Below are positions 1 to 63,029 of a DNA stretch of 63,029 nucleotides, piece after piece; the stretch's first letter is position 1, and every line of letters starts with the position of its first letter. The DNA is from an uncultured Thermoplasmatales archaeon (GTDB taxonomy: Archaea; Thermoplasmatota; E2; DHVEG-1). Below the pieces are notes generated by a model. It was not told the DNA's origin and ran no database searches. It worked only from the letters and a program-made list of their open reading frames with translations. The stretch is from contig CAYLLH010000112.1 of assembly GCA_964384785.1 (NCBI GenBank), positions 1 through 63,029 on the forward strand, in the 5' to 3' direction. The translations under genes and the position numbers were made by a program.

Positions 1-184
1 CTTTGCTGTTATCTCATATAAACTTAGAAAAAACTACTTTCCATTTTAAAAAATCAAATCTTAAAAGTAGATTAAAACTATAATTTTTCAACAGGCTAAT
101 TCTTTTCTTTCTATTGTTGATGATATATCTAATCAGAAAAAAACAGAAAATGCTTTAAAAGAAAGTGAATCCAAGTTTCGATCA

Positions 185-2095
185 TTGGTAGAGCAAGCTG
201 CAGAGATGTTGTTTCTTCATGATACAAAGGGAAATATAATTGATGTTAATCAGGCTGCTGAAAAAAGCACTGGTTATTCTAAAAAAGAATTACTTGACAT
301 GAAACTTTTTGATCTTGATCCTTTTGCAAAAAAAAGAAAAGATTCTGTAAAATATTGGAAAAAACTGAAACCTGGTGATCCATCCTTAACTTTTGAAACT
401 AATCATAAAAGAAAAAATGGAAGTGTTTATCCTGCTGAGGTTACTCTTTCAAAAATTGTTTTATCTGATGGAGAATTCCTTTTGGGTTTAGCTAAAGATA
501 TAACAGAACGTAAAAAAGCAGAAAAGGAATTAAAAGATGCTCAGAAACGTTTGAAGCAGATGAATCTTCATCTTGAAAAAAAGGTGGAGGAAAGAACAGA
601 TGAGTTAAGTAAAGTAAATTCTCAGCTTAAAAAAGAAATAGAGGAAAGAAAGAATGCTGAGGAGCGTTATAGATCGTTGTTTGAAGCTTCACCAGAACTT
701 ATAGGTGAGTTTGATAAAAATGGCTGTGTTGTTTCGATAAATCCGGCTCTGGCTGAAAGTTTGAATGTTTTACCTGATGATGCTATTGGTAAAAAAGTAA
801 GTGTTTTTTCAACTGAAGATGTGATGGAGAATAGAATAAAAAAAGCAAAACAGGTTTTAAAGACAAATAAAATGATAGATTTTGAGGATAGTAGAAAAGA
901 TCGATATTTTCATAATATCTATGTTCCAATGGTTCATTCTAATGGTGATAGAACAGTGCAGCTTATTGCAAAAGATATAACTGATAGAAAAAAAGCTGAA
1001 CTTGAAAATATTCGAAATATGAAATATTTGGAAAACGTGATTAATAGTGCTTCTGAGATTATTATGGCTGTTGATCAAGAACACAAAATAGTTCTTTGGA
1101 ACAAAGCAGCTGAAAAATTTACTGGTTACAAAAGAAAACAAGTGTTGAATAAAAAAATTAATGATTTAGAAGTATTTGAAAAAGCTGTTGATTTAAAAGA
1201 AAATCTTAGACAGGTTAGTAGTGGAAAAAACCTTGTTTTGAAAAACACTTTTATCAAACCCAAAAAAGGTAACTATCGTATTATACGTTTTAATGCATCA
1301 CCAATTAGACAGACTCAGGAAAACATGGGTAATACATCGTTGTTTATCGGTACGGATGTAACTATTGATTCTGAATATCATGGACGCATTCTAAAAGGAT
1401 GTAGTTATATGGTCTCCGGTGATAGTTTTAAATCAGCTTTTGAACTTTTTAAAACTCTTACTTTTTCAGAATACAAAGGGTTATACATAACCCGGGGTAA
1501 AGTTGATAGAATTGATTTTAAAAATCAACTAAAAAATTCACAGTTTTTATTTTTGGAAAACAAGATTAAAAACAAAAAAGATACAATTTCTAATCTTGAT
1601 GGATTAATAAATAAAATAAAGATTTTCTGTGAAAAAAATAAAAACAGTGTTATTTTATTAGATAGAATTGATTATCTTTTAACCAATTTTTCTTTTGAAG
1701 AACTTATAAAAAAACTTTATCTTATAAATGATATAATCTATGAGACCGATTCTATTTTAGTTGTTTATTTTGATCCAAATATTTTTGATAAACAACAGAT
1801 TGCTATCGTTGAAAATGAATTCATGGATTTACCTGGTCAAAAAATTGATGATGTAGATATCTCTAATGATTTGTATGATATTTTAGAGTTTATATATGAA
1901 CGGAATGAAAACCAGGTTTTAGTTTCATTTAAAGATGTTGGTAAAAAGTTTTCAATTGTTAGTAAAACTACTAGTAAAAGAATAGACCGTCTTGTTGAGA
2001 AAGGACTTGTTTATATTAAAAAAGAGGGTAGACGTAAAACTCTGCATGTTTCAGAGAAAGGAAATAGGTTGCTTAATAATAGAAAGACAAACTAA
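185..2095 (+). CDS. Multi-PAS sensor protein with DUF835-like module and C-terminal winged-helix tail
   Basis: 636-aa ORF (TTG 185, first ATG 206). PAS-like blocks are joined by 'AKDITERKKAEKEL' and 'AKDITDRKKAELE' linkers and a coiled coil. 'KGCSYMVSG..GLYITRG..SVILLDRIDYLL..LVVYFDP' matches DUF835 as I remember it. The C-terminal 'SKTTSKRIDRLVEKGLVYIKKEGRRK' looks like a wHTH. Confidence 0.8.
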   Translation: MVEQAAEMLFLHDTKGNIIDVNQAAEKSTGYSKKELLDMKLFDLDPFAKKRKDSVKYWKKLKPGDPSLTFETNHKRKNGSVYPAEVTLSKIVLSDGEFLLGLAKDITERKKAEKELKDAQKRLKQMNLHLEKKVEERTDELSKVNSQLKKEIEERKNAEERYRSLFEASPELIGEFDKNGCVVSINPALAESLNVLPDDAIGKKVSVFSTEDVMENRIKKAKQVLKTNKMIDFEDSRKDRYFHNIYVPMVHSNGDRTVQLIAKDITDRKKAELENIRNMKYLENVINSASEIIMAVDQEHKIVLWNKAAEKFTGYKRKQVLNKKINDLEVFEKAVDLKENLRQVSSGKNLVLKNTFIKPKKGNYRIIRFNASPIRQTQENMGNTSLFIGTDVTIDSEYHGRILKGCSYMVSGDSFKSAFELFKTLTFSEYKGLYITRGKVDRIDFKNQLKNSQFLFLENKIKNKKDTISNLDGLINKIKIFCEKNKNSVILLDRIDYLLTNFSFEELIKKLYLINDIIYETDSILVVYFDPNIFDKQQIAIVENEFMDLPGQKIDDVDISNDLYDILEFIYERNENQVLVSFKDVGKKFSIVSKTTSKRIDRLVEKGLVYIKKEGRRKTLHVSEKGNRLLNNRKTN

Positions 2096-2130
2096 AAAAA
2101 ATATTTTAACATGGTATGTGATTTTTTTTT

Positions 2131-2697
2131 ATGGATGTAAAAAAAGCAATAGAGAAAAGACGAGCGTTTCGTTCTCTTAAAAAAGTTGATATTTCAAAAG
2201 ATTTAGTTTATGATCTTGCCAAGGCAGCTAGGCTTTCTTGTTCTTGTTTTAATAATCAACCATGGCGTTATGTTTTTGTTTATGATGAAGAAAAATTAAA
2301 TGAAATGAAGGATGTTTTATCAAAGGGTAATGAATGGGCTTATGATGCATCGATGATTATAGCAGTTTGTGCTCGCAGGGATGATGACTGTGTTATTTAT
2401 GATCGTGAGTATTATCTTTTTGACACAGGACTTGCTACTGGTTTTTTAGTTTTACGTGCTACAGAGCTAGGATTTGTTGCTCATCCAATAGCTGGATACA
2501 GTCCTAAAAAGACTAGGAAAGTGTTAGGTATTCCTGATGATATGCAGGTTATAACTTTGGTTATAGTTGGTAAACATTCACAAGAAATAAAACCTGTTTT
2601 GTCTGATAAACAGAAAGAATCTGAAAAAAAGCGTCCAGAACGTAAAATTTTTGATGATTTTGTTTTTTTGAATAAATATAAAGGAGAAAAAAAATGA
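2131..2697 (+). CDS. Nitroreductase-family protein
   Basis: 188 aa. 'AIEKRRAFRSL' and 'NNQPWRYVFV' are typical nitroreductase-fold signatures. ATGA overlap with the next gene. Confidence 0.8.
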   Translation: MDVKKAIEKRRAFRSLKKVDISKDLVYDLAKAARLSCSCFNNQPWRYVFVYDEEKLNEMKDVLSKGNEWAYDASMIIAVCARRDDDCVIYDREYYLFDTGLATGFLVLRATELGFVAHPIAGYSPKKTRKVLGIPDDMQVITLVIVGKHSQEIKPVLSDKQKESEKKRPERKIFDDFVFLNKYKGEKK

Positions 2698-2981
2698 TGG
2701 TTGAACCAGAAGTTGTTGAAGGTGAAGATAAAGGAAAAGTTATGCTGTATGCTCTTAGTACATGTGTATGGTGTAAAAAAACAAAAAAACTGCTTGAGGA
2801 TTTTGATGTAAAATATAGTTTTATTTTTGTTGACAAACTAGATGGCAAGGAACGAGAAAAGGTTGTTTCTGAGCTTAAAAAATATAACAAACGTGGTTCT
2901 TTTCCAACAATTGTTATAGATGATGATAAAGTAATTGTTGGTTTTAAAGAAGATGAAATAAAAGAAAACCTTGAGAGTTGA
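2694..2981 (+). CDS. Glutaredoxin/NrdH-like thioredoxin-fold protein
   Basis: 95 aa. CxxC active site 'STCVWCKK' and 'GSFPTIVIDD' loop. Lies in an operon between the nitroreductase and the FTR-like gene. Confidence 0.8.
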   Translation: MMVEPEVVEGEDKGKVMLYALSTCVWCKKTKKLLEDFDVKYSFIFVDKLDGKEREKVVSELKKYNKRGSFPTIVIDDDKVIVGFKEDEIKENLES

Positions 2982-2990
2982 GTTTTTTTT

Positions 2991-3491
2991 ATGGTATCTG
3001 ATGAACAGATTGATAAGCGTTATAAGAAACTTGATCGGGAGGCTGAAGCATCGGGTTATCATTTGAATCCTGACACGGAGTTTACAAAAGAATTGGTTAA
3101 GGGTTTACTTGAAAATGAAAAGCGTTATGGTTATATGGCGTGTCCTTGCCGGTTGGCTGATGGAGAAAAAAAAGAGGATTTGGATATTATTTGTCCTTGT
3201 GATTACCGGGATGCTGATCTTAATGAGTACGATGCTTGTTATTGTGCTTTGTATGTTTCCAAGGCTGTTGTTGATGGAAGAAAAAAAGCGGGTTCTATTC
3301 CAGAGAGAAGACCTTCTCGGGATGATAGAGCTCAGTTTAAAGAAAACAAAAATGAGGGTGCTTTTTTGAGTTCAGATTCTATGCCTGTTTGGCGTTGTAG
3401 GGTTTGTGGTTATCTTTGCGCTCGTGATGAACCACCGGGTGTTTGTCCTATCTGTAAAGCCAAAAAAGAACGTTTTGAAAAGTTTTCATAA
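2991..3491 (+). CDS. Ferredoxin:thioredoxin-reductase catalytic-subunit-like protein fused to a rubredoxin-type domain (FDR-type)
   Basis: 166 aa. 'ACPCR...CPC...CYC' is the cysteine pattern of FTR catalytic subunits. C-terminal 'WRCRVCGY...[10 protein letters not shown]' gives rubredoxin knuckles. Confidence 0.8.
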
Positions 3492-3496
3492 TCTTA

Positions 3497-3507
3497 TTTT
3501 TTTTTTT
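3497..3507 (+). terminator. Oligo-T tract (T11) after the redox operon
   Basis: Run of 11 T beginning 6 nt after the stop at 3491. Oligo-T is the usual archaeal termination signal. Confidence 0.4.
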
Positions 3508-3567
3508 AATATGATAAACTATTTTATTAATAATGTAATTCCAATAAAAAAAGGGTATGCAAAGAAA

Positions 3568-3735
3568 ATGGTGGAAATATCAAAGTTTTTGCTAATGGTC
3601 GAAGTACTTGTATTAGTAGTAGAAATAATAGTCATTGTGCTACTTTTAAGGCACCTCCATGGTATGGATTTTCATCAAACACAGATTGATAAACATATAG
3701 ACATTCTTGATAATCATATAAAAAAAAATGAATGA
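3568..3735 (+). CDS. Small single-pass membrane protein with heptad tail (possibly continues to 3832 after an A9-tract frameshift)
   Basis: 55 aa: 'MVEISKFLLMVEVLVLVVEIIVIVLLL' TM helix followed by 'DKHIDILDNHIKK'. A 34-aa ORF at 3728..3832 in the next frame continues the same heptad pattern. Confidence 0.35.
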   Translation: MVEISKFLLMVEVLVLVVEIIVIVLLLRHLHGMDFHQTQIDKHIDILDNHIKKNE

Positions 3736-3838
3736 ACACATAATAAAACTAGAAAAAAACACAGAACGAACAGAAAAAAACATAAAAAATTTACGCAACC
3801 ATATCGGAAAAGACGATAAAAAAAGAAGATAAAGAAAC

Positions 3839-3973
3839 TTAGATTAAGCCTTTGATTGCTGTTAAACATTCATTACAAACTTTTTTTGTTTCACCTTTTA
3901 TCTTAACATCATGCATATGTTCTTCTTCATGATGTTCTTCTCCGCATACACAACAAACACTACCGCAACTCAT
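3839..3973 (-). CDS. Cys/His-rich 44-aa mini-protein (putative metal-binding)
   Basis: Below the ORF-track cutoff. Sequence 'MSCGSVCCVCGEEHHEEEHMHDVKIKGETKKVCNECLTAIKGLI'. GGAGGTGA (complement of 3985-3992) lies 11 nt upstream of the ATG. It sits 34 nt downstream of the desulforedoxin-like gene on the same strand. Confidence 0.5.
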   Translation of the reverse strand: MSCGSVCCVCGEEHHEEEHMHDVKIKGETKKVCNECLTAIKGLI

Positions 3974-4007
3974 AATCTCTTTTTTCACCTCCAAAAAAAT
4001 ATTTTTT

Positions 4008-4205
4008 TTATTCTTTTATTCCACCACGGCCATCATCACAAGGTTCCTCGTCTTCCATAGGGCGAGCATGTTCTGGATGAGCCGGCTGGGTACAGTAATC
4101 CAAAGGAAGCTGTTTCATTTTTTCACCACAACAATCAGGAACACCTTGTTTTTCAGAAACTTCAACTGTTTTTCCGCATTCTTCACATTTAAACTTTTTA
4201 ACCAT
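4008..4205 (-). CDS. Desulforedoxin-like small metalloprotein
   Basis: 65 aa. 'KFKCEECGKTVEV...VPDCCGEKM' reproduces the CxxC...CC site arrangement of desulforedoxin. Acidic C-terminal tail. Confidence 0.65.
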   Translation of the reverse strand: MVKKFKCEECGKTVEVSEKQGVPDCCGEKMKQLPLDYCTQPAHPEHARPMEDEEPCDDGRGGIKE

Positions 4206-4226
4206 AATTTAATCAATCCTCCCATT

Positions 4227-4727
4227 TTATACAATTTCAGAAATTTTAGAAATAATCCTATTTTTTTCTTTTTCACTTAGTTCTTTGTCAAGCCGGGGAT
4301 AAAACTCTTCTTCTTCAAACTCCCTATGATTCTTCAAATATTCCTTAAGGCTATAAACATCGTTTAAAGGTTTTCTTTTACGAATATTATCCCGCCAGAT
4401 GTTTAACTTGTTAAGAATAAAGTTATGATGCTCAGTTAGCTTAGGAAGCATCTTATATCCCTCTGAAACATCAGATGGATTATAACACGTAAAAACTGCT
4501 TTTTCTTCAGTAAAAACATGTTTCTCAAGCGTCCATTCAAACTCATAAAAAACATCAATTAATTCATCAAAATCCTCATTTTTAGATTTCTCTTCCAACT
4601 CATCCAGTAGATCTTCTATTTTACAATGATCTTTAACCATATATGGCAAAATTTTTATGCTGTCATTCAAACTCAAAAATACCTCCCAAATATTCTTTTT
4701 TTTTGTATTATTGGTGAATACAATCAT
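4227..4727 (-). CDS. Hemerythrin/HHE cation-binding domain protein
   Basis: His/Glu helices 'DHCKIEDLLDELEE', 'LEKHVFTEE', 'LTEHHNFIL', 'LKNHREFEEEEFYP'. Start uncertain (alternative ATG at 4640). Confidence 0.6.
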   Translation of the reverse strand: MIVFTNNTKKKNIWEVFLSLNDSIKILPYMVKDHCKIEDLLDELEEKSKNEDFDELIDVFYEFEWTLEKHVFTEEKAVFTCYNPSDVSEGYKMLPKLTEHHNFILNKLNIWRDNIRKRKPLNDVYSLKEYLKNHREFEEEEFYPRLDKELSEKEKNRIISKISEIV

Positions 4728-4789
4728 TTATTTTATAACTTGCCATTGCATATGAAAAAAAAGAACTCTTGTTTATAAAAAGTGATTAA

Positions 4790-5737
4790 ATGAATCTATT
4801 TGTAACAACATTTCAATCAGTAGCAGTACTATTAGGAATAGGGCTAATTGGTTTTTTGATAATACAAAGAAAACTAATACCAGGTAGAATCCTAAGCCTG
4901 CTTTCACCTCTGGCTTTAGATATAGCTTTACCAAGTCTAATATTTGTAGATATACTCTTAGATTTTTCTCCAAAAACTAATCCAGATTGGTGGCAGCTAC
5001 CGCTCTGGTGGGCATTTTTCACAATCATTGCAGCAGGATTAATGTTTCTTTTTAGATATCTTTCAAAAAAAGAAACACGTAAAGAATTTGCTATAACCCT
5101 TTTTTATCAAAACGGGATATTTTTTCCATTGGCAATTCTATCTGGCATGTTTGGTGATAACTCTTATTACATAATAAGCCTATTTTTGTTTACAATTTTT
5201 TATCCTGCTTTTTTCTTCACAACATACCAGTTTTTTTATCCAAACAAAAAAACTGAAACAAAAATTGATTGGAGTAAAATTTTTCATCCTGTATTAATAG
5301 TAACTTTGATAGCGATAATTCTTGTATATCTGGGTTTAAAAAACTTTGTTCCAGATACAGTAATCTCGATTTTTTCAATGATCGGGGCTATGACGATTCC
5401 TTTGTTGATGATAATTCTTGGTGGAAATATTTATGTTGATTACAAGAAACAAGGTAAACTAGAGATTTTTGAGTTAATAAAATTTGTATCGGTTAAAAAC
5501 TTTGTTTTTCCACTTATATTTATTGGAATAGTAATACTTTTAAAACCATATCTTAGCTACACTGTAGCATTGTTATTGGTTCTTCAAGCTGCAGTACCGC
5601 CGGTGACAGCAGTTCCTTTGGTTGTTGAACGTGCTGGTGGCAATAGAGGTATAGTGAGTCAGTTTATGGTGGTAAGTTTTGTTGTATCCTTGATTTCTAT
5701 TCCATTAATGGTTTATCTTTTCGGTATAAACTTTTAG
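4790..5737 (+). CDS. AEC (auxin-efflux-carrier) family permease
   Basis: 315 aa and about 10 TM helices. The N-terminus 'FQSVAVLLGIGLIGFLI' and the two-half topology are typical of AEC transporters. Confidence 0.7.
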   Translation: MNLFVTTFQSVAVLLGIGLIGFLIIQRKLIPGRILSLLSPLALDIALPSLIFVDILLDFSPKTNPDWWQLPLWWAFFTIIAAGLMFLFRYLSKKETRKEFAITLFYQNGIFFPLAILSGMFGDNSYYIISLFLFTIFYPAFFFTTYQFFYPNKKTETKIDWSKIFHPVLIVTLIAIILVYLGLKNFVPDTVISIFSMIGAMTIPLLMIILGGNIYVDYKKQGKLEIFELIKFVSVKNFVFPLIFIGIVILLKPYLSYTVALLLVLQAAVPPVTAVPLVVERAGGNRGIVSQFMVVSFVVSLISIPLMVYLFGINF

Positions 5738-5801
5738 GAAAAAAAGAAAAAAATTAAGATTGATTGAAATTAGATTTTTTTAAAATTAAGTTTTCTTTTT
5801 T

Positions 5802-6143
5802 TTATCTTTCACATGCTTTACAGAATTCTTTGAATTTTCCGTTTTCTCTTATGATTCTGCATATTCTGCATGTTTCTGGTTTTACTGACCCGTTTCCATT
5901 TTCTATTATTTTTCTTGCTGAGATCGTTATTTCTTCGGTTACTATTTCATCTATTATTTTTACTTTTATTTTTCCTCCTCTTTTTTTGGAGAGGTATTGG
6001 CATACTGCCGCTGGTGTTATTCCGAGTTTTTCTGCGGCTTCTTTTTGGTTTAAACCGAAGTCGTTGATCATACATGCTGCGATTTCTTTTCGGATTACGG
6101 GTAGTCCATTCCACATCATGTATTCGCAGGGTGTCCGTATCAT
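5802..6143 (-). CDS. Small HTH transcriptional regulator (COG2522-like) with C-terminal Cys4
   Basis: 113 aa. HTH 'LNQKEAAEKLGITPAAVCQYLSKKRG' and C-terminal 'CRICR...CKAC'. The overlapping + strand ORF 5764..6177 is low-complexity. Confidence 0.7.
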   Translation of the reverse strand: MIRTPCEYMMWNGLPVIRKEIAACMINDFGLNQKEAAEKLGITPAAVCQYLSKKRGGKIKVKIIDEIVTEEITISARKIIENGNGSVKPETCRICRIIRENGKFKEFCKACER

Positions 6144-6268
6144 AACTTTTAATTCATTAATAGGTACTTATAATTAACGATTGTTTAAAATATTTAAGTT
6201 TTTTTATTTTTTTAAATATTTTGTATTAAAAATCTTAGTTATTTTTTTTAATTTATATCAGTGAATAT

Positions 6269-7507
6269 TTATCGTGCGGGTCTTCTTCCTAATTCTACTT
6301 TGACATCTATTTGTTCGTTATCTCTTCTTATTACTGTTAAAGTTATTAGCTGGCCTGGTTGGGTATGTCTCTCAAGATAGGACAATAATGCATCACCATT
6401 TACAATTCTATCTCCATCAATTGCAATAATTATGTCTCCACCAACAACCATATTTTTGTCATTAATTTCCACCAGTTCATCTCCTTTTTGTAAATTTGCC
6501 TTATCAGCAGGACTATTCTCTTCTACATCAACAACCAGCCATCCATAGGTCATATTTACATTCATAGCCTTAGCAATTGAATAACTCATATCAGTGCCAG
6601 ATACGCCAAGATATGAATGATTATTATATGATCCATTTTTAACTAGATCCGGGATTTCTTTTAGAATTGTATTCGACGGAATTGCAAATCCTAATCCTTC
6701 TGAATCTTGAATAATGGCTGTAGTAATGCCTATAACTTCGCCGTTATAATTCATTAGTGGACCACCCGAGTTTCCAGGGTTTATCGCAACATCAGTTTGA
6801 ATGACATTTGCAATTAAAAAACCTCCTGTATCGGATTCTTTAATGGTGCGTCCTGTTTGACTAATAATTCCAGTTGTCATAGTATTATCTAAGCCTCTGG
6901 GGTTTCCAACAGCTATCACAGGTTCACCAACCTTTAAAGAATGGGAACTATTAGTAATTTGAAGAGCTTTCAGTTCTTCAGAGGGTGCTTCAACTGACAG
7001 AACTGCTAAATCTGAATGAGCGTCAGACCCAATCAATTCACTGGGATAGCTATTACCATTTGAAAAAGTTATTACAATATCAGAAACATCAGATACAACA
7101 TGATTATTAGTAATTATTATACATTCACCATCAAATTCATATATAAACCCAGAGCCTTGTACTTCGTATTCTATATTATCAAAAAGAGTTTGATAGGATG
7201 CAATAGCTGAAATTACAACTATAGACTCTTTAACTTCATTGTATATGCTAGATAGTGATGATTCGTTAAAATAATAAGAATGCTCTGTAAAATTTTTAAC
7301 AGTATTTTCTTCTTTTGAGAGTTGATGTTCTAAATCATTAATTTGACTTTCTAAATCACTCGTTTCTGATTCTAAAATTCCATATATAAAAGACCCGGCA
7401 ACAGAAAAACCTGTAACAAAGATAACTACTATAACTCCTAAAGTTAATAACTTTTTTCCGAAATTTATTTTTCTTTTATTATTATTTTTATACATTATAC
7501 ACACCAT
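6269..7507 (-). CDS. HtrA/DegP-type serine protease with PDZ domain, membrane-anchored
   Basis: 412 aa. N-terminal TM helix, triad contexts 'ITNNHVV', 'DLAVL' and 'GNSGGPL', and a C-terminal PDZ-like region 'GDIIIAIDGDRI'. Confidence 0.9.
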   Translation of the reverse strand: MVCIMYKNNNKRKINFGKKLLTLGVIVVIFVTGFSVAGSFIYGILESETSDLESQINDLEHQLSKEENTVKNFTEHSYYFNESSLSSIYNEVKESIVVISAIASYQTLFDNIEYEVQGSGFIYEFDGECIIITNNHVVSDVSDIVITFSNGNSYPSELIGSDAHSDLAVLSVEAPSEELKALQITNSSHSLKVGEPVIAVGNPRGLDNTMTTGIISQTGRTIKESDTGGFLIANVIQTDVAINPGNSGGPLMNYNGEVIGITTAIIQDSEGLGFAIPSNTILKEIPDLVKNGSYNNHSYLGVSGTDMSYSIAKAMNVNMTYGWLVVDVEENSPADKANLQKGDELVEINDKNMVVGGDIIIAIDGDRIVNGDALLSYLERHTQPGQLITLTVIRRDNEQIDVKVELGRRPAR

Positions 7508-7692
7508 TTACTGGTTACATCTAAATATAAATCTATGCTGCCATTATGGATATTTATTTTTATTTTATGCTTTTAATATAACACACTGTAGTTGTACTTT
7601 ATAAAACTTACGATTCATTCTTTTTTATTTTTCCAGATGATTTAAGTGTATGTGGGTATAAAATTTTATAAAAGCAGAAAGTAGAATATAGT

Positions 7693-7719
7693 AATATTTA
7701 AACATATGAATATTCTTAT
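7693..7719 (+). promoter_or_regulatory. Promoter/operator of arsR copy 1
   Basis: 'AATATTTAAACATATGAATATTCTTAT': TATA-like ATTTAAA plus the palindrome GAATATTC. It is nearly identical to 8005..8031. Confidence 0.5.
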
Positions 7720-7729
7720 TATTTTTTTG

Positions 7730-7987
7730 ATGAATGAGGTTGTTTTCTTTAAGGCACTTGCTGATCCTACTCGTTTAAAAATTCTTGAATGTGTTAAAGA
7801 TGGTGAGAAATGTATTTGTGAAATTATTCCTTATACTGGTAAGTCTCAGCCGAATGTTTCTCAGCATTTGAAGGTTTTGAAAAATGCTGGTGTTGTTGAT
7901 GAGCGTAAGGATGGGACAAGGATTATGATTAAAGTTTCAAATGAAGAAGTTTTTGATATTATTGATATGGTTAGACAAATCTCTTAG
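7730..7987 (+). CDS. arsR: ArsR/SmtB-family metalloregulator (copy 1)
   Basis: 'FKALADPTRLKILE', 'CICEI' metal site, 'SQPNVSQHLKVLKNAGVV'. ATG 7730 is preferred over the track start 7706 by analogy with copy 2. Confidence 0.85.
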   Translation: MNEVVFFKALADPTRLKILECVKDGEKCICEIIPYTGKSQPNVSQHLKVLKNAGVVDERKDGTRIMIKVSNEEVFDIIDMVRQIS

Positions 7988-8004
7988 AAATATAACTATA
8001 TAGC

Positions 8005-8031
8005 AATATTTAAATATTTGAATATTCTTAT
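8005..8031 (+). promoter_or_regulatory. Promoter/operator of arsR copy 2
   Basis: 'AATATTTAAATATTTGAATATTCTTAT' contains the perfect 14-bp palindrome AATATTTAAATATT and GAATATTC. Confidence 0.5.
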
Positions 8032-8040
8032 ACTTGTTTG

Positions 8041-8301
8041 ATGAATGAAGTTGATGTCTTTAAGGCATTAGGTAATCCAACAAGATTAAAAATTCTTAAT
8101 TCAGTAAAAAATAAACCTAAATGTATCTGCGAAATAATTCCACTATCAGGTAAATCTCAACCTAATGTTTCACATCATATAAAAATTCTAAAAAACGCTG
8201 GCTTGATCTCAGAGCGTAGAGATAAAACAAATATCTTAATTGAAGCCTCTAATAAAAAAATTTTTCAAATTATTAAAATAGCGAGGATGCTAAAACAATG
8301 A
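8041..8301 (+). CDS. arsR: ArsR/SmtB-family metalloregulator (copy 2)
   Basis: 'FKALGNPTRLKILN', 'CICEI', 'SQPNVSHHIKILKNAGLI'. ATGA overlap with the permease gene. Confidence 0.85.
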   Translation: MNEVDVFKALGNPTRLKILNSVKNKPKCICEIIPLSGKSQPNVSHHIKILKNAGLISERRDKTNILIEASNKKIFQIIKIARMLKQ

Positions 8302-9413
8302 ACCCAATCGATATAATTATCGCAGGCTTTGAAATGCTTCTTGAATATCTTTCAGCACATGTTCTAACATGTCTTATTCCAGCTTTTTTTATCGCAGGAG
8401 CAATCGCGGTTTTTGTATCTAAAAAAGGTATTTTGAAATATTTTGGTGCTCAAACAAAAAAATATATTTCCTATTCAGTTGCATCAGTTTCTGGTGCAAT
8501 ACTTGCCGTTTGTAGCTGCACGGTTCTACCATTATTTACCGGGATTTATAAACGCGGTGCAGGTATCGGTCCAGCATCAGCATTTCTTTTCTCAGGTCCA
8601 GCAATAAATGTTCTAGCAATTGTTCTAACCGCGCAAGTCCTTGGTTATGATATCGGTCTTGCAAGAGCCATTTCTGCTATTCTTATGGCTATTGTTATCG
8701 GCCTCTCAATGGCTTTTATCTTTAGAAAAGAAGAAACAGAGAAAAAGAACAAAGATAATAATATGTTTGTAACTCAAACAGGGGAAGAAGATAATAAACG
8801 CCCTATTTGGATTTCACTTTTGTTTTTTGTTTCTCTTGTATTAATTCTTGTTATTGGTGCAGCTAGTACCGAATATATACCTTGGGTTCCAAAACTAGCG
8901 ATTGTTTATATTTTAACATTGATTGTTTCGGGTCTTCTCATTTTTTATTATACTCGTGATGAAGTAAAAAACTGGGGTAGAGAAACCTGGAATCTTACAA
9001 AAAAAATATTTCCAATTCTTCTTGTTGGTGTTTTTATAGTTGGAATTATCGGCGGTGTTGCTGCATATTTTATCCCTGGTGCAGATCCAGCTAATGCAGT
9101 AGGTGTCGCAGTGGCACCATATATTGGCGGTAATGATATTTTTTCATGTTTCCTAGCATCAATTATTGGTGCTATTTTGTATATGCCCACACTTTTAGAG
9201 GTTGCCATTGTTGGTGATTTATTTGGTTATAGTGCAGGTATTATGGGTGGCGGTCCTGCTCTTGCACTTCTTCTTGCTGGTCCATCTTTGAGTCTTCCTA
9301 ATATGATTGTTATCACCAAGGTTATGGGTAAGAAAAAAGCATTGGTGTATTTTGCTTTAGTAATAATTGTTGCTACAATTGTTGGTTTTATTTACGGTAT
9401 GATTGCAGGATGA
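8298..9413 (+). CDS. DUF318/ArsP-type permease
   Basis: 371 aa and about 10 TM helices. Has the conserved 'AVCSCTVLPLF' segment typical of the PF03773-type predicted permeases found in ars operons. Confidence 0.7.
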   Translation: MNPIDIIIAGFEMLLEYLSAHVLTCLIPAFFIAGAIAVFVSKKGILKYFGAQTKKYISYSVASVSGAILAVCSCTVLPLFTGIYKRGAGIGPASAFLFSGPAINVLAIVLTAQVLGYDIGLARAISAILMAIVIGLSMAFIFRKEETEKKNKDNNMFVTQTGEEDNKRPIWISLLFFVSLVLILVIGAASTEYIPWVPKLAIVYILTLIVSGLLIFYYTRDEVKNWGRETWNLTKKIFPILLVGVFIVGIIGGVAAYFIPGADPANAVGVAVAPYIGGNDIFSCFLASIIGAILYMPTLLEVAIVGDLFGYSAGIMGGGPALALLLAGPSLSLPNMIVITKVMGKKKALVYFALVIIVATIVGFIYGMIAG

Positions 9414-9420
9414 AGTAGTT

Positions 9421-9807
9421 ATGAAAAAAATATTATTTGTCTGTGTGGAAAACAGTTGTCGTAGTCAGATGGCAAAAGGATTTTTCAATAAATTTACAAA
9501 AAATGCTGTAGCGGATAGCGCTGGAACTCAACCTTCAGAAAATGTTAACCCTGTTGCTGTGAAAGTTATGAACGAGGTAGGAGTTGATATTAAAAATAAT
9601 AAACCAAAACAATTGACTTCTGAGATGAATAACAAGTTTGATTTTATTGTTACAATGGGTTGCATGGATGGCTGTCCGATAACGCCAAAAAATAAGACTA
9701 TCGAATGGAATATCGAAGATCCAAAGGGAAAAAATATTGAGTTTTATAGAAATATTAGAGATCAAATAAAAAGTAATGTAAAAAACTTGGTTAATGAGAT
9801 GATATGA
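9421..9807 (+). CDS. arsC: Arsenate reductase, LMW-PTP / thioredoxin-coupled type
   Basis: CX5R P-loop 'CVENSCRSQMA', 'DSAGT', and the downstream Cys pair 'GCMDGCP'. It aligns along its length with my memory of S. aureus ArsC. ATG 9421 (track start 9403 is a TTG). Confidence 0.85.
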   Translation: MKKILFVCVENSCRSQMAKGFFNKFTKNAVADSAGTQPSENVNPVAVKVMNEVGVDIKNNKPKQLTSEMNNKFDFIVTMGCMDGCPITPKNKTIEWNIEDPKGKNIEFYRNIRDQIKSNVKNLVNEMI

Positions 9808-9810
9808 AAA

Positions 9811-10041
9811 ATGAAAATTCAGATTTTAGGTACAGGTTGTCCGAAATGTAAGGCTACTGAAAAAATTGTAAAGCAGGTTGTTGACGAACTTAAAGCAGAT
9901 GTAGAAATTGTAAAAGTTGAGGATCTCCAGGAGATTGTTAATCGCGGTGTGATGATGACACCAGCGGTTGTTGTAGACGGAGACGTAAAAATCGTAGGTC
10001 ATGTACCAAGTGCTGATGAAATCAAAAAATTGTTGAAATAA
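9811..10041 (+). CDS. Thioredoxin-fold 'redox-active disulfide protein 2'-like protein
   Basis: 76 aa. 'MKIQILGTGCPKCK' CxxC and 'MMTPAVVVDG'. Confidence 0.8.
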   Translation: MKIQILGTGCPKCKATEKIVKQVVDELKADVEIVKVEDLQEIVNRGVMMTPAVVVDGDVKIVGHVPSADEIKKLLK

Positions 10042-10056
10042 GGAGATGATGAATTT

Positions 10057-10377
10057 ATGAGAATACTTGAAGAATGGTTCCCAGAGTTTGCCAAAGAATT
10101 TGATAAAATAGATGAAATATATAAAGAAAAACGAATGATCGATGAAAAAACATATCAGTTTATTTGTTTTGCAACAGCTATAAAAGGACGCTCTGCTCCT
10201 TGTGTCCGTAAACATTTCAAAGGTGCTCTAAAAGCCGGTGCAACACTAAAAGAACTTACATATATTATGGCACTAGTGTTTCGAGAGAGTGCAGGTAATG
10301 ATGACTGCTGGGTTCATGATGTTCTTTCTGATTACAAGGAACTTATGAAAAACAATGTTCAATGTTGCCCAAAATAA
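10057..10377 (+). CDS. Carboxymuconolactone decarboxylase/AhpD-like family protein
   Basis: 106 aa. 'ICFATAIKGRSAPCVRKHFKGALKAGATLKEL' resembles the AhpD-core helix pair. Confidence 0.7.
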   Translation: MRILEEWFPEFAKEFDKIDEIYKEKRMIDEKTYQFICFATAIKGRSAPCVRKHFKGALKAGATLKELTYIMALVFRESAGNDDCWVHDVLSDYKELMKNNVQCCPK

Positions 10378-10391
10378 AAGATTGATTATTC

Positions 10392-10771
10392 ATGGCTAAA
10401 GATAAGTATATCTGTAAAACCGACAGAAATACTAATCTTTCCCTGCTCTGGTGGTTCAAATGCTGGCCAGATAGCAAATGAGGCTGCTAAAGATCTTAAT
10501 AATCTTAACCACGGAAAAATGTATTGTCTTGCTGGTATCGGCGGGCATGTTAATAGGATTACTGAGTCGGCAAAAAATGCTAAAAAAATTATCGCAAACG
10601 ATGGTTGCCCTGTTTCTTGTGCGAAAAAAAACGTTAGAACATGCTGGTGTTAAATCAGGTTTTCATGTGGTGGTCACTGATTTAGAGATTCAAAAAAACT
10701 ATGATTTTAATATGGATGCTGATGAGATCAATAAAATAACAGAGAATGTTTTAAAAAAACTACAAAAATAG
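10392..10771 (+). pseudogene. DGC-domain (putative zinc-binding) gene interrupted by two +1 frameshifts
   Basis: Three consecutive frames read as follows. First 'MAK..'. Then 'SVKPTEILIFPCSGGSNAGQIANEAAKDL..GKMYCLAGIGG..NDGCPVSCAKK'. Then 'TLEHAGVKSGFHVVVTDLEIQKNYDF...'. Joined together they give a typical DGC protein. The second shift is in the A8 run at about 10623-10630. Confidence 0.6.
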
Positions 10772-10854
10772 TTATAAGAAACTTTATTGATAAAAAAAAT
10801 AATAGTTATTCTACCGTTAATTTTTAATAAGCGATAAAGTTTTTCAACGCTCTA

Positions 10855-12030
10855 ATGAAGATTTTATTGACGACAGATTCTTATTATCCTAACATTGATG
10901 GAGCAGCTATAGCTCAAAGGAATCTTGTAAATGGACTGGCAAAACAAGGTCATGACGTAAGAGTTATTGCACCTGGTCTTTCTTTTAAAAATAAGATTGA
11001 AGAAGACCAAAAAACTAAAATTTATCGAACAAAATCTGTTAAATTACCACTTTATATGGGGGGCAGTTATTATTTTTCACCTTTTCCTTTTTTTGAAGTT
11101 GGAAAAATTATGAAGGATTTTCAACCAGATATTGTTCACATTTGTAATGCTTTTCAAGTTGGTACAAGTTCTTTGATATGGGCAAGAAAATTAAATATTC
11201 CAGTGGTAGCCACAATACATTTACTACCCGAAAATATGATAATTTCTTTATCAAAAATGAAAAAAAAATACTATACTTTTTTTAAGGATTTAACTTGGAG
11301 ATATCTATTGTTTTTTTTTGATAGAATGGATTTAGTGACTATACCAACAAAAACTGGGGCTGATATGTATAAAAAAAGAGGGTTTAAAACCAAGATATAT
11401 CCAATTTCCAATGGTTTAAAAACTGAGAGATTCAGCCCTGAAAACAATGGTGATTATTTACGAAAAAAATTTAATTTACCCGACAAAAAAATAGTGCTGT
11501 ATACCGGTAGAATAAATGAAGAAAAAAACCTAGATGTATTAATTAAATCCATACCTACTGTTATAAAAGAGGTTGACGCCCATTATATAATAGTAGGCGG
11601 AGGAGGAGAATATACTAAAATTCTTACTAAACTATCAAAAGATTTAGGTGTTGAAGAAAATATTACTTTTACAGGTTTTCTTGATTGGGAGGATTACCCT
11701 AACATTTTTTCAATAGCAGATGTTTTTGCCCTGCCTGCAGAATCCGAACTTCAAAATATTCCAACACTTGAAGCCGCTGCATCAGGATTACCCGTAGTAG
11801 TCGTAGATAAAGGAGCACCATCGGAACTTGCAAACAACGATAACGGATTTATTTTTCAACATCAAAATAGTAAACAAATGGCAGAATACATAATAAAAAT
11901 TTTAAAAGATGACAAACTTCGAGAAAAAATGGGTAGAAAAGGTATAGAGTTAGCAAAAAACCATTCTTTACCATATGTTATTAAGGAATATGAGAAACTT
12001 TATCAAAAAATTTTATCAAATAATTTTTAA
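10855..12030 (+). CDS. GT4-family (GT-B) glycosyltransferase
   Basis: 391 aa. 'ILLTTDSYYPNIDGAA' N-terminus and the C-terminal 'PAESELQNIPTLEAAASGLPVVV' E-x7-E-type region. Confidence 0.85.
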   Translation: MKILLTTDSYYPNIDGAAIAQRNLVNGLAKQGHDVRVIAPGLSFKNKIEEDQKTKIYRTKSVKLPLYMGGSYYFSPFPFFEVGKIMKDFQPDIVHICNAFQVGTSSLIWARKLNIPVVATIHLLPENMIISLSKMKKKYYTFFKDLTWRYLLFFFDRMDLVTIPTKTGADMYKKRGFKTKIYPISNGLKTERFSPENNGDYLRKKFNLPDKKIVLYTGRINEEKNLDVLIKSIPTVIKEVDAHYIIVGGGGEYTKILTKLSKDLGVEENITFTGFLDWEDYPNIFSIADVFALPAESELQNIPTLEAAASGLPVVVVDKGAPSELANNDNGFIFQHQNSKQMAEYIIKILKDDKLREKMGRKGIELAKNHSLPYVIKEYEKLYQKILSNNF

Positions 12031-12104
12031 GAAATATTTTTTATCTTCCTTTAACATTTATAAACAATATTTTTATTTAACAAAAAAGTGGACGTTTAAA
12101 AAAA

Positions 12105-13298
12105 ATGAAGGTTTATTTCTCAGTTATGGGCATAGGTCTCGGTCATATCACTAGATGCCTTGCTATTACAAAACATCTTCAAAAATATGATATAGATTTC
12201 GTTTTTTCTTCATATGGTAAAGCATCAGATATAGCCGCAAAAGAAGGTTTCAAATCATACAAATCTAAATCTTTGATGTGGAATCAAACTAAAACTGGAG
12301 AAGTGGATTTTGAAACAACGTTTCTAAGAAGTTCTATTACTTTTAAACAAATGGCAAGTCATTTTAAAGATGAAAGAATAAGAATCAAAAAAGAAAAACC
12401 AGATCTGATAGTATCAGATTCAAGATATTCAATAATTCCTGCATCAAAAGTAGCTAAAGCACCAAGGATTTATATCACCAATCAACCCACTGTTGTTCTA
12501 CCTGAACCTCGGAAAATAAATAAAAATATTATTTCTCCTTTACAAAAAATTTCAAATTGGTTTAACTACCATGTTTTATCTGGGCAAGATAAAATACTTT
12601 TACCTGATTTTCCTCAGCCTTATTCAATTTCAACAAATCATATGATTTTTGATAAAGCCCCCGAAAAATTTAAGAAAAAAATAGAGTTTGTTGGACCTAT
12701 TGCATCAAATCGACCTGAACATACAACAGAAAAAAAAGTTAAAGAAATATGTACAAAATATAATGTGGAACCTGGAAAATTTATATATATTGCTTTTAGC
12801 GGACCGGGTAGAATAAAAAATGAAATACATAACGTAATCTTTGATTTATTTTCTGATTATAAAACACCGGCTATTATGGGGAGTGGATCCACGGGTGATT
12901 TTAAAATACATGAAAAAGGAAATTTGAAACTTGTAGATGGATGGATTAAAGAACGTGCAGAATTATTAGCTGGTTGTAATCTTGTTATATCTAGAGCTGG
13001 TCTTTCCACGCTTAGTGAGATGGTAGCATTTGGGAAAAAAACAATAGTTATACCTCAGGCTAATCAACCCGAACAGGAATCAAATGCTTTAGGAATTGAA
13101 AATTTAGGAATCGGAAAGAAACTCAAGTCAAATCATATAACAAAAAAAATTTTAAAAGAAAATATAGATTTTTTACAGTCTTCAGAGCCTGATGTTAAAA
13201 AAATTAAAGATTTAGCAAAAAAAATGAATGGAGAAAAAAAATCTGCTGAAATAATACTTAATTATTTAGAAAAAAAAGGGAGTTTAAAAACCCATTAA
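12105..13298 (+). CDS. MurG/GT28-C- or GT1-like glycosyltransferase
   Basis: 397 aa. 'GIGLGHITRCLAI' Gly-rich loop and C-terminal 'ISRAGLSTLSEMVAFGKKTIVIPQ..QPEQESNA'. Confidence 0.7.
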   Translation: MKVYFSVMGIGLGHITRCLAITKHLQKYDIDFVFSSYGKASDIAAKEGFKSYKSKSLMWNQTKTGEVDFETTFLRSSITFKQMASHFKDERIRIKKEKPDLIVSDSRYSIIPASKVAKAPRIYITNQPTVVLPEPRKINKNIISPLQKISNWFNYHVLSGQDKILLPDFPQPYSISTNHMIFDKAPEKFKKKIEFVGPIASNRPEHTTEKKVKEICTKYNVEPGKFIYIAFSGPGRIKNEIHNVIFDLFSDYKTPAIMGSGSTGDFKIHEKGNLKLVDGWIKERAELLAGCNLVISRAGLSTLSEMVAFGKKTIVIPQANQPEQESNALGIENLGIGKKLKSNHITKKILKENIDFLQSSEPDVKKIKDLAKKMNGEKKSAEIILNYLEKKGSLKTH

Positions 13299-14465
13299 AC
13301 CACAACATCTTGAACAAATTGGAAAAACGCCGTTTGGTTGTTTGATTAATGCTTTTCTAAAATTTTTAAATTTTTCGTTATTATAAATATCAAGAAGAGG
13401 ATCCTGTAGTATATTTCCCATTATAATATCTGGAAAATCTCTGCAGTTTACTACATCTCCATTAGGCATAATATTTGCTTCCACCCATGGTGTTAAACAG
13501 TTTTTCCATCCGAGGAAGTCAGAGGGATCTTTATAATATGTTTCTATTTCCTCAATTTTGATATTAGGTAAAAAAGTTACAGGACTATCCCATTTTCTGG
13601 TTTTTATATTTTTAACAGTTTTTCTGAGAGCATCAAAATCTGCATCAGAATTATCTCGTACATATGATTTCCATGCAAATGGTGAAATTCCAAGTTCTTT
13701 TTTAATTATTTTTTCATGTTCTTCTCCTACTTTTTGACTTGTGAACCAGGAATAATATACAATCATACCATCTGGATTAAACTGTTGACCTACCTCTATA
13801 GTTTCTTCTAAATTATGATAGTTGGTACTAGATAATGTTGTTAAAAATAAGATTGAAGGTTTTTTTACATTTTTTTCTTTTTTTATTTTCTGGATTTTTT
13901 CTACTCCTTTTTTCATGGTATTAAATGCACCTTTTACTCTTCTGCATTTGTCATGTATTTCTTCAGGGCCATCTAAAGATACACATACCATATCCCATTC
14001 ATTATCAATTATTTCCTCTGCTTTTTCTTCGAGTTTAACACCGTTTGTAACAATTTGTAATGTTAAATCTTTCTTTTTTACATAATTTCCGAATTCCATT
14101 ATGTCTTTGTATAAAAATGGTTCACCACCGGTGATGTATATATGTGGTTTAAGATGAGCTATTCTATCAATCATTTTTTTGTATCTTTCTACAGGTATGT
14201 TTCCTTTAACTTTTGGAAGATCATTATCTTCTCTGTTGTATCCACCGTCTCCATATTGTCCACATACTGCACATCTATGGTTACATTTATCTGTTATTCT
14301 CATGCTTATAAACCATAATGCGTTGCTTTCACCTGTGCCTTTTCTTTTATCAAGATTTGCTGTTATAAATTTTCTTTTTGCACCTGTTATAAGTCTACTA
14401 GTAAAAAGTGGGTTTTTCATAATCGGCTTAATTAAATTAGTTGGAATTTTTTTCAAAAATATCAT
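13284..14465 (-). CDS. Radical SAM enzyme with SPASM-like C-terminal domain
   Basis: 393 aa. 'CNHRCAVCGQ' CxxxCxxC, 'ITGGEPFLY', and the C-terminal Cys cluster 'NCRDF...PICSRCCG'. Its 3' end overlaps the convergent GT gene by 15 nt. Confidence 0.85.
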   Translation of the reverse strand: MIFLKKIPTNLIKPIMKNPLFTSRLITGAKRKFITANLDKRKGTGESNALWFISMRITDKCNHRCAVCGQYGDGGYNREDNDLPKVKGNIPVERYKKMIDRIAHLKPHIYITGGEPFLYKDIMEFGNYVKKKDLTLQIVTNGVKLEEKAEEIIDNEWDMVCVSLDGPEEIHDKCRRVKGAFNTMKKGVEKIQKIKKEKNVKKPSILFLTTLSSTNYHNLEETIEVGQQFNPDGMIVYYSWFTSQKVGEEHEKIIKKELGISPFAWKSYVRDNSDADFDALRKTVKNIKTRKWDSPVTFLPNIKIEEIETYYKDPSDFLGWKNCLTPWVEANIMPNGDVVNCRDFPDIIMGNILQDPLLDIYNNEKFKNFRKALIKQPNGVFPICSRCCGLMGF

Positions 14466-14791
14466 CTCCTACATATAATAATGATTATTGTTTAAAGCAA
14501 TTTTCTATGTAATATAATAAACCTTTTGTTAATTTCACTAATTTTTTGTTTTTATATGAAATCCGCAATATTTTAATACATATAATTATAGTGTATATAT
14601 CTTATTTATTTTATCTAAAAATTTTGAATTAAAAAAAACAAAGTTTAAAAATGTAGGGGGGGGGATAAATAAAATTGCGTGTTTTTACCTCCTCAATGAG
14701 TTTAGCGATTATAAAAACATTTTTCAGGAAAAAAATATCAAAAATTGGTACCTATTGTCCATTTCCGTAAATATTAAATATCCCTTTTTTT

Positions 14792-15514
14792 ATGGTTTGT
14801 CATAGTTTATGGGTTGATAGTATTAAAAGAAAAATCTTAATAACACTATGTTTGACGCTGTTGATAATACTGGCATTTAGTGGCTGTACTGAAGAAAATA
14901 CAGAAAATGATGCTGAAGATTCAGAAAATGATAACAATGGAAATGATTCAGATTCAGACGTGGATAACAACAAAACTGTTGCAGCAATTGTTAATGGTGT
15001 AGAAATTACTACAGAAGAAGTTAGCTCTCTACAACAATCATATACTCAACAGGGTCAACAAATTTCTGAAGAGGAAGCTCTTGAGGAATTAATAGACCAG
15101 GAGATATTATCTCAACATTATCTTCAGGAAGAATTTATGCCTACTGAACAAGAAGTAGAGGACGAAATAAATGTCACGCTCCAACAAAACAATTATACCA
15201 TGGAGGAGCTAGAACAACAACTTAATCTAAGTGGGATGACTTATGAGGACTATTTCCAAAGCGTTGAAGAGGATTTAGCCAGGCAAAATAGTTTAAGCGA
15301 AGCGGTTGAAGAGTATGATGTCTCTGATCAAGAGGCAGAACAACAGCTAAATATGATGCTTCAACAATACAATATGACCGAGGCGGAGTTTGAACAACAA
15401 CTTGAACAATATGGAATGACTCTTGATGATTATTTAGATCAAATGAAACAGGAAATAGTTCAAGATTATTTACTTGAAGATATTAGAGAGGATGCAGAAA
15501 TCGAATATCTTTAA
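14792..15514 (+). CDS. Acidic lipoprotein-like protein with SurA-N-like region and tandem ~45-aa repeat
   Basis: 240 aa. Signal plus 'LAFSGC' lipobox-like site, 'VAAIVNGVEITTEEV..ELIDQEIL', and a duplicated 'QQ.N.T..E.EQQL...GMT..DY' unit. Confidence 0.55.
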   Translation: MVCHSLWVDSIKRKILITLCLTLLIILAFSGCTEENTENDAEDSENDNNGNDSDSDVDNNKTVAAIVNGVEITTEEVSSLQQSYTQQGQQISEEEALEELIDQEILSQHYLQEEFMPTEQEVEDEINVTLQQNNYTMEELEQQLNLSGMTYEDYFQSVEEDLARQNSLSEAVEEYDVSDQEAEQQLNMMLQQYNMTEAEFEQQLEQYGMTLDDYLDQMKQEIVQDYLLEDIREDAEIEYL

Positions 15515-15703
15515 ATCAATACAATTTTATTTTTTTTTATTCTTTATAGTTTTTTAAAAAAATATACTAATTCAAAAAAATATTTTCAATAACTATTATA
15601 GCTGTTTTTAGAAGAAAAGACATTTCAACACCAACCGCAATTTTTTCTTAAATAATTATACGAAAAAGGAGGGTTTTTTCTAACCAAAAGTTTAAAATAG
15701 AAT

Positions 15704-15734
15704 TATAATATTACAGCCTGTAACTATAATATTA
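15704..15734 (+). promoter_or_regulatory. Direct repeat TATAATATTA x2 (21-bp register) flanking TTACAG/CTGTAA at the start of the regulator gene
   Basis: TATAATATTA occurs at 15704-15713 and 15725-15734. The second copy runs into the ATG at 15734. TTTAAAATA (15691-15699) lies just upstream. Confidence 0.3.
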
Positions 15735-16054
15735 TGGTTTTAATTATGTGTGAATGCAACTGCCAAACAAATCCACTTAAAAAATATGTAAGTGCTCTTC
15801 ACTGCCCCACAAGATGGATTATAATCAGATTCATCGGAGAAGAGAAAAAAAGCACTAAAGAAATCTATAATTATCTTCTAAAAAACAATGAAAAAATTAC
15901 ATCATCTGGGCTCTATTATCACTTATCGGAGCTTAAAAAAGCTGGAATAATTAAGGTGGATCAATATAAAGAGGAAGGTGGTGGTGCACCTGAAAAGATT
16001 TGGAAATTAAAAACAAAAAAGATTGTTATTAATCTTTTATCGGAGGAGAAATAA
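15734..16054 (+). CDS. ArsR-like winged-helix regulator
   Basis: 106 aa. 'STKEIYNYLLKN...SSGLYYHLSELKKAGIIKV'. A 5-nt gap separates it from the ABC ATPase gene. Confidence 0.7.
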   Translation: MVLIMCECNCQTNPLKKYVSALHCPTRWIIIRFIGEEKKSTKEIYNYLLKNNEKITSSGLYYHLSELKKAGIIKVDQYKEEGGGAPEKIWKLKTKKIVINLLSEEK

Positions 16055-16059
16055 AATTT

Positions 16060-16980
16060 ATGACAGCAATAACTGCAGATAAACTTAAAAAAAGATTTGG
16101 AACAGTTACAGCAGTTGATAATGTCAGCTTTGATGTTAAGGAAGGTGAGGTTTTTGGTTTCCTTGGTCCAAATGGTGCCGGAAAAACCACGACAATACGT
16201 TTGCTAACAGGTATTTTAACACCTGACGCAGGTAATGTTACAATCAAAAATATAAATATGAAAAAGAATCCAATTGATGCAAAAATGATGATGGGAGTTA
16301 TCCCTGAGATGGGAAATATATATGTTGATCTTACCGCAAAGCAGAATCTAATTTTAGCAGGAAAATATTATGGGCTTTCAAAAAATGTGTTGGAAGATAA
16401 AGCAGATAAGCTTCTCTCAATTCTTGAATTATATGATAGAAGAAATGATTCGGTACGTACTTTTTCAAAAGGAATGAAACAAAGAATAAGTATAGCTTGT
16501 GCCATTATTCATGATCCCAAGATTCTTTTTTTAGATGAACCGACAGAAGGTCTTGATGTTCAAAGCCGTCGATTAATCACTAAAATAATAAATGATATGA
16601 ACAAAAAAGGTTGTACAATATTTTTAACAACTCATAATATCGAAGAAGCAAATAAATTATGCGAAAGAGTATGTATTATTCATAATGGTCAGATTGTAGC
16701 CATTGATCGACCTGAAAAACTTAAAAATACTTTTGATAAAACACAGTCTATAAAGGTTTCTTTTGATAAAAAAGTAAAAAAAGATTTGTTTAAATCTGAA
16801 TGCATTTTAAAAACAGATACGAGTGGGGATAAATGGGTTTTTTATACAAAGGATCCTGATAAATTAGTAAAATACATTGTATCTCTTGCAGAAAAAAAAG
16901 ATTTGAAAATTGTTTCTCTTACCACAAGTGGTCCAAGTCTTGAAGAAGCATTTGTTAGACTCACTCAAGGAGGTAAATAA
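16060..16980 (+). CDS. ABC transporter ATP-binding protein (ABC-2 exporter type)
   Basis: Walker A 'GPNGAGKTT', signature 'FSKGMKQR', Walker B 'ILFLDEPT'. Confidence 0.9.
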   Translation: MTAITADKLKKRFGTVTAVDNVSFDVKEGEVFGFLGPNGAGKTTTIRLLTGILTPDAGNVTIKNINMKKNPIDAKMMMGVIPEMGNIYVDLTAKQNLILAGKYYGLSKNVLEDKADKLLSILELYDRRNDSVRTFSKGMKQRISIACAIIHDPKILFLDEPTEGLDVQSRRLITKIINDMNKKGCTIFLTTHNIEEANKLCERVCIIHNGQIVAIDRPEKLKNTFDKTQSIKVSFDKKVKKDLFKSECILKTDTSGDKWVFYTKDPDKLVKYIVSLAEKKDLKIVSLTTSGPSLEEAFVRLTQGGK

Positions 16981-16982
16981 GC

Positions 16983-17723
16983 ATGTTACCTTTTTTACAA
17001 GGAGTTATTGTCACTGCTGAAAAAAACATTAAAATATATTATAAAAAAGCACCAGTGGTTATTTTTGGTCTTTTGTTTCCATTGTTTATGTTTACATCTT
17101 TTTACATGGGAAGAAACATTGATATAACTATTTTCTTCCCTGGTTTTCTTGCTATGGCATTGTTTTTTACTTCTTCATCAGTAGGTCCATTGATTACTCC
17201 TTGGGAGAAACAAGCAGGAACATATGAACGATTACTATCTTTTCCTGTAAGCATTCATACAATAATTTTGGGAGATGTTTTAGCAGGGGCAATATATGGA
17301 ATAATGATTACATCTCTTGTTATGGTTGCTGCAGGGATTCTACTCGGTTTTTCAATAGTTAATGTTCTAATTATTGCATTTGCTTTGATATTAGGAACAT
17401 TGTGTTTTGCATCATTAGGTGTGGCTTTAGCATCACCTTCGGTTCGTTCTCCTTCTCATATTATGATGTTTTCCAGTTTGATTCGTTTTCCATTGATTTT
17501 TATTAGTGGTATTTTTATCCCCATTCAGGAACTACAAGGAATAGCAAAGGTTCTTACATATTTCTCCCCTCTAACTTATCTTGTTGATATGTTTCATGCA
17601 GGTTTAGATGGTACATCAGTTTTTCCAGTAATCGTAGATATTTTTGCTTTGATTATTTTCACCTCTGTTTTTTTGTTGATAGCAAGCTATTTTCATAAGA
17701 GAAACATGATGAAGGGATTATGA
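16983..17723 (+). CDS. ABC-2 type transporter permease
   Basis: 246 aa and about 6 TM helices. It starts 2 nt after the ATPase gene. Confidence 0.85.
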   Translation: MLPFLQGVIVTAEKNIKIYYKKAPVVIFGLLFPLFMFTSFYMGRNIDITIFFPGFLAMALFFTSSSVGPLITPWEKQAGTYERLLSFPVSIHTIILGDVLAGAIYGIMITSLVMVAAGILLGFSIVNVLIIAFALILGTLCFASLGVALASPSVRSPSHIMMFSSLIRFPLIFISGIFIPIQELQGIAKVLTYFSPLTYLVDMFHAGLDGTSVFPVIVDIFALIIFTSVFLLIASYFHKRNMMKGL

Positions 17724-18023
17724 ATTAAATATATTTGAACCTTAAGTCGAAAGTTTTTTCCCTGTGGCCTTATGTTTTTTAACAGGTGAAAAATCCCTTT
17801 AAATTCTGTATCTTATAAAGAAAATCAATTTTGTTAAAAATTTTTTGTATCGATTTTTTTATACGAATTCTTCTATTCTATTCTTAATTTTGGAACCGAT
17901 GGTTTAGATAGTAAGTTTTATATATCTCATTTCCATTAACGATTGTTAAGCAGAGGCAATTTTAGGGTGGTGCCGAGAAAAAAAAAACAAAATTCAATAA
18001 TTTAGATTAACAACCAAAAAAAT

Positions 18024-18138
18024 GGGGGAAGTAAAAAAAACTGATTAGCAGAACCTTCTCATCCTATTTTAACATCCCATCTTTTCCTCCTCTCCTCACC
18101 CTTTTTAAAAAAAACTGCTAATCAAAAAAACTTCCCCC
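18024..18138. repeat. Nested inverted repeat around a polypyrimidine core
   Basis: GGGGGAAGT (18024-32) pairs with ACTTCCCCC (18130-38). TGATTAGCAG (18042-51) pairs with CTGCTAATCA (18115-24). The ~63-nt core is rich in C/T ('CCTTCTCATCC...CCTCCTCTCCTCACCC'). Confidence 0.5.
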
Positions 18139-18194
18139 AACCCTATCCCTTTTTAAGAAATAAATCAATAACAAAACAAAGGAACACAAAAAAC

Positions 18195-18818
18195 ATGCAA
18201 AAACTAACAAAAAAAATTGAAGAAATCAAAAAAACACCAACTAAACAAAAAATCGATCAAAGAATACAAGAATTCAAAAACATAAACAAAAACTCAAACG
18301 ATGAAATATTCCAAGAAATGTGTTTCTGCCTTCTAACAGCAAACTTCAACGCAGAAAAATCAATAAAAATACAAAATCAAATTGGACAATGTTTCTACAC
18401 AGATTCACAAGAAACACTAACAAAAAAACTAAAAAAACATGGACACAGGTTTCCAAACAAAAGAGCAGAATACATACATGAATCAAAAAAATGTAAAAAC
18501 CAACTACAAAACATAATAAATTTTCATGATAAAAACCAAATACGGGAATGGATAGTAAAAAATGTTAAAGGACTAGGCTACAAAGAAGCAAGTCATTTTC
18601 TAAGAAACATCGGCTTTCAAGACTATGCAATAATAGATTTTCATATACTGGATCTACTAGAAAAACACGATATAATAAAAAAACCAAAAACTCTTACCAA
18701 AAAAAAATATTTAGAAATAGAAAAAACCCTAAAAAAAATATCTGAAAAAACAAATCTAACACTAGCAGAATTGGATCTTTACCTTTGGTATATGGAAACC
18801 GGAAAAATATTAAAATAA
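18195..18818 (+). CDS. ogg: N-glycosylase/DNA lyase, archaeal Ogg2-type 8-oxoguanine glycosylase
   Basis: 207 aa. HhH-GPD segment 'VKGLGYKEASHFLRNIGFQDYAIIDFHIL'. The size matches archaeal Ogg. Confidence 0.8.
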   Translation: MQKLTKKIEEIKKTPTKQKIDQRIQEFKNINKNSNDEIFQEMCFCLLTANFNAEKSIKIQNQIGQCFYTDSQETLTKKLKKHGHRFPNKRAEYIHESKKCKNQLQNIINFHDKNQIREWIVKNVKGLGYKEASHFLRNIGFQDYAIIDFHILDLLEKHDIIKKPKTLTKKKYLEIEKTLKKISEKTNLTLAELDLYLWYMETGKILK

Positions 18819-18850
18819 AAATTTTTTTAGTAATGGTTTGATAACGAAAT

Positions 18851-20014
18851 ATGGATGAAAATTGCCCGATATGTGGGATGAAAGGAACCATAAAAGCACA
18901 TAACCATTATTTCTGCAGCAGGCACTGTATAGAAAAATACGAAAAAGAACACAACATCCCCAAAGAAAACGAATACTGCCCAAGCTGTCATGCAAAAAAA
19001 GCAGCACCATGGTACAAACAAAGACTAACAATAGTAACCATTTTTACAATTATAGTTGTAACTTTATCTTTTTTTATTGATCAACTAAACCCTTTTTTTC
19101 ATGCCTTCATGGATTATCTTTATTTAATCTGGTGGGCAATACTACTAGGATTCTTACTAGGTGGAGTTATAGATTATTTTATTCCCAGGGAATACATCAA
19201 AAAATATTTATCCCGTCATCAAAAAAGAACAATTTTTTACTCAATAGGCTTTGGGTTTTTGATGAGTGCTTGTTCACATGGAATACTAGCCATAGCAATA
19301 GAGCTCTATAAAAAAGGAGCAAGTACCTCATCCGTGGTAGCATTCTTGATGGCTTCACCCTGGGCAAACCTACCAATAACTTTTCTTTTGTTTGGTTTTT
19401 TTGGACTAAAAGCAATATATATCATAGTTTCAGCACTACTAATAGCAACCACTACAGGTCTTATCTTTCAAGCACTTGAAAGACATGGAATGGTAGAATG
19501 TAAAAGCTGTCAGATGGGAGAAGATACACCAGTACTTATGGATTTCTCAATCAGGGAAGATATCAAAAAAAGATGGAAAAACTATCAGTTCAACTTTAAA
19601 AACAACTATCAAGCATTAGTAGGAACCTTAAAGGGTTCATGGTCTCTAACCAAAATGGTACTCTGGTGGCTAATAATAGGGATGCTAATGGCAGCATTCG
19701 CCCGAGCATATATCCCAACAAATCTATTTCAACAATACATGGGACCAACACTACTAGGATTAGCTATAACACTACTATTTGCAACAATAATAGAAGTATG
19801 CTCTGAGGGAAGCGCACCACTAGCTTTTGAAATATTTAACAAAACCGGAGCATTTGGAAACAGTTATGTTTTCTTAACTTCTGGGGTAATAACAGATGTG
19901 ACTGAGTTAGGATTGATATGGCATAACATTGGAAAAAAAGCAGCAATATGGTTACCAATAATAACAGTCCCTCAAGCACTTATAATAGGACTTCTAATGA
20001 ATATATTTCTATAA
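18851..20014 (+). CDS. YHS/TRASH-like Cys4 domain fused to a DUF318/ArsP-type permease
   Basis: N-terminal 'CPICGMKGTIKAHNHYFCSRHC' followed by about 9 TM helices ('MSACSHGILA'). Paralogous by eye to 8298..9413. Confidence 0.7.
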   Translation: MDENCPICGMKGTIKAHNHYFCSRHCIEKYEKEHNIPKENEYCPSCHAKKAAPWYKQRLTIVTIFTIIVVTLSFFIDQLNPFFHAFMDYLYLIWWAILLGFLLGGVIDYFIPREYIKKYLSRHQKRTIFYSIGFGFLMSACSHGILAIAIELYKKGASTSSVVAFLMASPWANLPITFLLFGFFGLKAIYIIVSALLIATTTGLIFQALERHGMVECKSCQMGEDTPVLMDFSIREDIKKRWKNYQFNFKNNYQALVGTLKGSWSLTKMVLWWLIIGMLMAAFARAYIPTNLFQQYMGPTLLGLAITLLFATIIEVCSEGSAPLAFEIFNKTGAFGNSYVFLTSGVITDVTELGLIWHNIGKKAAIWLPIITVPQALIIGLLMNIFL

Positions 20015-21139
20015 AATTCTATAATTATTCCAACCCACTCTTTCAATTAAATTATTTTTCTTCCAGCATCTAATAGCTTTATTAGCTTGTGAAGATGTTC
20101 TACCAAAATCTCTTATATCTTGATAACAAAAATTCTTATTTTTCATTTTTAATTTATTAAAAATTTCTTTATTTATGTTCATACTTTTCCTAATTAAAGG
20201 ATAATGAGAAGGGTTTATTTTTTTACAAATTTCAATAAACTCTTTTTCTTTAGCCCAAAGTCCAGCGATAAGACCATACTCTCTTTTTGCTTCTTTTAAG
20301 TAATCCAATATTATTGGAAAATTATAGTTATAAATTGTAATATCATCCTTATCATTAGTAGGATCAGAATGATCAAAATTTAAGCTATCAAGCAAAATTT
20401 TAAATCCAGTTCTAAATCCCTCCTTTTTTTGAGAAACTGTTAAAGTTGTGTCTTTAAAATGTCCTTCATCAAATATAAATTGGAAAAAAACCTGCATTTT
20501 ATATTCATAAGAAAGTTTAGAGACTGCCTTGAAAAATTCTATAGAATAAAAATCTTTTATTCCAATATTTAATGATTTACAAGTTAATCTAACTAAATGA
20601 GTAGGTATACTAATATAAAACACATTACCTATTTTAGATTTTAATCTACAAGATATTGAATCATTTTTTGTGATTTTTTTTAATAATTTTTCCATATATC
20701 TACTATTATTTCCCTTTTGATACCACTCGGCATTTATCCCATTTTTTTTGGTATTAATAAAAAAACTTCCATCACCGTGTATTGTAACAGATCTGAGAGT
20801 CAATGGCTCTAAGAAAAATGGGAAATGAATTTTATACATATTAGCTTGCCCTGATCCGTAATGAGTAATTTCTTTTTCTAAACCTTTTCGTTTAACACCA
20901 AGAGAATCTACAATACTTATTAAGTGAGGAATTGAATGAGCTCTTTTTTTATTTTTAGAAGTATATATTGAATAAATTGTTTCCCTGTCAAAATTAAGAT
21001 CTCGGGATAGTTTTCTTACACCATATTTTTTAATCTTAATTTTTAATTTTTCACGAATTTCTTTATTAAGTCGTACATAACCTTGGACATCCCATACATG
21101 TACTTTCTTAGGAATCTTATAATCATTACACATAATCAA
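20009..21139 (-). CDS. Hypothetical protein with two LAGLIDADG-like motifs and HTH-like termini (tentative)
   Basis: 376 aa. 'LRSVTIHGDGSF' and 'VFFQFIFDEGHF' are about 100 aa apart, as in double-motif LAGLIDADG enzymes. 'GVRKLSRDLNFDRETIYSIY' is HTH-like. Confidence 0.35.
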   Translation of the reverse strand: MIMCNDYKIPKKVHVWDVQGYVRLNKEIREKLKIKIKKYGVRKLSRDLNFDRETIYSIYTSKNKKRAHSIPHLISIVDSLGVKRKGLEKEITHYGSGQANMYKIHFPFFLEPLTLRSVTIHGDGSFFINTKKNGINAEWYQKGNNSRYMEKLLKKITKNDSISCRLKSKIGNVFYISIPTHLVRLTCKSLNIGIKDFYSIEFFKAVSKLSYEYKMQVFFQFIFDEGHFKDTTLTVSQKKEGFRTGFKILLDSLNFDHSDPTNDKDDITIYNYNFPIILDYLKEAKREYGLIAGLWAKEKEFIEICKKINPSHYPLIRKSMNINKEIFNKLKMKNKNFCYQDIRDFGRTSSQANKAIRCWKKNNLIERVGWNNYRIL

Positions 21140-21183
21140 TATTACAAAAAATTTTATTTAAATAAAAATATAACTAACAGATA

Positions 21184-21223
21184 ATTGAAAGTATTCTGAG
21201 ATGAAGCCTTTTTTACTTTCAAT
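21184..21223. promoter_or_regulatory. Perfect 10-bp inverted repeat ATTGAAAGTA-N20-TACTTTCAAT upstream of the RecA-like/PolB cassette
   Basis: Arms at 21184-21193 and 21214-21223, lying 77 nt upstream of ATG 21300 in the divergent intergenic region. Confidence 0.3.
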
Positions 21224-21299
21224 GACGTCCCCGTTTTATCTTTTTAAAAGATGACATACATGTAAGCTTTCCAAAAAAAACTTTTTTTGGGGGAATTTT

Positions 21300-22046
21300 A
21301 TGAGAAAAACTAAGCTTGCATTGGATGTCGTCGAAAAACCTGATTTTCAGGTTGCAAAAGATATGTTGAAACCAGATATAATAGTGAAATCTGGTATTAA
21401 AGAAATAGATAAACTAATTGGTGGTTTTAAAACAGAAACTGTGACCTATATCGATGGAGACAGCAGTTTTATTTCTAATATTCCCAATCAGCTTTGTGTT
21501 AATACTTTCAGGACTTTTCATAGTGACACGATTTATATTGATGGTGGGATGTGTGCTGATCCTTACAAGATTGCTTGTTATGCTCGATGTATGGAGTTAG
21601 ATCAAAAAAAGACTTTGAAACATGTTCATATAAGCCGTGCTTTTACAGTATATCAACTCTCTACTATTATTCAGAACATGTTAGAACAAGCCATAAGGCA
21701 GTACAATCCTCGTACTTTGATTATTGGTAGTTTTCCTAGTTTTTATCTTGATTCGGATGTGGATGAAAAAGAAGCACAGATTCTTCTACGTTTGAATCTT
21801 CATAAAATCCATGAATTAACTGTTAAATATGGTCTTATCACTGTTTTTACAAATTTTGAAAAAAAACTTTTGTCTAGTAAACGTAACATCCGAGGTATTC
21901 TTTACAATGATGTTGATGAAGTTGTTTTGTTAAAAGAGCATGATTTATCAACTAAAGTCAGGCTTTTAAACAAAAAAAAGCAGACTGTGATTCTTCATCT
22001 ACTACGTGGTCAGATGCGTCTTCAAGATTATGGTATGGTGATATAG
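21300..22046 (+). CDS. RadB/RecA-fold protein with degenerate Walker A and B motifs
   Basis: 248 aa. 'IKEIDKLIGGFKTETVTYIDGDSSFISN' aligns with RadB 'lD.lLgGG...g.it.iyG..GsGKT', but GxxGxGKT is replaced by GDSSFISN. 'TLIIGSFPSFY' replaces the hhhhDS Walker B. 'IYIDGGMCADPYKI' is like RadB 'yIDtEg.f.peR'. Confidence 0.55.
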   Translation: MRKTKLALDVVEKPDFQVAKDMLKPDIIVKSGIKEIDKLIGGFKTETVTYIDGDSSFISNIPNQLCVNTFRTFHSDTIYIDGGMCADPYKIACYARCMELDQKKTLKHVHISRAFTVYQLSTIIQNMLEQAIRQYNPRTLIIGSFPSFYLDSDVDEKEAQILLRLNLHKIHELTVKYGLITVFTNFEKKLLSSKRNIRGILYNDVDEVVLLKEHDLSTKVRLLNKKKQTVILHLLRGQMRLQDYGMVI

Positions 22047-22049
22047 TCT

Positions 22050-22304
22050 ATGGGTCGTACTGTTCCTACTTTTAGAAACATTGTTGAAAGTTTTGGCTGG
22101 GAGTGGAATGATTTCAAACGTGCTCTTAGAGAGATGGATCGTGAGGCTTTTGATGAACTTTTGAATCATGCTCGTCGTCATGCATCTGCTGGGAGTAATA
22201 TGAGTAATCCTAACCCGTTTGAACCAGTGGTTATGAGCATTCTGGTTGAACATGAAAAAACTATAAGAAAACTAAGAAAAGATGTTAACGGGAAACATTC
22301 TTGA
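22050..22304 (+). CDS. Small helical protein of unknown function, translationally coupled to PolB
   Basis: 84 aa. It starts 3 nt after the RecA-like gene and overlaps the polymerase start by 23 nt. 'FKRALREMDREAFDELLNHARRHASA'. Confidence 0.5.
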   Translation: MGRTVPTFRNIVESFGWEWNDFKRALREMDREAFDELLNHARRHASAGSNMSNPNPFEPVVMSILVEHEKTIRKLRKDVNGKHS

Positions 22305-24555
22305 TTGTTGTCCAGACTATAAGGAAAACGTGATGGTTACATGGATTACAGATAATGGTAAACCACATAAAATAAAGAGTTTTTACAAGCCTAGTTTTTT
22401 TGTTTATGCAAATCGGGATGAACTTTTAACGCTTGTATCTATTCTTAGAGATAAAACTGAAGTTGAAAATCTTGATTTTTGTTTTAAAAAAATAAACTTG
22501 GGTTTTGATAAAAAAAAACTTGTTCTAAAGGTTACACCAAAAAAACTATGTTTTTTTAGAAAACTAGCTGAAAAAATTGATTATTGGGGTGGTTTTTGCA
22601 GATATCAACTTTTTGATGTGGATCTACGTATGTCGTCTAGATTTCTTCAGGATATGGGTGTTTTTTGTAATGGTTTTGTTAGATGGGATGGAAAAAAATT
22701 TTTATTAGATGACAAAAAGCAATGGGCTGTTGATTATAATAAACCAGAGTATCATAGTCAGGTTTTTGAAATATTCTCAAAAAAACAAAGTAAAATAACA
22801 TCTTTTGAAAAACCCATAAAATCGATAAAAATAGGGAATAATGTTGTTAGTGAACGTTGTGAAAAGGAAACTATTTTGTTTGCAATAAAACAGCTTAAAA
22901 AATCTGATCCTGATGTTTTATTTGTCCATAGGGGGGACAGTGTGGTTTTTCCTTATCTTTATCATCGTGCCCGGAAAAACAGTATTGAAAATCATTTGAT
23001 GCTTGGCCGTGATAAAAATTTTTTAAAACCAGTTAAACAGAGTAAATCCTATTTTAGTTATGGACAAATAGTGTATCGACCTGCTTTTTATACTTTGAAG
23101 GGACGAGCGCATCTTGACAGCTATAATTCGTTTATCTACGGTGAAAGTGGTCTGCAGGGTTTGGTTGATATGTCTCGTTGTTCTAATATTCCTCTTCAGA
23201 TTTTGTCTCGTGTTGGTCCGGGTACTGCGATTAGTCAAATACAGGTTAACCATGCAAGAGAGAAAGGTTATCTTATTCCATGGAAAAAAAATATTCCTGA
23301 GGGTTGGAAGTCTGCTTTGGATCTTTTAAAATCTGATCGTGGTGGTTTGATTCTTGATCCAGTTGTGGGTTTACATGAGGATGTTGTGGAGTTTGATTTT
23401 GCATCATTGTATCCAAATATTATGGTTAATTACAATATCAGCCCTGAGACTATGTTCTGCAGCTGCTGCCGTTCTAATCCAAGTATTGTGGTTCCTCAGC
23501 TGGGTTATCATATTTGTAGTCGTAAAACAGGTCTTTTGCCTGAGGTTTTAAAACCTGTTTTGCACCGTCGTTTTTATTATAAGGCTCGTTCTAAAAACCA
23601 GAAATATGACACAGAGCTTTACAAAGAGTTGCAGCAGGCGTGGAAATGGGTTCTTTTGGTATGTTTCGGTTATACTGGTTACAGAAACGCCAGGTATGGT
23701 CGTATAGAATGCTACGAGAGCATCACAGCATTCAGTAGGGAAATACTTTTGAAGGCTTTTGAATGCGTTGAAAACACAGGATACACGGTTTTACATGGAA
23801 TAATTGACTCATTGTGGGTTAAACCAAAAAAAGACTGTAAAAACCCAGCGTTTTTATCACGTTTAATTAGCAACACGACAGGTGTTCGGATGGATGTAGA
23901 AGGACACTACAAATGGATAGTGTTCCTTCCTAACAAAAACACAGAGGTTGGTGCTTTGAATAGATACTATGGAATGTTTGATACTGGTGAACTAAAAGTT
24001 CGTGGTGTTGAACTACGTCAAAAAAACTCTCCGGTTTTTCTTAAAAAAATGCAAGAAGAAATACTCAATGTTTTCACCAAAGCAGATAACAAAAAAGAAT
24101 TCCTTAATTTGATTCCAGAAGCCTTAGAGGTTGTAAAAAATTATGCTAAAAAAATAATCAAAGAAGAAGTAGAACCTGAAAAACTGTTAATTAAAACCTG
24201 TGTATCAAAAAATGTAACAGAATACAAAGTAAATAATTTTACTAAATGCGCGCTTTTACAACTTAGAAAAAAAGGTATTGAGCCAAATCCCGGTCAAAAT
24301 GTTTCTTATGTTGTATGCGATGAAAAAAACAAAAACATATCAAAAAGAATTTGTGTTTTAGAAAACCTTGAAGAGTTTGAATTTTTTGATACTGATTTTT
24401 ATCTACGTCAAACAGCTCAATACGCTGAAAGTATCCTACTTCCTTTTGGTTGCACCTCTGAAAAATTATATGATATGTTTCAAAAAATAAAAAATAGAGA
24501 GCGATATAATGTATCCATTTTACCTGGAGTTAGAACTCATCAAACCAGTTTCTGA
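22282..24555 (+). CDS. Family-B DNA polymerase, divergent (PolB2-like): exonuclease motifs lost, motif C variant
   Basis: 757 aa. Comparisons are to Pfu PolB from memory.
- N-terminus: 'ILDCCPDY' vs 'ILDVDYI'.
- 'RFLQDMGV' vs 'RYLIDKG'.
- ExoI: 'FEIFS' vs 'FDIET'.
- ExoII: 'GDSVVFPYL' vs 'GDSFDFPYL'.
- Motif A is intact: 'DFASLYPNIM'.
- Motif B: 'KWVLLVCFGYTGY' vs 'KLLANSFYGYYGY'.
- Motif C: 'HGIIDS' (23794-23811) vs 'YIDTDG'. Confidence 0.85.
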   Translation: MLTGNILDCCPDYKENVMVTWITDNGKPHKIKSFYKPSFFVYANRDELLTLVSILRDKTEVENLDFCFKKINLGFDKKKLVLKVTPKKLCFFRKLAEKIDYWGGFCRYQLFDVDLRMSSRFLQDMGVFCNGFVRWDGKKFLLDDKKQWAVDYNKPEYHSQVFEIFSKKQSKITSFEKPIKSIKIGNNVVSERCEKETILFAIKQLKKSDPDVLFVHRGDSVVFPYLYHRARKNSIENHLMLGRDKNFLKPVKQSKSYFSYGQIVYRPAFYTLKGRAHLDSYNSFIYGESGLQGLVDMSRCSNIPLQILSRVGPGTAISQIQVNHAREKGYLIPWKKNIPEGWKSALDLLKSDRGGLILDPVVGLHEDVVEFDFASLYPNIMVNYNISPETMFCSCCRSNPSIVVPQLGYHICSRKTGLLPEVLKPVLHRRFYYKARSKNQKYDTELYKELQQAWKWVLLVCFGYTGYRNARYGRIECYESITAFSREILLKAFECVENTGYTVLHGIIDSLWVKPKKDCKNPAFLSRLISNTTGVRMDVEGHYKWIVFLPNKNTEVGALNRYYGMFDTGELKVRGVELRQKNSPVFLKKMQEEILNVFTKADNKKEFLNLIPEALEVVKNYAKKIIKEEVEPEKLLIKTCVSKNVTEYKVNNFTKCALLQLRKKGIEPNPGQNVSYVVCDEKNKNISKRICVLENLEEFEFFDTDFYLRQTAQYAESILLPFGCTSEKLYDMFQKIKNRERYNVSILPGVRTHQTSF

Positions 24556-24943
24556 TTTTTTAAAGAATCAGGATTACAAGGTTTATCATGAAATAAAAAT
24601 AGGATTTTGCAGAGCAGATTTGGTGGGTTTTAAAAAAAATAAAACAGTTGCAGTTGAGCTTAAACTAACTGATTGGAAAAAAGCAATAGTTCAAGCAAAA
24701 AACTACCAACTGGGTGCAGACTATGTATACTTAGCTTTTCCACTCAAAAAATCTTTTAATGTTCTAAAAAAAGTTGAACATATTCTAAAAAAGGAAGGTA
24801 TTGGTTTTTTGGTTGTAGAAGAAGAAAAATGTAATGTTAGAAAAATATTAGATGCGAAAGTTTCTGAGCGAAAAATATGTAGAATTACTCAAAAGGAAAT
24901 TAAAAAAAATCGTAGAACAAGTTTTCAAAAAAGAAGTTTTTGA
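24509..24943 (+). CDS. PD-(D/E)xK nuclease-fold protein (tentative)
   Basis: 144 aa. It overlaps the polymerase 3' end by 47 nt. 'CRADLVGF...VAVELK...QAKNY' gives a D...ExK...Q arrangement. The C-terminal tail is basic. Confidence 0.5.
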   Translation: MYPFYLELELIKPVSDFLKNQDYKVYHEIKIGFCRADLVGFKKNKTVAVELKLTDWKKAIVQAKNYQLGADYVYLAFPLKKSFNVLKKVEHILKKEGIGFLVVEEEKCNVRKILDAKVSERKICRITQKEIKKNRRTSFQKRSF

Positions 24944-24986
24944 TGTCCAAAAAATAATAAAAACAAAAAACATACCCTGTAATTAA

Positions 24987-25457
24987 ATGGTTAATTTGTT
25001 GTCAAAAGAAGAAATTATTTTCATAAATGAAGTTTCTCTAAAATTAACAGATGAAGAAGATAAATTTTATTTAGAATATCCTGATGATCTAGATTTTTTA
25101 ATAGATTTAGTAAAAAAAGATTTTAAGGATGATTTTTACAAATCAGCCCTTTGGTACTGTATTTCGATTATAGTTTTACATCCTTTTAAAAATGGTAATC
25201 ATCGTACTTCTATTTTAGCAGCTGAGCATTTTTTGTTAAAGAATAACTTTCAGTCTTTTACTGATGATGAAAAGGATACTTGGTTAGAAAAATATAGGAT
25301 AGAATACGAAAAAGAATATGAATTAGAAAGAGATTTTTTTAGGATAGCTTGTATAGAAAATAGAGATAAACAAAAAGAAGAAATAAAAAATATAATGATT
25401 TCAGAGTATGGAAAAACTATAAAGCGATGGCTTAAAAAAAATTATAAAACTAAATAA
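24987..25457 (+). CDS. Fic/Doc-family protein (Doc-like motif variant)
   Basis: 156 aa. 'HPFKNGNHRTS' compared with the Doc 'HxFx(D/N)(A/G)NKR' and Fic 'HPFx(D/E)GNGRxxR' motifs. Confidence 0.7.
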   Translation: MVNLLSKEEIIFINEVSLKLTDEEDKFYLEYPDDLDFLIDLVKKDFKDDFYKSALWYCISIIVLHPFKNGNHRTSILAAEHFLLKNNFQSFTDDEKDTWLEKYRIEYEKEYELERDFFRIACIENRDKQKEEIKNIMISEYGKTIKRWLKKNYKTK

Positions 25458-25812
25458 ACTATTTTTTTAGTGATGTTCTGCACAGTATTTAATCATGGTT
25501 TTTTTACTTTTTATAAATGATAATAATTCTTTTTTATCTTTATCTTTCATGGATTAGTCCTCAATTTTTATAATATAGATTAAAATGTTAGTTTAATATA
25601 GTATATAAAAATATCGAAGTAGTTGATATAAATAGTTATTTTTACATTTTTTTTTTGTACTGTTGATAAATTATTGTGTAATCTATTCAAAATAATCTTT
25701 TTTTTTACCTAAACATTTTTACGTGATTAGTTATTCCAGTTTTTCAAAAAAAGTTATAGGATACAACCCTGTTAAAAAGAAATATTTTGCTAAGGGAGGT
25801 CAAAGATAGATT

Positions 25813-27450
25813 ATGGAATCAGATAATATAAAGAAAGACAGTTATGAAGAAATGTACAAAAACTGGGAATGGAATATTCCTGAGTATTATAATTTTGGTT
25901 TTGATGCTGTAGATGACTGGGCGGAAAAAGAACCTGAGAAAACAGCTCTTATATCCATTCATAAAGATGGAGTAACTGATACCAAACACAGTTTTAAAGA
26001 TCTTAAAGAAAAAACAAACAAATTTGCAAATGTTCTCCGAAATATAGGTGTAAAAAAAGGCGATCGAGTTCTAATTGTTCTTCAAAGTATACCTGAATGG
26101 TATGAAGCTATGATTGGTATGATCAAACTTGGTGTTATTCCTATGCCAGGTACTGTTCTTCTAAGAGAAAAAAACATAAAATATCGAATAAACAGGTCTG
26201 AAGCAAACATGGTTATTACTGATTTAGATCACACAGAGATTGTTGAAAAAATCAAAGATGAATGCCCTACTCTAAAACATTTCATGTGCGTTCGTGATAA
26301 AAAAAATGGATGGCTTAGTTTTGAAGAAGAAATGGAAAAAGCATCAAATGAACTTAATCGAGATGATATAGAGAAAACCAAATCAGATGATCCAATGCTG
26401 ATATATTTCACATCAGGTACCACAGGTAACCCAAAAATGGTTCTTCACACTCATAAATACCCTTTGGGTCATGAGGTAACTGCTCGTTTCTGTCAGGATT
26501 TAAATGAAAACGATGTACATCTTACAGTATCTGAAACAGGTTGGGCAAAAGCAGCATGGGGAAAACTATTTGGACAGATGATAGTAGGAGCAACAATTCT
26601 TCAAGCTGAAACACCAGGTCGATTTGATGCAGATTTCATGCTAAAAAGTATGGAAAAATATGGAGTAACCACTTTTTGTGCACCACCAACAGTTTATCGT
26701 ATGCTAATCCAAGAAGATCTTTCGAAATATAATCTTAAACTACGTCATTCGATGAGCGCGGGTGAACCACTCAACCCAGAAGTTATCAATAAATGGAAAC
26801 AAGCATTTGGTAACAAAATACATGATTTCTATGGTCAAACAGAAACCGTGTGTTTAGTTTCAAACTATCCATGTATGCCTATTAAACCAGGTTCAATGGG
26901 TAAACCATCACCAGGTCATGATGTACGTATAGTTGATAACGAGGGAAACGAAGTAGATACCAACAAGGTTGGAAACATCGCTGTTAATGTTGGAGATAAA
27001 CGACCACCAGGCCTTTTCCAGGAATACTGGAAGGATGAAGATAAAATGGAAAATAGTTTCACTGGTGATTATTATTTTACTGGTGATCAAGCCTACAAAG
27101 ATGATGACGGTTATTTATGGTTTGTAGGAAGAGATGATGATGTCATCAAATCTTCAGGATATCGTATAGGTCCATTTGAAGTCGAATCAGCATTGGTTGA
27201 ACATGATGCCGTTGCGGAAGCAGCAGTAGTTGGTGTTCCAGATCCAGAAGGAGTACGTGGTATACTAGTAAAAGCATTTGTAGTATTAACAAAAGACTAC
27301 GAGCCATCTGATGAACTAACTAAAGAACTACAAGAACATGTTAAAAATGTTACAGCTCCATACAAATACCCAAGACTTATTAGTTACAAAAAAGAACTAC
27401 CGAAAACTATTTCTGGTAAAATACTTCGTAGAAAACTAAGAGAAGAATAA
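25813..27450 (+). CDS. AMP-forming acyl-CoA synthetase (medium-chain/acetyl-CoA-synthetase-like)
   Basis: 545 aa. 'YFTSGTTGNPKMV', 'YGQTE', 'GDQAYKDDDGYLWFVGRDDDVIKSSGYRIGPFEVE', 'PKTISGKILRRKLRE'. AGGGAGGT Shine-Dalgarno site. Confidence 0.9.
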   Translation: MESDNIKKDSYEEMYKNWEWNIPEYYNFGFDAVDDWAEKEPEKTALISIHKDGVTDTKHSFKDLKEKTNKFANVLRNIGVKKGDRVLIVLQSIPEWYEAMIGMIKLGVIPMPGTVLLREKNIKYRINRSEANMVITDLDHTEIVEKIKDECPTLKHFMCVRDKKNGWLSFEEEMEKASNELNRDDIEKTKSDDPMLIYFTSGTTGNPKMVLHTHKYPLGHEVTARFCQDLNENDVHLTVSETGWAKAAWGKLFGQMIVGATILQAETPGRFDADFMLKSMEKYGVTTFCAPPTVYRMLIQEDLSKYNLKLRHSMSAGEPLNPEVINKWKQAFGNKIHDFYGQTETVCLVSNYPCMPIKPGSMGKPSPGHDVRIVDNEGNEVDTNKVGNIAVNVGDKRPPGLFQEYWKDEDKMENSFTGDYYFTGDQAYKDDDGYLWFVGRDDDVIKSSGYRIGPFEVESALVEHDAVAEAAVVGVPDPEGVRGILVKAFVVLTKDYEPSDELTKELQEHVKNVTAPYKYPRLISYKKELPKTISGKILRRKLREE

Positions 27451-27460
27451 AAAAATCATT

Positions 27461-27763
27461 TTATTCTTTTTCTTCTTTTTTTTCATCGTTTTCAACAAAT
27501 TCTTCATCAAAATCATAATTCTGAGTACATTGATTCTTGATATCTTTTAATTTAAGATTTAAAAAGTAATCACTTGAGATAAACAAATTATGTTTAAGAT
27601 TACCATTTTTGAATTCTTCACTGAACTCATTTTTTACTTGATCGATAATAGATTTCGCAGTTTTATTTATGACAAGATCAACAAATTCTTTAAGGTCAAC
27701 CTCAGTTTCAGAGCTTCTTTTGTTATACCACTCTAAAGCTTCTTCGAATATCTTGTCTTTCAT
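27461..27763 (-). CDS. Acidic hypothetical protein
   Basis: 100 aa counted from ATG 27763, which follows GGAGGAGTGA by 6 nt (the track start 27784 is further upstream). Confidence 0.5.
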   Translation of the reverse strand: MKDKIFEEALEWYNKRSSETEVDLKEFVDLVINKTAKSIIDQVKNEFSEEFKNGNLKHNLFISSDYFLNLKLKDIKNQCTQNYDFDEEFVENDEKKEEKE

Positions 27764-27869
27764 CCCATTCACTCCTCCTATCAATTAAACAGATAGCTAT
27801 CTCTGCTTTTAATAGATAAAATAACAGTTATTAAACATTTCTTTCGCTGGATGTCGAAAAAAAGAATTT

Positions 27870-28724
27870 TTAGTTTTCTTTAATAATCACTGAATCTGTA
27901 TCAATATTTGATAGATAACAAGAACAATTATTATCTGGAAGATTCCAGGTTTGATTTGTATCATATGGTATAACATTTGCATTAAAACTAACTGTTTTAC
28001 CTTGATTGCTGCTAAAATCAAAACTGTTATCAGAAAGATTTATCGGAACAATGCTTTGATCAGAAAGTGTTAAATTCAACCAATCTGTAAAATCATCAGA
28101 GGATACTATGCCTGTAACGTTTACTTTTTGATAATAATATTTTATGATTTCTTCTGAACTGTTAACATTGTAAATTTTTCTTTGATAAACATAATTATTA
28201 TCTGAGGCTGTATTAGTAAGAGTTAGAGTATTGTTATCATTTGAAAACATGTATGTATATGTATAATTTGTTCCATTGTCAAAAAGTGTGATTTTTTGTT
28301 TTTCAGAATCAATATCAATTTCTCCTTCAAGTATAGTCATATTATCTTCTGGTGAAGGGTTACGGTAACTGGGAAGTAATGGTTCAGAATCTTCTGAATC
28401 CCCTGGCGTGTTCTGATTTTCATCATCTATTTTACTTACTTTATCATCTAAACAATAAGATAAATAAGTTTCTTTGTTTGTAATATTTAAGAAATCATCA
28501 GATCTTTCCCATGTTCCATAAAAACGCAGATCCGTTATGGGATCATTTTTTTCCGTATTATCCTCATCTGATTCATCATTTGAACCTATTAATTGTTTAT
28601 CGTTTATATTTAAAGATGGAGGATTATCTTCAAATGGATTCTGAATAATTAGTATACTAATACTTCCTGCAGCTATCATTGTTATTATTGCTAATGATGC
28701 TAACAATTTTGTTACAATCCTCAT
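27870..28724 (-). CDS. N-terminally anchored extracellular protein, rich in N-x-S/T sequons
   Basis: 284 aa. 'LLASLAIITMIAAGSISILII' anchor and many NxS/T sites ('NITN','NGTN','NVTG','NLTL','NLSD'). Confidence 0.6.
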   Translation of the reverse strand: MRIVTKLLASLAIITMIAAGSISILIIQNPFEDNPPSLNINDKQLIGSNDESDEDNTEKNDPITDLRFYGTWERSDDFLNITNKETYLSYCLDDKVSKIDDENQNTPGDSEDSEPLLPSYRNPSPEDNMTILEGEIDIDSEKQKITLFDNGTNYTYTYMFSNDNNTLTLTNTASDNNYVYQRKIYNVNSSEEIIKYYYQKVNVTGIVSSDDFTDWLNLTLSDQSIVPINLSDNSFDFSSNQGKTVSFNANVIPYDTNQTWNLPDNNCSCYLSNIDTDSVIIKEN

Positions 28725-29005
28725 ATTTTTCTTTAACCCTATTTTTTTTTATATGTTTTTTAAGTAAATCTTTTTTATGTAGTATAAATCTATTTCTCTT
28801 TTTGTGTTGGTTAAACAATTTTTTTTAGACATTTTTTTTTCTATTTATTTATTATTAGTTGTTTTAGTATTTAAAAACCTTGAAATCGTTTGGTAATTTC
28901 CAAACAGTGTGCCCTTTTTTTCATTAGGATATAATTATACAATAAGTTTTATATATTTTGAAAATTAAATAATACTCAGAAGTGTACAGGAGACAAAAAA
29001 ACATC

Positions 29006-29242
29006 ATGAAAGAAAAACAAACACAACAAAGCCTGGGGCGACTAAGATACCTCTTACTAATAGTCAGCGCATGGTGTATGGGAATAGGACTAAGATTTAT
29101 AATGATGAACGTTGGATCCGAAATATATGTAAACGGATGGTTCGATAAGATATTTGACTGGGGGATACTCTTCACATTAGGAGTAATAGTATTCTCAATC
29201 TGCATCTATGACTATATAACTCAAAGAAACCCATTAAAATAA
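29006..29242 (+). CDS. Small two-TM membrane protein
   Basis: 78 aa from ATG 29006, with AGGAG 12 nt upstream. Two hydrophobic helices. Confidence 0.45.
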   Translation: MKEKQTQQSLGRLRYLLLIVSAWCMGIGLRFIMMNVGSEIYVNGWFDKIFDWGILFTLGVIVFSICIYDYITQRNPLK

Positions 29243-29384
29243 GTAAAATATAAATAAACAATTCTTTTTTTCATTTACTACTCAACAATACCAGCTATAT
29301 GGAAAGAAGTAATATAAAAAAACTTAAAGAAATAGAAATTCTTGATAAAAAATCTAAAAAATACAAATTTAGATTCATATTCCA

Positions 29385-29837
29385 ATGTATACGAGCAACA
29401 CTAACAATACTACAACTCTTCTTTTTCTTGATATACTAACAGAAACAGCAATAATAACCTCATTAGGAGCCTCAGCTATGATAACATTTACTATGCCATA
29501 TAAATACACAGCAGATGTAAGAAGGTTAATAGGCGGTTATCTTGTAGGAATAATAATAGGTTTTATATTTTACTTAATAACAACAGCTGTATCTACAGAG
29601 AAAATAATACCAACCAATCACACATTACCCTTAATACTGTTAGCAGCAACATCAGTTGGAGTATCAATATTTATAATGACTATGCTGAACACAGAACATG
29701 CTCCAGCAGCAGGAGTAGCACTGGGTCTAGTAATCCAAGAATGGACAATAATAACAATAATATTTATTATAGCTTCAATTATTTGGATGACCTTAATTAA
29801 AAATCTTCTAAAAAACTGGATGATAGATCTTACATAG
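29385..29837 (+). CDS. HPP-family membrane protein (N-terminus possibly lost to a T-tract frameshift)
   Basis: 'SLGASAMITFTMP...RRLIGGYLVGIIIG' and 'TEHAPAAGVAL' resemble the HPP family 'GASAvLlF' and 'HPPgGAtAL' blocks. The upstream ORF 29299..29439 in another frame looks like the missing N-terminus. Confidence 0.55.
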   Translation: MYTSNTNNTTTLLFLDILTETAIITSLGASAMITFTMPYKYTADVRRLIGGYLVGIIIGFIFYLITTAVSTEKIIPTNHTLPLILLAATSVGVSIFIMTMLNTEHAPAAGVALGLVIQEWTIITIIFIIASIIWMTLIKNLLKNWMIDLT

Positions 29838-29857
29838 AAAAAGTAACTAAATCAACA

Positions 29858-29893
29858 ATTTGGGGGGTCTTTTCTCTATAAGGTTTATATATC
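29858..29893 (+). promoter_or_regulatory. Degenerate copy of the secretome promoter module upstream of the wHTH regulator
   Basis: 'TTTGGGGGGTCTTTTCTCTATAAGGTTTATATAT'. TGGGGG replaces TGAGGA and the spacing to TCTATAA is 14 nt rather than 13. Confidence 0.35.
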
Positions 29894-29944
29894 ATAAAAA
29901 ACAACATTTATAATAAGAACAAATAAAAAAAGCTGTAGTTGCTT

Positions 29945-30574
29945 ATGTTTGATGAAAAAATATTTGAACTAAAAGCCCGAAAAAAAATCTATGAATTCAT
30001 CATGGAAAACCCAGGTTTACATTTTAGAGAAATAGCAAGAAATCTAAACATACCAAACTCCACCTTAAGATATCACTTAAATTACCTAAAAAAAAGAGGT
30101 TTTCTAACACATGAATTCGAAAACGGCTATTCTAGATATTATATAGTTCAAAATGTAAGTAAAGACGATAAAAGAATAATAAACATTCTTAGAGAGGCAG
30201 TTCCCAGAAATATAATTCTTTATCTAACACTTTATCCATATTCCTCTCAGACAGATATAAAAAAATTTGTAAAAAAATGGCGTCAGCATCCATCAAAAAT
30301 AGGTTTCTATCTTGACAAACATCACACAACATTAGGTTTTCATCTAAAAAAATTAATAGATGAAGAAATCATAGAATCCTTTGATGAAGGATCAGAAATA
30401 AAATATACTTTAAAAAAACCTGAAGAAATCGTAGATCTTCTAATAAGATATGATAAAACACTTTTAGAAGAAGCATATGGCAGGGTTCTTAAATGGATAG
30501 AAAACCCTGATGACAAAATTGATGCAGTAATCGATTTATTATTTGATATTTTTCCATTACATTTTAGATGTTAA
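29945..30574 (+). CDS. Double winged-helix transcriptional regulator (ArsR-like)
   Basis: 'IYEFIMENPGLHFREIARNLNIPNSTLRYHLNYLKKRGFL', plus a second wHTH-like 'TTLGFHLKKLIDEEIIESF'. ATG 29945 (track TTG 29939). Confidence 0.7.
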   Translation: MFDEKIFELKARKKIYEFIMENPGLHFREIARNLNIPNSTLRYHLNYLKKRGFLTHEFENGYSRYYIVQNVSKDDKRIINILREAVPRNIILYLTLYPYSSQTDIKKFVKKWRQHPSKIGFYLDKHHTTLGFHLKKLIDEEIIESFDEGSEIKYTLKKPEEIVDLLIRYDKTLLEEAYGRVLKWIENPDDKIDAVIDLLFDIFPLHFRC

Positions 30575-30618
30575 ATATCAGTTTTTTTTTGAATTTTTCA
30601 TTTTTTGTATTTTTTCCC

Positions 30619-30650
30619 GTGAGGACTATTGGTCTATAAATTTTAAGTAT
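30619..30650 (+). promoter_or_regulatory. Secretome promoter module, copy 1
   Basis: 'TGAGGACTATTGGTCTATAAATTTTAAGTAT'. TGAGGA at 30620 and TCTATAA 13 nt later. ATG 30694 is downstream. Confidence 0.6.
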
Positions 30651-30693
30651 CCTTTAATTTAATTTCTATTATAAAAAAACTATTTTATAAAAA

Positions 30694-32301
30694 ATGGCGA
30701 TAAAAATGAAAAAAAATAATACATTAATACTCGGAGCTATTCTAATAGTAATAATTTTGATTCTATCTGGTACTTTATTATATATAAATTTTAGTGAATC
30801 AGATGAAAAAAAGAAAGATAAAAATGGTGAAGAAATCGATGATCGAATTAGTCCTCTTACCAATCAAGCAATTTTTTTAGAAATCCATAGAATTCGTAAA
30901 AAAGGTATAATCGATCATATGTATAATTCTGGGAATAATATATTTGATGTATCCCCAACTACTTCAAAAATTAAAGAAGTATTTCAAATACTTGATGGAA
31001 TTAGGCCTGGAAAAGGATGGGATAAGAAACCTCAGTTTAGTTATAATGTTGTTTTTGATGAATTCGAATGGCAAGGACGACCTGTTTATAAAAACTGGGA
31101 TACAGGTTATATGAATCAAGAAATTTTTAGAAATGTTGAAGAAGAAACATCTGAGACAACAATATCTTTTCAGATAATAGAAAAAATTCAAACTAAACAA
31201 TTCCTAAGAAAAAATACTGTTGATAAAGAAATGGATGGTTTCCGTGTGACATATGATTATAGAACTGGTAGGTGGTCTGGTGCTGATTCTTTTAATGATA
31301 GTGATGGATATGGTCACTATAATGGTTCAAATTATGAGGTATGGTTTACCATCCGTCAAACGTCAGCTGATGGTGATGACATTCCTTATTGGACTGAGGT
31401 AAATGTACTCGGTACGGATCCAACTGTTGATGATTCTAAACTTGATCCTGATAATGATGGTATTGATACTGAATGGGAATGGAAATGGGGATATGATCCT
31501 ATGGTATGGGATAATCATAGTGTTCTTGACCCTGATCTTGATGGTTTACAAAACAGTGAAGAATATTTTATGAGAGAATGGTTAGCAAATCCATTTCATA
31601 AAGAAATTTATTTAGAGGCAGATTACATGGAACAGACTCCAAAAAAACCATTGAACAAAGATGGTTATGATGGTTGGAAACATGTTTTTTATTTTGAATC
31701 ACAACAAATGATAATGGAAAGATTCAATGAGCATGGTATCACAGTTCATATTGATGATGGAAGAATGGGTGAGGGCGGAGATCTTTTTCCATTTGGACGG
31801 GGAAATCAAGCATATAATCAGGAAGCAGGCCTTGTAGCTGGTTTTTATGATAATGATTTTCCGGATGAAAGAAAAGGAATATTTAGATATATTGTAATAG
31901 CATATGGTGGCGGTTGGTGTCACCCTCAGGATTCTAATCATTACTATGATTGTATGTGCGTACCTCATAACAAAAATTTCTTCAAAAAACAGCTTAATAT
32001 GGCAATAACTGACAGGACAAAAAGGATAGGGCAAGCTATACAGATTTTACATGAAATGGGGCATTCACTAGGGATGCTTTCAGAGTTTGGTGGGGTAGAT
32101 AATGCTTTATCACGTTCAGAAGATCCTGATAATTATCCTTGGCTTGACTATGTAAGTGTTATGAACTACGATTATTTCAGACAAAGATACTTTGATTACT
32201 CTGATGGTTCTAATGGAGAATATGATCGCGATGGCTGGGCGACTATTGATCTGACTTTCTTCCAGACATCTTCTGAGTATATGGAGGGAGTTGGATCATA
32301 A
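30694..32301 (+). CDS. Membrane-anchored zincin-like metalloprotease with Asp-rich calcium-binding-type repeats
   Basis: 535 aa. N-terminal anchor, 'DPDNDGIDTEWE' and 'DPDLDGLQNSEE' (thrombospondin-type-3-like), and HExxH 'ILHEMGHSLG' (HEMGH = 32050-32064). Confidence 0.65.
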   Translation: MAIKMKKNNTLILGAILIVIILILSGTLLYINFSESDEKKKDKNGEEIDDRISPLTNQAIFLEIHRIRKKGIIDHMYNSGNNIFDVSPTTSKIKEVFQILDGIRPGKGWDKKPQFSYNVVFDEFEWQGRPVYKNWDTGYMNQEIFRNVEEETSETTISFQIIEKIQTKQFLRKNTVDKEMDGFRVTYDYRTGRWSGADSFNDSDGYGHYNGSNYEVWFTIRQTSADGDDIPYWTEVNVLGTDPTVDDSKLDPDNDGIDTEWEWKWGYDPMVWDNHSVLDPDLDGLQNSEEYFMREWLANPFHKEIYLEADYMEQTPKKPLNKDGYDGWKHVFYFESQQMIMERFNEHGITVHIDDGRMGEGGDLFPFGRGNQAYNQEAGLVAGFYDNDFPDERKGIFRYIVIAYGGGWCHPQDSNHYYDCMCVPHNKNFFKKQLNMAITDRTKRIGQAIQILHEMGHSLGMLSEFGGVDNALSRSEDPDNYPWLDYVSVMNYDYFRQRYFDYSDGSNGEYDRDGWATIDLTFFQTSSEYMEGVGS

Positions 32302-32316
32302 AAACAATTTTTTTTG

Positions 32317-32350
32317 TTTGAGGAATCATGGTCTATAAAACTTAAATATA
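32317..32350 (+). promoter_or_regulatory. Secretome promoter module, copy 2 (orphan, no ORF behind it)
   Basis: 'TGAGGAATCATGGTCTATAAAACTTAAATAT'. TGAGGA at 32319, exactly 200 bp before copy 3. Confidence 0.55.
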
Positions 32351-32408
32351 AAACAAACAAATAGAGGAATTAGAGCAAATATCTATATCGATCTCTAGGA
32401 AAATGTAT

Positions 32409-32460
32409 GGGGGGGGTGAATTCATGAGTCCCCACCCCTCTTATTTTTTCTTTTTTTATT
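32409..32460 (+). terminator. G/C hairpin plus T-tract
   Basis: GGGGTG (32413-18) pairs with CACCCC (32333+100 = 32433-38) across a 14-nt loop containing GAATTC. It is followed by 'TTATTTTTTCTTTTTTTATTTT'. Confidence 0.35.
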
Positions 32461-32516
32461 TTGAAATTACAAAAATATTAGTAAATTATTTGATAATAAA
32501 AATAAAAATAATTATG

Positions 32517-32550
32517 CTTGAGGAATATCGGTCTATAAACCTTAAATAAT
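32517..32550 (+). promoter_or_regulatory. Secretome promoter module, copy 3
   Basis: 'TGAGGAATATCGGTCTATAAACCTTAAATAA'. TGAGGA at 32519. ATG 32602 is downstream, with GGGGGAT 8 nt before it. Confidence 0.6.
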
Positions 32551-32601
32551 GATATAATTAACATATATTTATAAAACTAATAATTATGGGGGATAAAAAC
32601 A

Positions 32602-35600
32602 ATGAAAACTTATTTTCAAAAATTTAAAAAATTATCAATCACATTTATAATATTAGTATCATTAATAACAACATCCACTTTAGCATTTACAACTGTTGCA
32701 AAAAACCCAAAAGAAAATGAGCAAGGATTCAATAAAGGCTCCTCATATCTACCTGTGAACACTGTTAAAAAAACTACATTAGTCAACTACAATGAAAACA
32801 GTTACCTCGATGACTATGCTTATTTTGCATCAATACCAACCGCTGTTTTTAAAAATAACAACCAACTCTATTCCCATCCTCTTTTATTCTATCAAGATTC
32901 TGTCAAGGATGAAAATAAAATTTTAACCTCTAATGGACGAACTGGTCTAAATTATTTCATGGAAGATTGGGAGAGTGCAAATAATGATGTTTTTGATGAG
33001 ATAACTACAATTAACATACCGACTGGTAAAATAAATCAATGGAATGCAGAAACATACAACACTATCAATAGTGATTCACCTGAAGAAATAGCTGAAAAAA
33101 TAGCTTTACATGACTGGTCCTACTCAGATGAAGCAGTTTTAGCAAACATTAACACAAATTATAATGATAAATCAAAAACTGAAATATCGAATATGATTAA
33201 ATCCTCGATTCAACCTTGTGATGTTAAAAAAATTTCAAAAATGAATTTTGTTCTAAAAAACAGATTAAAACCAGAATTCAATATTTTTCAAATAGATAAT
33301 GATTATAAACATGTTAAAGCAGATGTATATTGGGATATCTTAATTGATTCAAAAAAAATTGGTATGATATCATCTGCAGATCCTGCTGGAAATCCTGATG
33401 TACAATTTTATTCTCCAAAAAATAATGATTGGATACAAACATCTGCAACCTGTTCAGAAACCAAAGGACCATATGGCCATAAATATGCCAATGCTCATAT
33501 TAATGAACCTGGAAAATGGAAAATTAGTATATCAGATATACCCACCCAGGAATTATCATCAAATATTAAACAAAGATTTTCAAATTTTTTACAAAAAAAT
33601 AAGTTAACATATTATGTTGACATCACTATGTATCCTGGTGTAGATATAGAAATACCAGATGTTCCAGAATATAAAAGTCAAAATGCATTTTTTAAGTTAA
33701 AATGGGATGACCCAAAAAAACAATTAGGTTTTTCAATTATTGGACCAAATAAGGAATCTATTTTTACTAAACTTGATGAAACCAAAACTGGAGTTTTAGA
33801 GATAAAACTAAATGAACTACCTGAGATTTTGGATGATAAAAAATACAGTTTATCTGTTTTTAGTAAAAATGATGTCACCGAAGAAATAAGTTTCGAGGTT
33901 GAATATGGATGGGAAACAAAACCTGGTAAAAACCGGGATTCTCTAACCTCTGCCTCAGAGGGAAGTATCTTAGCTAGTCAACTAAATGCACCATTGTTGT
34001 ATGCAAAAAATGGTAAAATATCTGAATCAACAGAAAAAGTACTCTTTAAACTCGGAGTTAAAAAAATCTATCTTGTTGATATCAATAAAAATATAGATGT
34101 TACTGCAAAATATGCTCTACAGGAAAACTTCAATGTTAAATATTATAGTTCCTTAAAAAAAATCTATGATAAAATCCGAGATTTTTCTAAAAATAATGAT
34201 GTGATTTTTTCAACAATTGAATCATGGATTGATTGGGATCCTGAAACCTTGAAACCTAACTATAAAGAATCTTATGGTTTGTCTCTTGGACCTGCAGCTT
34301 TTATCGCCGCACATCACGGAAGCCCTGTTTTAATAATTGAAAATCATCCCGAGCTTTCTTCTGCAGCATTGTATCATAACCAACTCTGGAATCGTTATTC
34401 AACAGATCGAAAATTTCACAGACCTTCAGATCTTGAAATGTATCTGACTGGAACTGCGATCTATGAATTCCTTAAAGAATATGGGTTTGACAAAAATGAT
34501 GAAAAAGAAACAATAATCACTGTGGCTGGACAATATAATATTGGTCCATCCTGGGATCGTATCTTTCCAGGTGTAGCTAACTCTGGGCGATTTTTTGGGA
34601 ATCCTGTTGATATAAGTTATTGGGTTTCAAGAAATATATTCTACCCAATATTAGTTTTTGAAAATCCTGGTGTAGAAGATGAGATTGAGTTAATCAATGG
34701 AAGTAGTAGTTACCGGGATACAGGTCTTAAACTTGGTAATATCAAAAACTTTGTTTTAACAAAAGATGCTTTGATTCAAGGTGGTATTAATTATTTTAGA
34801 AAAACTTCAGATAGTAAAATTGAAGTCTATAAAAACCCGGTTTTGTGTTCATTTTTAGTATATCAGCATAGGTTCAATGAAAGAGCCAGTAAATATTACG
34901 GGGAAAAGTATGTTTGTGCTGATGGAACTGTACCAGGTGAAACAGTTACTGACTATCCAATTGATTCAGATATAATGAAAGTATTTACAGGTTCTGATGA
35001 GATGGTTTTTCCAGATATAACTGAATCTGAAATAATTCCTTTATACCTAAAAAAAGGAGGATTTGATTCTGTGTATTCCACCTCTAAAGAAGCTGTGGTT
35101 GAAAATCTTAATCAAGGTGTTCTTCTGTGGATTCATGGTTCTCATGGAGATGAAAAAGATGGTGGAACGACATTATTCTGGAATCCTCAAGAGGGATTTG
35201 AAAATCGTGATAACTATTTTGTAGCAAAATTACTGTATTTTCATAAATCTTATTTAGATTTACAAAATAATAAAATTGTTAATCTTTTGTCTACCTTTAT
35301 TCCTCAGATAAAAGGGACTTTCAAACTCAGTGAACCAAAAATAGGGGTTTTCCAAGATGATAATCCTTGGAGGGCTTATGAGTGGTATATGGGTTCAACA
35401 GATGAACCAGATACTATGGCGGTTGATATTAAAGGAATGTTGCCTTATACCTCCTTATCTTCTTCTTTGTTTCCTTCTTTAAATATGCCCTATGTCGCGT
35501 CCTATGAGCCATTCAAGGTTTTTCTTAATAATATCATTCCTTTTACCGATCCATTCAATGTTGAAAGTAATTATGATGGAGTAGTTGGCTCCTTTGCACA

Positions 35601-36204
35601 ATCAAAATTTCAATATAATAAATATAGTTCTTTTGATATTGAAAAAAATCTTGAAAATTTGCATTCAACAGGTTTTATCACAAGTATATGTAACACTGGA
35701 GGAAGTTATCTTCATCTTATGTTAGTACGCCATGGTTCTGTTTTCCAGATACAAAATCCTTGGCCTTCTTCTATATATAGCTCTGTATGGATGCAATCAA
35801 TACCTCGAGATATTGTTTCAGGGGCATCTTTAGGTGAAGCATATGCAAATGGTCTTGAACATGTTGGAAGTATGATTCTATCAAAAAATAATAAAAATCA
35901 GTGGTGGTGGGATTCTGGTCAAAATCTAATATATTATGGTGATCCAAACCTGCGTGTTTATGTTCCAGATTCAAATTATGATGATTCTAATACTTGGGAA
36001 AAACCTGTTTTTTTAAAATATTCTGAGTCTAATGTTGATGGACATACTGTATTTGGAGCAGAAAAATATCCACATGAAAGACAACCTGTGTCGTTATTTG
36101 AAAGATATTTTTATTTGATTCTTTTTGTTTCTTTGATTACTTTGGTTTTAATCTTAATTTTTTCTTATGATAAAGTTTTTAATAGAGGTGAATCAAAAAA
36201 ATGA
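32602..36204 (+). CDS. Large (1200 aa) surface protein: signal peptide, C-terminal TM anchor, possible gingipain/C25-like C-terminal domain
   Basis: Signal 'ITFIILVSLITTSTLAFT' and C-terminal 'YFYLILFVSLITLVLILIFSY' plus a basic tail. Candidate catalytic contexts are 'VLLWIHGSHGD' (about 35131-35150) and 'ITSICNTGG' (about 35680-35700), with 'LIYYGDPNLRVY'. Three 'A..xxAPLL/SPVL' modules are reminiscent of CWB2 repeats. Confidence 0.7.
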   Translation: MKTYFQKFKKLSITFIILVSLITTSTLAFTTVAKNPKENEQGFNKGSSYLPVNTVKKTTLVNYNENSYLDDYAYFASIPTAVFKNNNQLYSHPLLFYQDSVKDENKILTSNGRTGLNYFMEDWESANNDVFDEITTINIPTGKINQWNAETYNTINSDSPEEIAEKIALHDWSYSDEAVLANINTNYNDKSKTEISNMIKSSIQPCDVKKISKMNFVLKNRLKPEFNIFQIDNDYKHVKADVYWDILIDSKKIGMISSADPAGNPDVQFYSPKNNDWIQTSATCSETKGPYGHKYANAHINEPGKWKISISDIPTQELSSNIKQRFSNFLQKNKLTYYVDITMYPGVDIEIPDVPEYKSQNAFFKLKWDDPKKQLGFSIIGPNKESIFTKLDETKTGVLEIKLNELPEILDDKKYSLSVFSKNDVTEEISFEVEYGWETKPGKNRDSLTSASEGSILASQLNAPLLYAKNGKISESTEKVLFKLGVKKIYLVDINKNIDVTAKYALQENFNVKYYSSLKKIYDKIRDFSKNNDVIFSTIESWIDWDPETLKPNYKESYGLSLGPAAFIAAHHGSPVLIIENHPELSSAALYHNQLWNRYSTDRKFHRPSDLEMYLTGTAIYEFLKEYGFDKNDEKETIITVAGQYNIGPSWDRIFPGVANSGRFFGNPVDISYWVSRNIFYPILVFENPGVEDEIELINGSSSYRDTGLKLGNIKNFVLTKDALIQGGINYFRKTSDSKIEVYKNPVLCSFLVYQHRFNERASKYYGEKYVCADGTVPGETVTDYPIDSDIMKVFTGSDEMVFPDITESEIIPLYLKKGGFDSVYSTSKEAVVENLNQGVLLWIHGSHGDEKDGGTTLFWNPQEGFENRDNYFVAKLLYFHKSYLDLQNNKIVNLLSTFIPQIKGTFKLSEPKIGVFQDDNPWRAYEWYMGSTDEPDTMAVDIKGMLPYTSLSSSLFPSLNMPYVASYEPFKVFLNNIIPFTDPFNVESNYDGVVGSFAQSKFQYNKYSSFDIEKNLENLHSTGFITSICNTGGSYLHLMLVRHGSVFQIQNPWPSSIYSSVWMQSIPRDIVSGASLGEAYANGLEHVGSMILSKNNKNQWWWDSGQNLIYYGDPNLRVYVPDSNYDDSNTWEKPVFLKYSESNVDGHTVFGAEKYPHERQPVSLFERYFYLILFVSLITLVLILIFSYDKVFNRGESKK

Positions 36205-37136
36205 ATAGAAGAATATTTGCAATAATTTTTAGTTTACTTTTTCTAATATCTACAACTGTTAATGCATTAAGTTTGAAAACTAATAACCATAATTTAGATG
36301 ATGTATCTAAAGATTTTTCATCTTCTGATTCTTCCAAAGTTATTTTAGCACAGAATCAGAGTACTGTATCAGAATCACTTTCAAACTCAACATATGGTTT
36401 TACAGGTCCTAGTAAAATTAATTCTACAGGTAAAGGACTCATTTTAATAGTTCCTTTACAACTAGCTAAATTTGACATTCCTGTTCCTAACATTCAGTAT
36501 AATTTCTTTCCTATAAGAGTAAATTTATTTTTAATCTATTGTGTCTATAATGATTCTAATGCTTCAACAAAAATAACAAAAATGAATGGCGAAGTTAAAT
36601 GGATAAATGGCAGTCATTCATTGTTACTCGGAATGTTTTCACTTCCAACAATAAACTTTTTAAGGTTTTTATTAATAGATGGATTAATAGATGGAGCTAG
36701 ACCATTACAAATTCGTTTTGCTAATTTAATTGGTTTGCCACCTATAGCTTTATTATTAACAAAATTACGAGATATGTTTTTGGTTGAACCTTTAATGAAT
36801 ATCTCTGATTCACTGTTTAATTTTTTAAGAGAGATGAAAGGTATTCCACCTAATTATAAACCTATCAATCCTGTATTTGATTTACCCTGGATTAATAATA
36901 TCTGGCAAATAAGAGTAAATATATACATCTATTGGCAGCTTTTTTTGAATTTAGTTGGAATTCCTGTTAAGCCAACACTAATTGGAGTTATAATGCCAAT
37001 CAACCAGATAGGATATACACCTTTTGTAATATGGAATAAAGATCCTATGTTTGGTGATGGAGTTTCCAAAATTCAAGATACTGCTCTCATGTTTTTGAGT
37101 AAATTAGGTTTAGAGCCTCATCCAGATTATAAATAA
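36201..37136 (+). CDS. Secreted hypothetical protein, translationally coupled to the 1200-aa gene
   Basis: 311 aa. ATGA overlap. Signal 'FAIIFSLLFLISTTVNALS'. Confidence 0.6.
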   Translation: MNRRIFAIIFSLLFLISTTVNALSLKTNNHNLDDVSKDFSSSDSSKVILAQNQSTVSESLSNSTYGFTGPSKINSTGKGLILIVPLQLAKFDIPVPNIQYNFFPIRVNLFLIYCVYNDSNASTKITKMNGEVKWINGSHSLLLGMFSLPTINFLRFLLIDGLIDGARPLQIRFANLIGLPPIALLLTKLRDMFLVEPLMNISDSLFNFLREMKGIPPNYKPINPVFDLPWINNIWQIRVNIYIYWQLFLNLVGIPVKPTLIGVIMPINQIGYTPFVIWNKDPMFGDGVSKIQDTALMFLSKLGLEPHPDYK

Positions 37137-37141
37137 ATTTT

Positions 37142-37175
37142 CTTGAGGATTATTGTTCTATAAAATTTATATAAT
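37142..37175 (+). promoter_or_regulatory. Secretome promoter module, copy 4
   Basis: 'TGAGGATTATTGTTCTATAAAATTTATATAA'. TGAGGA at 37144. ATG 37257 is downstream. Confidence 0.55.
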
Positions 37176-37256
37176 ATCTATTATACTATTTTGTCTTTAA
37201 AAGAAGAGCTAATTTAGGTGGTATGGAAAAAAGCCAAAAATTGAGCGATCTATACC

Positions 37257-37862
37257 ATGAAAAAAAATAAAAAAATAAGAATTAATTTGATGCTGGTTTT
37301 GTTAACAATACTTTTTTTAACAACCTCTCTTACAGTATCTGCCCAAACCACTGAAACGAAAACAGAAAATATCAATAAACAAACTACTGGGAAAATATGT
37401 GGATATATTACATGGGGACGCGAACATCCTGATTATGTCAATAAAGGTGATATAATCTCCGGTGAAAATGTTGCTGTTCAGGTTATAAAATATGGAATTG
37501 TGAGATGGAGCGAATCAGATAGATCTGATGAAAACGGTTATTACGAAATAGAAAATATTCCAATGGGTGAAACCTATAAAAATGGTGAACCCTGGGAATT
37601 TGTTGTTCAACTAAGTATCGTTATCAATGATGGAGGCATAATCTATAGGTATAGAGGTAGTTCTAATCGTTTTGAAATGCCTGAAAATGGTGACAAGATC
37701 ATATATAAAAATGTTAGTACCAACTCAGTTGATATTGAACGTTATGGACTACATCGTAATAACTTATTTCAGCAAATAATAGATTTTTTTAAAATAAATC
37801 TACCAATTTTTTTAGATCATTCATTTATTAACGAAAATTTTCTAGCTAATAAATTTCTTTAA
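37257..37862 (+). CDS. Secreted protein with carboxypeptidase-regulatory-like beta-sandwich motif
   Basis: 201 aa. Signal 'LMLVLLTILFLTTSLTVSAQT'. 'ENGYYEIENIPMGETY' resembles the CarboxypepD_reg 'G.Y.i..lp.G.Y' motif. Confidence 0.5.
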   Translation: MKKNKKIRINLMLVLLTILFLTTSLTVSAQTTETKTENINKQTTGKICGYITWGREHPDYVNKGDIISGENVAVQVIKYGIVRWSESDRSDENGYYEIENIPMGETYKNGEPWEFVVQLSIVINDGGIIYRYRGSSNRFEMPENGDKIIYKNVSTNSVDIERYGLHRNNLFQQIIDFFKINLPIFLDHSFINENFLANKFL

Positions 37863-39425
37863 AAATTTTGTAAATTTGTTTGAAGGAATCCTTATTTTAT
37901 TGCAAATAAATTCAATGAGTTGAATGTCTTCAATCTCTATACTTTTTGATAAAATAAAAAACAGAAAGTAGATTATGTAGAACACAAAAAGATATAATAT
38001 AATATTCCAAGAATGAAGAATTGGGTAGTATTCAAAAAAGTAGAATAAAATGGCAGCTGCTATGATCATTATTACTGTTGGTTTTATCAAATGTAGATTA
38101 AAAGGTTTTAGTTTTATTTCTTTATAAAGAAAAATATTTTTTATTAAAGTAAAAATGAAAATAGCTATTAGAGTTGATATTGCTGCTCCTGCTATTCCAT
38201 AAATTGGTATCAAAATTATGTTTAAAACAATGTTTATAACTGCTGAACAAAAAATTGCATACATCACAAGTCTGGGTTTCCCGATCGATACAAGGGTTGC
38301 CCCATTTGGTCCTGAAAAATTTGTAATCATTGCAGCTAAAGCTAAAAGCCTAAGAGCAGTACCCGCAAGTAAATATTCTGAACCATAAAATATTTTGATC
38401 AAAAAATCTGGGAATAAAAAAATAAAAAGAAACAATGGAAATGTTACAAAACAAAGCCATTTTGTTAAAATAATATAAACCTTATTAATCTCATTTATTT
38501 TTTTTCCACCATATAGATTTGAAGCAACCGGCATATACATTACTAGTAAAACACCAATTGGGAATGTTAAAAAACCTGATAGAACAAATGCTACATTGTA
38601 AATCCCAACACTTACAACATTTTTTAAGAAACCAATTAAAAAATTATTAGCCCAAATATTTATTTTTTGAAGGATTGTAACTGTTAAAAGAGGGAGAGAG
38701 AACAATAAGAGTTTTTTAGCAATATCATAATCAAACTTTTTTTCGCTAATCTTTGCTATGTTTTCAGATTTTTTAAAACTATAAAATAGCAAAATTATGA
38801 ATGTAATGCAAGAGGTAAACAGACAACCATAAAAAATATAAATAAAAGAAAAATCAAAAATTATCACAAAGATTATTGAACTAATAAAAACCAATGAATA
38901 CATTATTTGATGAAAATATACAAAAGGTTTGATGTTATTTAAACCACGGAAAATAGATACAAGCACCGTTATAATGTTTAAAAAAGGTATAGTAAAAGCC
39001 AATAGTATTAAGGGTTGTAAAAGTTTTTTTTCTTCAAAAATTTGATTAGAAATAAATTGTGAGGATAACAACAGAATAATTGCCATTATTATACTAAAAA
39101 TAGTTGTTAAAAAAAGTGATGTTTTAACTATTACTGGTATTTTTTGTGTGTTTTTTTTACCTTTTTCAAATGCAACATTTCTTGTCATGCATCGGTCAAA
39201 ACCAAAAACTCCTACAGCGGTAAAAATCTGTAGAATTGAAAAAGCTAGAGTAAAAATTCCTAATTCTGTTTTTGTCCAAAATCTTGCTATTAGAACAGAT
39301 GTTAAAAATAAAAAAAGAGATGAGATTAGAGAGCCAATAAATACAAAACTTGTTCCTCCTACTACGGTTTTAAGTGAATCAGATACCCATTTTACCTTTG
39401 TTTCTTTTTCTATGTTTTTTCCCAT
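37842..39425 (-). CDS. MOP-superfamily polysaccharide/oligosaccharide flippase (Wzx-like)
   Basis: 527 aa with about 14 TM helices and the typical polysaccharide-biosynthesis-protein topology. Its 3' end overlaps the convergent gene by 21 nt. Confidence 0.75.
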   Translation of the reverse strand: MGKNIEKETKVKWVSDSLKTVVGGTSFVFIGSLISSLFLFLTSVLIARFWTKTELGIFTLAFSILQIFTAVGVFGFDRCMTRNVAFEKGKKNTQKIPVIVKTSLFLTTIFSIIMAIILLLSSQFISNQIFEEKKLLQPLILLAFTIPFLNIITVLVSIFRGLNNIKPFVYFHQIMYSLVFISSIIFVIIFDFSFIYIFYGCLFTSCITFIILLFYSFKKSENIAKISEKKFDYDIAKKLLLFSLPLLTVTILQKINIWANNFLIGFLKNVVSVGIYNVAFVLSGFLTFPIGVLLVMYMPVASNLYGGKKINEINKVYIILTKWLCFVTFPLFLFIFLFPDFLIKIFYGSEYLLAGTALRLLALAAMITNFSGPNGATLVSIGKPRLVMYAIFCSAVINIVLNIILIPIYGIAGAAISTLIAIFIFTLIKNIFLYKEIKLKPFNLHLIKPTVIMIIAAAILFYFFEYYPILHSWNIILYLFVFYIIYFLFFILSKSIEIEDIQLIEFICNKIRIPSNKFTKFLKKFIS

Positions 39426-39473
39426 CCCAAAATTTTGATTCTTATTACATTTTTTTTTATGAAAATAACTTTA

Positions 39474-40307
39474 CTAGTTGTTTTTTTTGAATTTTTTATA
39501 TAGATACACTATACTTAGTAGAATTGTGATAAGGATTATTAAAAGTGCTACTAAAATAAGAGTGTAATCTGATAGTTTATTAAATTTTGAATTATCTTTT
39601 TCAATTGTTCCAGCAGATCCATTATGTGTTTCGTAAGCAATTAATTCTGTTGATGTTGTTTTTATATTGTTTTTATATCTGTCTTTTTTAATAAACCATC
39701 CAATGTTTTGCGAATAATATTTTGTTGTATAATTCTGTGTTTCATTTTTTTTGTATGTTTTTACTCCTAAACAATTGAATTTTCCTACCTTGGTTTCTAT
39801 TGTTTTTTGTCCGATGTATTCAACAATATAGGTTGTATTTTTTGTTTCGATTTTTTCTCCGTCATATTTTGTTCTTGTTATATTTACTTCTTTTTCACCA
39901 GTTTCTTTTATAGGCCATATAGAATATGATTTTGGGAAAGTTGCCCAGTATCCTGCTTCGTAGTAATCTGTTTTTCTTTGTTTTAGTGTAGATACTTCAT
40001 AATATGTTTTCTGGTTAAAATCTAAAGGGTTGATTCCATATTTTGTTTCTAGTTCCCACGTAAGATATTCTATTTCATTTATGAATATATTTTTTTTATC
40101 TTTTACAATAATTGTAAAAGTACCCGTTCCGTTTTCAACAATAGTTGATTCTGTTGTCCATCCATTGTATTGCCATTTGTCCCCTATTTTAAAGCTAGGG
40201 GCATTCATTTCTGCTTTTGCATAGGGTATTGGTAGTAAGTTTAATGTTAATATGATAAATGTTATGAAAAAAACGAGTTTATTTTTTGTTATTATTTTTG
40301 TTCTCAT
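39474..40307 (-). CDS. Surface protein with signal peptide and C-terminal TM anchor
   Basis: 277 aa. 'LVFFITFIILTLNLLPIPYAKA' signal and C-terminal 'YTLILVALLIILITILLSIVYLY' followed by KKFKK. Confidence 0.6.
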   Translation of the reverse strand: MRTKIITKNKLVFFITFIILTLNLLPIPYAKAEMNAPSFKIGDKWQYNGWTTESTIVENGTGTFTIIVKDKKNIFINEIEYLTWELETKYGINPLDFNQKTYYEVSTLKQRKTDYYEAGYWATFPKSYSIWPIKETGEKEVNITRTKYDGEKIETKNTTYIVEYIGQKTIETKVGKFNCLGVKTYKKNETQNYTTKYYSQNIGWFIKKDRYKNNIKTTSTELIAYETHNGSAGTIEKDNSKFNKLSDYTLILVALLIILITILLSIVYLYKKFKKNN

Positions 40308-40447
40308 CCTCTCGATTGTTTGATATGTTTTTTTGTTTATTTAATAATTCCTTTGTTTTAATGTTAAATTACAGTGTCATGTTATAGCAATACATAGTTT
40401 TTTATACTTGTATTTACATAACATATAACGGGGGTAGTTTTAGAATT

Positions 40448-42052
40448 ATGAAAAATAGAGGTGAGTTTGTAAAAAAATTTTTAGTTTTTATGATGCTGAT
40501 GATTCTTATCGCTGCAACTTTCTCTTCGGCAGCAACATTTAAATCAGATAAAAAAACATATTCTATTGAAAACAAAAAAATCAAAGAAAATGAAAAAAAT
40601 TTAAAAGAAAATTTTTTAGAAAATTTAAAAAACACAAAGTATGCTGAAAATGTATTAGCAGATAAAAATATCCTGTCAGCTAAAAAAACAAGTATTTTTT
40701 CAACAGTTGTTAAAACTGAATGTGAAAATGTTGAGAAAACACAAGAGGTTTTTTTTGGTTTTAAAAACAAAATAGATGTAGATAATAATCCAGATACAGG
40801 TGTTAACGGAAAAGATATACAAGTACAGTATCTTCTTATGCCATGGTTTGATTTTAATGAAGGAATAGGTTTTGGTTTGATTTTTTCTTTAAATGTTGAA
40901 AGAATAGGTGAAGAGGTTAAAACTAAGAATCTTAGTGTAACAATGGAAACAGGCTGGAAAGAGGTTTCATTTGGTTTCTGGTCTCCACAAAAATCTGGTA
41001 ACACTATTCCTGATTCAGTCAGTCTTTCTTTTGGTTTAATGTTTTATTTAACAGGTAGTAAACATGGTTTTTCAATTAATCTTAATCCAAGTTATTCGGA
41101 TGGATCTGAAGGTAAAGAAATAGTTTTGTTTTCAGATCACAAAACAGATAATAAACGAAGGATTTATTCTTTACATTTTGATCCTGCGGTTGAAACACAA
41201 GTTGATGTTTTTTCAACAAAAAAACAAGGTGAATGGCAGTATAGCTTTAATAGAAAATCATCTGTTAGTTCAACTGTTACTTCTACTTTCTCAAGGATTG
41301 CTGGCGGTGAAAGAAAAGACACATCCTTTATAATTGATAGAATTCCTTCAAGTATGTCTTTTACCCTGGGTTTAACACCTTTTAGGCAGGGTGGCGGAAG
41401 TTTTCTTTATGAAAGCAGCAGATCATATGATGTTGAAATGATTGTGGAATCAAATCAAATCGGTGTTTGTAGATATGCAGCCATACGTAATACTCCTAAT
41501 AGTTTGTATGCGGAATGGGATCCAAGTCTTTCAGATGGATACTATAGTATGGATATAAGCTCTGAATCAACAGATTTTGTATTAATGAATTCATTGGTGA
41601 ATCCATCAGTTAACCTTGAAATAAATGATTTAGCTGATCTAGATTTTGATGCAACCTGGGATCTTTCTAACCCTGGAGAGTTTACAATTGAAAGAGAAAC
41701 AGATTTTGTAATCAATTTAGATTTTGAAATCTTTGACTGGGAGTTAGATTTCTATGGAAAACCGCTGGCTTCATATTTTTACACCAACTGGTATATACAA
41801 TCTACAGGATATCTTGAAATTGATACAAATTGGGAGCCATTGAGTGAAGCAGATTTACTTATTAAATCTACAGATGTAGGAATAAGGACAAATGCTGAAA
41901 CCATGAAAACTAAGGATTTCAGACTTGATTGGACTGTTTGGCCTCCAAAAGATTGGAATGTAGAAAAACAAGGAGAAATCGATTTTGCAGAAATGGAAAT
42001 AGAAGTATTTCTACAAGGACAATGGTATCATCTTTGGCCACTTTCAAACTAA
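40448..42052 (+). CDS. Secreted hypothetical protein
   Basis: 534 aa. Signal 'FLVFMMLMILIAATFSSAA'. No recognisable catalytic motif. The antisense ORF 40414..41004 is judged a shadow. Confidence 0.6.
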   Translation: MKNRGEFVKKFLVFMMLMILIAATFSSAATFKSDKKTYSIENKKIKENEKNLKENFLENLKNTKYAENVLADKNILSAKKTSIFSTVVKTECENVEKTQEVFFGFKNKIDVDNNPDTGVNGKDIQVQYLLMPWFDFNEGIGFGLIFSLNVERIGEEVKTKNLSVTMETGWKEVSFGFWSPQKSGNTIPDSVSLSFGLMFYLTGSKHGFSINLNPSYSDGSEGKEIVLFSDHKTDNKRRIYSLHFDPAVETQVDVFSTKKQGEWQYSFNRKSSVSSTVTSTFSRIAGGERKDTSFIIDRIPSSMSFTLGLTPFRQGGGSFLYESSRSYDVEMIVESNQIGVCRYAAIRNTPNSLYAEWDPSLSDGYYSMDISSESTDFVLMNSLVNPSVNLEINDLADLDFDATWDLSNPGEFTIERETDFVINLDFEIFDWELDFYGKPLASYFYTNWYIQSTGYLEIDTNWEPLSEADLLIKSTDVGIRTNAETMKTKDFRLDWTVWPPKDWNVEKQGEIDFAEMEIEVFLQGQWYHLWPLSN

Positions 42053-42111
42053 CAAACGATGAAAACTTTTATAAAACATAACCAATTAAATACGTTATAT
42101 CTGATAAAAAT

Positions 42112-42576
42112 ATGAACAATATACATAATATAACAGTAAGAGTCATCGAAAAAGATGAACAAAAAATCCCAGATATAATCCAAAAATTCAATCAACTACT
42201 ACCATTGGATTTCAAAAAAGAAAAAATTAGTATAAATCATGACACAGCGAAAGGATTTGAAGATAAAACAATTCATATTCTCACCATGGATACCACTAAA
42301 ACCCAACATAATAAAACACTCATAAAAAATATTTTTAACAATTTACCAGATGATTATAAAACACAGATTTATCATCAAATAAAAAGTCGTTTAGATGATG
42401 AAGGAAATTTCTATATAAGACTTGATAAGGAATCACTTCTCGATGATAAATTTGAACTAGTTGATCATGGTGATTGTTTTCACATCCGTTTGAAAATAGC
42501 TGCTTACCCAAGTAATCAAGAAAATCTTAAAAAATCTACAAAACAGTTTTTAGAAAAAACAGGTTGTAAAAAATAA
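42112..42576 (+). CDS. COG1325/DUF54-type putative RNA-binding protein
   Basis: 154 aa. 'IHNITVRVIEKDEQK' N-terminus and 'FYIRLDKESL' resemble the family's 'lRlDKQ' block. Confidence 0.55.
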   Translation: MNNIHNITVRVIEKDEQKIPDIIQKFNQLLPLDFKKEKISINHDTAKGFEDKTIHILTMDTTKTQHNKTLIKNIFNNLPDDYKTQIYHQIKSRLDDEGNFYIRLDKESLLDDKFELVDHGDCFHIRLKIAAYPSNQENLKKSTKQFLEKTGCKK

Positions 42577-42596
42577 AAATCTTTTTCTGGTTTTTT

Positions 42597-43988
42597 TTAT
42601 TCGTTTCTAAACAATGGTCCTTTACCTGTTATTTCTTCTACTGTAAAAATAGCTGAACTGACTGCTCCGTCAACACCTGTGCTGAACTCATAACATGAAT
42701 CACCTGCTACATACAAATTTTTTATAGGTGTACTTGGTCCGAAACGGTTTTTCCCATGCCAGTTAATAGTTCTTCTAAGACCATCAACTATTGGAAAAAA
42801 ATGATGAGTCTGCCATGTGAAATCTTTTTCAAAATCAAAATTTGGAAAAACAGGTTGCAGATCTTTTATCATACGTTTCACAAGACCTTCCTGATCTTTT
42901 AAATCATCCATATCCTTTATTTCTACAGCGAAATTAAAAAGATAACAGTCTTTTGGTGCTTGTTTGAATTTTTTTGGGAATTCATATACCAGATAATATG
43001 AGTCAACATGTTTTGTCTCTGTTTGAGGTATCATAACCCATGTACCTATGGGTTTTTCTAAAAGTGTTTTTTTACTTCCACCTATGATAAGAAAAAGATT
43101 AGTCGAATCTTTTTTAGCTGCTTTTAGTTTTTTTCTGTATCCCTCTGGAAGATATTTTTCAGCTATATCCAACAATCCATATACTGGTGCAGCATAGATC
43201 ACGTTTTTTGCTTCAATAACTGTGTCATCAGAAAGAGTTACTCCTAATATTTTGTTTTCTTCAACATTAATTTTTTCTACTTTTTCTCCAAGTATTATTC
43301 GTCCATTGTTTCTTCTAATTATTTCAGCAAAAGCTTTTACAATATTTGCAACTCCGTCTTTTGATGCAAACAATGGTGTACCATATTTTTTGATACCGCG
43401 TTGAAAGGCTTTCATACAAAAAAGAAGATCTCCGCCTGAGAGTTTATCGGTTTCTGTAACTGTTTGGTATCCTGCTACAAATCCATCTGTAAAAATCTCT
43501 CGGGCATCATCATCAAAATCAAAATGGTCATAGAGTTCATCAATGGATTTGTAAAGCCATTTGTTTTTTATTTCATCGAAACTTGTTTTTTCTGCATATT
43601 TTAATAGTTTGTTGATTTTAAGTTTCGAACTCAGAGGCATAAAGGGATATGCTGTTAGTTTTTCCAAAAAATTTTTTGGAGGTTTATGAAACTCATTATA
43701 ACGATAAAACATCGGCATGTTAACCTGTTCTACGTCACAGTATTCATCAGCACCAGTATGCTTTATTACAAAATCAAGATAGTTATCAGTGGGAAACACA
43801 TGATGGCCGAAATCAACATAGTAGTCATCTATATTATTCCAACCATATTCTTTAGGCGTCCTTGTCGCTGATCTTCCACCATAAAAATTGTTTTTATCAA
43901 CAACTAATACTTTTTGATCCTTTGAAAGTAATGCACCTGCAGCTGTTCCAGTAAAGCCTGCACCAATGATCACGGTATCATATTTCAT
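42597..43988 (-). CDS. FAD/NAD(P)-binding oxidoreductase, phytoene-desaturase-like
   Basis: 463 aa. 'YDTVIIGAGFTGTAAGALL' GxGxxG and C-terminal 'LYVAGDS'. Confidence 0.8.
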   Translation of the reverse strand: MKYDTVIIGAGFTGTAAGALLSKDQKVLVVDKNNFYGGRSATRTPKEYGWNNIDDYYVDFGHHVFPTDNYLDFVIKHTGADEYCDVEQVNMPMFYRYNEFHKPPKNFLEKLTAYPFMPLSSKLKINKLLKYAEKTSFDEIKNKWLYKSIDELYDHFDFDDDAREIFTDGFVAGYQTVTETDKLSGGDLLFCMKAFQRGIKKYGTPLFASKDGVANIVKAFAEIIRRNNGRIILGEKVEKINVEENKILGVTLSDDTVIEAKNVIYAAPVYGLLDIAEKYLPEGYRKKLKAAKKDSTNLFLIIGGSKKTLLEKPIGTWVMIPQTETKHVDSYYLVYEFPKKFKQAPKDCYLFNFAVEIKDMDDLKDQEGLVKRMIKDLQPVFPNFDFEKDFTWQTHHFFPIVDGLRRTINWHGKNRFGPSTPIKNLYVAGDSCYEFSTGVDGAVSSAIFTVEEITGKGPLFRNE

Positions 43989-44103
43989 GAAAAACTTTTT
44001 TCCTCCTTTGTAAAAAAAATTATTAATAATTTCTAATTTGTAGATATCAAAAGAGTATTATATTTTTTATTGTTTCAAAAAAAGAAAAAAAGAGATGTTT
44101 TTT

Positions 44104-47100
44104 TTAAAAAACAATGATTGTTTTCAAGATTTTTATGCCAAACGCATCTTCTTCAAAGCTTTCGCCGTTAACTGTTACATTCACATTGATGTTTAACAAT
44201 GCAAACATTGAACTAATCTCATCTGTGTAAAAAGTTTTTTTACCATTTGCTTCTAGTAAATCAAAAGATGTTTCATTGCTAACATTTACTCTGCTTAAAA
44301 ACTTGCTTTTCACTGAGTAAACAATATTGATATTTTCATGTTCGTAATCATTGTCATTCTGGATTTCTACGGTTAGGTTGTTTTTATTTAGTAGTTTAAA
44401 ATTGATTTGTATCTCTGTTTCTGTGGTTGTTTCATCCGCTGTTGTAAAACTCCAAAAACCAGATACATCTTCAAGTTTTGAGTCAGTAACAATTGCATAC
44501 CAGCTGTATGTTGTGTTTGCTTCAAGTCCTTCCCATTTGAAGCTGTAGCTTCCATCTGATAAACCTGTTTTTTCATTAAGAACGTTGTAATCTCCATCAT
44601 AAAAAGTTAAATCCATCAGATCTCCATCTGGATCAGAGATACTAACTTGTAGGTTTGCACTATGCTTGGATGTTAATGTGGCACCATCCTCTGGTTTCTC
44701 ATTTACGATTTCTGGAGGATTATTAATATCATCATTTGTAACAGTTAAATCTATGCTGAAAACACTGTTTCCGCCGTTAGAGTTTATAATTATGTCTTCA
44801 TGATATTCTCCAACTGTTAAACCAGTGGTATCAACTTCAACATCTATTGTATCATGTTCACCTGTTGAATCTCCATTTTCTGGTGTTACTGTTAACCAAT
44901 CCTCTGATTCGGAAAGAGTGTAGCTGAGTGTTCCTGTTCCACTGTTCCAGATTTCAAAATTTGTACTGCGGATGTTACCTGGGTTCATTTCTCCAAAATC
45001 ATGTGAATCGGGGTTGAAACTTAATGCTGCTGTAACACCTGCATCATCTGGAGCAAATGTTTTAAACATACAATCTCGTTCGGTGTCAACATTCCAATCC
45101 TCGGATCCTGTTTTTCTTAGATAAACATCTCCTTGTTCATAGAAATTATTATATGTAAAACCCCAAAGGTATGAACTCGCTATGCTACCTGGATTTACTG
45201 TCTCAATTTTTGCTATGATGTAGTAAGGTTCGCCTATGTTTAATTGTACATCATCAAAATCAACTGTTACCCAGCTGAATTCTTCATCGATTTGAGTTGG
45301 TGAAAAGGTTACTGTATCAACAATTGTTCCATCTATGCTTCCTTCTCTAAGTTCTATTATTAGATTAGATTTTGGCTTTGATTTACATAGATACAGATCA
45401 ATACTATCCAAAGGTGTCATTGTTGGTATGAATTCTTGACCAACATCGCAGTCTCCACCTATCTGGAATCCCTGATCATATACAACCTGTAGTTGATCTA
45501 ATTCTCTATCGTTATCAGGGTCTGCAGATGGAACTCCTTTAGTGGTAAAACTAAAAGCTCTTGATTGAGTGGTGAATATGTCGTCATCGGCTACAGCATA
45601 CCAGCTGTATTTTTTTCCCTCACATAGATTATCCCATTTTACTGTTGCTCTTCCTCCATCAAGTACGTTTTCATCAACACCAATAACACTGTCATCTGAA
45701 GCATCATAGAATGTAACTCTCATGCTGTTTCCATCAGGATCTGATACCTCTACACTTAGTTCAACAGGAAGTTCAACATTTTCTGCGTTTTGAACAGGGT
45801 TTGGGTTATCTGGTCTGTTGGGTGCTTGACCATATTTCAATGTTAGAATCGGAGGTGCAGCTGGATGAAATACATCAGGAACGCGGTTTGCAAATTTCAT
45901 AACAGAGTAATCGTTATTGCCGACTTCTATACCTTCTATATCTTGGCTACTTCTCAAGCATAGTTTTGTCATACCATTTTTTGTTATCCAATTTAGTCCA
46001 TCGTTGCTTAAATCAAACTCGGTGTAACTTGCACTTTCAAAATCAGAGGTTGATATTCGTCCTCCATCGCCATGATAATTGGTTCTATCATAATCATAAG
46101 CACTGGTTTCTCCCCAGTAAACATTGCCTTCTAATCCAAAATACCAAGGATATGGATAGTTATTAGGATCCCATCCGGCTATATCGTGAGGATGAGGTAG
46201 TCCTCTGTATTGTGGATGAGATGGTTGACCATTTTGTATTACAATATCAAAAACTGTATCAGGTGTATTTAGGCTGTACAAAGAAAGAGCTCCTGCACCA
46301 ATTTCTGCATTAGAAGGTATGTCAGTCGTGTTGAAATATAAAAATGAACGGTAGATGTCTATTTTGTTTGTTGCTGTACGTCTTATAGTTTGACCTACAT
46401 TAAAACTTGAACTTGAATAACCACATCCTCTTTGAAGATCTCTTGCTTCATCATAATCCATGAGATATCTACTAGTGGTCATGCATTCTTCTGTTGTAGA
46501 AATTATTCTATAAACAGTTTCAATTTTTAAAATAACTTCCCCATTTCCACCATTTGTATTGATTTTAACAGGAGTATTATAGTTGCCGCAACCCGTCATT
46601 TTTGAAGTATCAATCTCAACTGTTACTATGTCTTTTTCTCCTGTTGAAATACCAGAGGTTGGTGAAAAAGAAATCCAATCTGATTCTGTTGACATGCTCC
46701 AATCTAGCTGTGTGTCTCTTCCTAATTTATTCCAAATATTGAAACTGGTTGATATCTTATCACCAATGTCTTTTCTACCAAGGTTTAAAACTTTAGGGCT
46801 ATATGCTAATACTGCTCCAACTCCAACGTTAAGAGTAAACTTGTCATTTCCGCCATTGGATTCAATAGATATCTCACAAGTATGCCATCCGTTTGAAACA
46901 CCTGTTGTATCAATATCAATTGTTATTTTATCATGTTCACCTGTTGAAGTACCATCTGTTTCTGAAAGAGTTATCCAATCAAAATCAGGATTTTTAGATA
47001 GATGATAATTTAAAGTTTCAACTCCACTATTCCATATTTCAAAAGATCTTTTAGCTTGTTCTCCTTCTTTTAAGCATACATCATCAGATTCTGGTGTGAA

Positions 47101-48747
47101 AGATAAAACAGTTCCAATTGTTAGATCGATTTTAAATGTTTCACTTCCTAACCCCTCTGTAATTATTAAGATATTACTTTTATATGATCCATTAAGAAGC
47201 CCGTTAGTATTAATGGTTACAGTTATTTCTTCGACTTCATTTTTTATTAATGTACCATGGTTTGGTGATACTGAGATCCAATCTTGATCTGCTTGAATAT
47301 AAAAATCTAAACTAGAACGATCAGTCCATATCTCAAAAGTTGTAGAAGCAGCTTCTCCTTGTTCTAATCTGGCTTCATAGTTTTCTGGAGTAAGTTCAAA
47401 AATTGATGGAGTTCCTTCTAAGCATTTTTGAGCATTGATTCTACCTGAACCTACATATTGATCGGTATTTATGTTATCGGTGTTTTCTACTAATATTGTT
47501 TTAACTTCATTGTTGGGTAGAGTTGGATCTTTGGTTAATATCAGTGCAGCTAAACCTGATACGTGTGGACAAGCCATGGATGTACCAGAATAACTTCCAT
47601 AGTTATCATTTCTGAGTGTTGATAAAATACTAACTCCTGGTGCAGCTAGATCAACCCAATTTCCATAGTTTGAAAAATGTGCTCTGTCGTCATTTTGATC
47701 AGTAGCTGCTACAGCTATTACTTTATCAAAACCAGCAGGATAGTGTTTTGCATTTGTATCTGAGTTTCCTGCTGCGGCAACAATAACAACATCTTTTGAA
47801 TAAGCATAATCTACGGCATCTTCCATTACTTGACTGTATCCTCCGCCTAAACTCATGCTTATAACGTCGGCACCATTATTTGCAGCATAATTAATTGCTT
47901 GTGATACTGTTTGTGAACTTCCGCTACCAGAAGCGCTTAGACATTTAACGGGCATGATTGATACATCCCAGGATACACCACTTATACCTAAATTGTTATT
48001 TCCAATTGCACCAATTATACCTGCGCAATGTGTACCATGATTGTGATCATCCATTGGATCATCATCGTTATTTATGAAATCATATCCTGAAATACAATTA
48101 GCCGCTAGATCAGGATGATTGTAATCGACACCTGTATCTACTACGGCTACGACGACTTCTGAACTACCTGTTTCTATATCCCAAGCTTCGGGTGCATCAA
48201 TGTCGCAATCATTATTTTGGTTTAAACTCCATTGTGAACTAAAACGTGGGTCATTAGGAACGTTATAGATATTGTATTCATAATTTGGTTCAGCATATTC
48301 AACATAATCTAAATTTTGATAGTCGTTAATCAATGACATCATATCGTTTTCTTTAGAGAATGTTAGTTTGTAATGATTTGATAGATATTCAGAATTGTCT
48401 GAATTGATGAATAATTTTTCTTGAGAAACAGCATTGTATTTTGTGTTAAGAGAATCAAGAGAAGGGATGCCTGTATTAAATGTATCATAAAACGAACCGT
48501 TTTTATTTATTTCAAAATTTTCTTTGAATTTAATTATTAAATTGTCAGGGACATAGTTTAAGTCGTTTTCATCATTGTAAGTATGAAAATTGTATTCTGT
48601 ATTTGTATTATATTTTTCGGATTCATCTTCGTTAGATGTGGTTGTGTTTCCTGTTACTGTGGAAAATGATGTTATTAAAAGAGCTGTTGTTATTAATATT
48701 ATTAAAATTTTCTTTTTTGTTTTATTTTTTATTATTCTTTCATCCAT
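44104..48747 (-). CDS. Giant secreted subtilisin-like (S8) serine protease with repeated Ig/BACON-like and Fn3-like modules
   Basis: 1547 aa.
- Signal peptide and an I9-like propeptide.
- Catalytic contexts 'VAVVDTGVD', 'HGTHCAGIIGA', 'SGTSMACPHVSG'.
- Four ~95-aa repeats with the pattern 'F.IWN.G...L.Y.LS...DW..vsP..G.STGE.D.I.v.iDT.G...G.Y...I.I.SNGGN'.
- Two ~92-aa repeats with the pattern 'SDPDG..M..TFYD......Y.W..L...T.YSWYA...D......FSFTT'. Confidence 0.9.
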   Translation of the reverse strand: MDERIIKNKTKKKILIILITTALLITSFSTVTGNTTTSNEDESEKYNTNTEYNFHTYNDENDLNYVPDNLIIKFKENFEINKNGSFYDTFNTGIPSLDSLNTKYNAVSQEKLFINSDNSEYLSNHYKLTFSKENDMMSLINDYQNLDYVEYAEPNYEYNIYNVPNDPRFSSQWSLNQNNDCDIDAPEAWDIETGSSEVVVAVVDTGVDYNHPDLAANCISGYDFINNDDDPMDDHNHGTHCAGIIGAIGNNNLGISGVSWDVSIMPVKCLSASGSGSSQTVSQAINYAANNGADVISMSLGGGYSQVMEDAVDYAYSKDVVIVAAAGNSDTNAKHYPAGFDKVIAVAATDQNDDRAHFSNYGNWVDLAAPGVSILSTLRNDNYGSYSGTSMACPHVSGLAALILTKDPTLPNNEVKTILVENTDNINTDQYVGSGRINAQKCLEGTPSIFELTPENYEARLEQGEAASTTFEIWTDRSSLDFYIQADQDWISVSPNHGTLIKNEVEEITVTINTNGLLNGSYKSNILIITEGLGSETFKIDLTIGTVLSFTPESDDVCLKEGEQAKRSFEIWNSGVETLNYHLSKNPDFDWITLSETDGTSTGEHDKITIDIDTTGVSNGWHTCEISIESNGGNDKFTLNVGVGAVLAYSPKVLNLGRKDIGDKISTSFNIWNKLGRDTQLDWSMSTESDWISFSPTSGISTGEKDIVTVEIDTSKMTGCGNYNTPVKINTNGGNGEVILKIETVYRIISTTEECMTTSRYLMDYDEARDLQRGCGYSSSSFNVGQTIRRTATNKIDIYRSFLYFNTTDIPSNAEIGAGALSLYSLNTPDTVFDIVIQNGQPSHPQYRGLPHPHDIAGWDPNNYPYPWYFGLEGNVYWGETSAYDYDRTNYHGDGGRISTSDFESASYTEFDLSNDGLNWITKNGMTKLCLRSSQDIEGIEVGNNDYSVMKFANRVPDVFHPAAPPILTLKYGQAPNRPDNPNPVQNAENVELPVELSVEVSDPDGNSMRVTFYDASDDSVIGVDENVLDGGRATVKWDNLCEGKKYSWYAVADDDIFTTQSRAFSFTTKGVPSADPDNDRELDQLQVVYDQGFQIGGDCDVGQEFIPTMTPLDSIDLYLCKSKPKSNLIIELREGSIDGTIVDTVTFSPTQIDEEFSWVTVDFDDVQLNIGEPYYIIAKIETVNPGSIASSYLWGFTYNNFYEQGDVYLRKTGSEDWNVDTERDCMFKTFAPDDAGVTAALSFNPDSHDFGEMNPGNIRSTNFEIWNSGTGTLSYTLSESEDWLTVTPENGDSTGEHDTIDVEVDTTGLTVGEYHEDIIINSNGGNSVFSIDLTVTNDDINNPPEIVNEKPEDGATLTSKHSANLQVSISDPDGDLMDLTFYDGDYNVLNEKTGLSDGSYSFKWEGLEANTTYSWYAIVTDSKLEDVSGFWSFTTADETTTETEIQINFKLLNKNNLTVEIQNDNDYEHENINIVYSVKSKFLSRVNVSNETSFDLLEANGKKTFYTDEISSMFALLNINVNVTVNGESFEEDAFGIKILKTIIVF

Positions 48748-49054
48748 ATTTTACACCTCTATATATCTTTAAATAATATATACTAATATATTTATATTTT
48801 TTCCTTATTTTATATTATTTTATACTTTTTTTACCCCATATTCTAAGTTATTTGTTTTTTTGATAGTTTGCTTGATATATAGATAATTTAGATGGTCCCA
48901 TTTTTTATATTTGTTAGAGTTAAATTATCTGGATATGCTTAGTAATCTCGCAGTTTTTTAGTCTTATATTATGTTCTGTTGATTAAAATATATAAATCCT
49001 TATATAAAAATGATAGTTTCAAGCAATAATTACAAAAAAAATTATGAAAAAATA

Positions 49055-49717
49055 TTAAGATATCCTAATTATTTTTTGAACAAGTTTTTCAATACCAGTT
49101 GCTACTTCAGCAATATTTTTACCTATAGTATAAGCAGGTGTACTAACAATTTTGTTAACCTCGTCATAACAAATCTCGCCAACTAATCTTTCCTCAGGGA
49201 TTCCATTCATGTTTTTCACAGCAGCCATAAGGTCTTCTTCATTTCCAACTGTAACCCTTGGTTTAATATTAGAATCACGTAGTGCTCGAGCGACCAACAA
49301 AGGAGAAATACAAATCGCTCCAATAGGTTTCCCAGCTTCTATTGTATCCAAAATAGTTTTTTCAACCACAGGATCAATATCACATTTTACTCCATCTACA
49401 GCATAAGTAAATAGATTTTTAGCAACACCAAGACCACCTGGAAAAATTACTGCATCAAAATCATCTGGTTTATACTTTTTTAAATCCTTAATTTCTCCTC
49501 GAGCAATCCTAGCAGCCTCGGTCAACATATTCCTCTCATTGTTTTTCATAACACTGTTATCGGTGTGATTAATCACATGATACTGATTTTTATCTGGTGC
49601 AAAACAAACATAGTCAGCATTGTTACGTTTTATAGTAAGCAATGTTACAACTGACTCATGAATTTCACTGCCATCTTTAACACCTGATCCAGCTAAAACT
49701 ACAGCTATTTTCTTCAA
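49055..49717 (-). CDS. elbB: ElbB-type DJ-1/PfpI-superfamily protein (glyoxalase ElbB-like)
   Basis: 220 aa. 'MKKIAVVLAGSGVKDGSEIHESVVTLL...VCFAPDKNQYHVINH' closely parallels the E. coli ElbB N-terminus as I remember it. Confidence 0.8.
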   Translation of the reverse strand: MKKIAVVLAGSGVKDGSEIHESVVTLLTIKRNNADYVCFAPDKNQYHVINHTDNSVMKNNERNMLTEAARIARGEIKDLKKYKPDDFDAVIFPGGLGVAKNLFTYAVDGVKCDIDPVVEKTILDTIEAGKPIGAICISPLLVARALRDSNIKPRVTVGNEEDLMAAVKNMNGIPEERLVGEICYDEVNKIVSTPAYTIGKNIAEVATGIEKLVQKIIRIS

Positions 49718-49825
49718 AAAATTTCAAACCTCCATTTTTTTTGTTATAAAAAACATGTTATTTATATTTTAAACAAAAAAAGAATTAAGATAAATTTATT
49801 ACCATTTAAAACATTAAAAATTTCT

Positions 49826-50335
49826 ATGTCCTGTGAAAAAGAAAATGAAATAAAAATATGTTCCATTGAAGAACTTTCATCTCTTCTTGCAAGAGCCTAC
49901 TGGGTTGAAGCACAACTAGAACAAGCCATGCAATGGGAAGCATACATGACTGTTAAAGAAAAATTCAGAGAACCACTTTTTAGGATATCTCATGATTCGG
50001 AAAAACACAAAACAATTGTTAAAAAAATCTGTGAAAACATTAAAGGTTTAGATCTAGAAAAAACACTAAAAGAATCGGGTCTTAGCAAACGAGAGTTCGA
50101 TTTCAAAGGAAAATGGGATGAAGAAATAATAAATGAATTACTAAAAAACGAACATCTAGTAAAAGACACATATACCAAACTATACGAACATACAGATAGG
50201 AATTTTATAGAAAAACATTGGAATGATGACAATCCTGATAGTTATTTCAAAAAATTAAATTGGCTAATAAATCAAGAAAAGCAACATGTTGAAATTTTGA
50301 CACCATTTGTAGGAAAAATTGAAAGGATTCTTTAA
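49826..50335 (+). CDS. Ferritin-like four-helix-bundle protein (tentative)
   Basis: 169 aa. Paired ExxH motifs 'DSEKHK' and 'QEKQHV', plus 'EAQLEQA' and 'NEHLVKD' helices. Confidence 0.4.
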   Translation: MSCEKENEIKICSIEELSSLLARAYWVEAQLEQAMQWEAYMTVKEKFREPLFRISHDSEKHKTIVKKICENIKGLDLEKTLKESGLSKREFDFKGKWDEEIINELLKNEHLVKDTYTKLYEHTDRNFIEKHWNDDNPDSYFKKLNWLINQEKQHVEILTPFVGKIERIL

Positions 50336-50342
50336 AAAAAAT

Positions 50343-51530
50343 TTATTTTTCTTTTTTCTTTTTGTTTCTTATAAAAAGGATATTAATAACTAGGATAAAT
50401 GCTGCAATAAAGAAGATTGCTGAAAGACCCAGAAATGATAAATCAAAACTGTATTTATCAGCTATAAATCCTATCACAGATGATGAGGGGCTAGCTAGAA
50501 GGATTAGCATTGAGCGATAAAAACCAAGTTTTCCAGCTCTTCCCTTTTCTTCGAATTGATCCATTAAATATGATGATATTATAGGAAAAATAGCAGTAGA
50601 AAGTGCAAGAACAGGGCAAATTAGAAAAATAAGCCATAACTGATTACTGTATACTAAAGCAAGAGTTCCTAATCCTGTAAGAACTGTTAGAAATAAAATT
50701 ATTATGTTTTTATCAAACCTGTCAGATAGAGAACCCATGATTGGTTTAAAAATAAAACCACCAATTCCCAGTATTGCAAGAGCAATACCTGCGAGTAGTC
50801 CATCAAAACCAGGTTTGTCAACTATTAGATATGGTTGAAAAAAAGACATATAACTAATCCATGTGATTGCTATAAGTAGATTTACAACAAAAATAACTAT
50901 TATTTCTTTGTTTTTAAAAACACTGACTCCATCATAGACTCTTTCTCTAATTGATATACTTTCTGGAAGCTTGGTTGATTCCTCGGTTCCTTTGTAAAAT
51001 AAAAAAATTCCAAATATACATACAAATCCCCACAAAAAGAAGAAACTACGCCAATCATAAAAGCTTGCTATTGCTGCTGCAAACATCGGAACAATATAAG
51101 CAAGAGACCCGGCACTAGCACGTATACCTAGTGCTTTCCCACGGTTTTTTTTGAAGATATCTGTGATCATAGATATCCCAACAGAGGGGTAACCACCGGT
51201 TCCAGCTCCAAGCAAAATCAAGGCGAAAAGAAACATGAAATAATGAATTGAAAAACCCACAAGAAAATAGGAAACTGAGAATACCACCATTGCAAGGATT
51301 ATACTTATCTTTCGTCCTTTTATATCTGAAAAAATACCAGAGGGAAATTGTAATAATGCATAGAAAAGCCACATAGCAGTTAGTGCAAAACCTGCTGCGG
51401 TCCAACTGAAATCGAGGTCATTTGCAATTTGTGGCAATAAATTAGATATACTGTAACGTCCTGAGAGTATCAGAAACCAGGCAAGAGATATACAACAAAG
51501 AGCAAGATGTTCCTTTTTGATCTTTTTCAT
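50343..51530 (-). CDS. MFS transporter
   Basis: 395 aa with 12 TM helices. 'FPSGIFSDIKGRK' is the loop 2-3 motif. Confidence 0.85.
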   Translation of the reverse strand: MKKIKKEHLALCCISLAWFLILSGRYSISNLLPQIANDLDFSWTAAGFALTAMWLFYALLQFPSGIFSDIKGRKISIILAMVVFSVSYFLVGFSIHYFMFLFALILLGAGTGGYPSVGISMITDIFKKNRGKALGIRASAGSLAYIVPMFAAAIASFYDWRSFFFLWGFVCIFGIFLFYKGTEESTKLPESISIRERVYDGVSVFKNKEIIVIFVVNLLIAITWISYMSFFQPYLIVDKPGFDGLLAGIALAILGIGGFIFKPIMGSLSDRFDKNIIILFLTVLTGLGTLALVYSNQLWLIFLICPVLALSTAIFPIISSYLMDQFEEKGRAGKLGFYRSMLILLASPSSSVIGFIADKYSFDLSFLGLSAIFFIAAFILVINILFIRNKKKKEK

Positions 51531-51595
51531 ATTTATCCAATTAAGAGGGTTGTGAAAGAGATATGCTATAAATTTTTTTCGGATATTTTTTAATA

Positions 51596-51630
51596 TTTGA
51601 GGATTTTTGGTCTATAAATTTTATATATAA
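51596..51630 (+). promoter_or_regulatory. Secretome promoter module, copy 5
   Basis: 'TGAGGATTTTTGGTCTATAAATTTTATATAT'. TGAGGA at 51598, GGTGAT Shine-Dalgarno at 51650, ATG at 51662. Confidence 0.6.
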
Positions 51631-51661
51631 ATATATTTATAAATAAAAATGGTGATATTAG

Positions 51662-52264
51662 ATGAAAGAGTTGAATAGAAGATATGTTATATTTTTTGGA
51701 ATGGTTGTGATTTTGTTTTTGTTGGTTGTTTCATACTCTACTGCAATAAATTTGACAAAAGAATGTAACGAAAAAAAAATAGATATAGAAAATAATGATA
51801 AGGTTATTGATGAAAATATATGTTTAACAAAAACTAAATTACCTTTGTTAAAAATTGCAGCAAATCAAGTAAAAGATAATGATTTTAAAACTGGAATATG
51901 CTCAATTATTGAAATAATTGAAGAAAAAGGTTATATTAGCTCTACTGAAGTCAAGCATCTACTTGGTGGATCAGGGGGAATATATAGTGGTAGAATATCC
52001 TTTTCTGCATATTATAATGCTAAGGCAATTGGTTTCCCTGGTCTTTTATTTAATGGTGGCCCTTGGGTTGTTGTAGGTTGGTCTGCAAGAAGCGATGCTC
52101 AGGATATATATGGTCAGTATGGATTCTCAGGTGTATATGATAGTCCGCATAGAGGATTTGCAGTTGGTATCGGTACTTGGGAATATGATTATTACATTGA
52201 TAGCGGTTGGAATTTTGATGCGTCTGTTTATGGTTTTAGTCCTCTAATATTAATATTTGCATAG
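51662..52264 (+). CDS. Small secreted protein, family A (paralogue of 52411..52989)
   Basis: 200 aa. Signal ending 'YSTAI'. Blocks shared with the paralogue: 'LTKTKLPLLKIA', 'GGIYSGRI', 'GFPG', 'PHRGFA', 'GTWEY'. Confidence 0.65.
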   Translation: MKELNRRYVIFFGMVVILFLLVVSYSTAINLTKECNEKKIDIENNDKVIDENICLTKTKLPLLKIAANQVKDNDFKTGICSIIEIIEEKGYISSTEVKHLLGGSGGIYSGRISFSAYYNAKAIGFPGLLFNGGPWVVVGWSARSDAQDIYGQYGFSGVYDSPHRGFAVGIGTWEYDYYIDSGWNFDASVYGFSPLILIFA

Positions 52265-52344
52265 ATAAAAAAGTAATTTCATATATAGTTGTTTAAATCT
52301 GAATATAAATAGATTATATTCTAAAAAATAATTACTTATTTTTT

Positions 52345-52380
52345 TATGTGGAATATTGTTCTATAAAGCTTAAATATATA
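52345..52380 (+). promoter_or_regulatory. Secretome promoter module, copy 6
   Basis: 'TGTGGAATATTGTTCTATAAAGCTTAAATAT'. TGTGGA at 52347. A GGTGAT Shine-Dalgarno site precedes ATG 52411. Confidence 0.55.
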
Positions 52381-52410
52381 TTAAATAAAAAATATAAATG
52401 GTGATATTCG

Positions 52411-52989
52411 ATGAATAAAAAAATGATGACCTTGCTCATCATATCAATCATTGCAGTAATCTTATTAGCCCCATACTCAACTGCAATAAAAATACCAAAA
52501 GAAAAAGAAAACAACTTAATAGAAACCGAAAGAAATATAGAAAAAAATAGTTTTTTAACAAAATCAAAAATTCCGTTACTAAAATTAGCACAAATCCAAA
52601 CAAATGATAATCAACTAAAAGAAAAATTATCAACAATAATAGAAAAAATAGAAACAGATGGTTATGCAAGTTCCTCATTAATAAAAAAAGTAATGGGAAA
52701 AAATGGCGGTATTTACAGCGGAAAAATACAACTATATGCTACTAATAATGCAGGTATACGCGGATTTCCTGGAAGTTTATTAAGAAAAGGATTCTGTTGG
52801 CTTTTTTTATCTTGGGATGCTCCAAATGTTTGTTCAATTGATGCTCAATATGGAAGAGCAAACTATGATGATGTACCGCATAAAGGTATAGCACTTTTGG
52901 GTTTTGGACATTGGGAATTCTTCAAATATAATGGTGCAAATTTTGACGTACAAATCAATGGAATAAGTTCACTAATAATTATATATTAA
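52411..52989 (+). CDS. Small secreted protein, family A (paralogue of 51662..52264)
   Basis: 192 aa. 'YSTAI', 'LTKSKIPLLKLA', 'GGIYSGKI', 'GFPG', 'PHKGIA', 'GHWEF'. Confidence 0.65.
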   Translation: MNKKMMTLLIISIIAVILLAPYSTAIKIPKEKENNLIETERNIEKNSFLTKSKIPLLKLAQIQTNDNQLKEKLSTIIEKIETDGYASSSLIKKVMGKNGGIYSGKIQLYATNNAGIRGFPGSLLRKGFCWLFLSWDAPNVCSIDAQYGRANYDDVPHKGIALLGFGHWEFFKYNGANFDVQINGISSLIIIY

Positions 52990-53048
52990 TAATAGTAACC
53001 ATTCTTTTTCCATTCATTTTTTTTTCGGATTCTTTTATCTTGAGGATT

Positions 53049-53083
53049 TTTGGTCTATAAGTCTTATATATATGACTTTTATA
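53049..53083 (+). promoter_or_regulatory. Secretome promoter module, copy 7
   Basis: 'TGAGGATTTTTGGTCTATAAGTCTTATATAT'. TGAGGA at 53051. A GGTGAT Shine-Dalgarno site precedes ATG 53105. Confidence 0.6.
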
Positions 53084-53104
53084 AATAAATATGGTGATAT
53101 ATAG

Positions 53105-53677
53105 ATGAAAACTAGATTTAAAAAATATATTTTGATGTTAAGTGTTTTATTATCAGTTACTTTAATGGTTTCAACCTCAACGGCTGTACAACAAACACAA
53201 AGTAAGCAAGTAATGAACTCAATTGAAGAAAAAGAAATAAAAAAAATAGATGAAAAATCAAAAACAACGGCTAATTTGGAAGAATTTAAATCATTTAATT
53301 TTGATGATTTAGAAAATATAAAAAAATCTAAAATCACTCCAATCTTAGATTTTCTAATAAAACTTTTTGAAAATATGAATCCTCAACCAGAAGGTGGTTT
53401 TTTATATATGGTTTGTTCCATTTGTTTAAGCTTATTATATGATATTAAAGATATTTGGGAAGATACTGGCGGAATAGTAGATTTATTTGAAATTTTTATT
53501 GATTTAATACAGTTTACTATCACTCTGTTTCTTTTAATACCATTATTCATCTGTAAATCGATAATAAAAGTGTTTCAAGCTATATTTGGTGTTTTCCTGC
53601 TTATATTTGCAGGATTCTTAGCTGCAATATATTGGATATTAGAAGCAATTTTTGGTGGAGCACTCTTCCAACAATAA
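53105..53677 (+). CDS. Small signal-peptide protein with acidic linker and hydrophobic multi-helix C-terminus, family B
   Basis: 190 aa. Signal 'LMLSVLLSVTLMVSTSTAVQQ', a K/E-rich middle, and a C-terminal ~90 aa of TM-like helices. Confidence 0.6.
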   Translation: MKTRFKKYILMLSVLLSVTLMVSTSTAVQQTQSKQVMNSIEEKEIKKIDEKSKTTANLEEFKSFNFDDLENIKKSKITPILDFLIKLFENMNPQPEGGFLYMVCSICLSLLYDIKDIWEDTGGIVDLFEIFIDLIQFTITLFLLIPLFICKSIIKVFQAIFGVFLLIFAGFLAAIYWILEAIFGGALFQQ

Positions 53678-53697
53678 AAATTTTTCTTCTTTTTTTC

Positions 53698-53733
53698 TTT
53701 GTGGAATCTTGGTCTATAAACAATAAATATTAA
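53698..53733 (+). promoter_or_regulatory. Secretome promoter module, copy 8
   Basis: 'TGTGGAATCTTGGTCTATAAACAATAAATAT'. TGTGGA at 53700. An AGGTGAT Shine-Dalgarno site precedes ATG 53765. Confidence 0.55.
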
Positions 53734-53764
53734 TTTCTGCTTTTCAGAAAAACAGGTGATTTAG

Positions 53765-54385
53765 ATGAAATCTAAAAAAATTATCAGAAAAACGCTATTG
53801 ATTTCTGGAGTTTTTTTATCAATCCTTTTGATGGTCTCATCGGCCACAGCTTTACAGATTGTAAATAAAACTTCATTGGAAGATGAAAAAATTGTAGAAA
53901 ATGAAACAAAAAAAGAACTAATAGATACTACTTTAGCTGAATCAATAGATGCTTTTTCAGATTCAGAAAAAATAAACTCAAAATTAGAATCAATGTTAAA
54001 CAGCATTGAAAAACAACTCAGTGAACAAGAAATAAAGGATTTAAATGAAATCAAGGATAAAATAATTCAGATAATCGAAAATAAGGATATAAAATCTTTA
54101 GAAGACTTGGAAGAAGTTGAACCTTGTGGAATAGTAGGTGTTGTTTTAGGTGTATTAACCTGGCCTCTTGCTGTCTTATTATTTGGAGTTTTAGAAATAA
54201 TAACTGTTATTTTATGGGTAATAGTAGAAATAGTTGGAATAATAATTGCTACAATTCTTTTACCATGGGTGAATTTGTTTCCAGCTCTGATAAGCATCAC
54301 AGATGTATTATTTGGTCTATCATGGTTATACATTCAGGCAATACTTTATTGGCCTGAAATCGTGGGTGCATTTTTCCCATTATAA
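53765..54385 (+). CDS. Small signal-peptide protein with acidic linker and hydrophobic multi-helix C-terminus, family B
   Basis: 206 aa. Same architecture as 53105..53677: signal 'ISGVFLSILLMVSSATALQ', an acidic coil, then 'GIVGVVLGVLTWPLAVLLFGVLEIITVILWVIVEIVGIIIATILL'. Confidence 0.6.
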   Translation: MKSKKIIRKTLLISGVFLSILLMVSSATALQIVNKTSLEDEKIVENETKKELIDTTLAESIDAFSDSEKINSKLESMLNSIEKQLSEQEIKDLNEIKDKIIQIIENKDIKSLEDLEEVEPCGIVGVVLGVLTWPLAVLLFGVLEIITVILWVIVEIVGIIIATILLPWVNLFPALISITDVLFGLSWLYIQAILYWPEIVGAFFPL

Positions 54386-54517
54386 CCACAATTTTCATTT
54401 TTTTTTATATAAAAAAATTGTTTAATTCATCTGATTTAATTTCTTTATTTTTTAAAAAATCTTTTTCGTTGATTACTCTTTTAAAATATTTAATAGGTGT
54501 CCATTCAAAATAATAAT

Positions 54518-55324
54518 TTACTGGTATAATATTTTTGTTTTTGTTTCCCAGATTTCATCTGTATTCTTTTTTTCATCAAGTTTTATAGAGTAATTTTTTG
54601 GAAGAACCTTATTACTATCGCATAAAGAATAAATATCAATATTGTTTTTTTCTGCAATCATTGCTATACTATTAGTTCCAATCTTGTTTAGAATTCCTCT
54701 TTCAGAGATGGCATCTCCTCCAACCAGAATCAGATCAATTTCATCTATAATCCTGTTAACACCTGAGTCAACAATGATTTTTATTTTAATATCATTTTTA
54801 GATAGTTTTTCAGCCAGTTTTCGTCCTTCTAACATAGGGCGTGATTCTGTGCAGTATACTTCAAAATCATGTCCTTGTTTTTTTGCATAAATAAGTGATT
54901 CTAAAACAGTACTACTGTATGAATGTGTTAGAATATCGTTATGTTTCTTTATTATTTTGTAAGTGTTTTTACAGATCTTTCTGGTTGATTCCTCAAGGTT
55001 TTCCTTATAATCATTTAAAAACTTTAATAAATTTTTTTTCAGATCATCTCTCTGTTCTTCTAAAAAATGAACTGTTTTGTTTACAAGATTAATTATTGAT
55101 GCCATTGACTGTTGGGTTTTAAAAATCTTGTAGCATGCCGCTGCTGTTTTTTTCTTTAAATCTTGTTCATCAGAAAAACTATTATTTTTTATTAGTAAAT
55201 TCAATGTATCAGCTGCTTTTCTGGTTAATTCTACTGATCCACTCTGATGATCATTTTTTATTTCCAGTATTTGCTTTTCAACTTTTTTTGGAATCCTAGT
55301 TTTTCTATATTTTTTTGGTATCAT
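54518..55324 (-). CDS. eIF-2B alpha/beta/delta-family protein (short archaeal form, possible sugar-phosphate isomerase)
   Basis: 268 aa. 'VYCTESRPMLEGRKLAEKL', 'ILVGGDAISERGILNKIGTNSIAMIAEKNNIDIY'. Confidence 0.8.
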   Translation of the reverse strand: MIPKKYRKTRIPKKVEKQILEIKNDHQSGSVELTRKAADTLNLLIKNNSFSDEQDLKKKTAAACYKIFKTQQSMASIINLVNKTVHFLEEQRDDLKKNLLKFLNDYKENLEESTRKICKNTYKIIKKHNDILTHSYSSTVLESLIYAKKQGHDFEVYCTESRPMLEGRKLAEKLSKNDIKIKIIVDSGVNRIIDEIDLILVGGDAISERGILNKIGTNSIAMIAEKNNIDIYSLCDSNKVLPKNYSIKLDEKKNTDEIWETKTKILYQ

Positions 55325-55345
55325 AAAAAAAACTCAAAAAATGTT

Positions 55346-56089
55346 TTAATGTATGTACAGACCACCGTTTACATTTATTGTTTCACCAGTTATGTAATCT
55401 GACATCTTTGAAGCTAGAAAAACACAGGCATTTGCTATATCATCTGGTTGACCAAGTCTTTTAAGAGGTATCTCATTTGCTCTTTCTTTTCTTTTTTCCT
55501 CTGAATAACCAGCTATTATATCTGTATCAATTGTTCCTGGTGCAACCGCGTTAACACATATTTTTTTATAAGCAAGTTCAAGTGCAAGACTACGCATCAA
55601 ACCTATCTGCCCTGCCTTGGATGCAGCATAATCAGATCCATGACTGGAACCACGAAACGCTAGTTGAGAAGAAATAAAAATAACACGACCACCCTTGGGG
55701 ATATATGATAATGCTTTACTTGTCATATAAAAAGACCCATCAAGGTTGACTGAAAGAATTTTTTTCCAGTCTTCAAAAGATAAATCTGAGAAATTATTAC
55801 GTTTATATATACCTGCGTTGTTAACCAGGATATCAATTTTTTCTCTAAGATCAACATATTCTTTTATGATTCTATCTACATCATCTTTTTTAGATACGTT
55901 TCCTCTGAGTAAAACACCATCTCCACCATGTTTTTTAACAAGTCTTAGTGTTTTTTTTGCTTTTTCTTTATTTGAAACATAGTTTATACCTACAAAACAA
56001 CCGTTTTCAGCAAATTTTACAGCTATACCTCTTCCTATACCACGTGAAGCACCAGTAACTAATGCGTTTTTATTTTTTAATAACATCAT
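55346..56089 (-). CDS. Short-chain dehydrogenase/reductase, FabG-like
   Basis: 247 aa. 'TGASRGIGRGIA', 'NNAG', catalytic 'YAASKAG'. Confidence 0.9.
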   Translation of the reverse strand: MMLLKNKNALVTGASRGIGRGIAVKFAENGCFVGINYVSNKEKAKKTLRLVKKHGGDGVLLRGNVSKKDDVDRIIKEYVDLREKIDILVNNAGIYKRNNFSDLSFEDWKKILSVNLDGSFYMTSKALSYIPKGGRVIFISSQLAFRGSSHGSDYAASKAGQIGLMRSLALELAYKKICVNAVAPGTIDTDIIAGYSEEKRKERANEIPLKRLGQPDDIANACVFLASKMSDYITGETINVNGGLYIH

Positions 56090-56204
56090 ACAAAAAAAAT
56101 ATATTATTATAAAGTGTAAAAAAATTATGGTAAAAAATAATAGAATTTCTTTTAACCAAAAATATTAAAAGAAAATATATAACTATTCTTAAATCAGAAA
56201 AAAG

Positions 56205-57203
56205 ATGGATTATAGAATAGTTTATGATCTTTTATCTGATTATTTCAGAATACTATTAGAAAATCATAATCCTGAATATATTCAGAGTAAACACAAAGAA
56301 GTAGTATTTGATAAAAATGATTCAACAGAAATACTTTGGAACAAACATAACAAAGCTATTCAAAATAATAAATTAAAAGAAAAAATACCAAAATGTTCTC
56401 TTCTTGATTTAAAAATCGAAATAGCAGACAGGATTTTTAAAAACTGTGTTTTCTGTGAAAACCGCTGTCATGTTAATAGAGAAAAAAACATGGGTTTATG
56501 TAAAGTCAAAAAACCACGTGTTGCATCAGAGTTTTTACATATGGGTGAGGAAACACCATTGGTTCCTTCTCATACAATCTTTTTCTCAGGTTGCACTTTT
56601 AAATGTGTTTTCTGCCAGAATTATGATATAAGTCAAAAACAAACAGGGTTAATAATTAAACCCAGTGTTATGGCTGATATAATAAGACAAAGACAAAAAC
56701 ATGGATGTAAAAATGTTAACTGGGTTGGAGGTGATCCAACACCCAATCTTTTATTTATCCTTAAAACACTTAGAGAAACAAATGCAAATCTTCCTCAAAT
56801 CTGGAACTCTAACATGTATTGTTCAAAGGAGACAATGCAGCTATTAAATGGTGTTATAGATTTATATCTTACAGATTTTAAATATGGAAATGATGAATGC
56901 GCGAAACGTTTGTCTAAAATAAAAAATTATACCCAGGTTGTTAAAAGAAATCATAAAACATCATACGATACTGCTGAGGTTTTAATCCGTCATCTTGTTA
57001 TGCCAGAGCATGTTGAATGTTGTTCAAAACCAATCATGGAATGGATAAGTAAAAATCTACCTAATGCATTGGTAAATATCATGGGTCAATATCATCCGGA
57101 ATACCAAGCATATACTTATGAAGATATTTCAAGAAATGTATCTTCTGAAGAAGTATCTATTGTTAAAAAATATGCAAAAAACAAAAACATAAACGTTTTA
57201 TAA
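56205..57203 (+). CDS. Radical SAM protein, PflX-like (pyruvate-formate-lyase-activase-related)
   Basis: 332 aa. Auxiliary 'CVFCENRCHVNREKNMGLC' cluster followed by 'GCTFKCVFCQNYDIS' CxxxCxxC. Confidence 0.8.
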   Translation: MDYRIVYDLLSDYFRILLENHNPEYIQSKHKEVVFDKNDSTEILWNKHNKAIQNNKLKEKIPKCSLLDLKIEIADRIFKNCVFCENRCHVNREKNMGLCKVKKPRVASEFLHMGEETPLVPSHTIFFSGCTFKCVFCQNYDISQKQTGLIIKPSVMADIIRQRQKHGCKNVNWVGGDPTPNLLFILKTLRETNANLPQIWNSNMYCSKETMQLLNGVIDLYLTDFKYGNDECAKRLSKIKNYTQVVKRNHKTSYDTAEVLIRHLVMPEHVECCSKPIMEWISKNLPNALVNIMGQYHPEYQAYTYEDISRNVSSEEVSIVKKYAKNKNINVL

Positions 57204-57211
57204 AAAAACAT

Positions 57212-57778
57212 TTAAATTTTTTTGTCCCAGAACCCTTTGGTTTTTTTATGATATGGAAAATCCCAGACTGATTCGTCAAGACCTTTGTGAGCTGTTTTTT
57301 TGATAAAGGTTCCACCCTGATGGTCATCTTTTAAACTCAAAAAATAAATAGCTTTTTTGGGTTTTAAAACAGAGAAAACACTGTCATTTATGTAATAATA
57401 GGGTACTCTCCTGCGGGTAATTATTATTTTGTTGAATCTTTGTTTACGTGTTTCAACTATTTTATAAAAAATTTTACTATGATCAAATTTTTTTCCTTGA
57501 CTGTTAAGTTTTCTTTTGAATTTCCAGAATCGTATAATATGATAAAAATTTCTTATTTTTGTAAAAAACCATTTACAGGTTTTATAAAAATATTTTGTAA
57601 TTTTTTTTTGAAACAAAGATAATAGTTTTTCTATTGAATGATTCTGATTCTTTTTTTTAGGTGTAGAAGTATAACTAGGTTGATCAAATGTTTTGTTTTT
57701 TTTATTTTGATCATTTGTTTCTGTATATTCTATACCCATTCCAAACATTCGAAGATCTTTTAGTTCTTTTTCATCCAA
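57212..57778 (-). CDS. Highly basic hypothetical protein
   Basis: 188 aa. K/R/F/Y-rich with no recognisable motif. Confidence 0.45.
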   Translation of the reverse strand: MDEKELKDLRMFGMGIEYTETNDQNKKNKTFDQPSYTSTPKKKNQNHSIEKLLSLFQKKITKYFYKTCKWFFTKIRNFYHIIRFWKFKRKLNSQGKKFDHSKIFYKIVETRKQRFNKIIITRRRVPYYYINDSVFSVLKPKKAIYFLSLKDDHQGGTFIKKTAHKGLDESVWDFPYHKKTKGFWDKKI

Positions 57779-58079
57779 AAGAAAAACACCCTAAGAATTT
57801 TTTTTAAAAATTTGACAGTTTTTTTTGTTTATTCTCTTTTGTATTCCTTCAGGGATCCGTCGTCTTTTTCTTCAAATAATGGTATCTGTAATGGTTTTGT
57901 AAATGTGTATTTATTTTTTTTTCCCATCGTCTACCCTCACGCCTAGAAAACCTATATTGAAATAGTGTTTAAAAAACAATCGAAATATATCAAAAGCAAA
58001 AGTATTTAGGTGAGTTGTTTTTCCCAAACTTTTATTTAGGGGTTACAACAATCCGGAGGGTTCGGGAGTAATTTTAAAT

Positions 58080-59420
58080 ATGGAAAATGATGATGATCTT
58101 TCACGTCTTGGTGTTATACCATCGGATCGTAAAAAACTAGAAAACATGGGTATTACAAAACTTGAACAAATTGCTTTGATGTCTGTTAAAACACTTGGTA
58201 TGGGTACTAGCAAGGGTAATACTTTGATTCAACGAGCCAGAAATATTCTTGCTAATGAAAACATTCTTGATATTACTATTAAAAATGAGGATCTTATAGA
58301 GGTTAAGGTTCGTAGTACTAACCGTGCGGTTAAAAAATCTGTTCTTAATTTGTTAAATGTTTATAATGCTGGTTGGGGTAATGCTTCTCTTGAGGCGCAT
58401 GGGAATATTATGAAGCTTAGTCGTAATTCTCAGAAGTTTGATCAGGTTTTAAAACAAGCTGAGGGTCTTCAGGAGATTATTGATTCACGTAAGATTGAGG
58501 AGAAAGAAAAAAAGGGTATTTTTCTTCCGGATGATGAACTTCGTGAGTTTGCAAAAGAACGTGGTTTTGATGGTTTTTGGGAGAATGTTTTTCAGGAGAT
58601 CCATGGTAATGATATTATGAAAAAAGTGATTGCCACTAGTATGTTTTCTACTTTTGAAGAACCAGTTCATTCACTTGTAATTGGTGAACCTGGTAGTAGT
58701 AAGACTATGGCTATGGAGCTTATAACTGAGCAGTTCACAGGTATTTCAAATGTGGGTGCTAACACTACCAGATCAGGCTTGGTTTGCAATCTTGGAACTG
58801 GTGATCTTGGAGCGCTTCCTCATTCAGATAACAAAATAGTTCTAGTAGATGAGTTTGATAAAATACCTGGTGATGATATAGAGTACTGTTACGAGCTCTT
58901 ATCTAATGGTAAATGTAGTGTTCATTCAGCTAAAATCCATAAAAACATTCAAAGTCATTTTATAATGATAGCTTTTGCAAATCCAAAGACCAAGGTTTTT
59001 GGAAAAAACGCTATCTCTGATATAGGTTTATCGCCACTGCTTATGAGTCGTTGTGCTCTTGTTGTAAAAGTACAAAATATTGATCGTGAAGAACGACTTG
59101 AGCTTTTTAAAAAGAAATTCTATGGAAACACAGAGTTTAAAGAAAAACATGATTATTATGATCAATGGGTGAAACTCGCTCGAGATTTCACACCAGAGAT
59201 AGATGCAACTGAAGAAAAAATAGATGAATACATCAAAACAATAAACAATATTGTTGAGGATCATTACAACACAAATCTTCGACGTGATCTGCGTATGACA
59301 GAGTATATTCGCCGGATTCCTATGGCTATAGCACGTGCTTCTTTTAAAAACATAGATGATTCAGTTATAGATGAGTCATTAGATTTAATTAGACAATCCA
59401 TTGAAACATGGAATAAATAA
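58080..59420 (+). CDS. MCM-family AAA+ ATPase core fused to an N-terminal RadA-N-like helix-hairpin-helix domain; lacks the canonical MCM N-terminal domain
   Basis: 446 aa.
- The N-terminus 'LSRLGVIPSDRKKLENMGITKLEQIALMSVKTL..GNTLIQRARNIL' resembles the RadA N-terminal HhH.
- Walker A 'GEPGSSKT' and Walker B 'VLVDEFDKI' (MCM 'IDEFDKM').
- 'IMIAFANP' is the sensor-1 block and 'LMSRCALVV' parallels 'LSRFDLIF'.
- 'EYIRRIPMAIARA' is sensor-2-like. Confidence 0.75.
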   Translation: MENDDDLSRLGVIPSDRKKLENMGITKLEQIALMSVKTLGMGTSKGNTLIQRARNILANENILDITIKNEDLIEVKVRSTNRAVKKSVLNLLNVYNAGWGNASLEAHGNIMKLSRNSQKFDQVLKQAEGLQEIIDSRKIEEKEKKGIFLPDDELREFAKERGFDGFWENVFQEIHGNDIMKKVIATSMFSTFEEPVHSLVIGEPGSSKTMAMELITEQFTGISNVGANTTRSGLVCNLGTGDLGALPHSDNKIVLVDEFDKIPGDDIEYCYELLSNGKCSVHSAKIHKNIQSHFIMIAFANPKTKVFGKNAISDIGLSPLLMSRCALVVKVQNIDREERLELFKKKFYGNTEFKEKHDYYDQWVKLARDFTPEIDATEEKIDEYIKTINNIVEDHYNTNLRRDLRMTEYIRRIPMAIARASFKNIDDSVIDESLDLIRQSIETWNK

Positions 59421-59442
59421 AAAACAAAAAAACAATTTTTTT

Positions 59443-59706
59443 TTATTTTATACTTTTAAACATGTGTTTTCTTATTTCATTAAGGCTTTCTTCGACTCTT
59501 CTTTTAGCATCATCTTTTGAGATTGGTTCATAAAAATCGTTTTCACCAGAAGAATCGATACCTGCTACAATAAATTCATTGTTTTTTTTATAAACACAAG
59601 CTTGATTTTTAAAGGCTTTTTTGTAATGAAGGATTGGTCCTAAAAAAGTCCAACCTTTGCTTCTTAGTTTTTCATCTATTTTATCTATTTCATTTTTTTT
59701 ATCCAT
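59443..59706 (-). CDS. Hypothetical small protein
   Basis: 87 aa from ATG 59706 (the track TTG 59718 is upstream). No motif recognised. Confidence 0.4.
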   Translation of the reverse strand: MDKKNEIDKIDEKLRSKGWTFLGPILHYKKAFKNQACVYKKNNEFIVAGIDSSGENDFYEPISKDDAKRRVEESLNEIRKHMFKSIK

Positions 59707-59781
59707 AATTAAAATCAAACCCTTTGTTTCCTAAATTTTTTTTTGGAAATCAGGAAGATAACAAATTAATATCTTTTTTTT

Positions 59782-59913
59782 TTAAATTTCCTTTAATTCT
59801 TCATCTGTCCAAAATTTTATCTCGGTTCCATCAGGTAAAACCGCGATTTTAACTATTTCACCAGTTTCAGGGTCTTTTTCTTCTTTAAACCTTGTTCCTT
59901 TTGGAAAATTCAT
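59782..59913 (-). CDS. Hypothetical 43-aa protein
   Basis: Below the track cutoff. 'MNFPKGTRFKEEKDPETGEIVKIAVLPDGTEIKFWTDEELKEI'. GAGGT lies about 9 nt upstream of the ATG. Confidence 0.35.
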   Translation of the reverse strand: MNFPKGTRFKEEKDPETGEIVKIAVLPDGTEIKFWTDEELKEI

Positions 59914-60102
59914 CTTGCCGTTACCTCAAAAAAAAATTTTACGGTAGATTATTTTTTCATCCGGGTAAATATCTTCATAATTTAAAAACCCATCTGAAAA
60001 AAATTAGTTTACATGTTTATTCATGTGCTATGTTTTTTGCATATGCAGATGAATATTCTATAGATATGTGTAAAGGTAGATTCAATATAAATCTGGTTTT
60101 TT

Positions 60103-60327
60103 TTATAGTCTGCCTTTGTTTTCAATCCATGCTGTGTCAATATCTCTTCTTAGATTTGTGGGTAAATTTGGTGTACAGTCATGTAGGATTCCGTTTTCAT
60201 CCTCCCACCAAATTTTTTCTTCAGAAGATTCATTGGTAAGAGTATTTTTTATATATGCCCAGACTTCACTTTTTACATGTTCTTTATCTGGGTTGGTTTT
60301 TTTATAAAATTTTATTGCATATGTCAA
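60103..60327 (-). CDS. Hypothetical small protein
   Basis: ORF 60103..60336. A strong GGGGAGGT site (complement of 60337-60344) sits 9 nt upstream of the second in-frame TTG (60327), which favours that start. Confidence 0.45.
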   Translation of the reverse strand: MTYAIKFYKKTNPDKEHVKSEVWAYIKNTLTNESSEEKIWWEDENGILHDCTPNLPTNLRRDIDTAWIENKGRL

Positions 60328-60445
60328 AAAGATCAAACCTCCCCGATGAGGTAGTTTAAAAACAGTATATACTGATATAAAAATTTATCTGTTTTTTTTT
60401 GATTATTTCGGTTTTTTAAAGAAAAATTTGTAAAATAAATTTTTT

Positions 60446-60550
60446 TTAGTAGTATGTTACATAAAGGTAGATTACATATATTACAAGTATTCCAAACATA
60501 CCGAGAAGGATTAATGTTTTTGCGAAATTGATTTTTACCTCGTCGACCAT
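60446..60550 (-). CDS. 34-aa single-TM mini-protein downstream of dnaJ
   Basis: 'MVDEVKINFAKTLILLGMFGILVIYVIYLYVTYY'. GGAGG lies 10 nt upstream of the ATG. Same strand as dnaJ. Confidence 0.35.
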   Translation of the reverse strand: MVDEVKINFAKTLILLGMFGILVIYVIYLYVTYY

Positions 60551-60651
60551 ATTTTTTTGTTCCTCCAATTAAACATTTTGTTTTTTGTGTTTAAAAGGAG
60601 TTGTTGTACAACTATTATCGACGTTCTTTACAGTTGTTACCCATTTGTTTT

Positions 60652-61749
60652 TTAGTCGAGTTCTTCATCAAGTTTTTCTAAAAGTTTTTTGGCTTTTCTA
60701 CTTATTTTTTCAGGTGTTTTAATATTTATTTCAACAAAAAGATCTCCTCGTCCTCTACTGTTCAAATATGGCATTCCTTCACCTTTTATTTTTAATACTT
60801 CACCGTTTTGTGTCCCAGATGGTATTTTTACTGTTTTTTTATCTTCTGAAATTGTTTCGATTTCTATTTTTGTTCCAAGGGTTGCTTTAGGAAAACTAAT
60901 TTTTTTAGTGGTTAAAAGATCTACTCCGCGTCTTTTAAACTCATGGTGTTTTTTTAGATGTACAACAATGTATAGATCTCCTGATCCATCTTTTCCTGCT
61001 TCTCCTTCTCCAGCTAGTCGTAGTTGTGAGCCGTCATCTATTCCCGAGGGTATGTTTATTTCTATATCTCTTGTGTTTTTTACAAATCCCTGTCCCTTAC
61101 AGTTGTTGCAGGGGTTTTTGATTATTGTTCCTTTTCCTTGGCATTTGTCGCAGGCTGTTACTTGTGTAAAAATTCCGAAAGCGGTTCTACGGGAATGACG
61201 TACCTGCCCTGCACCCTTACACTGAGGACACTGTGTTGGGTTGCTACCGGGTTTTGCACCCGATCCATTGCAGACATCACATTTTTCCTTACGTGGTACT
61301 TTAATACTGGTTTTAACTCCTTTAAAAGCATCTTTAAGACCTATTTCAATATCATATCTAAGATCTCTACCACGTTCTCTTCTTTGCTGACGTCCGAAAC
61401 CACCCATTCCGCCTCCGAAGAAACGAGCGAAAATATCTTCAAAACCACCAAAACCCATACGACCAAAGATATCATTGAAATCACCGAAATCTGCATTACG
61501 GAAAATATCTTCACGGCTGTACTGTTGATCTATACCAGCATGACCATATTGGTCGTAACGCTGTCTTTTTTCATCATCTGATAATACTGCATAAGCTTCA
61601 CTTATTTCTTTAAATTTTTCTTCGGCATCCTTAGATGGATTTTTATCTGGATGATATTTTAAAGCAAGCTTACGATAGGCTTTTTTAATCTGACCTTTGT
61701 CTGCATCCTTGTTTACACCAAGAACATCATAGTAATCCTTTTTAGTCAT
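60652..61749 (-). CDS. dnaJ: Molecular chaperone DnaJ (type I Hsp40)
   Basis: 365 aa. J-domain 'DYYDVLGV...[14 protein letters not shown]', a G/F-rich linker, four CxxCxGxG zinc-finger repeats, and C-terminal substrate-binding domains. Confidence 0.95.
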
Positions 61750-61807
61750 AAATCACGCAAGCGGTCGGATTAATAGAAAAGGTATATAATTTTTTTGCTA
61801 AATTCAA

Positions 61808-62410
61808 TTATATTTTTTCAATACAAGATTGCGGTAAAACTTGTAAAAATGATCCAAAAATTGACATAAATGAAAAACCTGACTCATTTGATAAGAATTC
61901 TTCTTCGTTCCAGCCTTCTTTAAAAACATCCATTTGGTAATAGATATTGGAAGAAGTATTTTCATAAATAAACTCTTCTATTGTAACAGTAATTTTAACC
62001 TTGTCTCCAACTTTGTATTGATCTGTTAGATTACCTTGGAATAACAAATTTAAATAATTTTTATCAAAATCACTACTTTTATTACTGTTTACATTAAAAG
62101 AAATATTTGTAGCATTATAAAAAATTGCCTTATTATAACTAATGCTTCTAATTGTATCAGTTAAAATTAATGTATCTCCATCATTCAAAGAATTGTAATC
62201 TATGATCCATCTCCAAGATCCTTTTTTTATACTATTAGAATATTTTAAATCCTGGATTAATCCTTGAGCAGTCATATTTACAGATTTATTAGAACCATCT
62301 GTGTTTTTATTGTCTATATTATTTTCGTTGGTATTTGTAATTTTTTCTTCAGTACAGCCACTAAGAGACAATAATAAGAAAACAATTATTATAACTAATG
62401 TATTTTTCAT
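61808..62410 (-). CDS. Lipoprotein-like secreted protein (paralogue of 62454..63020)
   Basis: 200 aa. 'LLLSLSGCTEE' lipobox-like site. Shared blocks 'IIDYNSLNDGDTLILTDT' and 'LNLLFQGNLTDQYKVGDKVKIT'. Confidence 0.65.
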   Translation of the reverse strand: MKNTLVIIIVFLLLSLSGCTEEKITNTNENNIDNKNTDGSNKSVNMTAQGLIQDLKYSNSIKKGSWRWIIDYNSLNDGDTLILTDTIRSISYNKAIFYNATNISFNVNSNKSSDFDKNYLNLLFQGNLTDQYKVGDKVKITVTIEEFIYENTSSNIYYQMDVFKEGWNEEEFLSNESGFSFMSIFGSFLQVLPQSCIEKI

Positions 62411-62453
62411 TTTCCCTCCATAAATAAAGAAAAAAGAGAAAGAAGTTAATTGT

Positions 62454-63020
62454 TTAACTCTTTTCGATTACGGATTCAGGCAATGGTTTGTATGGTATGC
62501 CTGTGCTTTCAAGATTAGTTGTAAAGTAGTTTTCACTTTCCCAATATTCATCATATATTTCCATGTCATAAGATGTTCCATTATAATCGAATTGAACATG
62601 TTTAATATTAAATGTCATTTTCAGTTTATCTCCACTTTGATAATTGCCTGTTAAATTACCGTCGAATAATAAGTTCAATGATTGTGTAATGGAATTATTT
62701 ATAAATTCAAATATGAGATATGTAGTGTTTGTTGTTGGATCATAAGTTAGATTGTCTAATGTATCCTCAATTATTAATGTATCTCCATCTTCTAGGGACT
62801 CATAATCTATAATTACATTAGTATTATTTCCAGAATAATTAAGGTCCATATAGTGTTCTTTGGCAGTAAATGTTTCTCCAGTATTATTTTGGTTGTCCCC
62901 ATTTACATCTTCATCATTATTGTCGTCACTACCTTTTTTCTCTTCTTCTTCAAAACAGCCTATTGTACTTACTATAAGAAGTAAGCTGATTATGCATATT
63001 ACTAAAATTCCTTTTTTCAT
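62454..63020 (-). CDS. Lipoprotein-like secreted protein (paralogue of 61808..62410)
   Basis: 188 aa. 'VSTIGCFEEE', 'IIDYESLEDGDTLIIEDT', 'LNLLFDGNLTGNYQSGDKLKMT'. Confidence 0.65.
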   Translation of the reverse strand: MKKGILVICIISLLLIVSTIGCFEEEEKKGSDDNNDEDVNGDNQNNTGETFTAKEHYMDLNYSGNNTNVIIDYESLEDGDTLIIEDTLDNLTYDPTTNTTYLIFEFINNSITQSLNLLFDGNLTGNYQSGDKLKMTFNIKHVQFDYNGTSYDMEIYDEYWESENYFTTNLESTGIPYKPLPESVIEKS

Positions 63021-63029
63021 AGCGCATCC

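Follow-up and report, generated by a model that had tools for sequence, protein, structure and literature searches.

Taken in aggregate, the sequence and structural comparisons suggest that four tightly packed genes in the window (the whole 63,029-nucleotide stretch of DNA analyzed) form the chromosomal PolB2 translesion-synthesis, or "mutasome", operon of an uncultured MBG-D-like Thermoplasmatota archaeon from a sediment lineage, to which a fourth gene has been added. With the pathway proposed below included, this reading is assigned a probability of roughly 0.75. Genes 1-3 are the published iRadA-PPB2-PolB2 operon, a damage-inducible translesion system that was described in 2013/2014 (Makarova 2014, PMC4104785) and for which a heteropentameric mutasome has been modeled (Timinskas 2025, PMC11791011). 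The features of the locus are as follows.

20009..21139, minus strand: divergent protein of 376 aa that combines HTH, double LAGLIDADG and winged-helix parts; a neighbor with its own damage-response-like box, not a module member
21186..21195, minus strand: exact AATACTTTCA copy, overlapping the left arm of an inverted repeat and facing the divergent 376-aa gene
21194..21208, plus strand: TTCTGAGATGAAGCC in the inverted-repeat spacer, possibly a degenerate copy of a further conserved box, TTTGAGACAAAGCC
21212..21223, plus strand: damage-response-element-like box TTTACTTTCAAT, holding the right arm of the inverted repeat
21241..21249, plus strand: TATA-like box TTTTTAAAA of the operon promoter
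21289-21293, plus strand: Shine-Dalgarno-like GGGGG
21300..22046, plus strand: gene 1, iRadA (248 aa), a RadA-core protein without ATPase motifs and without the N-terminal HhH domain
22011-22034, plus strand: PIP-like box QMRLQDYG at the C-terminal end of iRadA
22050..22304, plus strand: gene 2, PPB2 (84 aa; arCOG07300 / DUF8156), small PolB2 partner with N-terminal MGRT, Arg3 and Arg9
22282..24555, plus strand: gene 3, PolB2 (757 aa), Dpo2-type family B polymerase with exonuclease site lost, motif C I-I-D and an R-D-K loop motif
24509..24943, plus strand: gene 4, 144-aa PD-(D/E)xK-fold protein with putative catalytic E28, D37, E50-x-K52 and Q62; lineage-specific fourth operon gene
24987..25457, plus strand: Fic/Doc-family gene, adjacent and possibly co-transcribed, not a conserved module member

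Recomputed from the sequence, the four reading frames and their spacing (a 3-nt gap between genes 1 and 2, a 23-nt overlap between genes 2 and 3, and a 47-nt overlap between genes 3 and 4) are as the preliminary description gave them. Of the translational coupling that it proposed, the step from PolB2 to gene 4 is less certain than those of genes 1-2 and 2-3, because classical termination-reinitiation does not usually span an overlap as long as 47 nt.

The identity of the trio is established protein by protein. iRadA matches Rad51/RadA profiles weakly (Pfam 6e-7; NCBIfam RadA 8.5e-10, far below the cut-off). In a HMMER alignment to P. furiosus RadA, GDSSFISN (residues 53-60, nt 21456-21479) lies opposite the Walker A sequence GEFGSGKT, and LIIGSFPS lies opposite the Walker B sequence LLIVDSLTS, with Asp replaced by Gly. 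This agrees with the initial assignment of gene 1 as a RecA-fold protein that has lost its ATPase motifs. The iRadA C-terminus, GQxxLxxFGMV, is kept clade-wide, and the same kind of C-terminal motif has been given for Thermoplasmata iRadA (PMC11791011). PPB2 shares 84% identity with its orthologue in locus L001, which carries PF26485, and matches Methanothrix PPB2 (supplement of PMC11791011) at E 1e-7; its MGRT arm is described in the same work.

Alignment of the polymerase to P. abyssi PolB confirms the motif changes noted previously. Motif A (DFASLYPNIM) is retained; motif B reads L-V-F in place of N-S-Y; motif C, HGIIDS (23794-23811), lies opposite YIDTDG and has lost the first Asp while retaining the second; and ExoII, GDSVVFPYL, lies opposite GDNF(D)FPYL, with the catalytic Asp replaced by Val. 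The ExoI reading, FEIFS, comes from one alignment made here only, in a region that is variable among PolB2 proteins. The R-D-K loop motif sits in LGRDKN (23002-23019). The protein scores 444.6 bits against the NCBIfam model, under the curated cut-off of 516. Its identity to PolB2 from Thermoplasmata archaeon M11B2D (locus L032), whose genome appears in the published table of PolB2 operons, is 53-54%. Together with the family hallmarks, this identity supports the earlier placement in the archaeal PolB2 group.

The hallmarks found across the trio (lost Walker A/B, the MGRT arm, motif C I-I-D, a lost exonuclease site, the R-D-K loop motif and the iRadA C-terminal QxxLxxYG box) correspond to those of the PolB2 mutasome operon (the Sulfolobus Dpo2 system; group 1a of Timinskas et al. 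2025): the same three genes, in the same order and tightly packed; an iRadA without its ATPase site and with a C-terminal PIP-like box; a PPB2 with the MGRT arm; and a PolB2 with I-I-D, a dead exonuclease site and a D(K/R) loop motif. SRAP is also a frequent neighbor in relatives. The order iRadA, PPB2, PolB2 is the commonest published arrangement, and orthologues of genes 1-3 in loci L001, L003 and L005 are annotated Rad51, DUF8156 and DNA_pol_B. The view of the cassette as one dedicated repair or translesion module, not a replicative polymerase, is upheld. Nor is it a novelty, as it first appeared, for a degenerate recombinase to accompany a degenerate polymerase: the combination has been known since 2013/2014 (PMC4104785) and was modeled in 2025 (PMC11791011).

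Unlike the published operon, the cassette contains a fourth gene, which overlaps the PolB2 3' end. The AlphaFold2 model of its product (pLDDT 88.5) contains the canonical alpha-beta-beta-beta-alpha-beta core, and its Foldseek matches are PD-(D/E)xK proteins: XisH, SPO1766, AF2093, SfsA, YaeQ and Hjc. This substantiates the fold originally proposed. Small stand-alone proteins of this type (XisH, SPO1766/3dnx, AF2093, Hjc) resemble gene 4 in fold and catalytic signature, with E 4e-5 to 6e-4 and TM 0.54-0.60; Hjc is a weak structural match (E 0.017, TM 0.32). They show no detectable sequence similarity to gene 4, which additionally has a beta-hairpin and a basic C-terminal helix. D37, E50, K52 and Q62 are invariant in 55 diverse members of the gene-4 family. 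Gene 4 is a putative nuclease with an intact D...ExK signature.

Linkage of gene 4 to PolB2 is confined to one Thermoplasmatota (MBG-D-like) clade, where the two adjoin in 23 of 30 evaluable species-level loci; outside that clade, gene 4 lies next to PolB2 in no locus. Many other genomes share the synteny of the quartet as a whole, and the objection that it might lack conserved synteny, raised in the preliminary description, falls away. It recurs, for example, in L001, L003 and L005, each with different outer flanks. In four split operons (L026, L028, L037, L065), ~3.4 kb of unrelated genes separate iRadA-PPB2 from PolB2, and PolB2 and gene 4 are still joined; the intervening genes include PRC-barrel and LPG_synthase_C-like genes in the first three loci and a different set in L065. 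The PolB2-gene 4 half of most split loci carries its own AATAGTTTCA or AATACTTTCA box, followed by a TATA-like box in L026, L028, L037 and L007. In L031 the order is permuted to iRadA-PPB2-gene 4-PolB2. The identity of gene 4 to the window copy drops alongside that of PolB2 and iRadA, from 81% to 46%. Gene 4 is therefore co-inherited with PolB2 through one clade. It is missing from 7 evaluable loci inside the clade and from every PolB2 operon elsewhere, which makes it dispensable for mutasome function.

Another accessory putative nuclease gene linked to PolB2 operons is DUF72, a UV-damage-endonuclease-like TIM barrel whose fold is unrelated to PD-(D/E)xK. As a rule DUF72 is found upstream and has a promoter to itself, whereas gene 4 lies within the operon. 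DUF72 stands beside 12 PolB2 loci, all 12 without gene 4; few independent evolutionary events lie behind this exclusivity.

The promoter region may connect the operon to DNA damage. Upstream of iRadA, 32 of 51 loci have the sequence AATA(C/G)TTTCA at a constant position, nearly all of them from the clade of at least 50% identity; the 8-mer ATACTTTC occurs in 29 of the 33 operon upstream regions, where 0.81 would be expected. The operon-side box of the window deviates from the clade consensus (TTTACTTTCA) in its first two bases. The box matches the experimentally defined Orc1-2 damage-response element of S. islandicus, AATAGTTTCRGWDTACTCWS / ANTTTC (PMC6061795). The first 10-12 bases are the same, with L005 and L013 reading AATAGTTTCAGT, and both elements stand at a PolB2-operon promoter, which is an Orc1-2 target in S. 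islandicus. Here, in a different phylum (Thermoplasmatota), the box also occurs upstream of true radA (L034) and uvrA (L148), and it lies ~20 nt upstream of the TATA box, compared to 23-55 bp upstream of the ATG for the Sulfolobus element. By analogy with this DNA-damage switch, which it resembles, the box would act as a damage-response element. The TATA-like box and Shine-Dalgarno-like GGGGG were read from the sequence; CTTTTTAA and GGGAGGC are enriched across loci at the corresponding relative positions.

In L012, L013, L024, L025, L045 and L051 a second box, TTTGAGACAAAGCC, directly precedes the damage-response-like element, as it also does in the L034 radA promoter; TTCTGAGATGAAGCC in the window, with more than 2 mismatches, is tentatively a copy. 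The perfect 10-bp inverted repeat noted earlier is present (ATTGAAAGTA, 21184-21193, and TACTTTCAAT, 21214-21223, with a 20-nt spacer). A lone 10-bp repeat in DNA of 30% GC is weak evidence by itself, and its significance depends on conservation across loci. Conservation extends to the right arm alone; the left arm is another copy of the box and faces the divergent gene. The repeat was accordingly rejected as a conserved palindromic operator of the module. On the minus strand, the AATACTTTCA copy is followed by TATATTTTTAT and then by the start of the 376-aa gene at 21139. Homologues of this gene in L148/L149 are not beside PolB2, yet have AATAGTTTCAAT and a TATA box upstream.

Three other explanations bear on this assignment. 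Gene 4 could be an independent small nuclease (restriction-like, selfish or housekeeping) that settled next to PolB2 in an ancestor and has since been a passive passenger, leaving genes 1-3 as the functional module. The several losses within the clade fit this, as do searches of Pfam, which return no family for gene 4, and of PADLOC and solved-structure sequences, none yielding a match that points to a repair function. Distant relatives at 80 soil-metagenome loci likewise have no PolB2, iRadA, PPB2 or SRAP nearby, so the family is not intrinsically tied to PolB2. However, passive carriage is rather unlikely given that adjacency to PolB2 outlasts operon splitting, a rearranged gene order and full replacement of the outer flanks; that the coding-sequence overlap is conserved; that the promoter is shared with PolB2 in split operons; and that gene 4 diverges in step with PolB2 and is distributed in complement to DUF72. 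Furthermore, one distant homologue is flanked by an XPD-like helicase and a SprT-like protease, again a DNA-damage context. A different explanation, that the polymerase is catalytically dead and the complex structural or regulatory (e.g. at stalled forks or origins) and not engaged in translesion synthesis, was first proposed in 2014 (PMC4104785) and draws on the replaced first Asp of motif C, motif B N/S and exonuclease residues. It is improbable: Sulfolobus Dpo2, whose motif C is also I-I-D, is described as an active extender of mismatches and lesions that is required for targeted mutagenesis (PMC11791011, PMC8764526), and the window PolB2 retains motif A together with the second Asp of motif C.

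The flanking genes had suggested a mobile-element or anti-virus defense island. Their domains are real. The Fic/Doc gene matches Pfam Fic (1.6e-7) and TIGR01550 (4.7e-8), with a weak match to the candidate defense model PDC-S04; the 376-aa protein (AlphaFold2 pLDDT 89) matches I-DmoI (Foldseek E 1e-4) and WhiA. Module membership was rejected for both. No oligo-T separates gene 4 from Doc, and T-runs lie downstream of Doc, but Doc is absent from all 67 related loci, L008 included, even from the 90%-identical relative, as expected of a strain-specific insertion. The gene with the LAGLIDADG fold is part of a different conserved block; in other genomes it is found in synteny with an ArsP_1 permease and Ogg and has no PolB2 nearby. 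PADLOC gave no relevant match for the four cassette proteins; there was no sign of an integrase, Cas1 or terminal repeats; GC content is unremarkable; and the outer flanks are housekeeping genes that vary between genomes while the operon is inherited vertically. A mobile or defense origin is thus highly improbable.

For this operon, published work on homologues predicts the following: DNA damage would induce the operon; PolB2, iRadA and a PPB2 trimer would form a heteropentamer; the iRadA tail would dock this complex on PCNA; and the proofreading-deficient PolB2 would extend mismatched or lesion-opposed primer ends. Induction may proceed via the conserved AATA(C/G)TTTCA box, bound by a regulator similar to that of the Sulfolobus Orc1-2 system. 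A functional analogue is the E. coli Pol V mutasome (UmuD'2C-RecA), likewise a damage-induced multi-subunit translesion polymerase with a recruited RecA-family protein and a small subunit that inserts an N-terminal arm (PMC11791011). In contrast to the PolB2 system, Pol V has a Y-family polymerase, an active RecA, LexA regulation and no dedicated nuclease gene.

The putative nuclease would serve the same pathway, its likeliest task being to cut or trim DNA that is damaged or structured at the point of stalling. In other PolB2 operons DUF72 may take on this task, and the neighboring SRAP gene of relatives, through abasic-site shielding, could complement the gene-4 nuclease. Gene 4 as an accessory of the PolB2 operon may be new: it is not mentioned in PMC4104785 or PMC11791011, and the neighborhood survey in the latter covers Pfam families only. 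The system itself is already known, and gene 4 makes this operon a lineage-specific variant of it.

Four same-strand genes make up the cassette. The first three are almost certainly the PolB2 operon trio already known from archaea, and the fourth encodes a small protein of predicted PD-(D/E)xK fold that appears to be functionally linked to the polymerase. The genes of the cassette and its immediate flanks are:

20009-21139, - strand: divergent upstream gene, 376 aa
21300-22046, + strand: iRadA (inactivated RadA) ORF, 248 aa
22050-22304, + strand: PPB2 ORF (gene 2), 84 aa
22282-24555, + strand: PolB2 ORF (gene 3), 757 aa
24509-24943, + strand: gene 4 ORF, 144 aa
24987-25457, + strand: Fic/Doc-family gene, Fic/Doc domain with the variant motif HPFKNGNHR

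These ORF positions bear out the arrangement given in the preliminary description, with a 3-nt gap between genes 1 and 2, a 23-nt overlap between genes 2 and 3 and a 47-nt overlap between genes 3 and 4; all of its motif coordinates were likewise reproduced. Its reading of the spacing as translational coupling carries a caveat for genes 3 and 4, where 47 nt is long for simple termination-reinitiation. Rfam and tRNA scans identified no RNA genes in the window. Among named genomes, the nearest relatives are MAGs and single-cell genomes labelled "Thermoplasmatales archaeon", SCGC AB-539-C06 and SG8-52 for example, which belong to Marine Benthic Group D (MBG-D). The core of the cassette had been recognized correctly in outline, and it is an already known system. 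Makarova et al. 2014 linked an "inactivated" PolB2 to arCOG07300 and to an inactivated RadA (PMC4104785). Timinskas et al. 2025 renamed these partners PPB2 and iRadA, catalogued 1,823 PolB2 operons, and modelled a PolB2-iRadA-(PPB2)3 heteropentamer (PMC11791011). The order iRadA-PPB2-PolB2 of the window is that of their commonest group, 1a (PMC11791011). For specialists, this three-gene core is textbook-level, and nothing new is added to it here.

Gene 1 is a weak Rad51/RadA match in Pfam and NCBIfam. In an alignment with P. furiosus RadA, GDSSFISN takes the position of the Walker A sequence GEFGSGKT and LIIGSFPS that of the Walker B sequence LLIVDSLTS; both ATPase motifs are therefore lost, in agreement with the degeneracy first described. 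The N-terminal HhH is also missing, as the match begins at core residue 7 of the truncated RadA construct and is preceded by 28 residues. In contrast, the true RadA of a related locus, L034, has both the HhH and GEFGSGKT. The C-terminus of iRadA is QMRLQDYGMVI, with a PIP-like QMRLQDYG 3 residues from the end, and the pattern GQxxLxxFGMV is kept at this terminus through the whole clade. By sequence likeness, this PIP-like tail may correspond to the C-terminal clamp-binding motif reported for iRadA, a PCNA-binding (PIP-like) motif that occurs in a subset of the family (PMC11791011). The equivalent motif of the M9B2D iRadA, QSHLEAFG, scores near zero by the published PIP profile. PPB2, encoded between iRadA and PolB2, begins with MGRTVPTFR and so shows the conserved MGRT arm, Arg3 and Arg9 included. 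An orthologue that carries the PF26485/DUF8156 annotation shares 84% identity with it, and it matches a Methanothrix PPB2 in the supplement of PMC11791011 at E 1e-7.

Gene 3 has the family B polymerase fold (PF00136 at 3e-33); among NCBIfam models NF004416 fits best, scoring 444.6 bits under a cut-off of 516. Alignment to P. abyssi PolB confirms the degenerate motifs noted in the preliminary description. Motif A is kept (DFASLYPNIM opposite DFRSLYPSII), motif B has other residues in place of N-S-Y, Val takes the position of the catalytic Asp in ExoII, and motif C reads HGIIDS opposite YIDTDG, such that I-I-D stands for D-T-D and the first Asp is gone. The same I-I-D motif is found in Sulfolobus Dpo2, which is an active, damage-induced lesion/mismatch extender according to experiments summarized in PMC11791011. 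The string HGIIDSLWV is also what the published table lists for Thermoplasmata PolB2 (PMC11791011), and in an NJ tree of PolB2 sequences only the window PolB2 groups with the Thermoplasmata PolB2 of the published data set. In the alignment, the R-D-K loop (LGRDKN, residues 241-246) falls at the matching position of other PolB2 proteins; the D(K/R) motif of this loop contacts PPB2 (PMC11791011). The ExoI region is variable among the PolB2 of the clade. At this position the PolB2 of related locus L005 (4774-7047) keeps D-I-E (MDIEQ), as compared to FEIFS in the window. In L061 (6001-7128), which lies on the complete Thermoplasmatales MAG chromosome CP070712.1, the match to PolB2 ends after about residue 336, and this gene may be split, interrupted or decayed; the iRadA, PPB2 and promoter box of L061 are intact.

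Gene 4 falls into no family in Pfam or NCBIfam and has no sequence relative among solved structures, the PDB sequence-profile search giving one spurious match only. Its AlphaFold2 model (25 homologues, pLDDT 88.5) has a canonical alpha-beta-beta-beta-alpha-beta core, and Foldseek matches it to SPO1766, XisH, AF2093, SfsA, AF1548, YaeQ, R2 endonuclease domains and, weakly, Hjc. In the model, D37 is on strand 2 (E34-42), E50-x-K52 is on strand 3 (end of E45-51), and Q62 is on the next helix. These four residues are invariant in 55/55 diverse family members, across which E7 and E28 are nearly invariant. Analysis of the model thus suggests that gene 4 is a member of the PD-(D/E)xK superfamily and a putative metal-dependent nuclease. 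Identification as Hjc was ruled out by the weakness of the fold match (E 0.017, TM 0.32). The basic, aromatic-ended C-terminus was considered as a PIP box and has no canonical pattern. An exhaustive phmmer search recovered 584 cluster representatives at E <= 1e-3, placing gene 4 in a sizeable unnamed family.

The physical association of gene 4 with PolB2 extends to other genomes. The quartet order recurs in three long-contig orthologues, which read iRadA-PPB2-PolB2-gene 4 and then SRAP, with an identical 47-nt overlap and entirely different outer flanks. Scanning the PolB2 alignment against one genome per GTDB species gave 60 loci from Thermoplasmatota, Bathyarchaeia and bacterial Sumerlaeota, with 90% to about 32% identity to the window and one weak 22% partial match; six-frame ORFs of these loci were scored with family HMMs, and an NJ tree was built. 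Gene 4 adjoins PolB2 in 23 of the 30 evaluable loci of one clade (>= 50% PolB2 identity), the basal split included, and stands beside no PolB2 outside that clade among the 60-locus sample. In the split operons of L026, L028, L037 and L065, ~3.4 kb of unrelated genes lie between iRadA-PPB2 and PolB2, and PolB2 and gene 4 are joined. The insert encodes a membrane protein, a PRC-barrel protein and an LPG_synthase_C-like protein in the first three of these loci and different genes in L065. L031 (5501-5959) is permuted to iRadA-PPB2-gene 4-PolB2.

Were gene 4 a passive passenger, this pattern would be hard to reconcile with that role. The identity of gene 4 to its window counterpart falls in parallel with that of PolB2 and iRadA, and the distribution fits a single early acquisition followed by vertical co-inheritance and few losses. 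Taken in aggregate, these observations argue for a functional link between gene 4 and PolB2, to which we assign a probability of roughly 0.7. The conserved C-terminal tail of PolB2 (…SILPGVRTHQTSF) was also considered as a docking peptide. This was dropped, as the tail is missing from the basal subclade, and the invariant gene-4 N-terminus, which overlaps it, accounts for its conservation more simply. The published PolB2 neighbourhood survey scored Pfam families only (PMC11791011), which made gene 4 invisible to it, and a nuclease partner of this kind is unmentioned in PMC4104785 and PMC11791011.

The gene-4 family also occurs in other settings. When the diverse gene-4 alignment was used as a search profile, the MBG-D clade dominated the matches, and only two more distant members with context were gained. 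One distant homologue, of 38% identity, is at positions 3053-3511 of L006. Its neighbours are a divergent XPD-like helicase (DEAD_2/Helicase_C_2) on one side and, downstream, a SprT-like protease, which is another, different DNA-damage context. A high-GC soil-archaeal branch comprises 80 loci with archaeal TBP present and with PolB2, iRadA, PPB2 and SRAP absent nearby; only these two results were retained from the neighbour analysis, because shadow ORFs make the other neighbour calls unreliable. As PolB2 is absent near these 80 loci, the gene-4 family is not intrinsically tied to it, and the family is recruited to PolB2 in the lineage of the window.

SRAP and DUF72, the latter a TIM barrel related to UV-damage endonuclease, are enriched neighbours of PolB2 operons (Timinskas et al., PMC11791011). 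Here, DUF72 (confirmed PF01904) is beside 12 PolB2 loci (L019, L020, L021, L029, L030, L032, L040, L044, L050, L052, L058 and L063), with gene 4 in 0/12, and is itself in 0/23 gene 4-positive loci. The subclade that is without gene 4 by loss is the subclade with DUF72 directly upstream of iRadA. This zero overlap has an uncorrected hypergeometric p of ~8e-4 (hand calculation), and mutual exclusivity of gene 4 and DUF72 is suggestive only because few independent evolutionary events are involved. SRAP lies 3' of gene 4 in 13/23 gene 4-positive loci (11 distinct without the duplicate contigs L002 and L004) and is absent from the window. A 299-aa MCM/AAA-type protein is encoded just downstream of SRAP in L001 (8479-9378) and L002.

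Upstream of the cassette, the perfect 10-bp inverted repeat of the preliminary description was confirmed as ATTGAAAGTA at 21184-21193 and TACTTTCAAT at 21214-21223, with a spacer of 20 nt. When the upstream regions of iRadA are aligned across loci, the right arm proves to be part of a conserved box, AATA(C/G)TTTCA(A/G/C), around which the sequence is unalignable. A TATA-like TTTTTAA(A) comes 16-24 nt after the box, and a Shine-Dalgarno-like G-run and ATG about 45 nt further on. An unbiased 8-mer count found ATACTTTC in 29/33 upstream regions (0.81 expected), and related loci totalling 767 kb contain 31 sites of the composite box-plus-TATA pattern, some 24 being directly upstream of iRadA. The PolB2-gene 4 half of split operons usually has its own AATAGTTTCA or AATACTTTCA box, followed in L026, L028, L037 and L007 by a TATA-like box. 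The variant TATACTTTCA precedes the genuine radA of L034 (2680-2720), and the box is also found upstream of uvrA in L148 (2700-2735) and of the 376-aa gene in MBG-D-like Thermoplasmatota. At <= 1 mismatch, it was undetected in more distant PolB2 loci. Across the whole window the motif is not over-represented (17 matches, 18.65 expected); a window-wide enriched word was dropped on this count, and the significance of the motif is positional and cross-locus.

The inverted repeat could be taken for a palindromic operator, which the conservation of only one arm rules out. The operon-side box of the window is slightly degenerate (TTTACTTTCAAT), and the exact AATACTTTCA is the left arm on the minus strand, pointing towards the divergent 376-aa gene. 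Two copies in divergent orientation (21186-21223) are therefore a better reading than a "palindrome". A second box, TTTGAGACAAAGCC, lies just upstream of the first in several loci and is tentatively recognized, in degenerate form, in the window spacer (21194-21208). Sites of (AATAC)TTTGAGACAAAGCC are at L012 1969, L024 3527, L025 43, L034 2680, L045 4918 and L051 4917. The start of this sequence resembles a second, tandem copy of the first box, and inverted copies of the TTTGAGACAAAGCC box occur further upstream in L012 and L034.

The first box matches the DNA-damage-responsive element of S. islandicus, L005 and L013 reading AATAGTTTCAGT. The S. islandicus element (consensus AATAGTTTCRGWDTACTCWS, core ANTTTC) is a binding site of Orc1-2 and is needed for induction by damage; the Orc1-2-dependent genes include dpo2 (PMC6061795). 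Literature discussion of an ANTTTC element was found for Sulfolobales only. No Orc1/Cdc6 gene was identified among the scanned window ORFs (about 24 smaller ORFs left out). By analogy, the Thermoplasmatota box would be bound by an Orc1-2-like protein and be damage-inducible, and AATA(C/G)TTTCA may mark a damage regulon outside Sulfolobales.

A LAGLIDADG-like gene on one flank and a Doc-like gene on the other had led the preliminary description to include defence and mobile-element origins among its readings. Neither is supported. PADLOC defence models gave no relevant match for genes 1-4, on which ground membership of the cassette in a defence system was rejected; a 'HEase' match of PolB2 was set aside as an intein-type model covering polymerase sequence. 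The rest of the window is ordinary chromosome with flat GC content. Doc is present only in the window: the 90%-identical locus L008 has, immediately after gene 4, the acyl-CoA synthetase whose window counterpart is at 25813, making Doc a recent insertion. Doc weakly matches the PADLOC candidate PDC-S04, and no Phd-like antitoxin ORF is evident in the 43 nt between gene 4 and Doc. As this interval contains no oligo-T and T-runs follow Doc, the Doc gene may be read through from the operon. Elsewhere in the window, three consecutive same-strand ORFs of 535, 1200 and 311 aa (30694-37136) have no Pfam match at E <= 1e-5, and a 446-aa protein (58080-59420) has the MCM P-loop domain only and is too short for a full MCM.

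The 376-aa protein has no family match in Pfam or NCBIfam. Its model (pLDDT 89) contains an N-terminal HTH, a central double LAGLIDADG fold and a C-terminal winged helix, and Foldseek matches it to I-DmoI at E 1e-4 and also to WhiA. The architecture is WhiA-like, with D123 and E225 conserved in the two LAGLIDADG motifs; homologues are at L148 5001-6125 and L150 5001-5918. Homologues adjoin an ArsP_1 permease and Ogg, in stable synteny, in genomes without PolB2 nearby. Among related loci, the gene is beside the PolB2 operon only in the window and L008, and it has the damage-response-like box upstream in two distinct genomic settings. One possibility is that a homing endonuclease has been domesticated here for a role in repair or regulation.

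Published work on homologues suggests a sequence in which DNA damage would induce the PolB2 operon; PolB2, iRadA and a PPB2 trimer would assemble; the iRadA tail would engage the clamp; and exonuclease-less PolB2 would extend distorted primer ends. To this, the present analysis would add induction via an Orc1-2-type box and a gene-4 nuclease that, in the same pathway, may process DNA that is damaged or structured near the site of bypass. DUF72 might take the role of gene 4 elsewhere, with SRAP a frequent companion. Any particular substrate of gene 4 is proposed with low confidence. The joint proposal is that gene 4 is a fourth component of the mutasome (the published translesion complex) and acts as a nuclease in trans or a lesion cutter, that DUF72 is its non-orthologous replacement, and that the box defines an Orc1-2-type regulon; as a whole, this is tentative and rather doubtful. 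As far as could be found, the fourth gene, the DUF72 exclusivity and the cross-phylum promoter element are undescribed in the literature.

Of the archaeal polymerases studied, PolB2 is the main one that is mutagenic and induced by damage, and the composition of its holoenzyme is known from models only. A conserved, co-regulated putative nuclease gene joined to PolB2, and suggestively exclusive with DUF72, raises the hypothesis that the mutasome may need a nuclease partner. If so, gene 4 would supply in trans the nuclease activity missing from exonuclease-dead PolB2, or would cut at the lesion. The box common to the PolB2 operon, radA and uvrA, with its match to the Sulfolobus element, suggests that the only experimentally defined archaeal damage circuit may reach well beyond Sulfolobales. 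If true, the box would represent a regulon common to Thermoproteota and Thermoplasmatota, an ancient archaeal counterpart of the SOS system.

Follow-up and report, generated by a model that had tools for sequence, protein, structure and literature searches.

A 31-nt sequence module recurs ahead of exported-protein genes in an uncultured, sediment-type Thermoplasmatales archaeon. It is probably a composite promoter specific to this lineage, bound by a dedicated factor and marking such genes as a regulon. We analyzed contig CAYLLH010000112.1 over its full 63,029 nt (the window; ~63 kb of genome scanned) and compared it with loci from related Thermoplasmatales MAGs, labeled L001, L002, and so forth, which were mostly located via the module or module-linked genes. 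A search with the pattern TGWGGA-N7-TCTATAA returned exactly eight matches in the window, all on the + strand, and none in 100 dinucleotide-preserving shuffles, in line with the eight copies proposed by an earlier sequence-only reading. Seven of the positions listed there are correct, and the eighth, 53051, is a typing error for 53041. Alignment of the eight copies reproduced the 18 invariant positions out of 31 and the exact 13-nt offset from the TG(A/T)GGA box to TCTATAA; the 31-nt IUPAC consensus written for the module fits only four of the eight copies, positions 10, 11, 24-25, and 28 being more variable.

The window copies fall into two clusters 14 kb apart and, as modules also occupy several contigs per genome in the relatives, the loci are indeed non-adjacent as had been claimed. 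We scored the copies with a matrix built from 25 module copies in relatives only. Copy 1 (30620-30650, + strand; TGAGGACTATTGGTCTATAAATTTTAAGTAT; 33.3 bits) is located 46 nt past the end of a regulator gene and 74 nt ahead of the ATG of gene A (30694-32301, +). Gene A encodes an N-terminal anchor, a C2-like β-sandwich, Asp-rich repeats, and an HExxH motif with H453, E454, and H457 invariant in 54 homologs; the protein is probably an exported metallopeptidase. Copy 2 (32319-32349, +), which precedes copy 3 by 200 nt as an "orphan" or tandem copy, is the weakest match of the eight (22.8 bits), and no ORF was found downstream of it. A G+C-rich hairpin with a T-run (32398-32465, +) follows copy 2, where it may terminate a short transcript; it is statistically undistinctive (z = -1.39), has no Rfam match, and is not conserved in relatives. 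Copy 3 (32519-32549, +; 33.2 bits) lies 83 nt ahead of the ATG of gene B (32602-36204, +), which codes for a 1200-aa exported protein with a C-terminal anchor that matched no Pfam family and whose orthologs in L003 and L026 likewise carry the module. Gene C (36201-37136, +) encodes a signal peptide and has no module of its own; because it overlaps the end of gene B by 4 nt, the two are probably co-transcribed, and the B-C pair is also present in L003 and L026. Copy 4 (37144-37174, +; 40.4 bits) lies 113 nt ahead of the ATG of gene D (37257-37862, +), encoding a 201-aa signal-peptide protein. A MatE/Polysacc_synt flippase-like gene (37842-39425, -) is a conserved neighbor of the regulator and module genes, likewise in L001, L013, L022, L024, and L027.

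In the second cluster, each of four genes for small exported or anchored proteins has its own module: genes E (51662-52264), F (52411-52989), G (53105-53677), and H (53765-54385), all on the + strand. Copies 5 (51598-51628, +), 6 (52347-52377, +), and 7 (53041-53071, +) start 64 nt ahead of the ATG of genes E, F, and G, respectively, and copy 8 (53700-53730, +) starts 65 nt ahead of that of gene H; copies 6 and 8 contain the TGTGGA variant. Genes E and F are paralogs with 41% identity, genes G and H encode C-terminal hydrophobic segments, and L006 has E- and H-like genes with modules, the counterpart of copy 8 being an orthologous copy at 2858. The GGTGAT element described previously is found 5-6 nt ahead of the ATG in all four small genes (at 51651-51656 for gene E). 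Seven of the eight copies precede + strand ORFs with a K/R-rich and then hydrophobic N terminus, as reported; the accompanying distance of 41-100 nt is only approximate, since in the window the start codon is 64-113 nt from the module start and 33-82 nt from the module end.

The relatives' matrix finds only these eight sites, at 22.8-40.4 bits, and nothing else in the window reaches 12 bits; the module is therefore not the generic promoter of the organism. Its 3' half scores at most 6.6 bits in other promoters, apart from the regulator gene's own promoter (22.3 bits), and the promoters of ribosomal S3Ae, EF-1beta, enolase, PolB, and MCM differ in appearance from the module. Among genes not assigned to a module, carriers number 0/48 in the window and 0/92 in the relatives' loci. 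Across these stretches, the module is thus not equally common before cytoplasmic genes, and the earlier observation that other gene classes lack it holds for the window. Over-representation (eight matches versus none in shuffles) together with absence from other promoters is what a regulon would predict.

A hydrophobic N terminus (signal peptide or anchor) is encoded by 30/30 module genes versus 35/139 other genes in the window and related MAGs (Fisher p = 2e-15; relatives only, 9e-12), which is a within-locus rather than a whole-genome comparison because the relatives' loci were found via the module or module-linked genes. In the window alone, the corresponding numbers are 7/7 and 10/48. The enrichment anticipated by the sequence-only reading is thus present. 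The module genes belong to at least 18 unrelated protein families, with Pfam domains including C25, C11, C13, C14, PKD, and NosD/β-helix, and paralogy therefore does not explain the shared module. As expected for a regulon, the module connects multiple genes that share a functional class but are neither linked nor homologous. The window also contains nine to ten signal-peptide or membrane genes that have no module, for example an S8 subtilase (44104-48747), HtrA (6269-7507), and three lipobox-like proteins. The module marks a subset of the secretome, not the whole secretome. The proposed secretome regulon thus stands with respect to specificity, dispersal, export link, and conservation, and has to be narrowed from all secreted genes to this subset. 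One exception was found in L004, where the module at 7006 is followed by a 21-aa ORF and then a radical SAM gene instead of a signal-peptide gene.

Comparison of seven orthologous gene A promoters revealed the module as the only conserved block, with flanks that no longer align; retention of the motif in orthologous promoters despite diverged flanks, another regulon property, is thus seen for gene A and for the gene B orthologs. In a scan of 185,579 species genomes, the module was found almost entirely within this clade: six Thermoplasmatales MAGs hold 14 of the 19 stretches and 21 of the 26 matches, spread over several contigs in each. Targets number at least 8-12 per genome, and internal spacing is invariant across 40-odd copies. 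No module was found near gene A orthologs of 54% and 48% identity or in more distant relatives, and both regulator and module are missing from the syntenic interval in L065 and L066.

The module can be read as a composite promoter. Positions 1-15 would form a bipartite, non-palindromic box, TGAGGA followed by TTGKW, with centers ~9-10 bp apart; this is the most conserved part of the module (2.7 bits per position). Positions 15-21, CTATAAR, would lie where the A-rich TFB-recognition element (BRE) is expected, with two free bases separating them from a putative TATA box, TTAWATAT, at positions 24-31. Archaeal TATA and BRE elements center at about -27 and -33 (PMC5316973). An A-rich, BRE-like sequence, ATAA(A/G), is found at positions 17-21 in 8/8 window copies and in nearly all copies of the relatives. 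TTAWATAT is present in all copies, and the TTAWATA of genes E-H ends 34-35 nt ahead of the ATG, within the 33-41 nt seen for the TATA-like elements that precede other genes. TTAWATAT appears to be the likelier TATA box, with TCTATAAR occupying the BRE position; the two had previously been grouped as one TATA region, which agrees with our assignment of TTAWATAT but not with that of TCTATAAR, a different element. Transcription would start ~23-24 nt past the TATA box, near module position 54, with predicted starts at about 30673, 32372, 32572, 37197, 51651, 52400, 53094, and 53753. The shortest module-to-ATG distance, 53 nt, comes without a Shine-Dalgarno sequence, as would be expected of a leaderless transcript beginning exactly at the predicted site.

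Alternatively, the module could be a strong constitutive cassette with no dedicated factor, spread among these genes by duplication or recombination and kept because they need high expression. This could account for the tandem or orphan copies spaced 76-205 nt apart (window 32319, L001 14585, L003 9707, L025 19082, L002 9804), which resemble local duplications, and for the identical 64-65-nt promoter-to-ATG spacing of the four small genes. We regard such a cassette as most improbable: an archaeal core promoter that works without a factor has no use for the G/C-containing TGAGGA..TTGKW box, which is nevertheless the best conserved segment; this box stays fixed across seven genomes while flanks diverge beyond alignment; the module is missing from housekeeping genes for which high expression is expected; and an element that merely conferred strength would not be confined so strictly to exported proteins.

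The best candidate for the module-binding factor, judged from its neighborhood and predicted fold, is the product of the regulator gene at 29945-30574 (+), a 209-aa protein whose single chain contains two winged-helix domains and has a disordered but conserved tail at the C terminus, DIFPxP[FY]. It belongs to Pfam family HTH_HVO_0163_N (PF24266; 45.4 bits, cut-off 31), a domain also present in 346 homologs and for which we found no functional study in the literature. An AlphaFold model (pLDDT 80) contains the H-H-H-strand-strand pattern twice, the top Foldseek matches are tandem winged-helix proteins, and both recognition helices are highly conserved. Regulator orthologs adjoin modules in 7/9 loci (window, L001, L013, L022, L023, L025, L026), an adjacency that shared synteny among related genomes could explain without a functional link; in the other two loci, L024 and L027, a 10-kb range around the regulator contains no canonical module. 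In L025, a variant box, CAAGGA-T8, flanks a paralogous regulator.

We envision that a dedicated DNA-binding protein would occupy the box directly beside TFB and TBP, the 29945-30574 protein placing one winged helix on each half-box, and would set the output of all module promoters together. Its targets would comprise extracellular cysteine peptidases (C25, C11, C13/C14), the probable metallopeptidase, PKD and β-helix surface proteins, and small anchored proteins. Activation through recruiting or stabilizing TFB/TBP would be the likelier mode. Some observations count against activation: ArsR-like winged-helix proteins are more often repressors, the conserved block continues into the BRE position and would suit an operator too, and the BRE position is already A-rich, so that an activator is not obviously needed. 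With the same architecture, the factor could instead be a repressor that sits on the box and the BRE position and keeps TFB/TBP blocked until relieved by a signal, for example the availability of substrate or peptide, after which near-consensus BRE and TATA elements would give strong expression; we consider this unlikely, if the most serious competitor of activation. The regulator's best matches are to ArsR/SmtB-type families, which are mostly repressors, and its own promoter in the window contains the module 3' half (CTATAAGGTTTATATA; 29876-29891, +; 22.3 bits) with no TGAGGA box. This half-module is not conserved in the regulator promoters of three other genomes (L001, L013, L022), and many archaeal repressors exert their effect at the TATA box and transcription start or farther downstream, which speaks against repression. 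The BRE-like and TATA-like parts are near the archaeal consensus, and the core promoter should thus be strong unaided (PMC5316973), which favors repression; against repression, the box reaches ~20 bp upstream of the BRE, where characterized archaeal activators bind (PMC2241852, PMC5937170, PMC5512572).

We compared the activator reading to known archaeal systems. The GvpE upstream activating sequence of haloarchaeal gas-vesicle promoters (PMC2241852) resembles the module in being a ~20-nt bipartite element directly upstream of the BRE, with fixed spacing at several promoters; it differs in organism, sequence, and activator and serves one gene cluster, as opposed to dispersed exported-protein loci, and the loci studied here showed no GvpE-like gene. 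In Pyrococcus furiosus, TFB-RF1 (PF1088; PMC5937170) resembles the proposed factor in binding just upstream of the BRE, in acting via TFB, and in having a regulator gene that adjoins its target. It compensates a weak BRE at essentially one operon, whereas the module has at least 8-12 targets per genome and an A-rich, highly conserved BRE position that gives no sign of weakness; TFB-RF1 also belongs to a different protein family than the 29945-30574 regulator. The euryarchaeal archaellum regulator EarA is comparable as a small winged-helix activator whose short binding boxes precede the BRE in a cell-surface structure operon, but its boxes are 6-bp repeats at one operon (PMC5512572, PMC10665913). 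An EarA-family gene in L002 and L027 is distinct from our regulator and unlinked to modules. In Methanocaldococcus jannaschii, the Lrp-family protein Ptr2 recruits TBP from upstream sites beside the TATA box and BRE; these sites come as palindromic pairs to which an Lrp-type oligomer binds, whereas the module box is asymmetric and its candidate factor carries tandem winged helices in a single chain. A profile search matched the regulator to HTH_HVO_0163_N, HTH_24, and HTH_5 only, with Lrp/AsnC, EarA, and GvpE domains absent, and we rejected membership in the GvpE, Ptr2 (Lrp), or EarA families. The TGM motif of TrmB/TrmBL1 in Thermococcales is also common to dispersed promoters of one functional class, and its position relative to the BRE/TATA box decides between activation and repression; it is a palindrome at variable positions in sugar metabolism promoters, in contrast to an asymmetric module at one fixed position before exported-protein genes (PMC4706686).

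A further alternative is that a specialized basal factor, either a TFB/TBP paralog or a basal-like winged-helix subunit, reads the module as a separate promoter class, comparable with an alternative sigma factor. The entire 31 nt including CTATAAR at the BRE is distinctive, almost no other promoter has it, and the fixed spacing noted above would suit such a factor. "Core-only" CTATAAR-nn-TATA elements with no TGAGGA precede signal-peptide genes in L016, L025, and L027, and the best structural neighbors of the regulator model are the tandem winged helices of RPC62 and TFIIIC; the TM-scores are low, however (about 0.28), and reflect only a generic tandem winged-helix arrangement. As no TFB or TBP paralog was seen in any locus examined, and TGAGGA is separated from the downstream BRE position by 8-13 bp, past the usual reach of TFB, we hold a specialized basal factor to be very unlikely.

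Bacteria control envelope and secretion regulons through ECF sigma factors, and in Porphyromonas, PorX/SigP controls the gingipains and the T9SS. The analogy to our module is functional only, one promoter signature serving secreted peptidases (the C25 gingipain family) and surface proteins; the bacterial machinery is unrelated, with no sequence or protein homology to the module system. Judged from sequence, a shared 31-base module ahead of exported-protein genes, including those for protein-degrading enzymes, points to one dedicated switch governing which proteins are secreted. It is improbable, in our estimate, that the module represents a separate promoter class for which the tandem winged-helix protein or an unseen TFB/TBP paralog acts as the promoter-selectivity factor reading CTATAAR and TGAGGA. 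If this were true, these archaea would possess a sigma-factor-like program dedicated to the secretome, and it would cover the extracellular peptidases to which protein breakdown in sediments is attributed.

We searched the window for the module, a 31-nt promoter element with a 5' TGWGGA box, a TCTATAA stretch and a 3' TTAWATAT. The pattern TGWGGA-N7-TCTATAA gave exactly eight matches in the 63 kb, the number counted in the sequence-only reading, all on the + strand and starting at 30620, 32319, 32519, 37144, 51598, 52347, 53041 and 53700; the copy at 53041 had been wrongly placed at 53051. No match was found in 100 dinucleotide-preserving shuffles, and we thus rejected a chance origin. The reported 13-nt offset between the TGWGGA box and TCTATAA is exact and 18 of the 31 positions are indeed invariant over the eight copies, but the 31-nt IUPAC consensus offered earlier fits only four of them. 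Seven copies lie, as described, ahead of + strand ORFs, whose products have a K/R-rich N terminus that runs into a hydrophobic segment; the 32319 copy has no ORF downstream before the next module. The distance to the genes had to be corrected, with the module starting 64-113 nt before the start codon. In the four small genes E-H (within 51662-54385) this spacing is 64-65 nt, and the shared GGTGAT noticed there is found 5-6 nt before the ATG in all four. The window has a G+C content of ~30% and contains archaeal genes, among them those for a family B DNA polymerase, an MCM and a DUF835-PAS protein. The polymerase gene (22282-24555) is located 34 kb from the MCM-like gene (58080-59420), whose product is short (446 aa) and has a Pfam match to the P-loop domain only. 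Named homologues of gene A (30694-32301) come only from uncultured Thermoplasmatota/Thermoplasmatales MAGs, with a best identity of 71%, and an exact-protein look-up for gene A returned no record.

In ordinary genes of the window, the TATA-like element ends 33-41 nt ahead of the ATG, and in genes E-H, TTAWATA does so at 34-35 nt. Archaeal promoters have a TATA box centered around -27 and an A-rich BRE centered around -33 (PMC5316973). Based on this spacing and these reference centers, TTAWATAT (positions 24-31) is assigned as the putative TATA box and CTATAAR (positions 15-21) as the predicted BRE position, and TGAGGA..TTGKW (positions 1-15) would be located directly upstream of the latter. 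Transcription should start near module position 54, which corresponds to the first G of GGTGAT in genes E-H and to the A of the ATG in the PKD genes of two loci from other genomes (L001, L025), where no Shine-Dalgarno sequence is present. Over all copies, the shortest distance from module to ATG is 53 nt, which fits a leaderless start. Within the module, information content is highest at the G/C-bearing positions of the upstream box (2.7 bits each). As a core promoter that works without a factor does not need such positions, the box is probably the site of a dedicated factor, which would be placed against TFB and TBP. By eye, the box contains only a weak GA..A/T..TC dyad; we discarded dyad symmetry and treat the box as asymmetric. 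A site upstream of the BRE is typical of archaeal activators, as seen for the GvpE-UAS, TFB-RF1 and EarA (PMC2241852, PMC5937170, PMC5512572). The main alternative to an activator is a repressor that would bind at the same place and occlude the BRE. We consider it improbable that the module represents a promoter class of its own, recognized by a basal-like factor that confers selectivity.

We then asked whether the module could simply be the generic promoter of the organism. With a scoring matrix built from 25 module copies of relatives only, leaving out those of the window, the eight window sites score 22.8-40.4 bits, and no other site on either strand reaches 12 bits. The matrix scan also revealed no case of the 5' box without the 3' half in the window. 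The 3' half itself, CTATAARnnTTWAWATA, is scarce, with scores of at most 6.6 bits in 36 other gene-upstream regions of the window; only the promoter of the neighboring regulator gene stands out (22.3 bits). Direct reading of the promoters of ribosomal protein S3Ae, EF-1beta, enolase, eRF1, PolB, MCM and DnaJ found them to be unlike the module. The matrix scans and the housekeeping promoters thus agree that the module is absent ahead of housekeeping genes, as had been claimed, and together they led us to reject a generic promoter. E and F are the only clear paralogues among the eight downstream window proteins, and the 30 distinct module-driven proteins from all genomes fall into at least 18 families without BLAST links; we therefore also rejected paralogy or a gene-family promoter. 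G and H are alike over their first ~50 residues only (38% identity, E = 0.001). A transcribed RNA element was rejected because the module region has no Rfam or tRNA matches and lies upstream of the putative TATA box; the module sits 3' of the T-rich tail of the preceding gene. Finally, a viral or mobile-element origin was rejected, since a relaxed-pattern scan of IMG/VR yielded isolated single matches and no clusters, and since the neighborhood of gene A is syntenic chromosome in distant relatives.

The proposed restriction to secreted and membrane-anchored proteins was borne out by counting. In the window, signal- or anchor-type N termini occur in 7/7 module genes versus 10/48 other genes (hypergeometric probability ~1e-4). 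The relatives alone give 23/23 versus 23/92 (p = 9e-12), and window and relatives combined give 30/30 versus 35/139 (Fisher p = 2e-15), in what is a within-locus rather than a whole-genome comparison, with most loci reached via the module or module-linked genes. The regulon covers only part of the secretome: the window also contains signal-peptide genes without a module, including an S8 subtilase (44104-48747), HtrA (6269-7507) and several others. Three exported proteins without a module (14792-15514, 61808-62410 and 62454-63020) have lipobox-like cysteines in ..FSGC, ..LSGC and ..TIGC, and lipoprotein-type and quality-control envelope proteins are perhaps excluded from the regulon. Pfam domains among the module-driven proteins are Peptidase_C25 (gingipain family), Peptidase_C11 (clostripain family), Peptidase_C13 and C14, PKD, NosD/beta-helix and Big_7. 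Gene A encodes an N-terminal anchor helix, a C2-like beta-sandwich and Asp-rich repeats, with an HExxH motif that does not vary among 54 homologues, and is probably a metallopeptidase. Foldseek searches with its model matched the C2-like domain only, and PDB sequence searches with A and B (32602-36204) found no match. Sediment Thermoplasmatota have extracellular gingipain- and clostripain-type peptidases implicated in protein remineralization, and the module-driven peptidase types are those stressed for this group (PMC9585477). One module-driven unit, the only one without a signal-peptide gene, is found in locus L004 (MAG CAZQXW, contig 26). Here, a module at 7006 precedes a 21-aa ORF, MSSTAAVIPWGPFLKLRKKKK (7078-7143), followed by a radical SAM gene (7266-7964), with a divergent YcaO gene at 5147-6940 (-); the region 5147-7964 looks like a small modified-peptide (RiPP-like) cluster with the same promoter.

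Relatives found via A orthologues contain five (L001) and eight (L003) module copies within ~21 kb, and a degenerate form is present in L002, from the 1.07-Mb genome CP070635. In the public record of L002, a masked N run at ~9693-9808 ends within a module copy (NNNNNAATTTTGTTCTATAAATTTTATATAT), leaving this promoter partly unreadable. An exact-pattern scan of one genome per species (185,579 species) returned 26 matches in 19 stretches, which is a lower bound because the pattern misses variants known to occur, for instance A at position 8. Fourteen of these stretches (21 matches) belong to six MAGs of uncultured Thermoplasmatales and are spread over several contigs per genome, and the remaining five are isolated matches in bacteria. 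When seven orthologous A-gene promoters are aligned, no block other than the module is conserved. More distant A orthologues (54% and 48% identity) have no module within 10 kb in the same chromosomal neighborhood, which makes the module an innovation of a narrower clade. In the module-bearing L001 and L025, the regulator(s) and a series of genes for module-driven secreted proteins lie between the Pyr_redox_2 and ribosomal S3Ae genes. In the two more distant genomes, a single gene occupies this syntenic interval (for a CarboxypepD_reg protein in L066, an unannotated 631-aa ORF in L065), and the regulon island has apparently grown at this chromosomal site.

The candidate reader of the module is encoded at 29945-30574 (+), ending 46 nt before the first module copy. 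This 209-aa protein matches PF24266 (HTH_HVO_0163_N) above threshold. Its AlphaFold model (pLDDT 80, pTM 0.71) contains two repeats of a helix-helix-helix-strand-strand pattern (residues 2-67 and 85-156). Foldseek ranked the tandem winged-helix proteins RPC62, ScpB, SelB and SarS highest, with low TM-scores that lend support to the two-domain arrangement only. As modeled, a single chain with two winged helices would fit the asymmetric, bipartite box, whose half-sites are spaced by about one helical turn. Orthologues (50-62% identity) are found within ~2 kb of a module in six loci (L001, L013, L022, L023, L025 and L026), and in L025 and L026 immediately upstream of it, as in the window. No canonical module is present within 10 kb of the regulator in L024 and L027; in L027, a shifted variant precedes a large secreted gene adjoining the regulator. 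A first metagenome scan with the regulator gave no match, and a second one gave a single 2.6-kb contig, which contains the module. The link is an association among related genomes, and makes the protein a candidate binder. L025 also has a regulator paralogue (7827-8525) flanked by promoters at 7144 and 8592, each before a small signal-peptide gene and each with a variant CAAGGA-T8 box (CAAGGATTTTTTTT) on a normal 3' half; this may be a paralogous regulator-box pair. The regulator's own promoter (29876-29891, CTATAAGGTTTATATA) contains the best match in the window to the 3' half and has a G-rich sequence instead of the TGAGGA box. This half-module is present in the window only, with no counterpart in the regulator promoters of L001, L013 and L022, and we set autoregulation aside as weakly supported. 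The family ends in a D-x-F-P-x-P-[FY] motif (residues ~197-209), with Pro-204 and Pro-206 nearly invariant in 61 sequences; the region is modeled as disordered, suggesting that a partner protein docks on this short motif. A MatE/Polysacc_synt flippase-like gene recurs next to the regulator, usually in convergent orientation (window 37842-39425 (-), L001 7380-8903, L013 3185-4732, L022 1447-2907, L024 10640-12190), which hints that the regulon is tied to surface glycan or glycoprotein export.

Orphan module copies are located 76-205 nt upstream of a second, gene-proximal copy with no ORF in between (window 32319-32518, L001 14585, L003 9707, L025 19082, L002 9804). A T-run follows ~80-100 nt past the orphan copy, in the window together with a G+C-rich hairpin. 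We found no support for a conserved small RNA, since the inter-copy sequence is not conserved across genomes and the fold z-score downstream of the window copy is -1.39. The orphan copies could give rise to short regulatory transcripts, provide extra factor-binding sites or be remnants of duplication.

We compared the module to other archaeal regulon promoters, which similarly have an activating sequence located upstream of the BRE. The bipartite, 20-nt GvpE UAS is closest in layout. The module is not a member of the GvpE, TFB-RF1 or EarA systems, as its candidate regulator belongs to a different family, and no weak BRE, the hallmark of TFB-RF1 targets, is seen in it. Our literature searches found no earlier account of the motif or of a secretome-dedicated archaeal promoter signature, and no functional study of the HVO_0163 family. 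The module is a solid finding at the sequence level and of use for an uncultured group of ecological relevance, rather than a new regulatory principle. The clade-specific signature would allow putatively co-controlled exported proteins, many without a recognizable domain, to be listed for each MAG of the clade from sequence alone, and the module genes form a marker set for metatranscriptomes. Module and candidate regulator together provide a concrete regulator-site pair for in vitro tests. For archaeal transcription, they would add a multi-target site of fixed geometry that abuts the BRE, with a probable single-chain, two-winged-helix reader.

Follow-up and report, generated by a model that had tools for sequence, protein, structure and literature searches.

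Genes at the locus

The window, by which we mean the whole 63,029-nucleotide stretch of DNA analyzed here, comes from an uncultured Thermoplasmatales archaeon. Between a radical-SAM gene and dnaJ it carries the gene for a 446-aa AAA+ ATPase together with a very basic protein and several small genes (table 1). The initial annotation described this segment as an islet in which the ATPase gene is surrounded by small ORFs on alternating strands, possibly a decayed element. The basic protein and the small ORFs are indeed present, but the conserved ones all lie on the minus strand, and the plus-strand ORFs that lie over them are antisense shadows.

Table 1. Genes and ATPase domains at the locus (positions are those of the window).
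Feature	Position	Strand	Evidence
Very basic 188-aa protein, divergent neighbor	57212..57778	-	Homologues with conserved motifs
32-aa conserved micro-protein gene, upstream of basic-protein gene	57829..57927	-	Conservation, pN/pS
HhH-headed short MCM-family AAA+ ATPase gene, 446 aa	58080..59420	+	ORF, Pfam MCM, PDB profile, Foldseek, VIA, orthologues, pN/pS
(HhH)2 head, RadA/Rad51-N-like, residues 3-60	58086..58259	+	Model, VIA, hhalign
Small beta-beta-alpha-beta-beta domain, residues 62-115	58263..58424	+	Confident model
Two long helices joining head to ATPase, residues 120-170	58437..58589	+	Model
MCM-type AAA+ core, residues 178-340	58611..59099	+	Invariant columns, alignments to SsoMCM and own MCM, model
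Helical lid, residues 341-442, with sensor-2 arginines R401/R402	59100..59405	+	SsoMCM lid alignment, structural alignment
91-aa conserved small protein, convergent with ATPase gene	59443..59718	-	Synteny, pN/pS
43-aa conserved small protein	59782..59913	-	Conservation, pN/pS
74-77-aa conserved small protein	60103..60336	-	Conservation, pN/pS, Shine-Dalgarno sequence
40-aa single-pass membrane mini-ORF, downstream of dnaJ	60446..60568	-	One congener

The 188-aa basic protein has no match in Pfam, NCBIfam, PADLOC or PHROG; its homologues (28-85% identical) have conserved motifs in common, and its gene, with a pN/pS of 0.63-0.79, was present in 15 of the 61 family genomes, some of them from genera without the ATPase. 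The 32-aa micro-protein is 69-100% identical in four other genomes from two genera (pN/pS 0.13-0.31, synonymous change being near-saturated). The next three genes are found in three congeners. The 91-aa protein, for which Pfam, PADLOC and PHROG gave no family match, is 54-97% identical and syntenic there (pN/pS 0.30-0.58), the 43-aa protein is 70-100% identical (0.12-0.27) and the 74-77-aa protein 46-87% identical (0.33-0.47). The good Shine-Dalgarno site that had been noticed before 60327 is there when the sequence is read directly: GGGGAGGT occupies 60337-60344 on the minus strand, 9 nt ahead of a TTG at 60327 that is likely the start of the 74-77-aa gene. The 40-aa mini-ORF is conserved in the nearest congener only, at 92% identity.

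Far from being absent in close relatives, the 57.2-60.4 kb segment is present in three congeners (G001-G003), in which the whole stretch from the radical-SAM gene to dnaJ is syntenic, small genes included; a fourth congener (G004) has a different arrangement. As the initial annotation had also seen, there is no sign of an integration apparatus: searches found no tRNA in the window, no integrase among its ORFs and no att-like repeats, the repeats around the region being AT-rich imperfect matches only. We conclude that these small neighbors are ordinary genes specific to the genus and not the remains of a mobile element.

An ATPase of the MCM clade

The AAA+ blocks of the 446-aa product were originally read as those of an MCM protein, and profile and structural comparisons agree. 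The Pfam MCM P-loop model (PF00493) matches the protein with an E-value of 2e-15 and 57 bits over profile positions 5-211 of 224, the curated cut-off being 23.3 bits; a search of the window's own genome with the same model gave 58.7 bits. A profile search of PDB sequences returned 65 matches, and the 60 listed are all MCM2-9 or archaeal MCMs, with residues 193-436 aligned to residues 331-592 of SsoMCM. The AlphaFold2 model (pLDDT 88.7) has only MCMs among its best 50 Foldseek matches, and VIA Z-scores against 11 MCM entries are 22.8-28.7. The next folds follow after a gap: RavA (17.3), BchI (17.2), BrxL (16.9) and ComM (16.1), the range for this non-MCM set, MoxR included, being 15.3-17.3. With MCM scores so clearly higher, we place the core in the MCM clade and not with Mg-chelatase or Lon.

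The catalytic set is complete and aligns with the motifs of SsoMCM, comprising Walker A and B, sensor 1, a trans-acting arginine finger and sensor 2. Across 18 members that are 32-77% identical, K208, D257/E258, N301, S323-R324 and R402 are invariant and R401 nearly so, and the motifs that contain these residues are constant among orthologues: GEPGSSKT (K208), VLVDEFDK (D257/E258), AFANP (N301), LMSRC (R324) and LRRDLRM (R401/R402). In a phylogenetic tree the family forms a single clade (SH-aLRT 100) at the end of a long stem, outside the canonical cellular MCMs and apart from 83 MCM-like rows (65 full-length and 18 short) that take in the window genome's own MCM; other short MCM-like proteins fall together with it (SH-aLRT 99). 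A description of this ATPase family was not found in the literature searched.

The same genome also encodes a normal 701-aa MCM, on contig 19, and the canonical MCM is kept in every genome examined. The ATPase thus coexists with the replicative MCM and is not a substitute for it. The two are only 24% identical over the core, and the NCBIfam model of canonical MCM (NF040949) gives the ATPase 32.4 bits against a cut-off of 940, over positions 325-479 of 682 only. No OB or zinc N-tier is among the listed structure matches for residues 1-170, and there is no C-terminal winged helix, the protein ending with its lid at residue 446 according to the ORF, the model and the alignment. Two elements, the helix-2 insert and the external hairpin, are shortened by about 8-10 residues each: relative to SsoMCM the ATPase has two 4-residue gaps at the helix-2 insert, and the alignment to the genome's own MCM has two gaps ahead of Walker A (2 and 8 residues) and two more at the helix-2 insert (6 and 4 residues).

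A RadA-like head on an MCM-type ATPase

In place of the usual MCM front end, the protein has a RadA-N-like (HhH)2 domain. Both the absence of the canonical N-terminal OB/zinc domain and the resemblance of its substitute to the N-terminal domain of RadA had been proposed at the outset, and the predicted structure of residues 1-170 upholds them, giving the head first, then a beta-beta-alpha-beta-beta domain and then helices. The head (pLDDT > 88) is a five-helix domain with two helix-hairpin-helix motifs, and its fold matches (HhH)2 domains at VIA Z 7.0-9.4, namely AF1548 (9.4), NusA AR2 (8.4), PolQ (8.1), Rad51-N (7.5) and RAD51C-N (7.0). Its profile aligns to residues 16-65 of the genome's own RadA with an hhalign probability of 75% (E 2.5e-5, 30% identity). 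Pfam HhH models match individual members at E 0.005-0.06 only, which we take as sub-threshold. Within the family, L20 of the head is invariant and G24 and L39 are nearly so.

The small domain that follows has only weak ACT-like or EIIB-like matches (VIA Z 5.0-5.9). Some relatives have a B-box-like zinc module within this region or just past it. From about residue 145 the helical linker aligns with the pre-AAA region of MCMs, and structural alignments begin at residues 141-150. Within the core, residues 278-291 form a pre-sensor-1 hairpin, with strands at 278-282 and 287-291 in the model and, at the tip, K285, a position that Lys or Arg occupies in 15 of the 18 members. The profile alignment to the SsoMCM lid runs to residue 436 and the structural alignment to residue 446.

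Distribution and inheritance

The hosts of the family are uncultured sediment Thermoplasmatota. Full-length orthologues share 56-97% identity, and two families have the gene in 17 of 24 and 7 of 8 genomes, respectively. In a sample of the phylum, three related families of one class carried it (35 of 53, 4 of 4 and 12 of 12 genomes), as did the single genome of another class, and it was not found in about 330 other Thermoplasmatota genomes. Its divergence tracks that of the canonical MCM: identity to the window protein is 58-97%, versus 68-97% for the canonical MCM in the same genomes, and the two sets of distances are strongly correlated over 14 genomes (Mantel r 0.91, reached by 0 of 5,000 permutations). 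With a pN/pS of 0.21, the gene is under purifying selection. It is absent from about a third of the genomes of its own family, consistently by genus (0 of 3 in genus g18; 0 of 2 in each of g6, g39 and g42).

At about 30 species-level loci the gene stands in the order HD-eIF1A-Rio1-KH-ATPase-NadE, on the same strand as the genes for eIF1A, the Rio1 kinase and a Dim2/Pno1-like KH protein, with a gap of about 54 nt before it and NadE 11 nt on. The remaining loci are also of a housekeeping kind, with an HflX-like GTPase, a HAD hydrolase, a thioredoxin-reductase-like gene or an adenylate kinase-archease pair. The window genus and other families have lost the link to the eIF1A-Rio1-KH cluster and kept the ATPase gene; in the window genus the slot itself lies on contig 96. 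In five genomes of five genera, including g18, g6 and g39, the cluster is intact and lacks the ATPase, which makes the gene dispensable. Throughout the Thermoplasmatota clade, searches around the members turned up no integrase, and the loci show no conserved partner gene and no defense neighborhood. Links to mobile elements or defense occur in deep-branching members only, which lie beside an integrase, in McrBC/CARF/CRISPR islands or, in one case, on a bacterial contig.

On these grounds we consider it very likely that the ATPases form a family of short MCM-clade proteins that is lineage-specific and inherited with the chromosome. The gene itself is intact, strongly conserved and chromosomal, and is not a mobile-element relic.

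Proposed function and alternatives

From homology to MCM and (HhH)2 proteins we infer ring formation, DNA binding and a role in repair. The subunits would come together as a ring, probably hexameric, by way of the MCM-type ATP site between subunits, with the pre-sensor-1 hairpins contacting DNA in the pore and the HhH heads holding the sugar-phosphate backbone without sequence specificity; ATP would be used to move along DNA or to remodel it. An archaeal MCM without its helix-2 insert reportedly loses unwinding and keeps DNA binding and ATPase activity. Given the shortened insert, we would therefore expect a double-strand translocase, engaged in branch migration or remodeling during recombination, repair or fork restart, and not a bulk replicative helicase. 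We advance this role of a ring-shaped, DNA-dependent translocase in DNA repair or recombination tentatively, at somewhat less than even odds. Several observations count against this reading. HhH domains can serve in contacts between proteins too, NusA AR2 being an example that scores as well as Rad51-N; the most conserved neighbors are translation and ribosome-biogenesis genes and not DNA-repair genes; the ATPase gene is dispensable; and deep members lie in defense islands or beside an integrase. Taking identity, evolutionary status and mechanism together, we regard this as the best overall explanation, with a probability of roughly 0.6.

An alternative that we consider improbable is that the protein is an antiviral ATPase, stand-alone or partner-dependent and similar to BrxL or PDC-M37B, which loads on foreign DNA and blocks its replication. 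The divergent P0139 cluster, which lies between McrBC and a CARF gene beside toxin-antitoxin pairs and type III CRISPR genes, would fit this, as would the MCM-like ATPase fold of BrxL, the PADLOC matches of P0141 to BrxL (E 2e-6) and of the window protein to the candidate PDC-M37B (E 1.4e-7), and a patchy presence by genus that is typical of accessory genes. The window protein's match to PDC-M37B covers residues 246-396; it has no BrxL match in PADLOC, and no partner genes were seen nearby. However, the PADLOC matches span part of the AAA+ core only and are far weaker than those to MCM. The lack of a conserved partner or defense setting throughout the Thermoplasmatota clade points the same way, and the conservation of the ATPase and its co-divergence with MCM are far tighter than is usual in defense genes.

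The neighborhood at the eIF1A-Rio1-KH loci, and a head that matches NusA AR protein-interaction domains as well as Rad51-N, could instead suggest a protein that acts on RNA or ribonucleoprotein, in small-subunit ribosome maturation or translation initiation, with the head as a protein- or RNA-interaction module. We give this only a slim chance: to our knowledge, every MCM-clade member characterized so far acts on DNA, the linkage has been lost in the window genus and other families that keep the ATPase, and the cluster persists intact in genomes without it. Moreover, translation genes are a common setting for archaeal replication genes, according to one study (PMC2643942).

Slimmer still is the prospect that the protein serves chromosome replication, either as a second replicative helicase or as an initiator or loader that binds origins. 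The MCM ATPase tier is complete, and archaeal orders with several MCM copies are reportedly known. Against this stand the missing OB/zinc tier and winged helix, the shortened helix-2 insert, the NCBIfam score far below its cut-off, the retention of the canonical MCM in every genome examined and the dispensability of the ATPase in many genera.

The least credible reading, largely refuted for this locus, takes the 57.2-60.4 kb segment for what is left of an integrated plasmid or provirus, with the ATPase as its replication helicase or initiator. In its favor, archaeal mobile elements often recruit MCM genes, as one article states (PMC6563490, citing Krupovic 2010 and Kazlauskas 2016), several small genes here lack family matches, the ATPase of the window genus has left its slot, and one divergent branch of the family belongs to a module of the order HTH - 340-aa - ATPase - tyrosine-recombinase. 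Against it, the locus has no integrase, tRNA or att repeats and the GC content of its surroundings, its small genes are syntenic and under purifying selection, the ATPase co-diverges with the cellular MCM, housekeeping neighbors recur in some 70 other species and the 188-aa basic gene also occurs in genera without the ATPase. The mobile-element idea survives only as a possible remote origin of the family. One could further imagine that an archaeal analogue of MCM8/9, an MCM motor dedicated to recombination or fork repair and not to replication, arose independently in Thermoprofundales-like archaea. A mobile or defense element would have supplied the MCM ATPase tier, which was joined to a RadA-type (HhH)2 head and then domesticated; as a whole, we find this scenario doubtful.

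Relation to known systems

Short MCM-like helicases of mobile elements (BcMCM of a Bacillus cereus prophage, PMC2715239; SCCmec Cch, 5DGK; viral PHROG 10371) have likewise exchanged the N-tier for another module. The ATPase matches PHROG 10371 at E 3.7e-22, and the staphylococcal Cch is structurally distant (Z 9.2). Unlike these proteins, the ATPase is chromosomal, vertically inherited and set in a housekeeping context, with no fused or linked primase or integrase. BrxL of BREX and PDC-M37B have the MCM-like AAA+ fold in common with it, along with weak profile matches and the defense-island setting of its deep members, whereas the ATPase has no Lon-like protease domain, and neither BREX genes nor other partners were seen with it.

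Compared with archaeal and eukaryotic MCMs (P. furiosus 4R7Z, M. acidophilum 8Q67, S. solfataricus 6MII/3F9V and Mcm2-7), the AAA+ core and lid are alike over 266-295 aligned residues, as are Walker A/B, sensor 1, the SR arginine finger, sensor 2 and the pre-sensor-1 hairpin; the ATPase differs in lacking the N-terminal helical/zinc/OB tier and the C-terminal winged helix. The head has the fold of the N-terminal (HhH)2 domains of RadA and Rad51, which carry it on a RecA-fold core, whereas in the ATPase an AAA+ motor takes the place of that core; the (HhH)2 domains of AF1548, NusA AR2 and PolQ match it as well as Rad51 does or better.

MCM8 and MCM9 are MCM-clade motors that act in recombination repair and not as the replicative helicase. 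They resemble the ATPase in structure (7WI7 and 8S91, Z 23.7-26.6) and MCM9 also in sequence (E 7.9e-6), but they keep the OB/zinc N-tier that the ATPase lacks. The parallel that we propose is one of function and does not imply orthology. The function that we expect of the ATPase would be comparable to that of eukaryotic MCM8/9 or to the pairing of RuvA (HhH) with RuvB (AAA+).

A second MCM-type ATPase

Archaea and eukaryotes replicate their chromosomes with MCM as the core motor. The genome that holds the window (1.62 Mb in 112 contigs, 87.7% complete) encodes a canonical 701-aa MCM on contig 19, and beside it the window's ATPase is a second, divergent MCM-type copy, 24% identical to the first over the core and at 32 bits against the NCBIfam MCM model, which has a cut-off of 940. 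We conclude that the ATPase and its relatives are a strongly conserved chromosomal redeployment of the MCM motor with a new head domain.

Several observations identify the core. The Pfam MCM P-loop domain matches residues 154-338 (57 bits, cut-off 23.3; E 2e-15), and the Mg-chelatase match is no better than E 0.034. When PDB sequences were compared with a profile of 11 orthologues, 65 matched and all 60 listed were MCM proteins; S. solfataricus MCM 331-592 aligned with residues 193-436. Walker A (GEPGSSKT, K208), Walker B (D257/E258), sensor 1 (N301), the arginine finger (S323-R324) and sensor 2 (R401/R402, R401 nearly so) are invariant in 18 members that are 32-77% identical. In structural searches with the model, the best 50 Foldseek matches in the PDB were all MCM subunits, and in an exhaustive comparison 11 MCM entries, with MCM8/9 and the MCM homologue of M. 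kandleri among them, had Z scores of 22.8-28.7. After a clear gap came RavA (17.3), BchI (17.2), BrxL (16.9) and ComM (16.1), and the SCCmec helicase Cch scored only 9.2. The MCM blocks that the initial annotation read in this product are borne out, and the core belongs to the MCM clade, not to Mg-chelatase or Lon.

Features of the window, of the ATPase model and of loci in other genomes
Feature	Location	Strand	Size	Observation
ATPase gene	58080..59420	+	446 aa
Basic-protein gene	57212..57778	-	188 aa	pN/pS 0.63-0.79; end motifs conserved
32-aa gene	57829..57927	-	32 aa	Core FTKPxQIPLFEExDDGxL; 69-100% identical across two genera; pN/pS 0.13-0.31
91-aa gene	59443..59718	-	91 aa	Conserved and syntenic in G001-G003
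43-aa gene	59782..59913	-	43 aa	Conserved and syntenic in G001-G003; 100% identical in nearest genome; pN/pS 0.12-0.27
77-aa gene	60103..60336	-	77 aa
(HhH)2 head	residues 3-60			Five helices, four short and one long
Alpha/beta unit	residues 62-115			Beta-beta-alpha-beta-beta
Linker	residues 120-170			Two long helices
AAA+ core	residues 178-340
Lid	residues 341-442
P0140-cluster locus	L112:767-4347			HTH, 340-aa unknown, ATPase, 255-aa tyrosine recombinase
P0139-cluster loci	L115:3322-15724; L118:1300-15333			Between McrBC and CARF-HTH gene
Dehalococcoidia copy	L110:3513-4898			Contig PWTP01000144.1; 39% identical
Third MCM-like frame	G002:C61:2683-3585		681 aa	24% identical over residues 147-416
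Other AAA+ frames	G011:C1:26499-27200; G020:C92:2028-2720; G016:C9:7271-7972; G006:C1:624772-625167		~300-314 aa	E 1e-6 to 4e-4 to residues 190-436

Domain architecture

The layout in the table comes from an AlphaFold2 model built from the family alignment (pLDDT 88.7, pTM 0.77). Modelled on its own, the head (pLDDT 91.6) is an (HhH)2 domain whose fold matches the AF1548 C-terminal domain (Z 9.4), NusA AR2 (8.4), PolQ (8.1), Rad51-N (7.5) and RAD51C-N (7.0), and the family's N-terminal profile aligns with residues 16-65 of the genome's own RadA (hhalign probability 75%, E 2.5e-5, 30% identity). Given these fold matches and this alignment, the name "RadA-N-like" proposed in the initial annotation is a fair one, although other domains match as well as RadA or better. 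The unit at 62-115 has weak matches to ACT-like and EIIB-like domains (Z 5-6), which give no confident fold. The protein has no OB fold, zinc motif or C-terminal winged helix; the absence of the canonical N-terminal OB/zinc domain noted in the initial annotation holds, the HhH and alpha/beta units being found instead. Compared with SsoMCM and the genome's own MCM, residues are missing from the helix-2 insert and ahead of Walker A, the site of the external hairpin. The pre-sensor-1 hairpin is retained, with a Lys or Arg at the tip in 15 of the 18 members.

The region ahead of the core varies in some family members, where the alpha/beta domain is followed by a B-box-like zinc module or the N-terminus is a different one: P0131 and P0125 have a Cys/His-rich insert (B-box-like by Pfam in P0131) that separates the alpha/beta domain from the linker helix, and P0138 has an unrelated N-terminus of ~290 aa.

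Deep branches and links to mobile and defence elements

When 1.84 billion representatives were searched exhaustively with a profile, ~20 full-length family clusters scored 265 bits or more, and below a gap came short MCM-like proteins (~100 bits) and canonical MCMs (60-80 bits). A tree of the core domain shows a monophyletic family (SH-aLRT 100) with a long stem (1.37). Its closest group (99) consists of six short MCM-like proteins and one 609-aa protein, apart from a group of 83 MCM-like rows that includes nearly all full-length MCMs and the genome's own. The tree, a quick search with long branches and midpoint rooting only, gives no order of events. Three of the short relatives (P0172, P0163, P0202) lie in mixed, chromosomal-looking, ORFan-rich contexts, which favour no particular origin of the family. 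In a protein-language-model look-up, a lead only, the family's own cluster came first and viral short MCM-like clusters next.

The deepest family members lie outside housekeeping contexts. In the P0140 cluster, from MAGs labelled Nitrososphaerota (loci L111-L114), the gene order is always the same; most contigs break at ~4.4-4.7 kb and one runs on into chromosomal genes. We regard this HTH/recombinase module as a candidate small integrated element. The P0139 cluster has MazE-PIN and HEPN-nucleotidyltransferase toxin-antitoxin pairs and type III CRISPR genes (Csm/RAMP, Cas6) as neighbours, and a third deep cluster lies in an operon of unknown genes with a weak BrxL match. These settings speak for a defence ATPase, a less likely alternative. 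A remote origin in mobile or defence elements followed by domestication is plausible, and the family shows both sides of the exchange between chromosomes and such elements. A full-length member also occurs in a Dehalococcoidia MAG, where it lies downstream of a 525-aa sigma-70 (rpoD-like) gene in divergent orientation and a small PNPOx gene separates the two; it looks like an archaeon-to-bacterium transfer, a chimeric contig being less likely.

Other MCM-like or AAA+ frames were seen in related genomes. The congener G002 has a third frame besides its canonical and short MCMs, which may be an extra, element-borne MCM; the weakly matching frames in G011, G020, G016 and G006 probably belong to a different AAA+ family.

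Gene neighbourhood across relatives

Across 80 species-level loci, no integrase was found near any member of the Thermoplasmatota clade. At ~30 loci the gene lies on one strand, with short gaps, in the order HD, eIF1A, Rio1 kinase, KH protein, ATPase, NAD synthase. This linkage to eIF1A, Rio1 and KH genes suggests a less likely alternative, that the ATPase acts on RNA or RNPs; the Rio1-KH cluster is intact in five genomes without the ATPase gene, and other settings recur. In a second group the gene is downstream of a divergently oriented HflX-like GTPase gene, in the sister family it is followed by genes for an M54 peptidase and a methyltransferase, and in another family it is flanked by HAD hydrolase and thioredoxin-reductase-like genes. 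The window's genome carries the HD-eIF1A-Rio1-KH cluster and NadE on other contigs (96 and 61, respectively); therefore, the ATPase gene was relocated in this genus, where a radical-SAM gene and dnaJ now bracket it.

Occurrence among genomes and mode of inheritance

In the window's family 17 of 24 genomes have a full-length orthologue, as do 7 of 8 in a sister family (56-97% identity). A canonical MCM match is also present in every one of these genomes, a pairing to be weighed against the alternative of a second replicative helicase or initiator, to which the MCM-type core itself would point. In a phylum sample of 401 genomes the family was found in three families of one class (35/53, 4/4 and 12/12 genomes) and in one genome of another class, and not in the ~330 others; presence or absence is consistent within genera (for example, 12/12 and 9/9 versus 0/3). 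The orthologues are annotated as "hypothetical protein" or, misleadingly, "Mcm2", and all carry organism labels of Thermoplasmat- archaeon MAGs, including SM1-50, which we take to belong to Thermoprofundales. The latter is the present name of MBG-D/DHVEG-1 (PMC9585477).

Across 13 genomes the orthologues are 58-97% identical to the window's protein; for the canonical MCM of the same genomes the range is 68-97%. Over 91 genome pairs the two sets of identities correlate (Pearson and Mantel r 0.91; none of 5000 permutations as high), which shows that the ATPase has co-diverged with MCM and, because kin are not independent, gives no probability. The ATPase has a pN/pS of 0.21, with synonymous change near-saturated.

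The small neighbours

The initial annotation saw a possible decayed mobile element at 57.2-60.4 kb, with small ORFs on alternating strands. The conserved small ORFs are all on the minus strand, and three congeners (G001-G003) share synteny over the whole arrangement. Purifying selection is strong on the 32-aa and 43-aa ORFs (pN/pS 0.12-0.31), and the 91-aa and 77-aa ORFs have values of 0.30-0.58. None of the five neighbours has a significant match in Pfam, NCBIfam, PADLOC or PHROG. These are real genes, and the segment is ordinary genus-specific chromosome. As the initial annotation had noted, no integrase, att repeat or tRNA is visible: a tRNA scan of the window was empty, repeats in the region are AT-rich and imperfect, and there is no compositional step at the segment. 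A relic mobile element, for which strings of small ORFs had spoken, is the weakest reading of the locus.

In all cases examined (the window, G001-G003 and the further genome G017) the 32-aa gene closely precedes the basic-protein gene in the same orientation; the overlapping plus-strand ORFs of 44-108 aa are its antisense shadow. Of 61 genomes of the window's family, 15 have a member of the basic-protein family. The basic-protein gene adjoins the ATPase gene in three genera (g1, g7 and g14), with orientations that differ between genera. An obligate coupling of the two was considered and rejected, since genera that lack the ATPase also have the basic-protein gene, and the two genes are unlinked in genus g5.

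Proposed function and comparison with known systems

The ATPase retains the complete MCM ATPase tier, with a trans-acting arginine finger, a pore hairpin and the (HhH)2 head. We envisage a ring ATPase that would contact DNA both through its pore and through its HhH heads. Jenkinson and Chong are said to have found in 2006 that an archaeal MCM without the helix-2 insert does not unwind DNA and keeps DNA binding and ATPase activity. As removal of the insert reportedly abolishes unwinding alone, we would expect the ATPase to translocate on DNA or remodel it, for example in branch migration or fork restart, and not to unwind it in bulk. The protein is compact, has a confident model and should express easily, and it offers a direct test of an MCM ring without the OB/zinc tier and the helix-2 insert.

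In sediments the hosts rank with the most abundant groups of uncultured archaea. The literature searched for HhH-MCM fusions and for MCM paralogues in MBG-D covered mobile-element MCMs, BcMCM and Cch, and held no description of the family. Non-replicative relatives of MCM, that is, MCM8/9, BrxL and the helicases of mobile elements, represent redeployment of the same ATPase tier.
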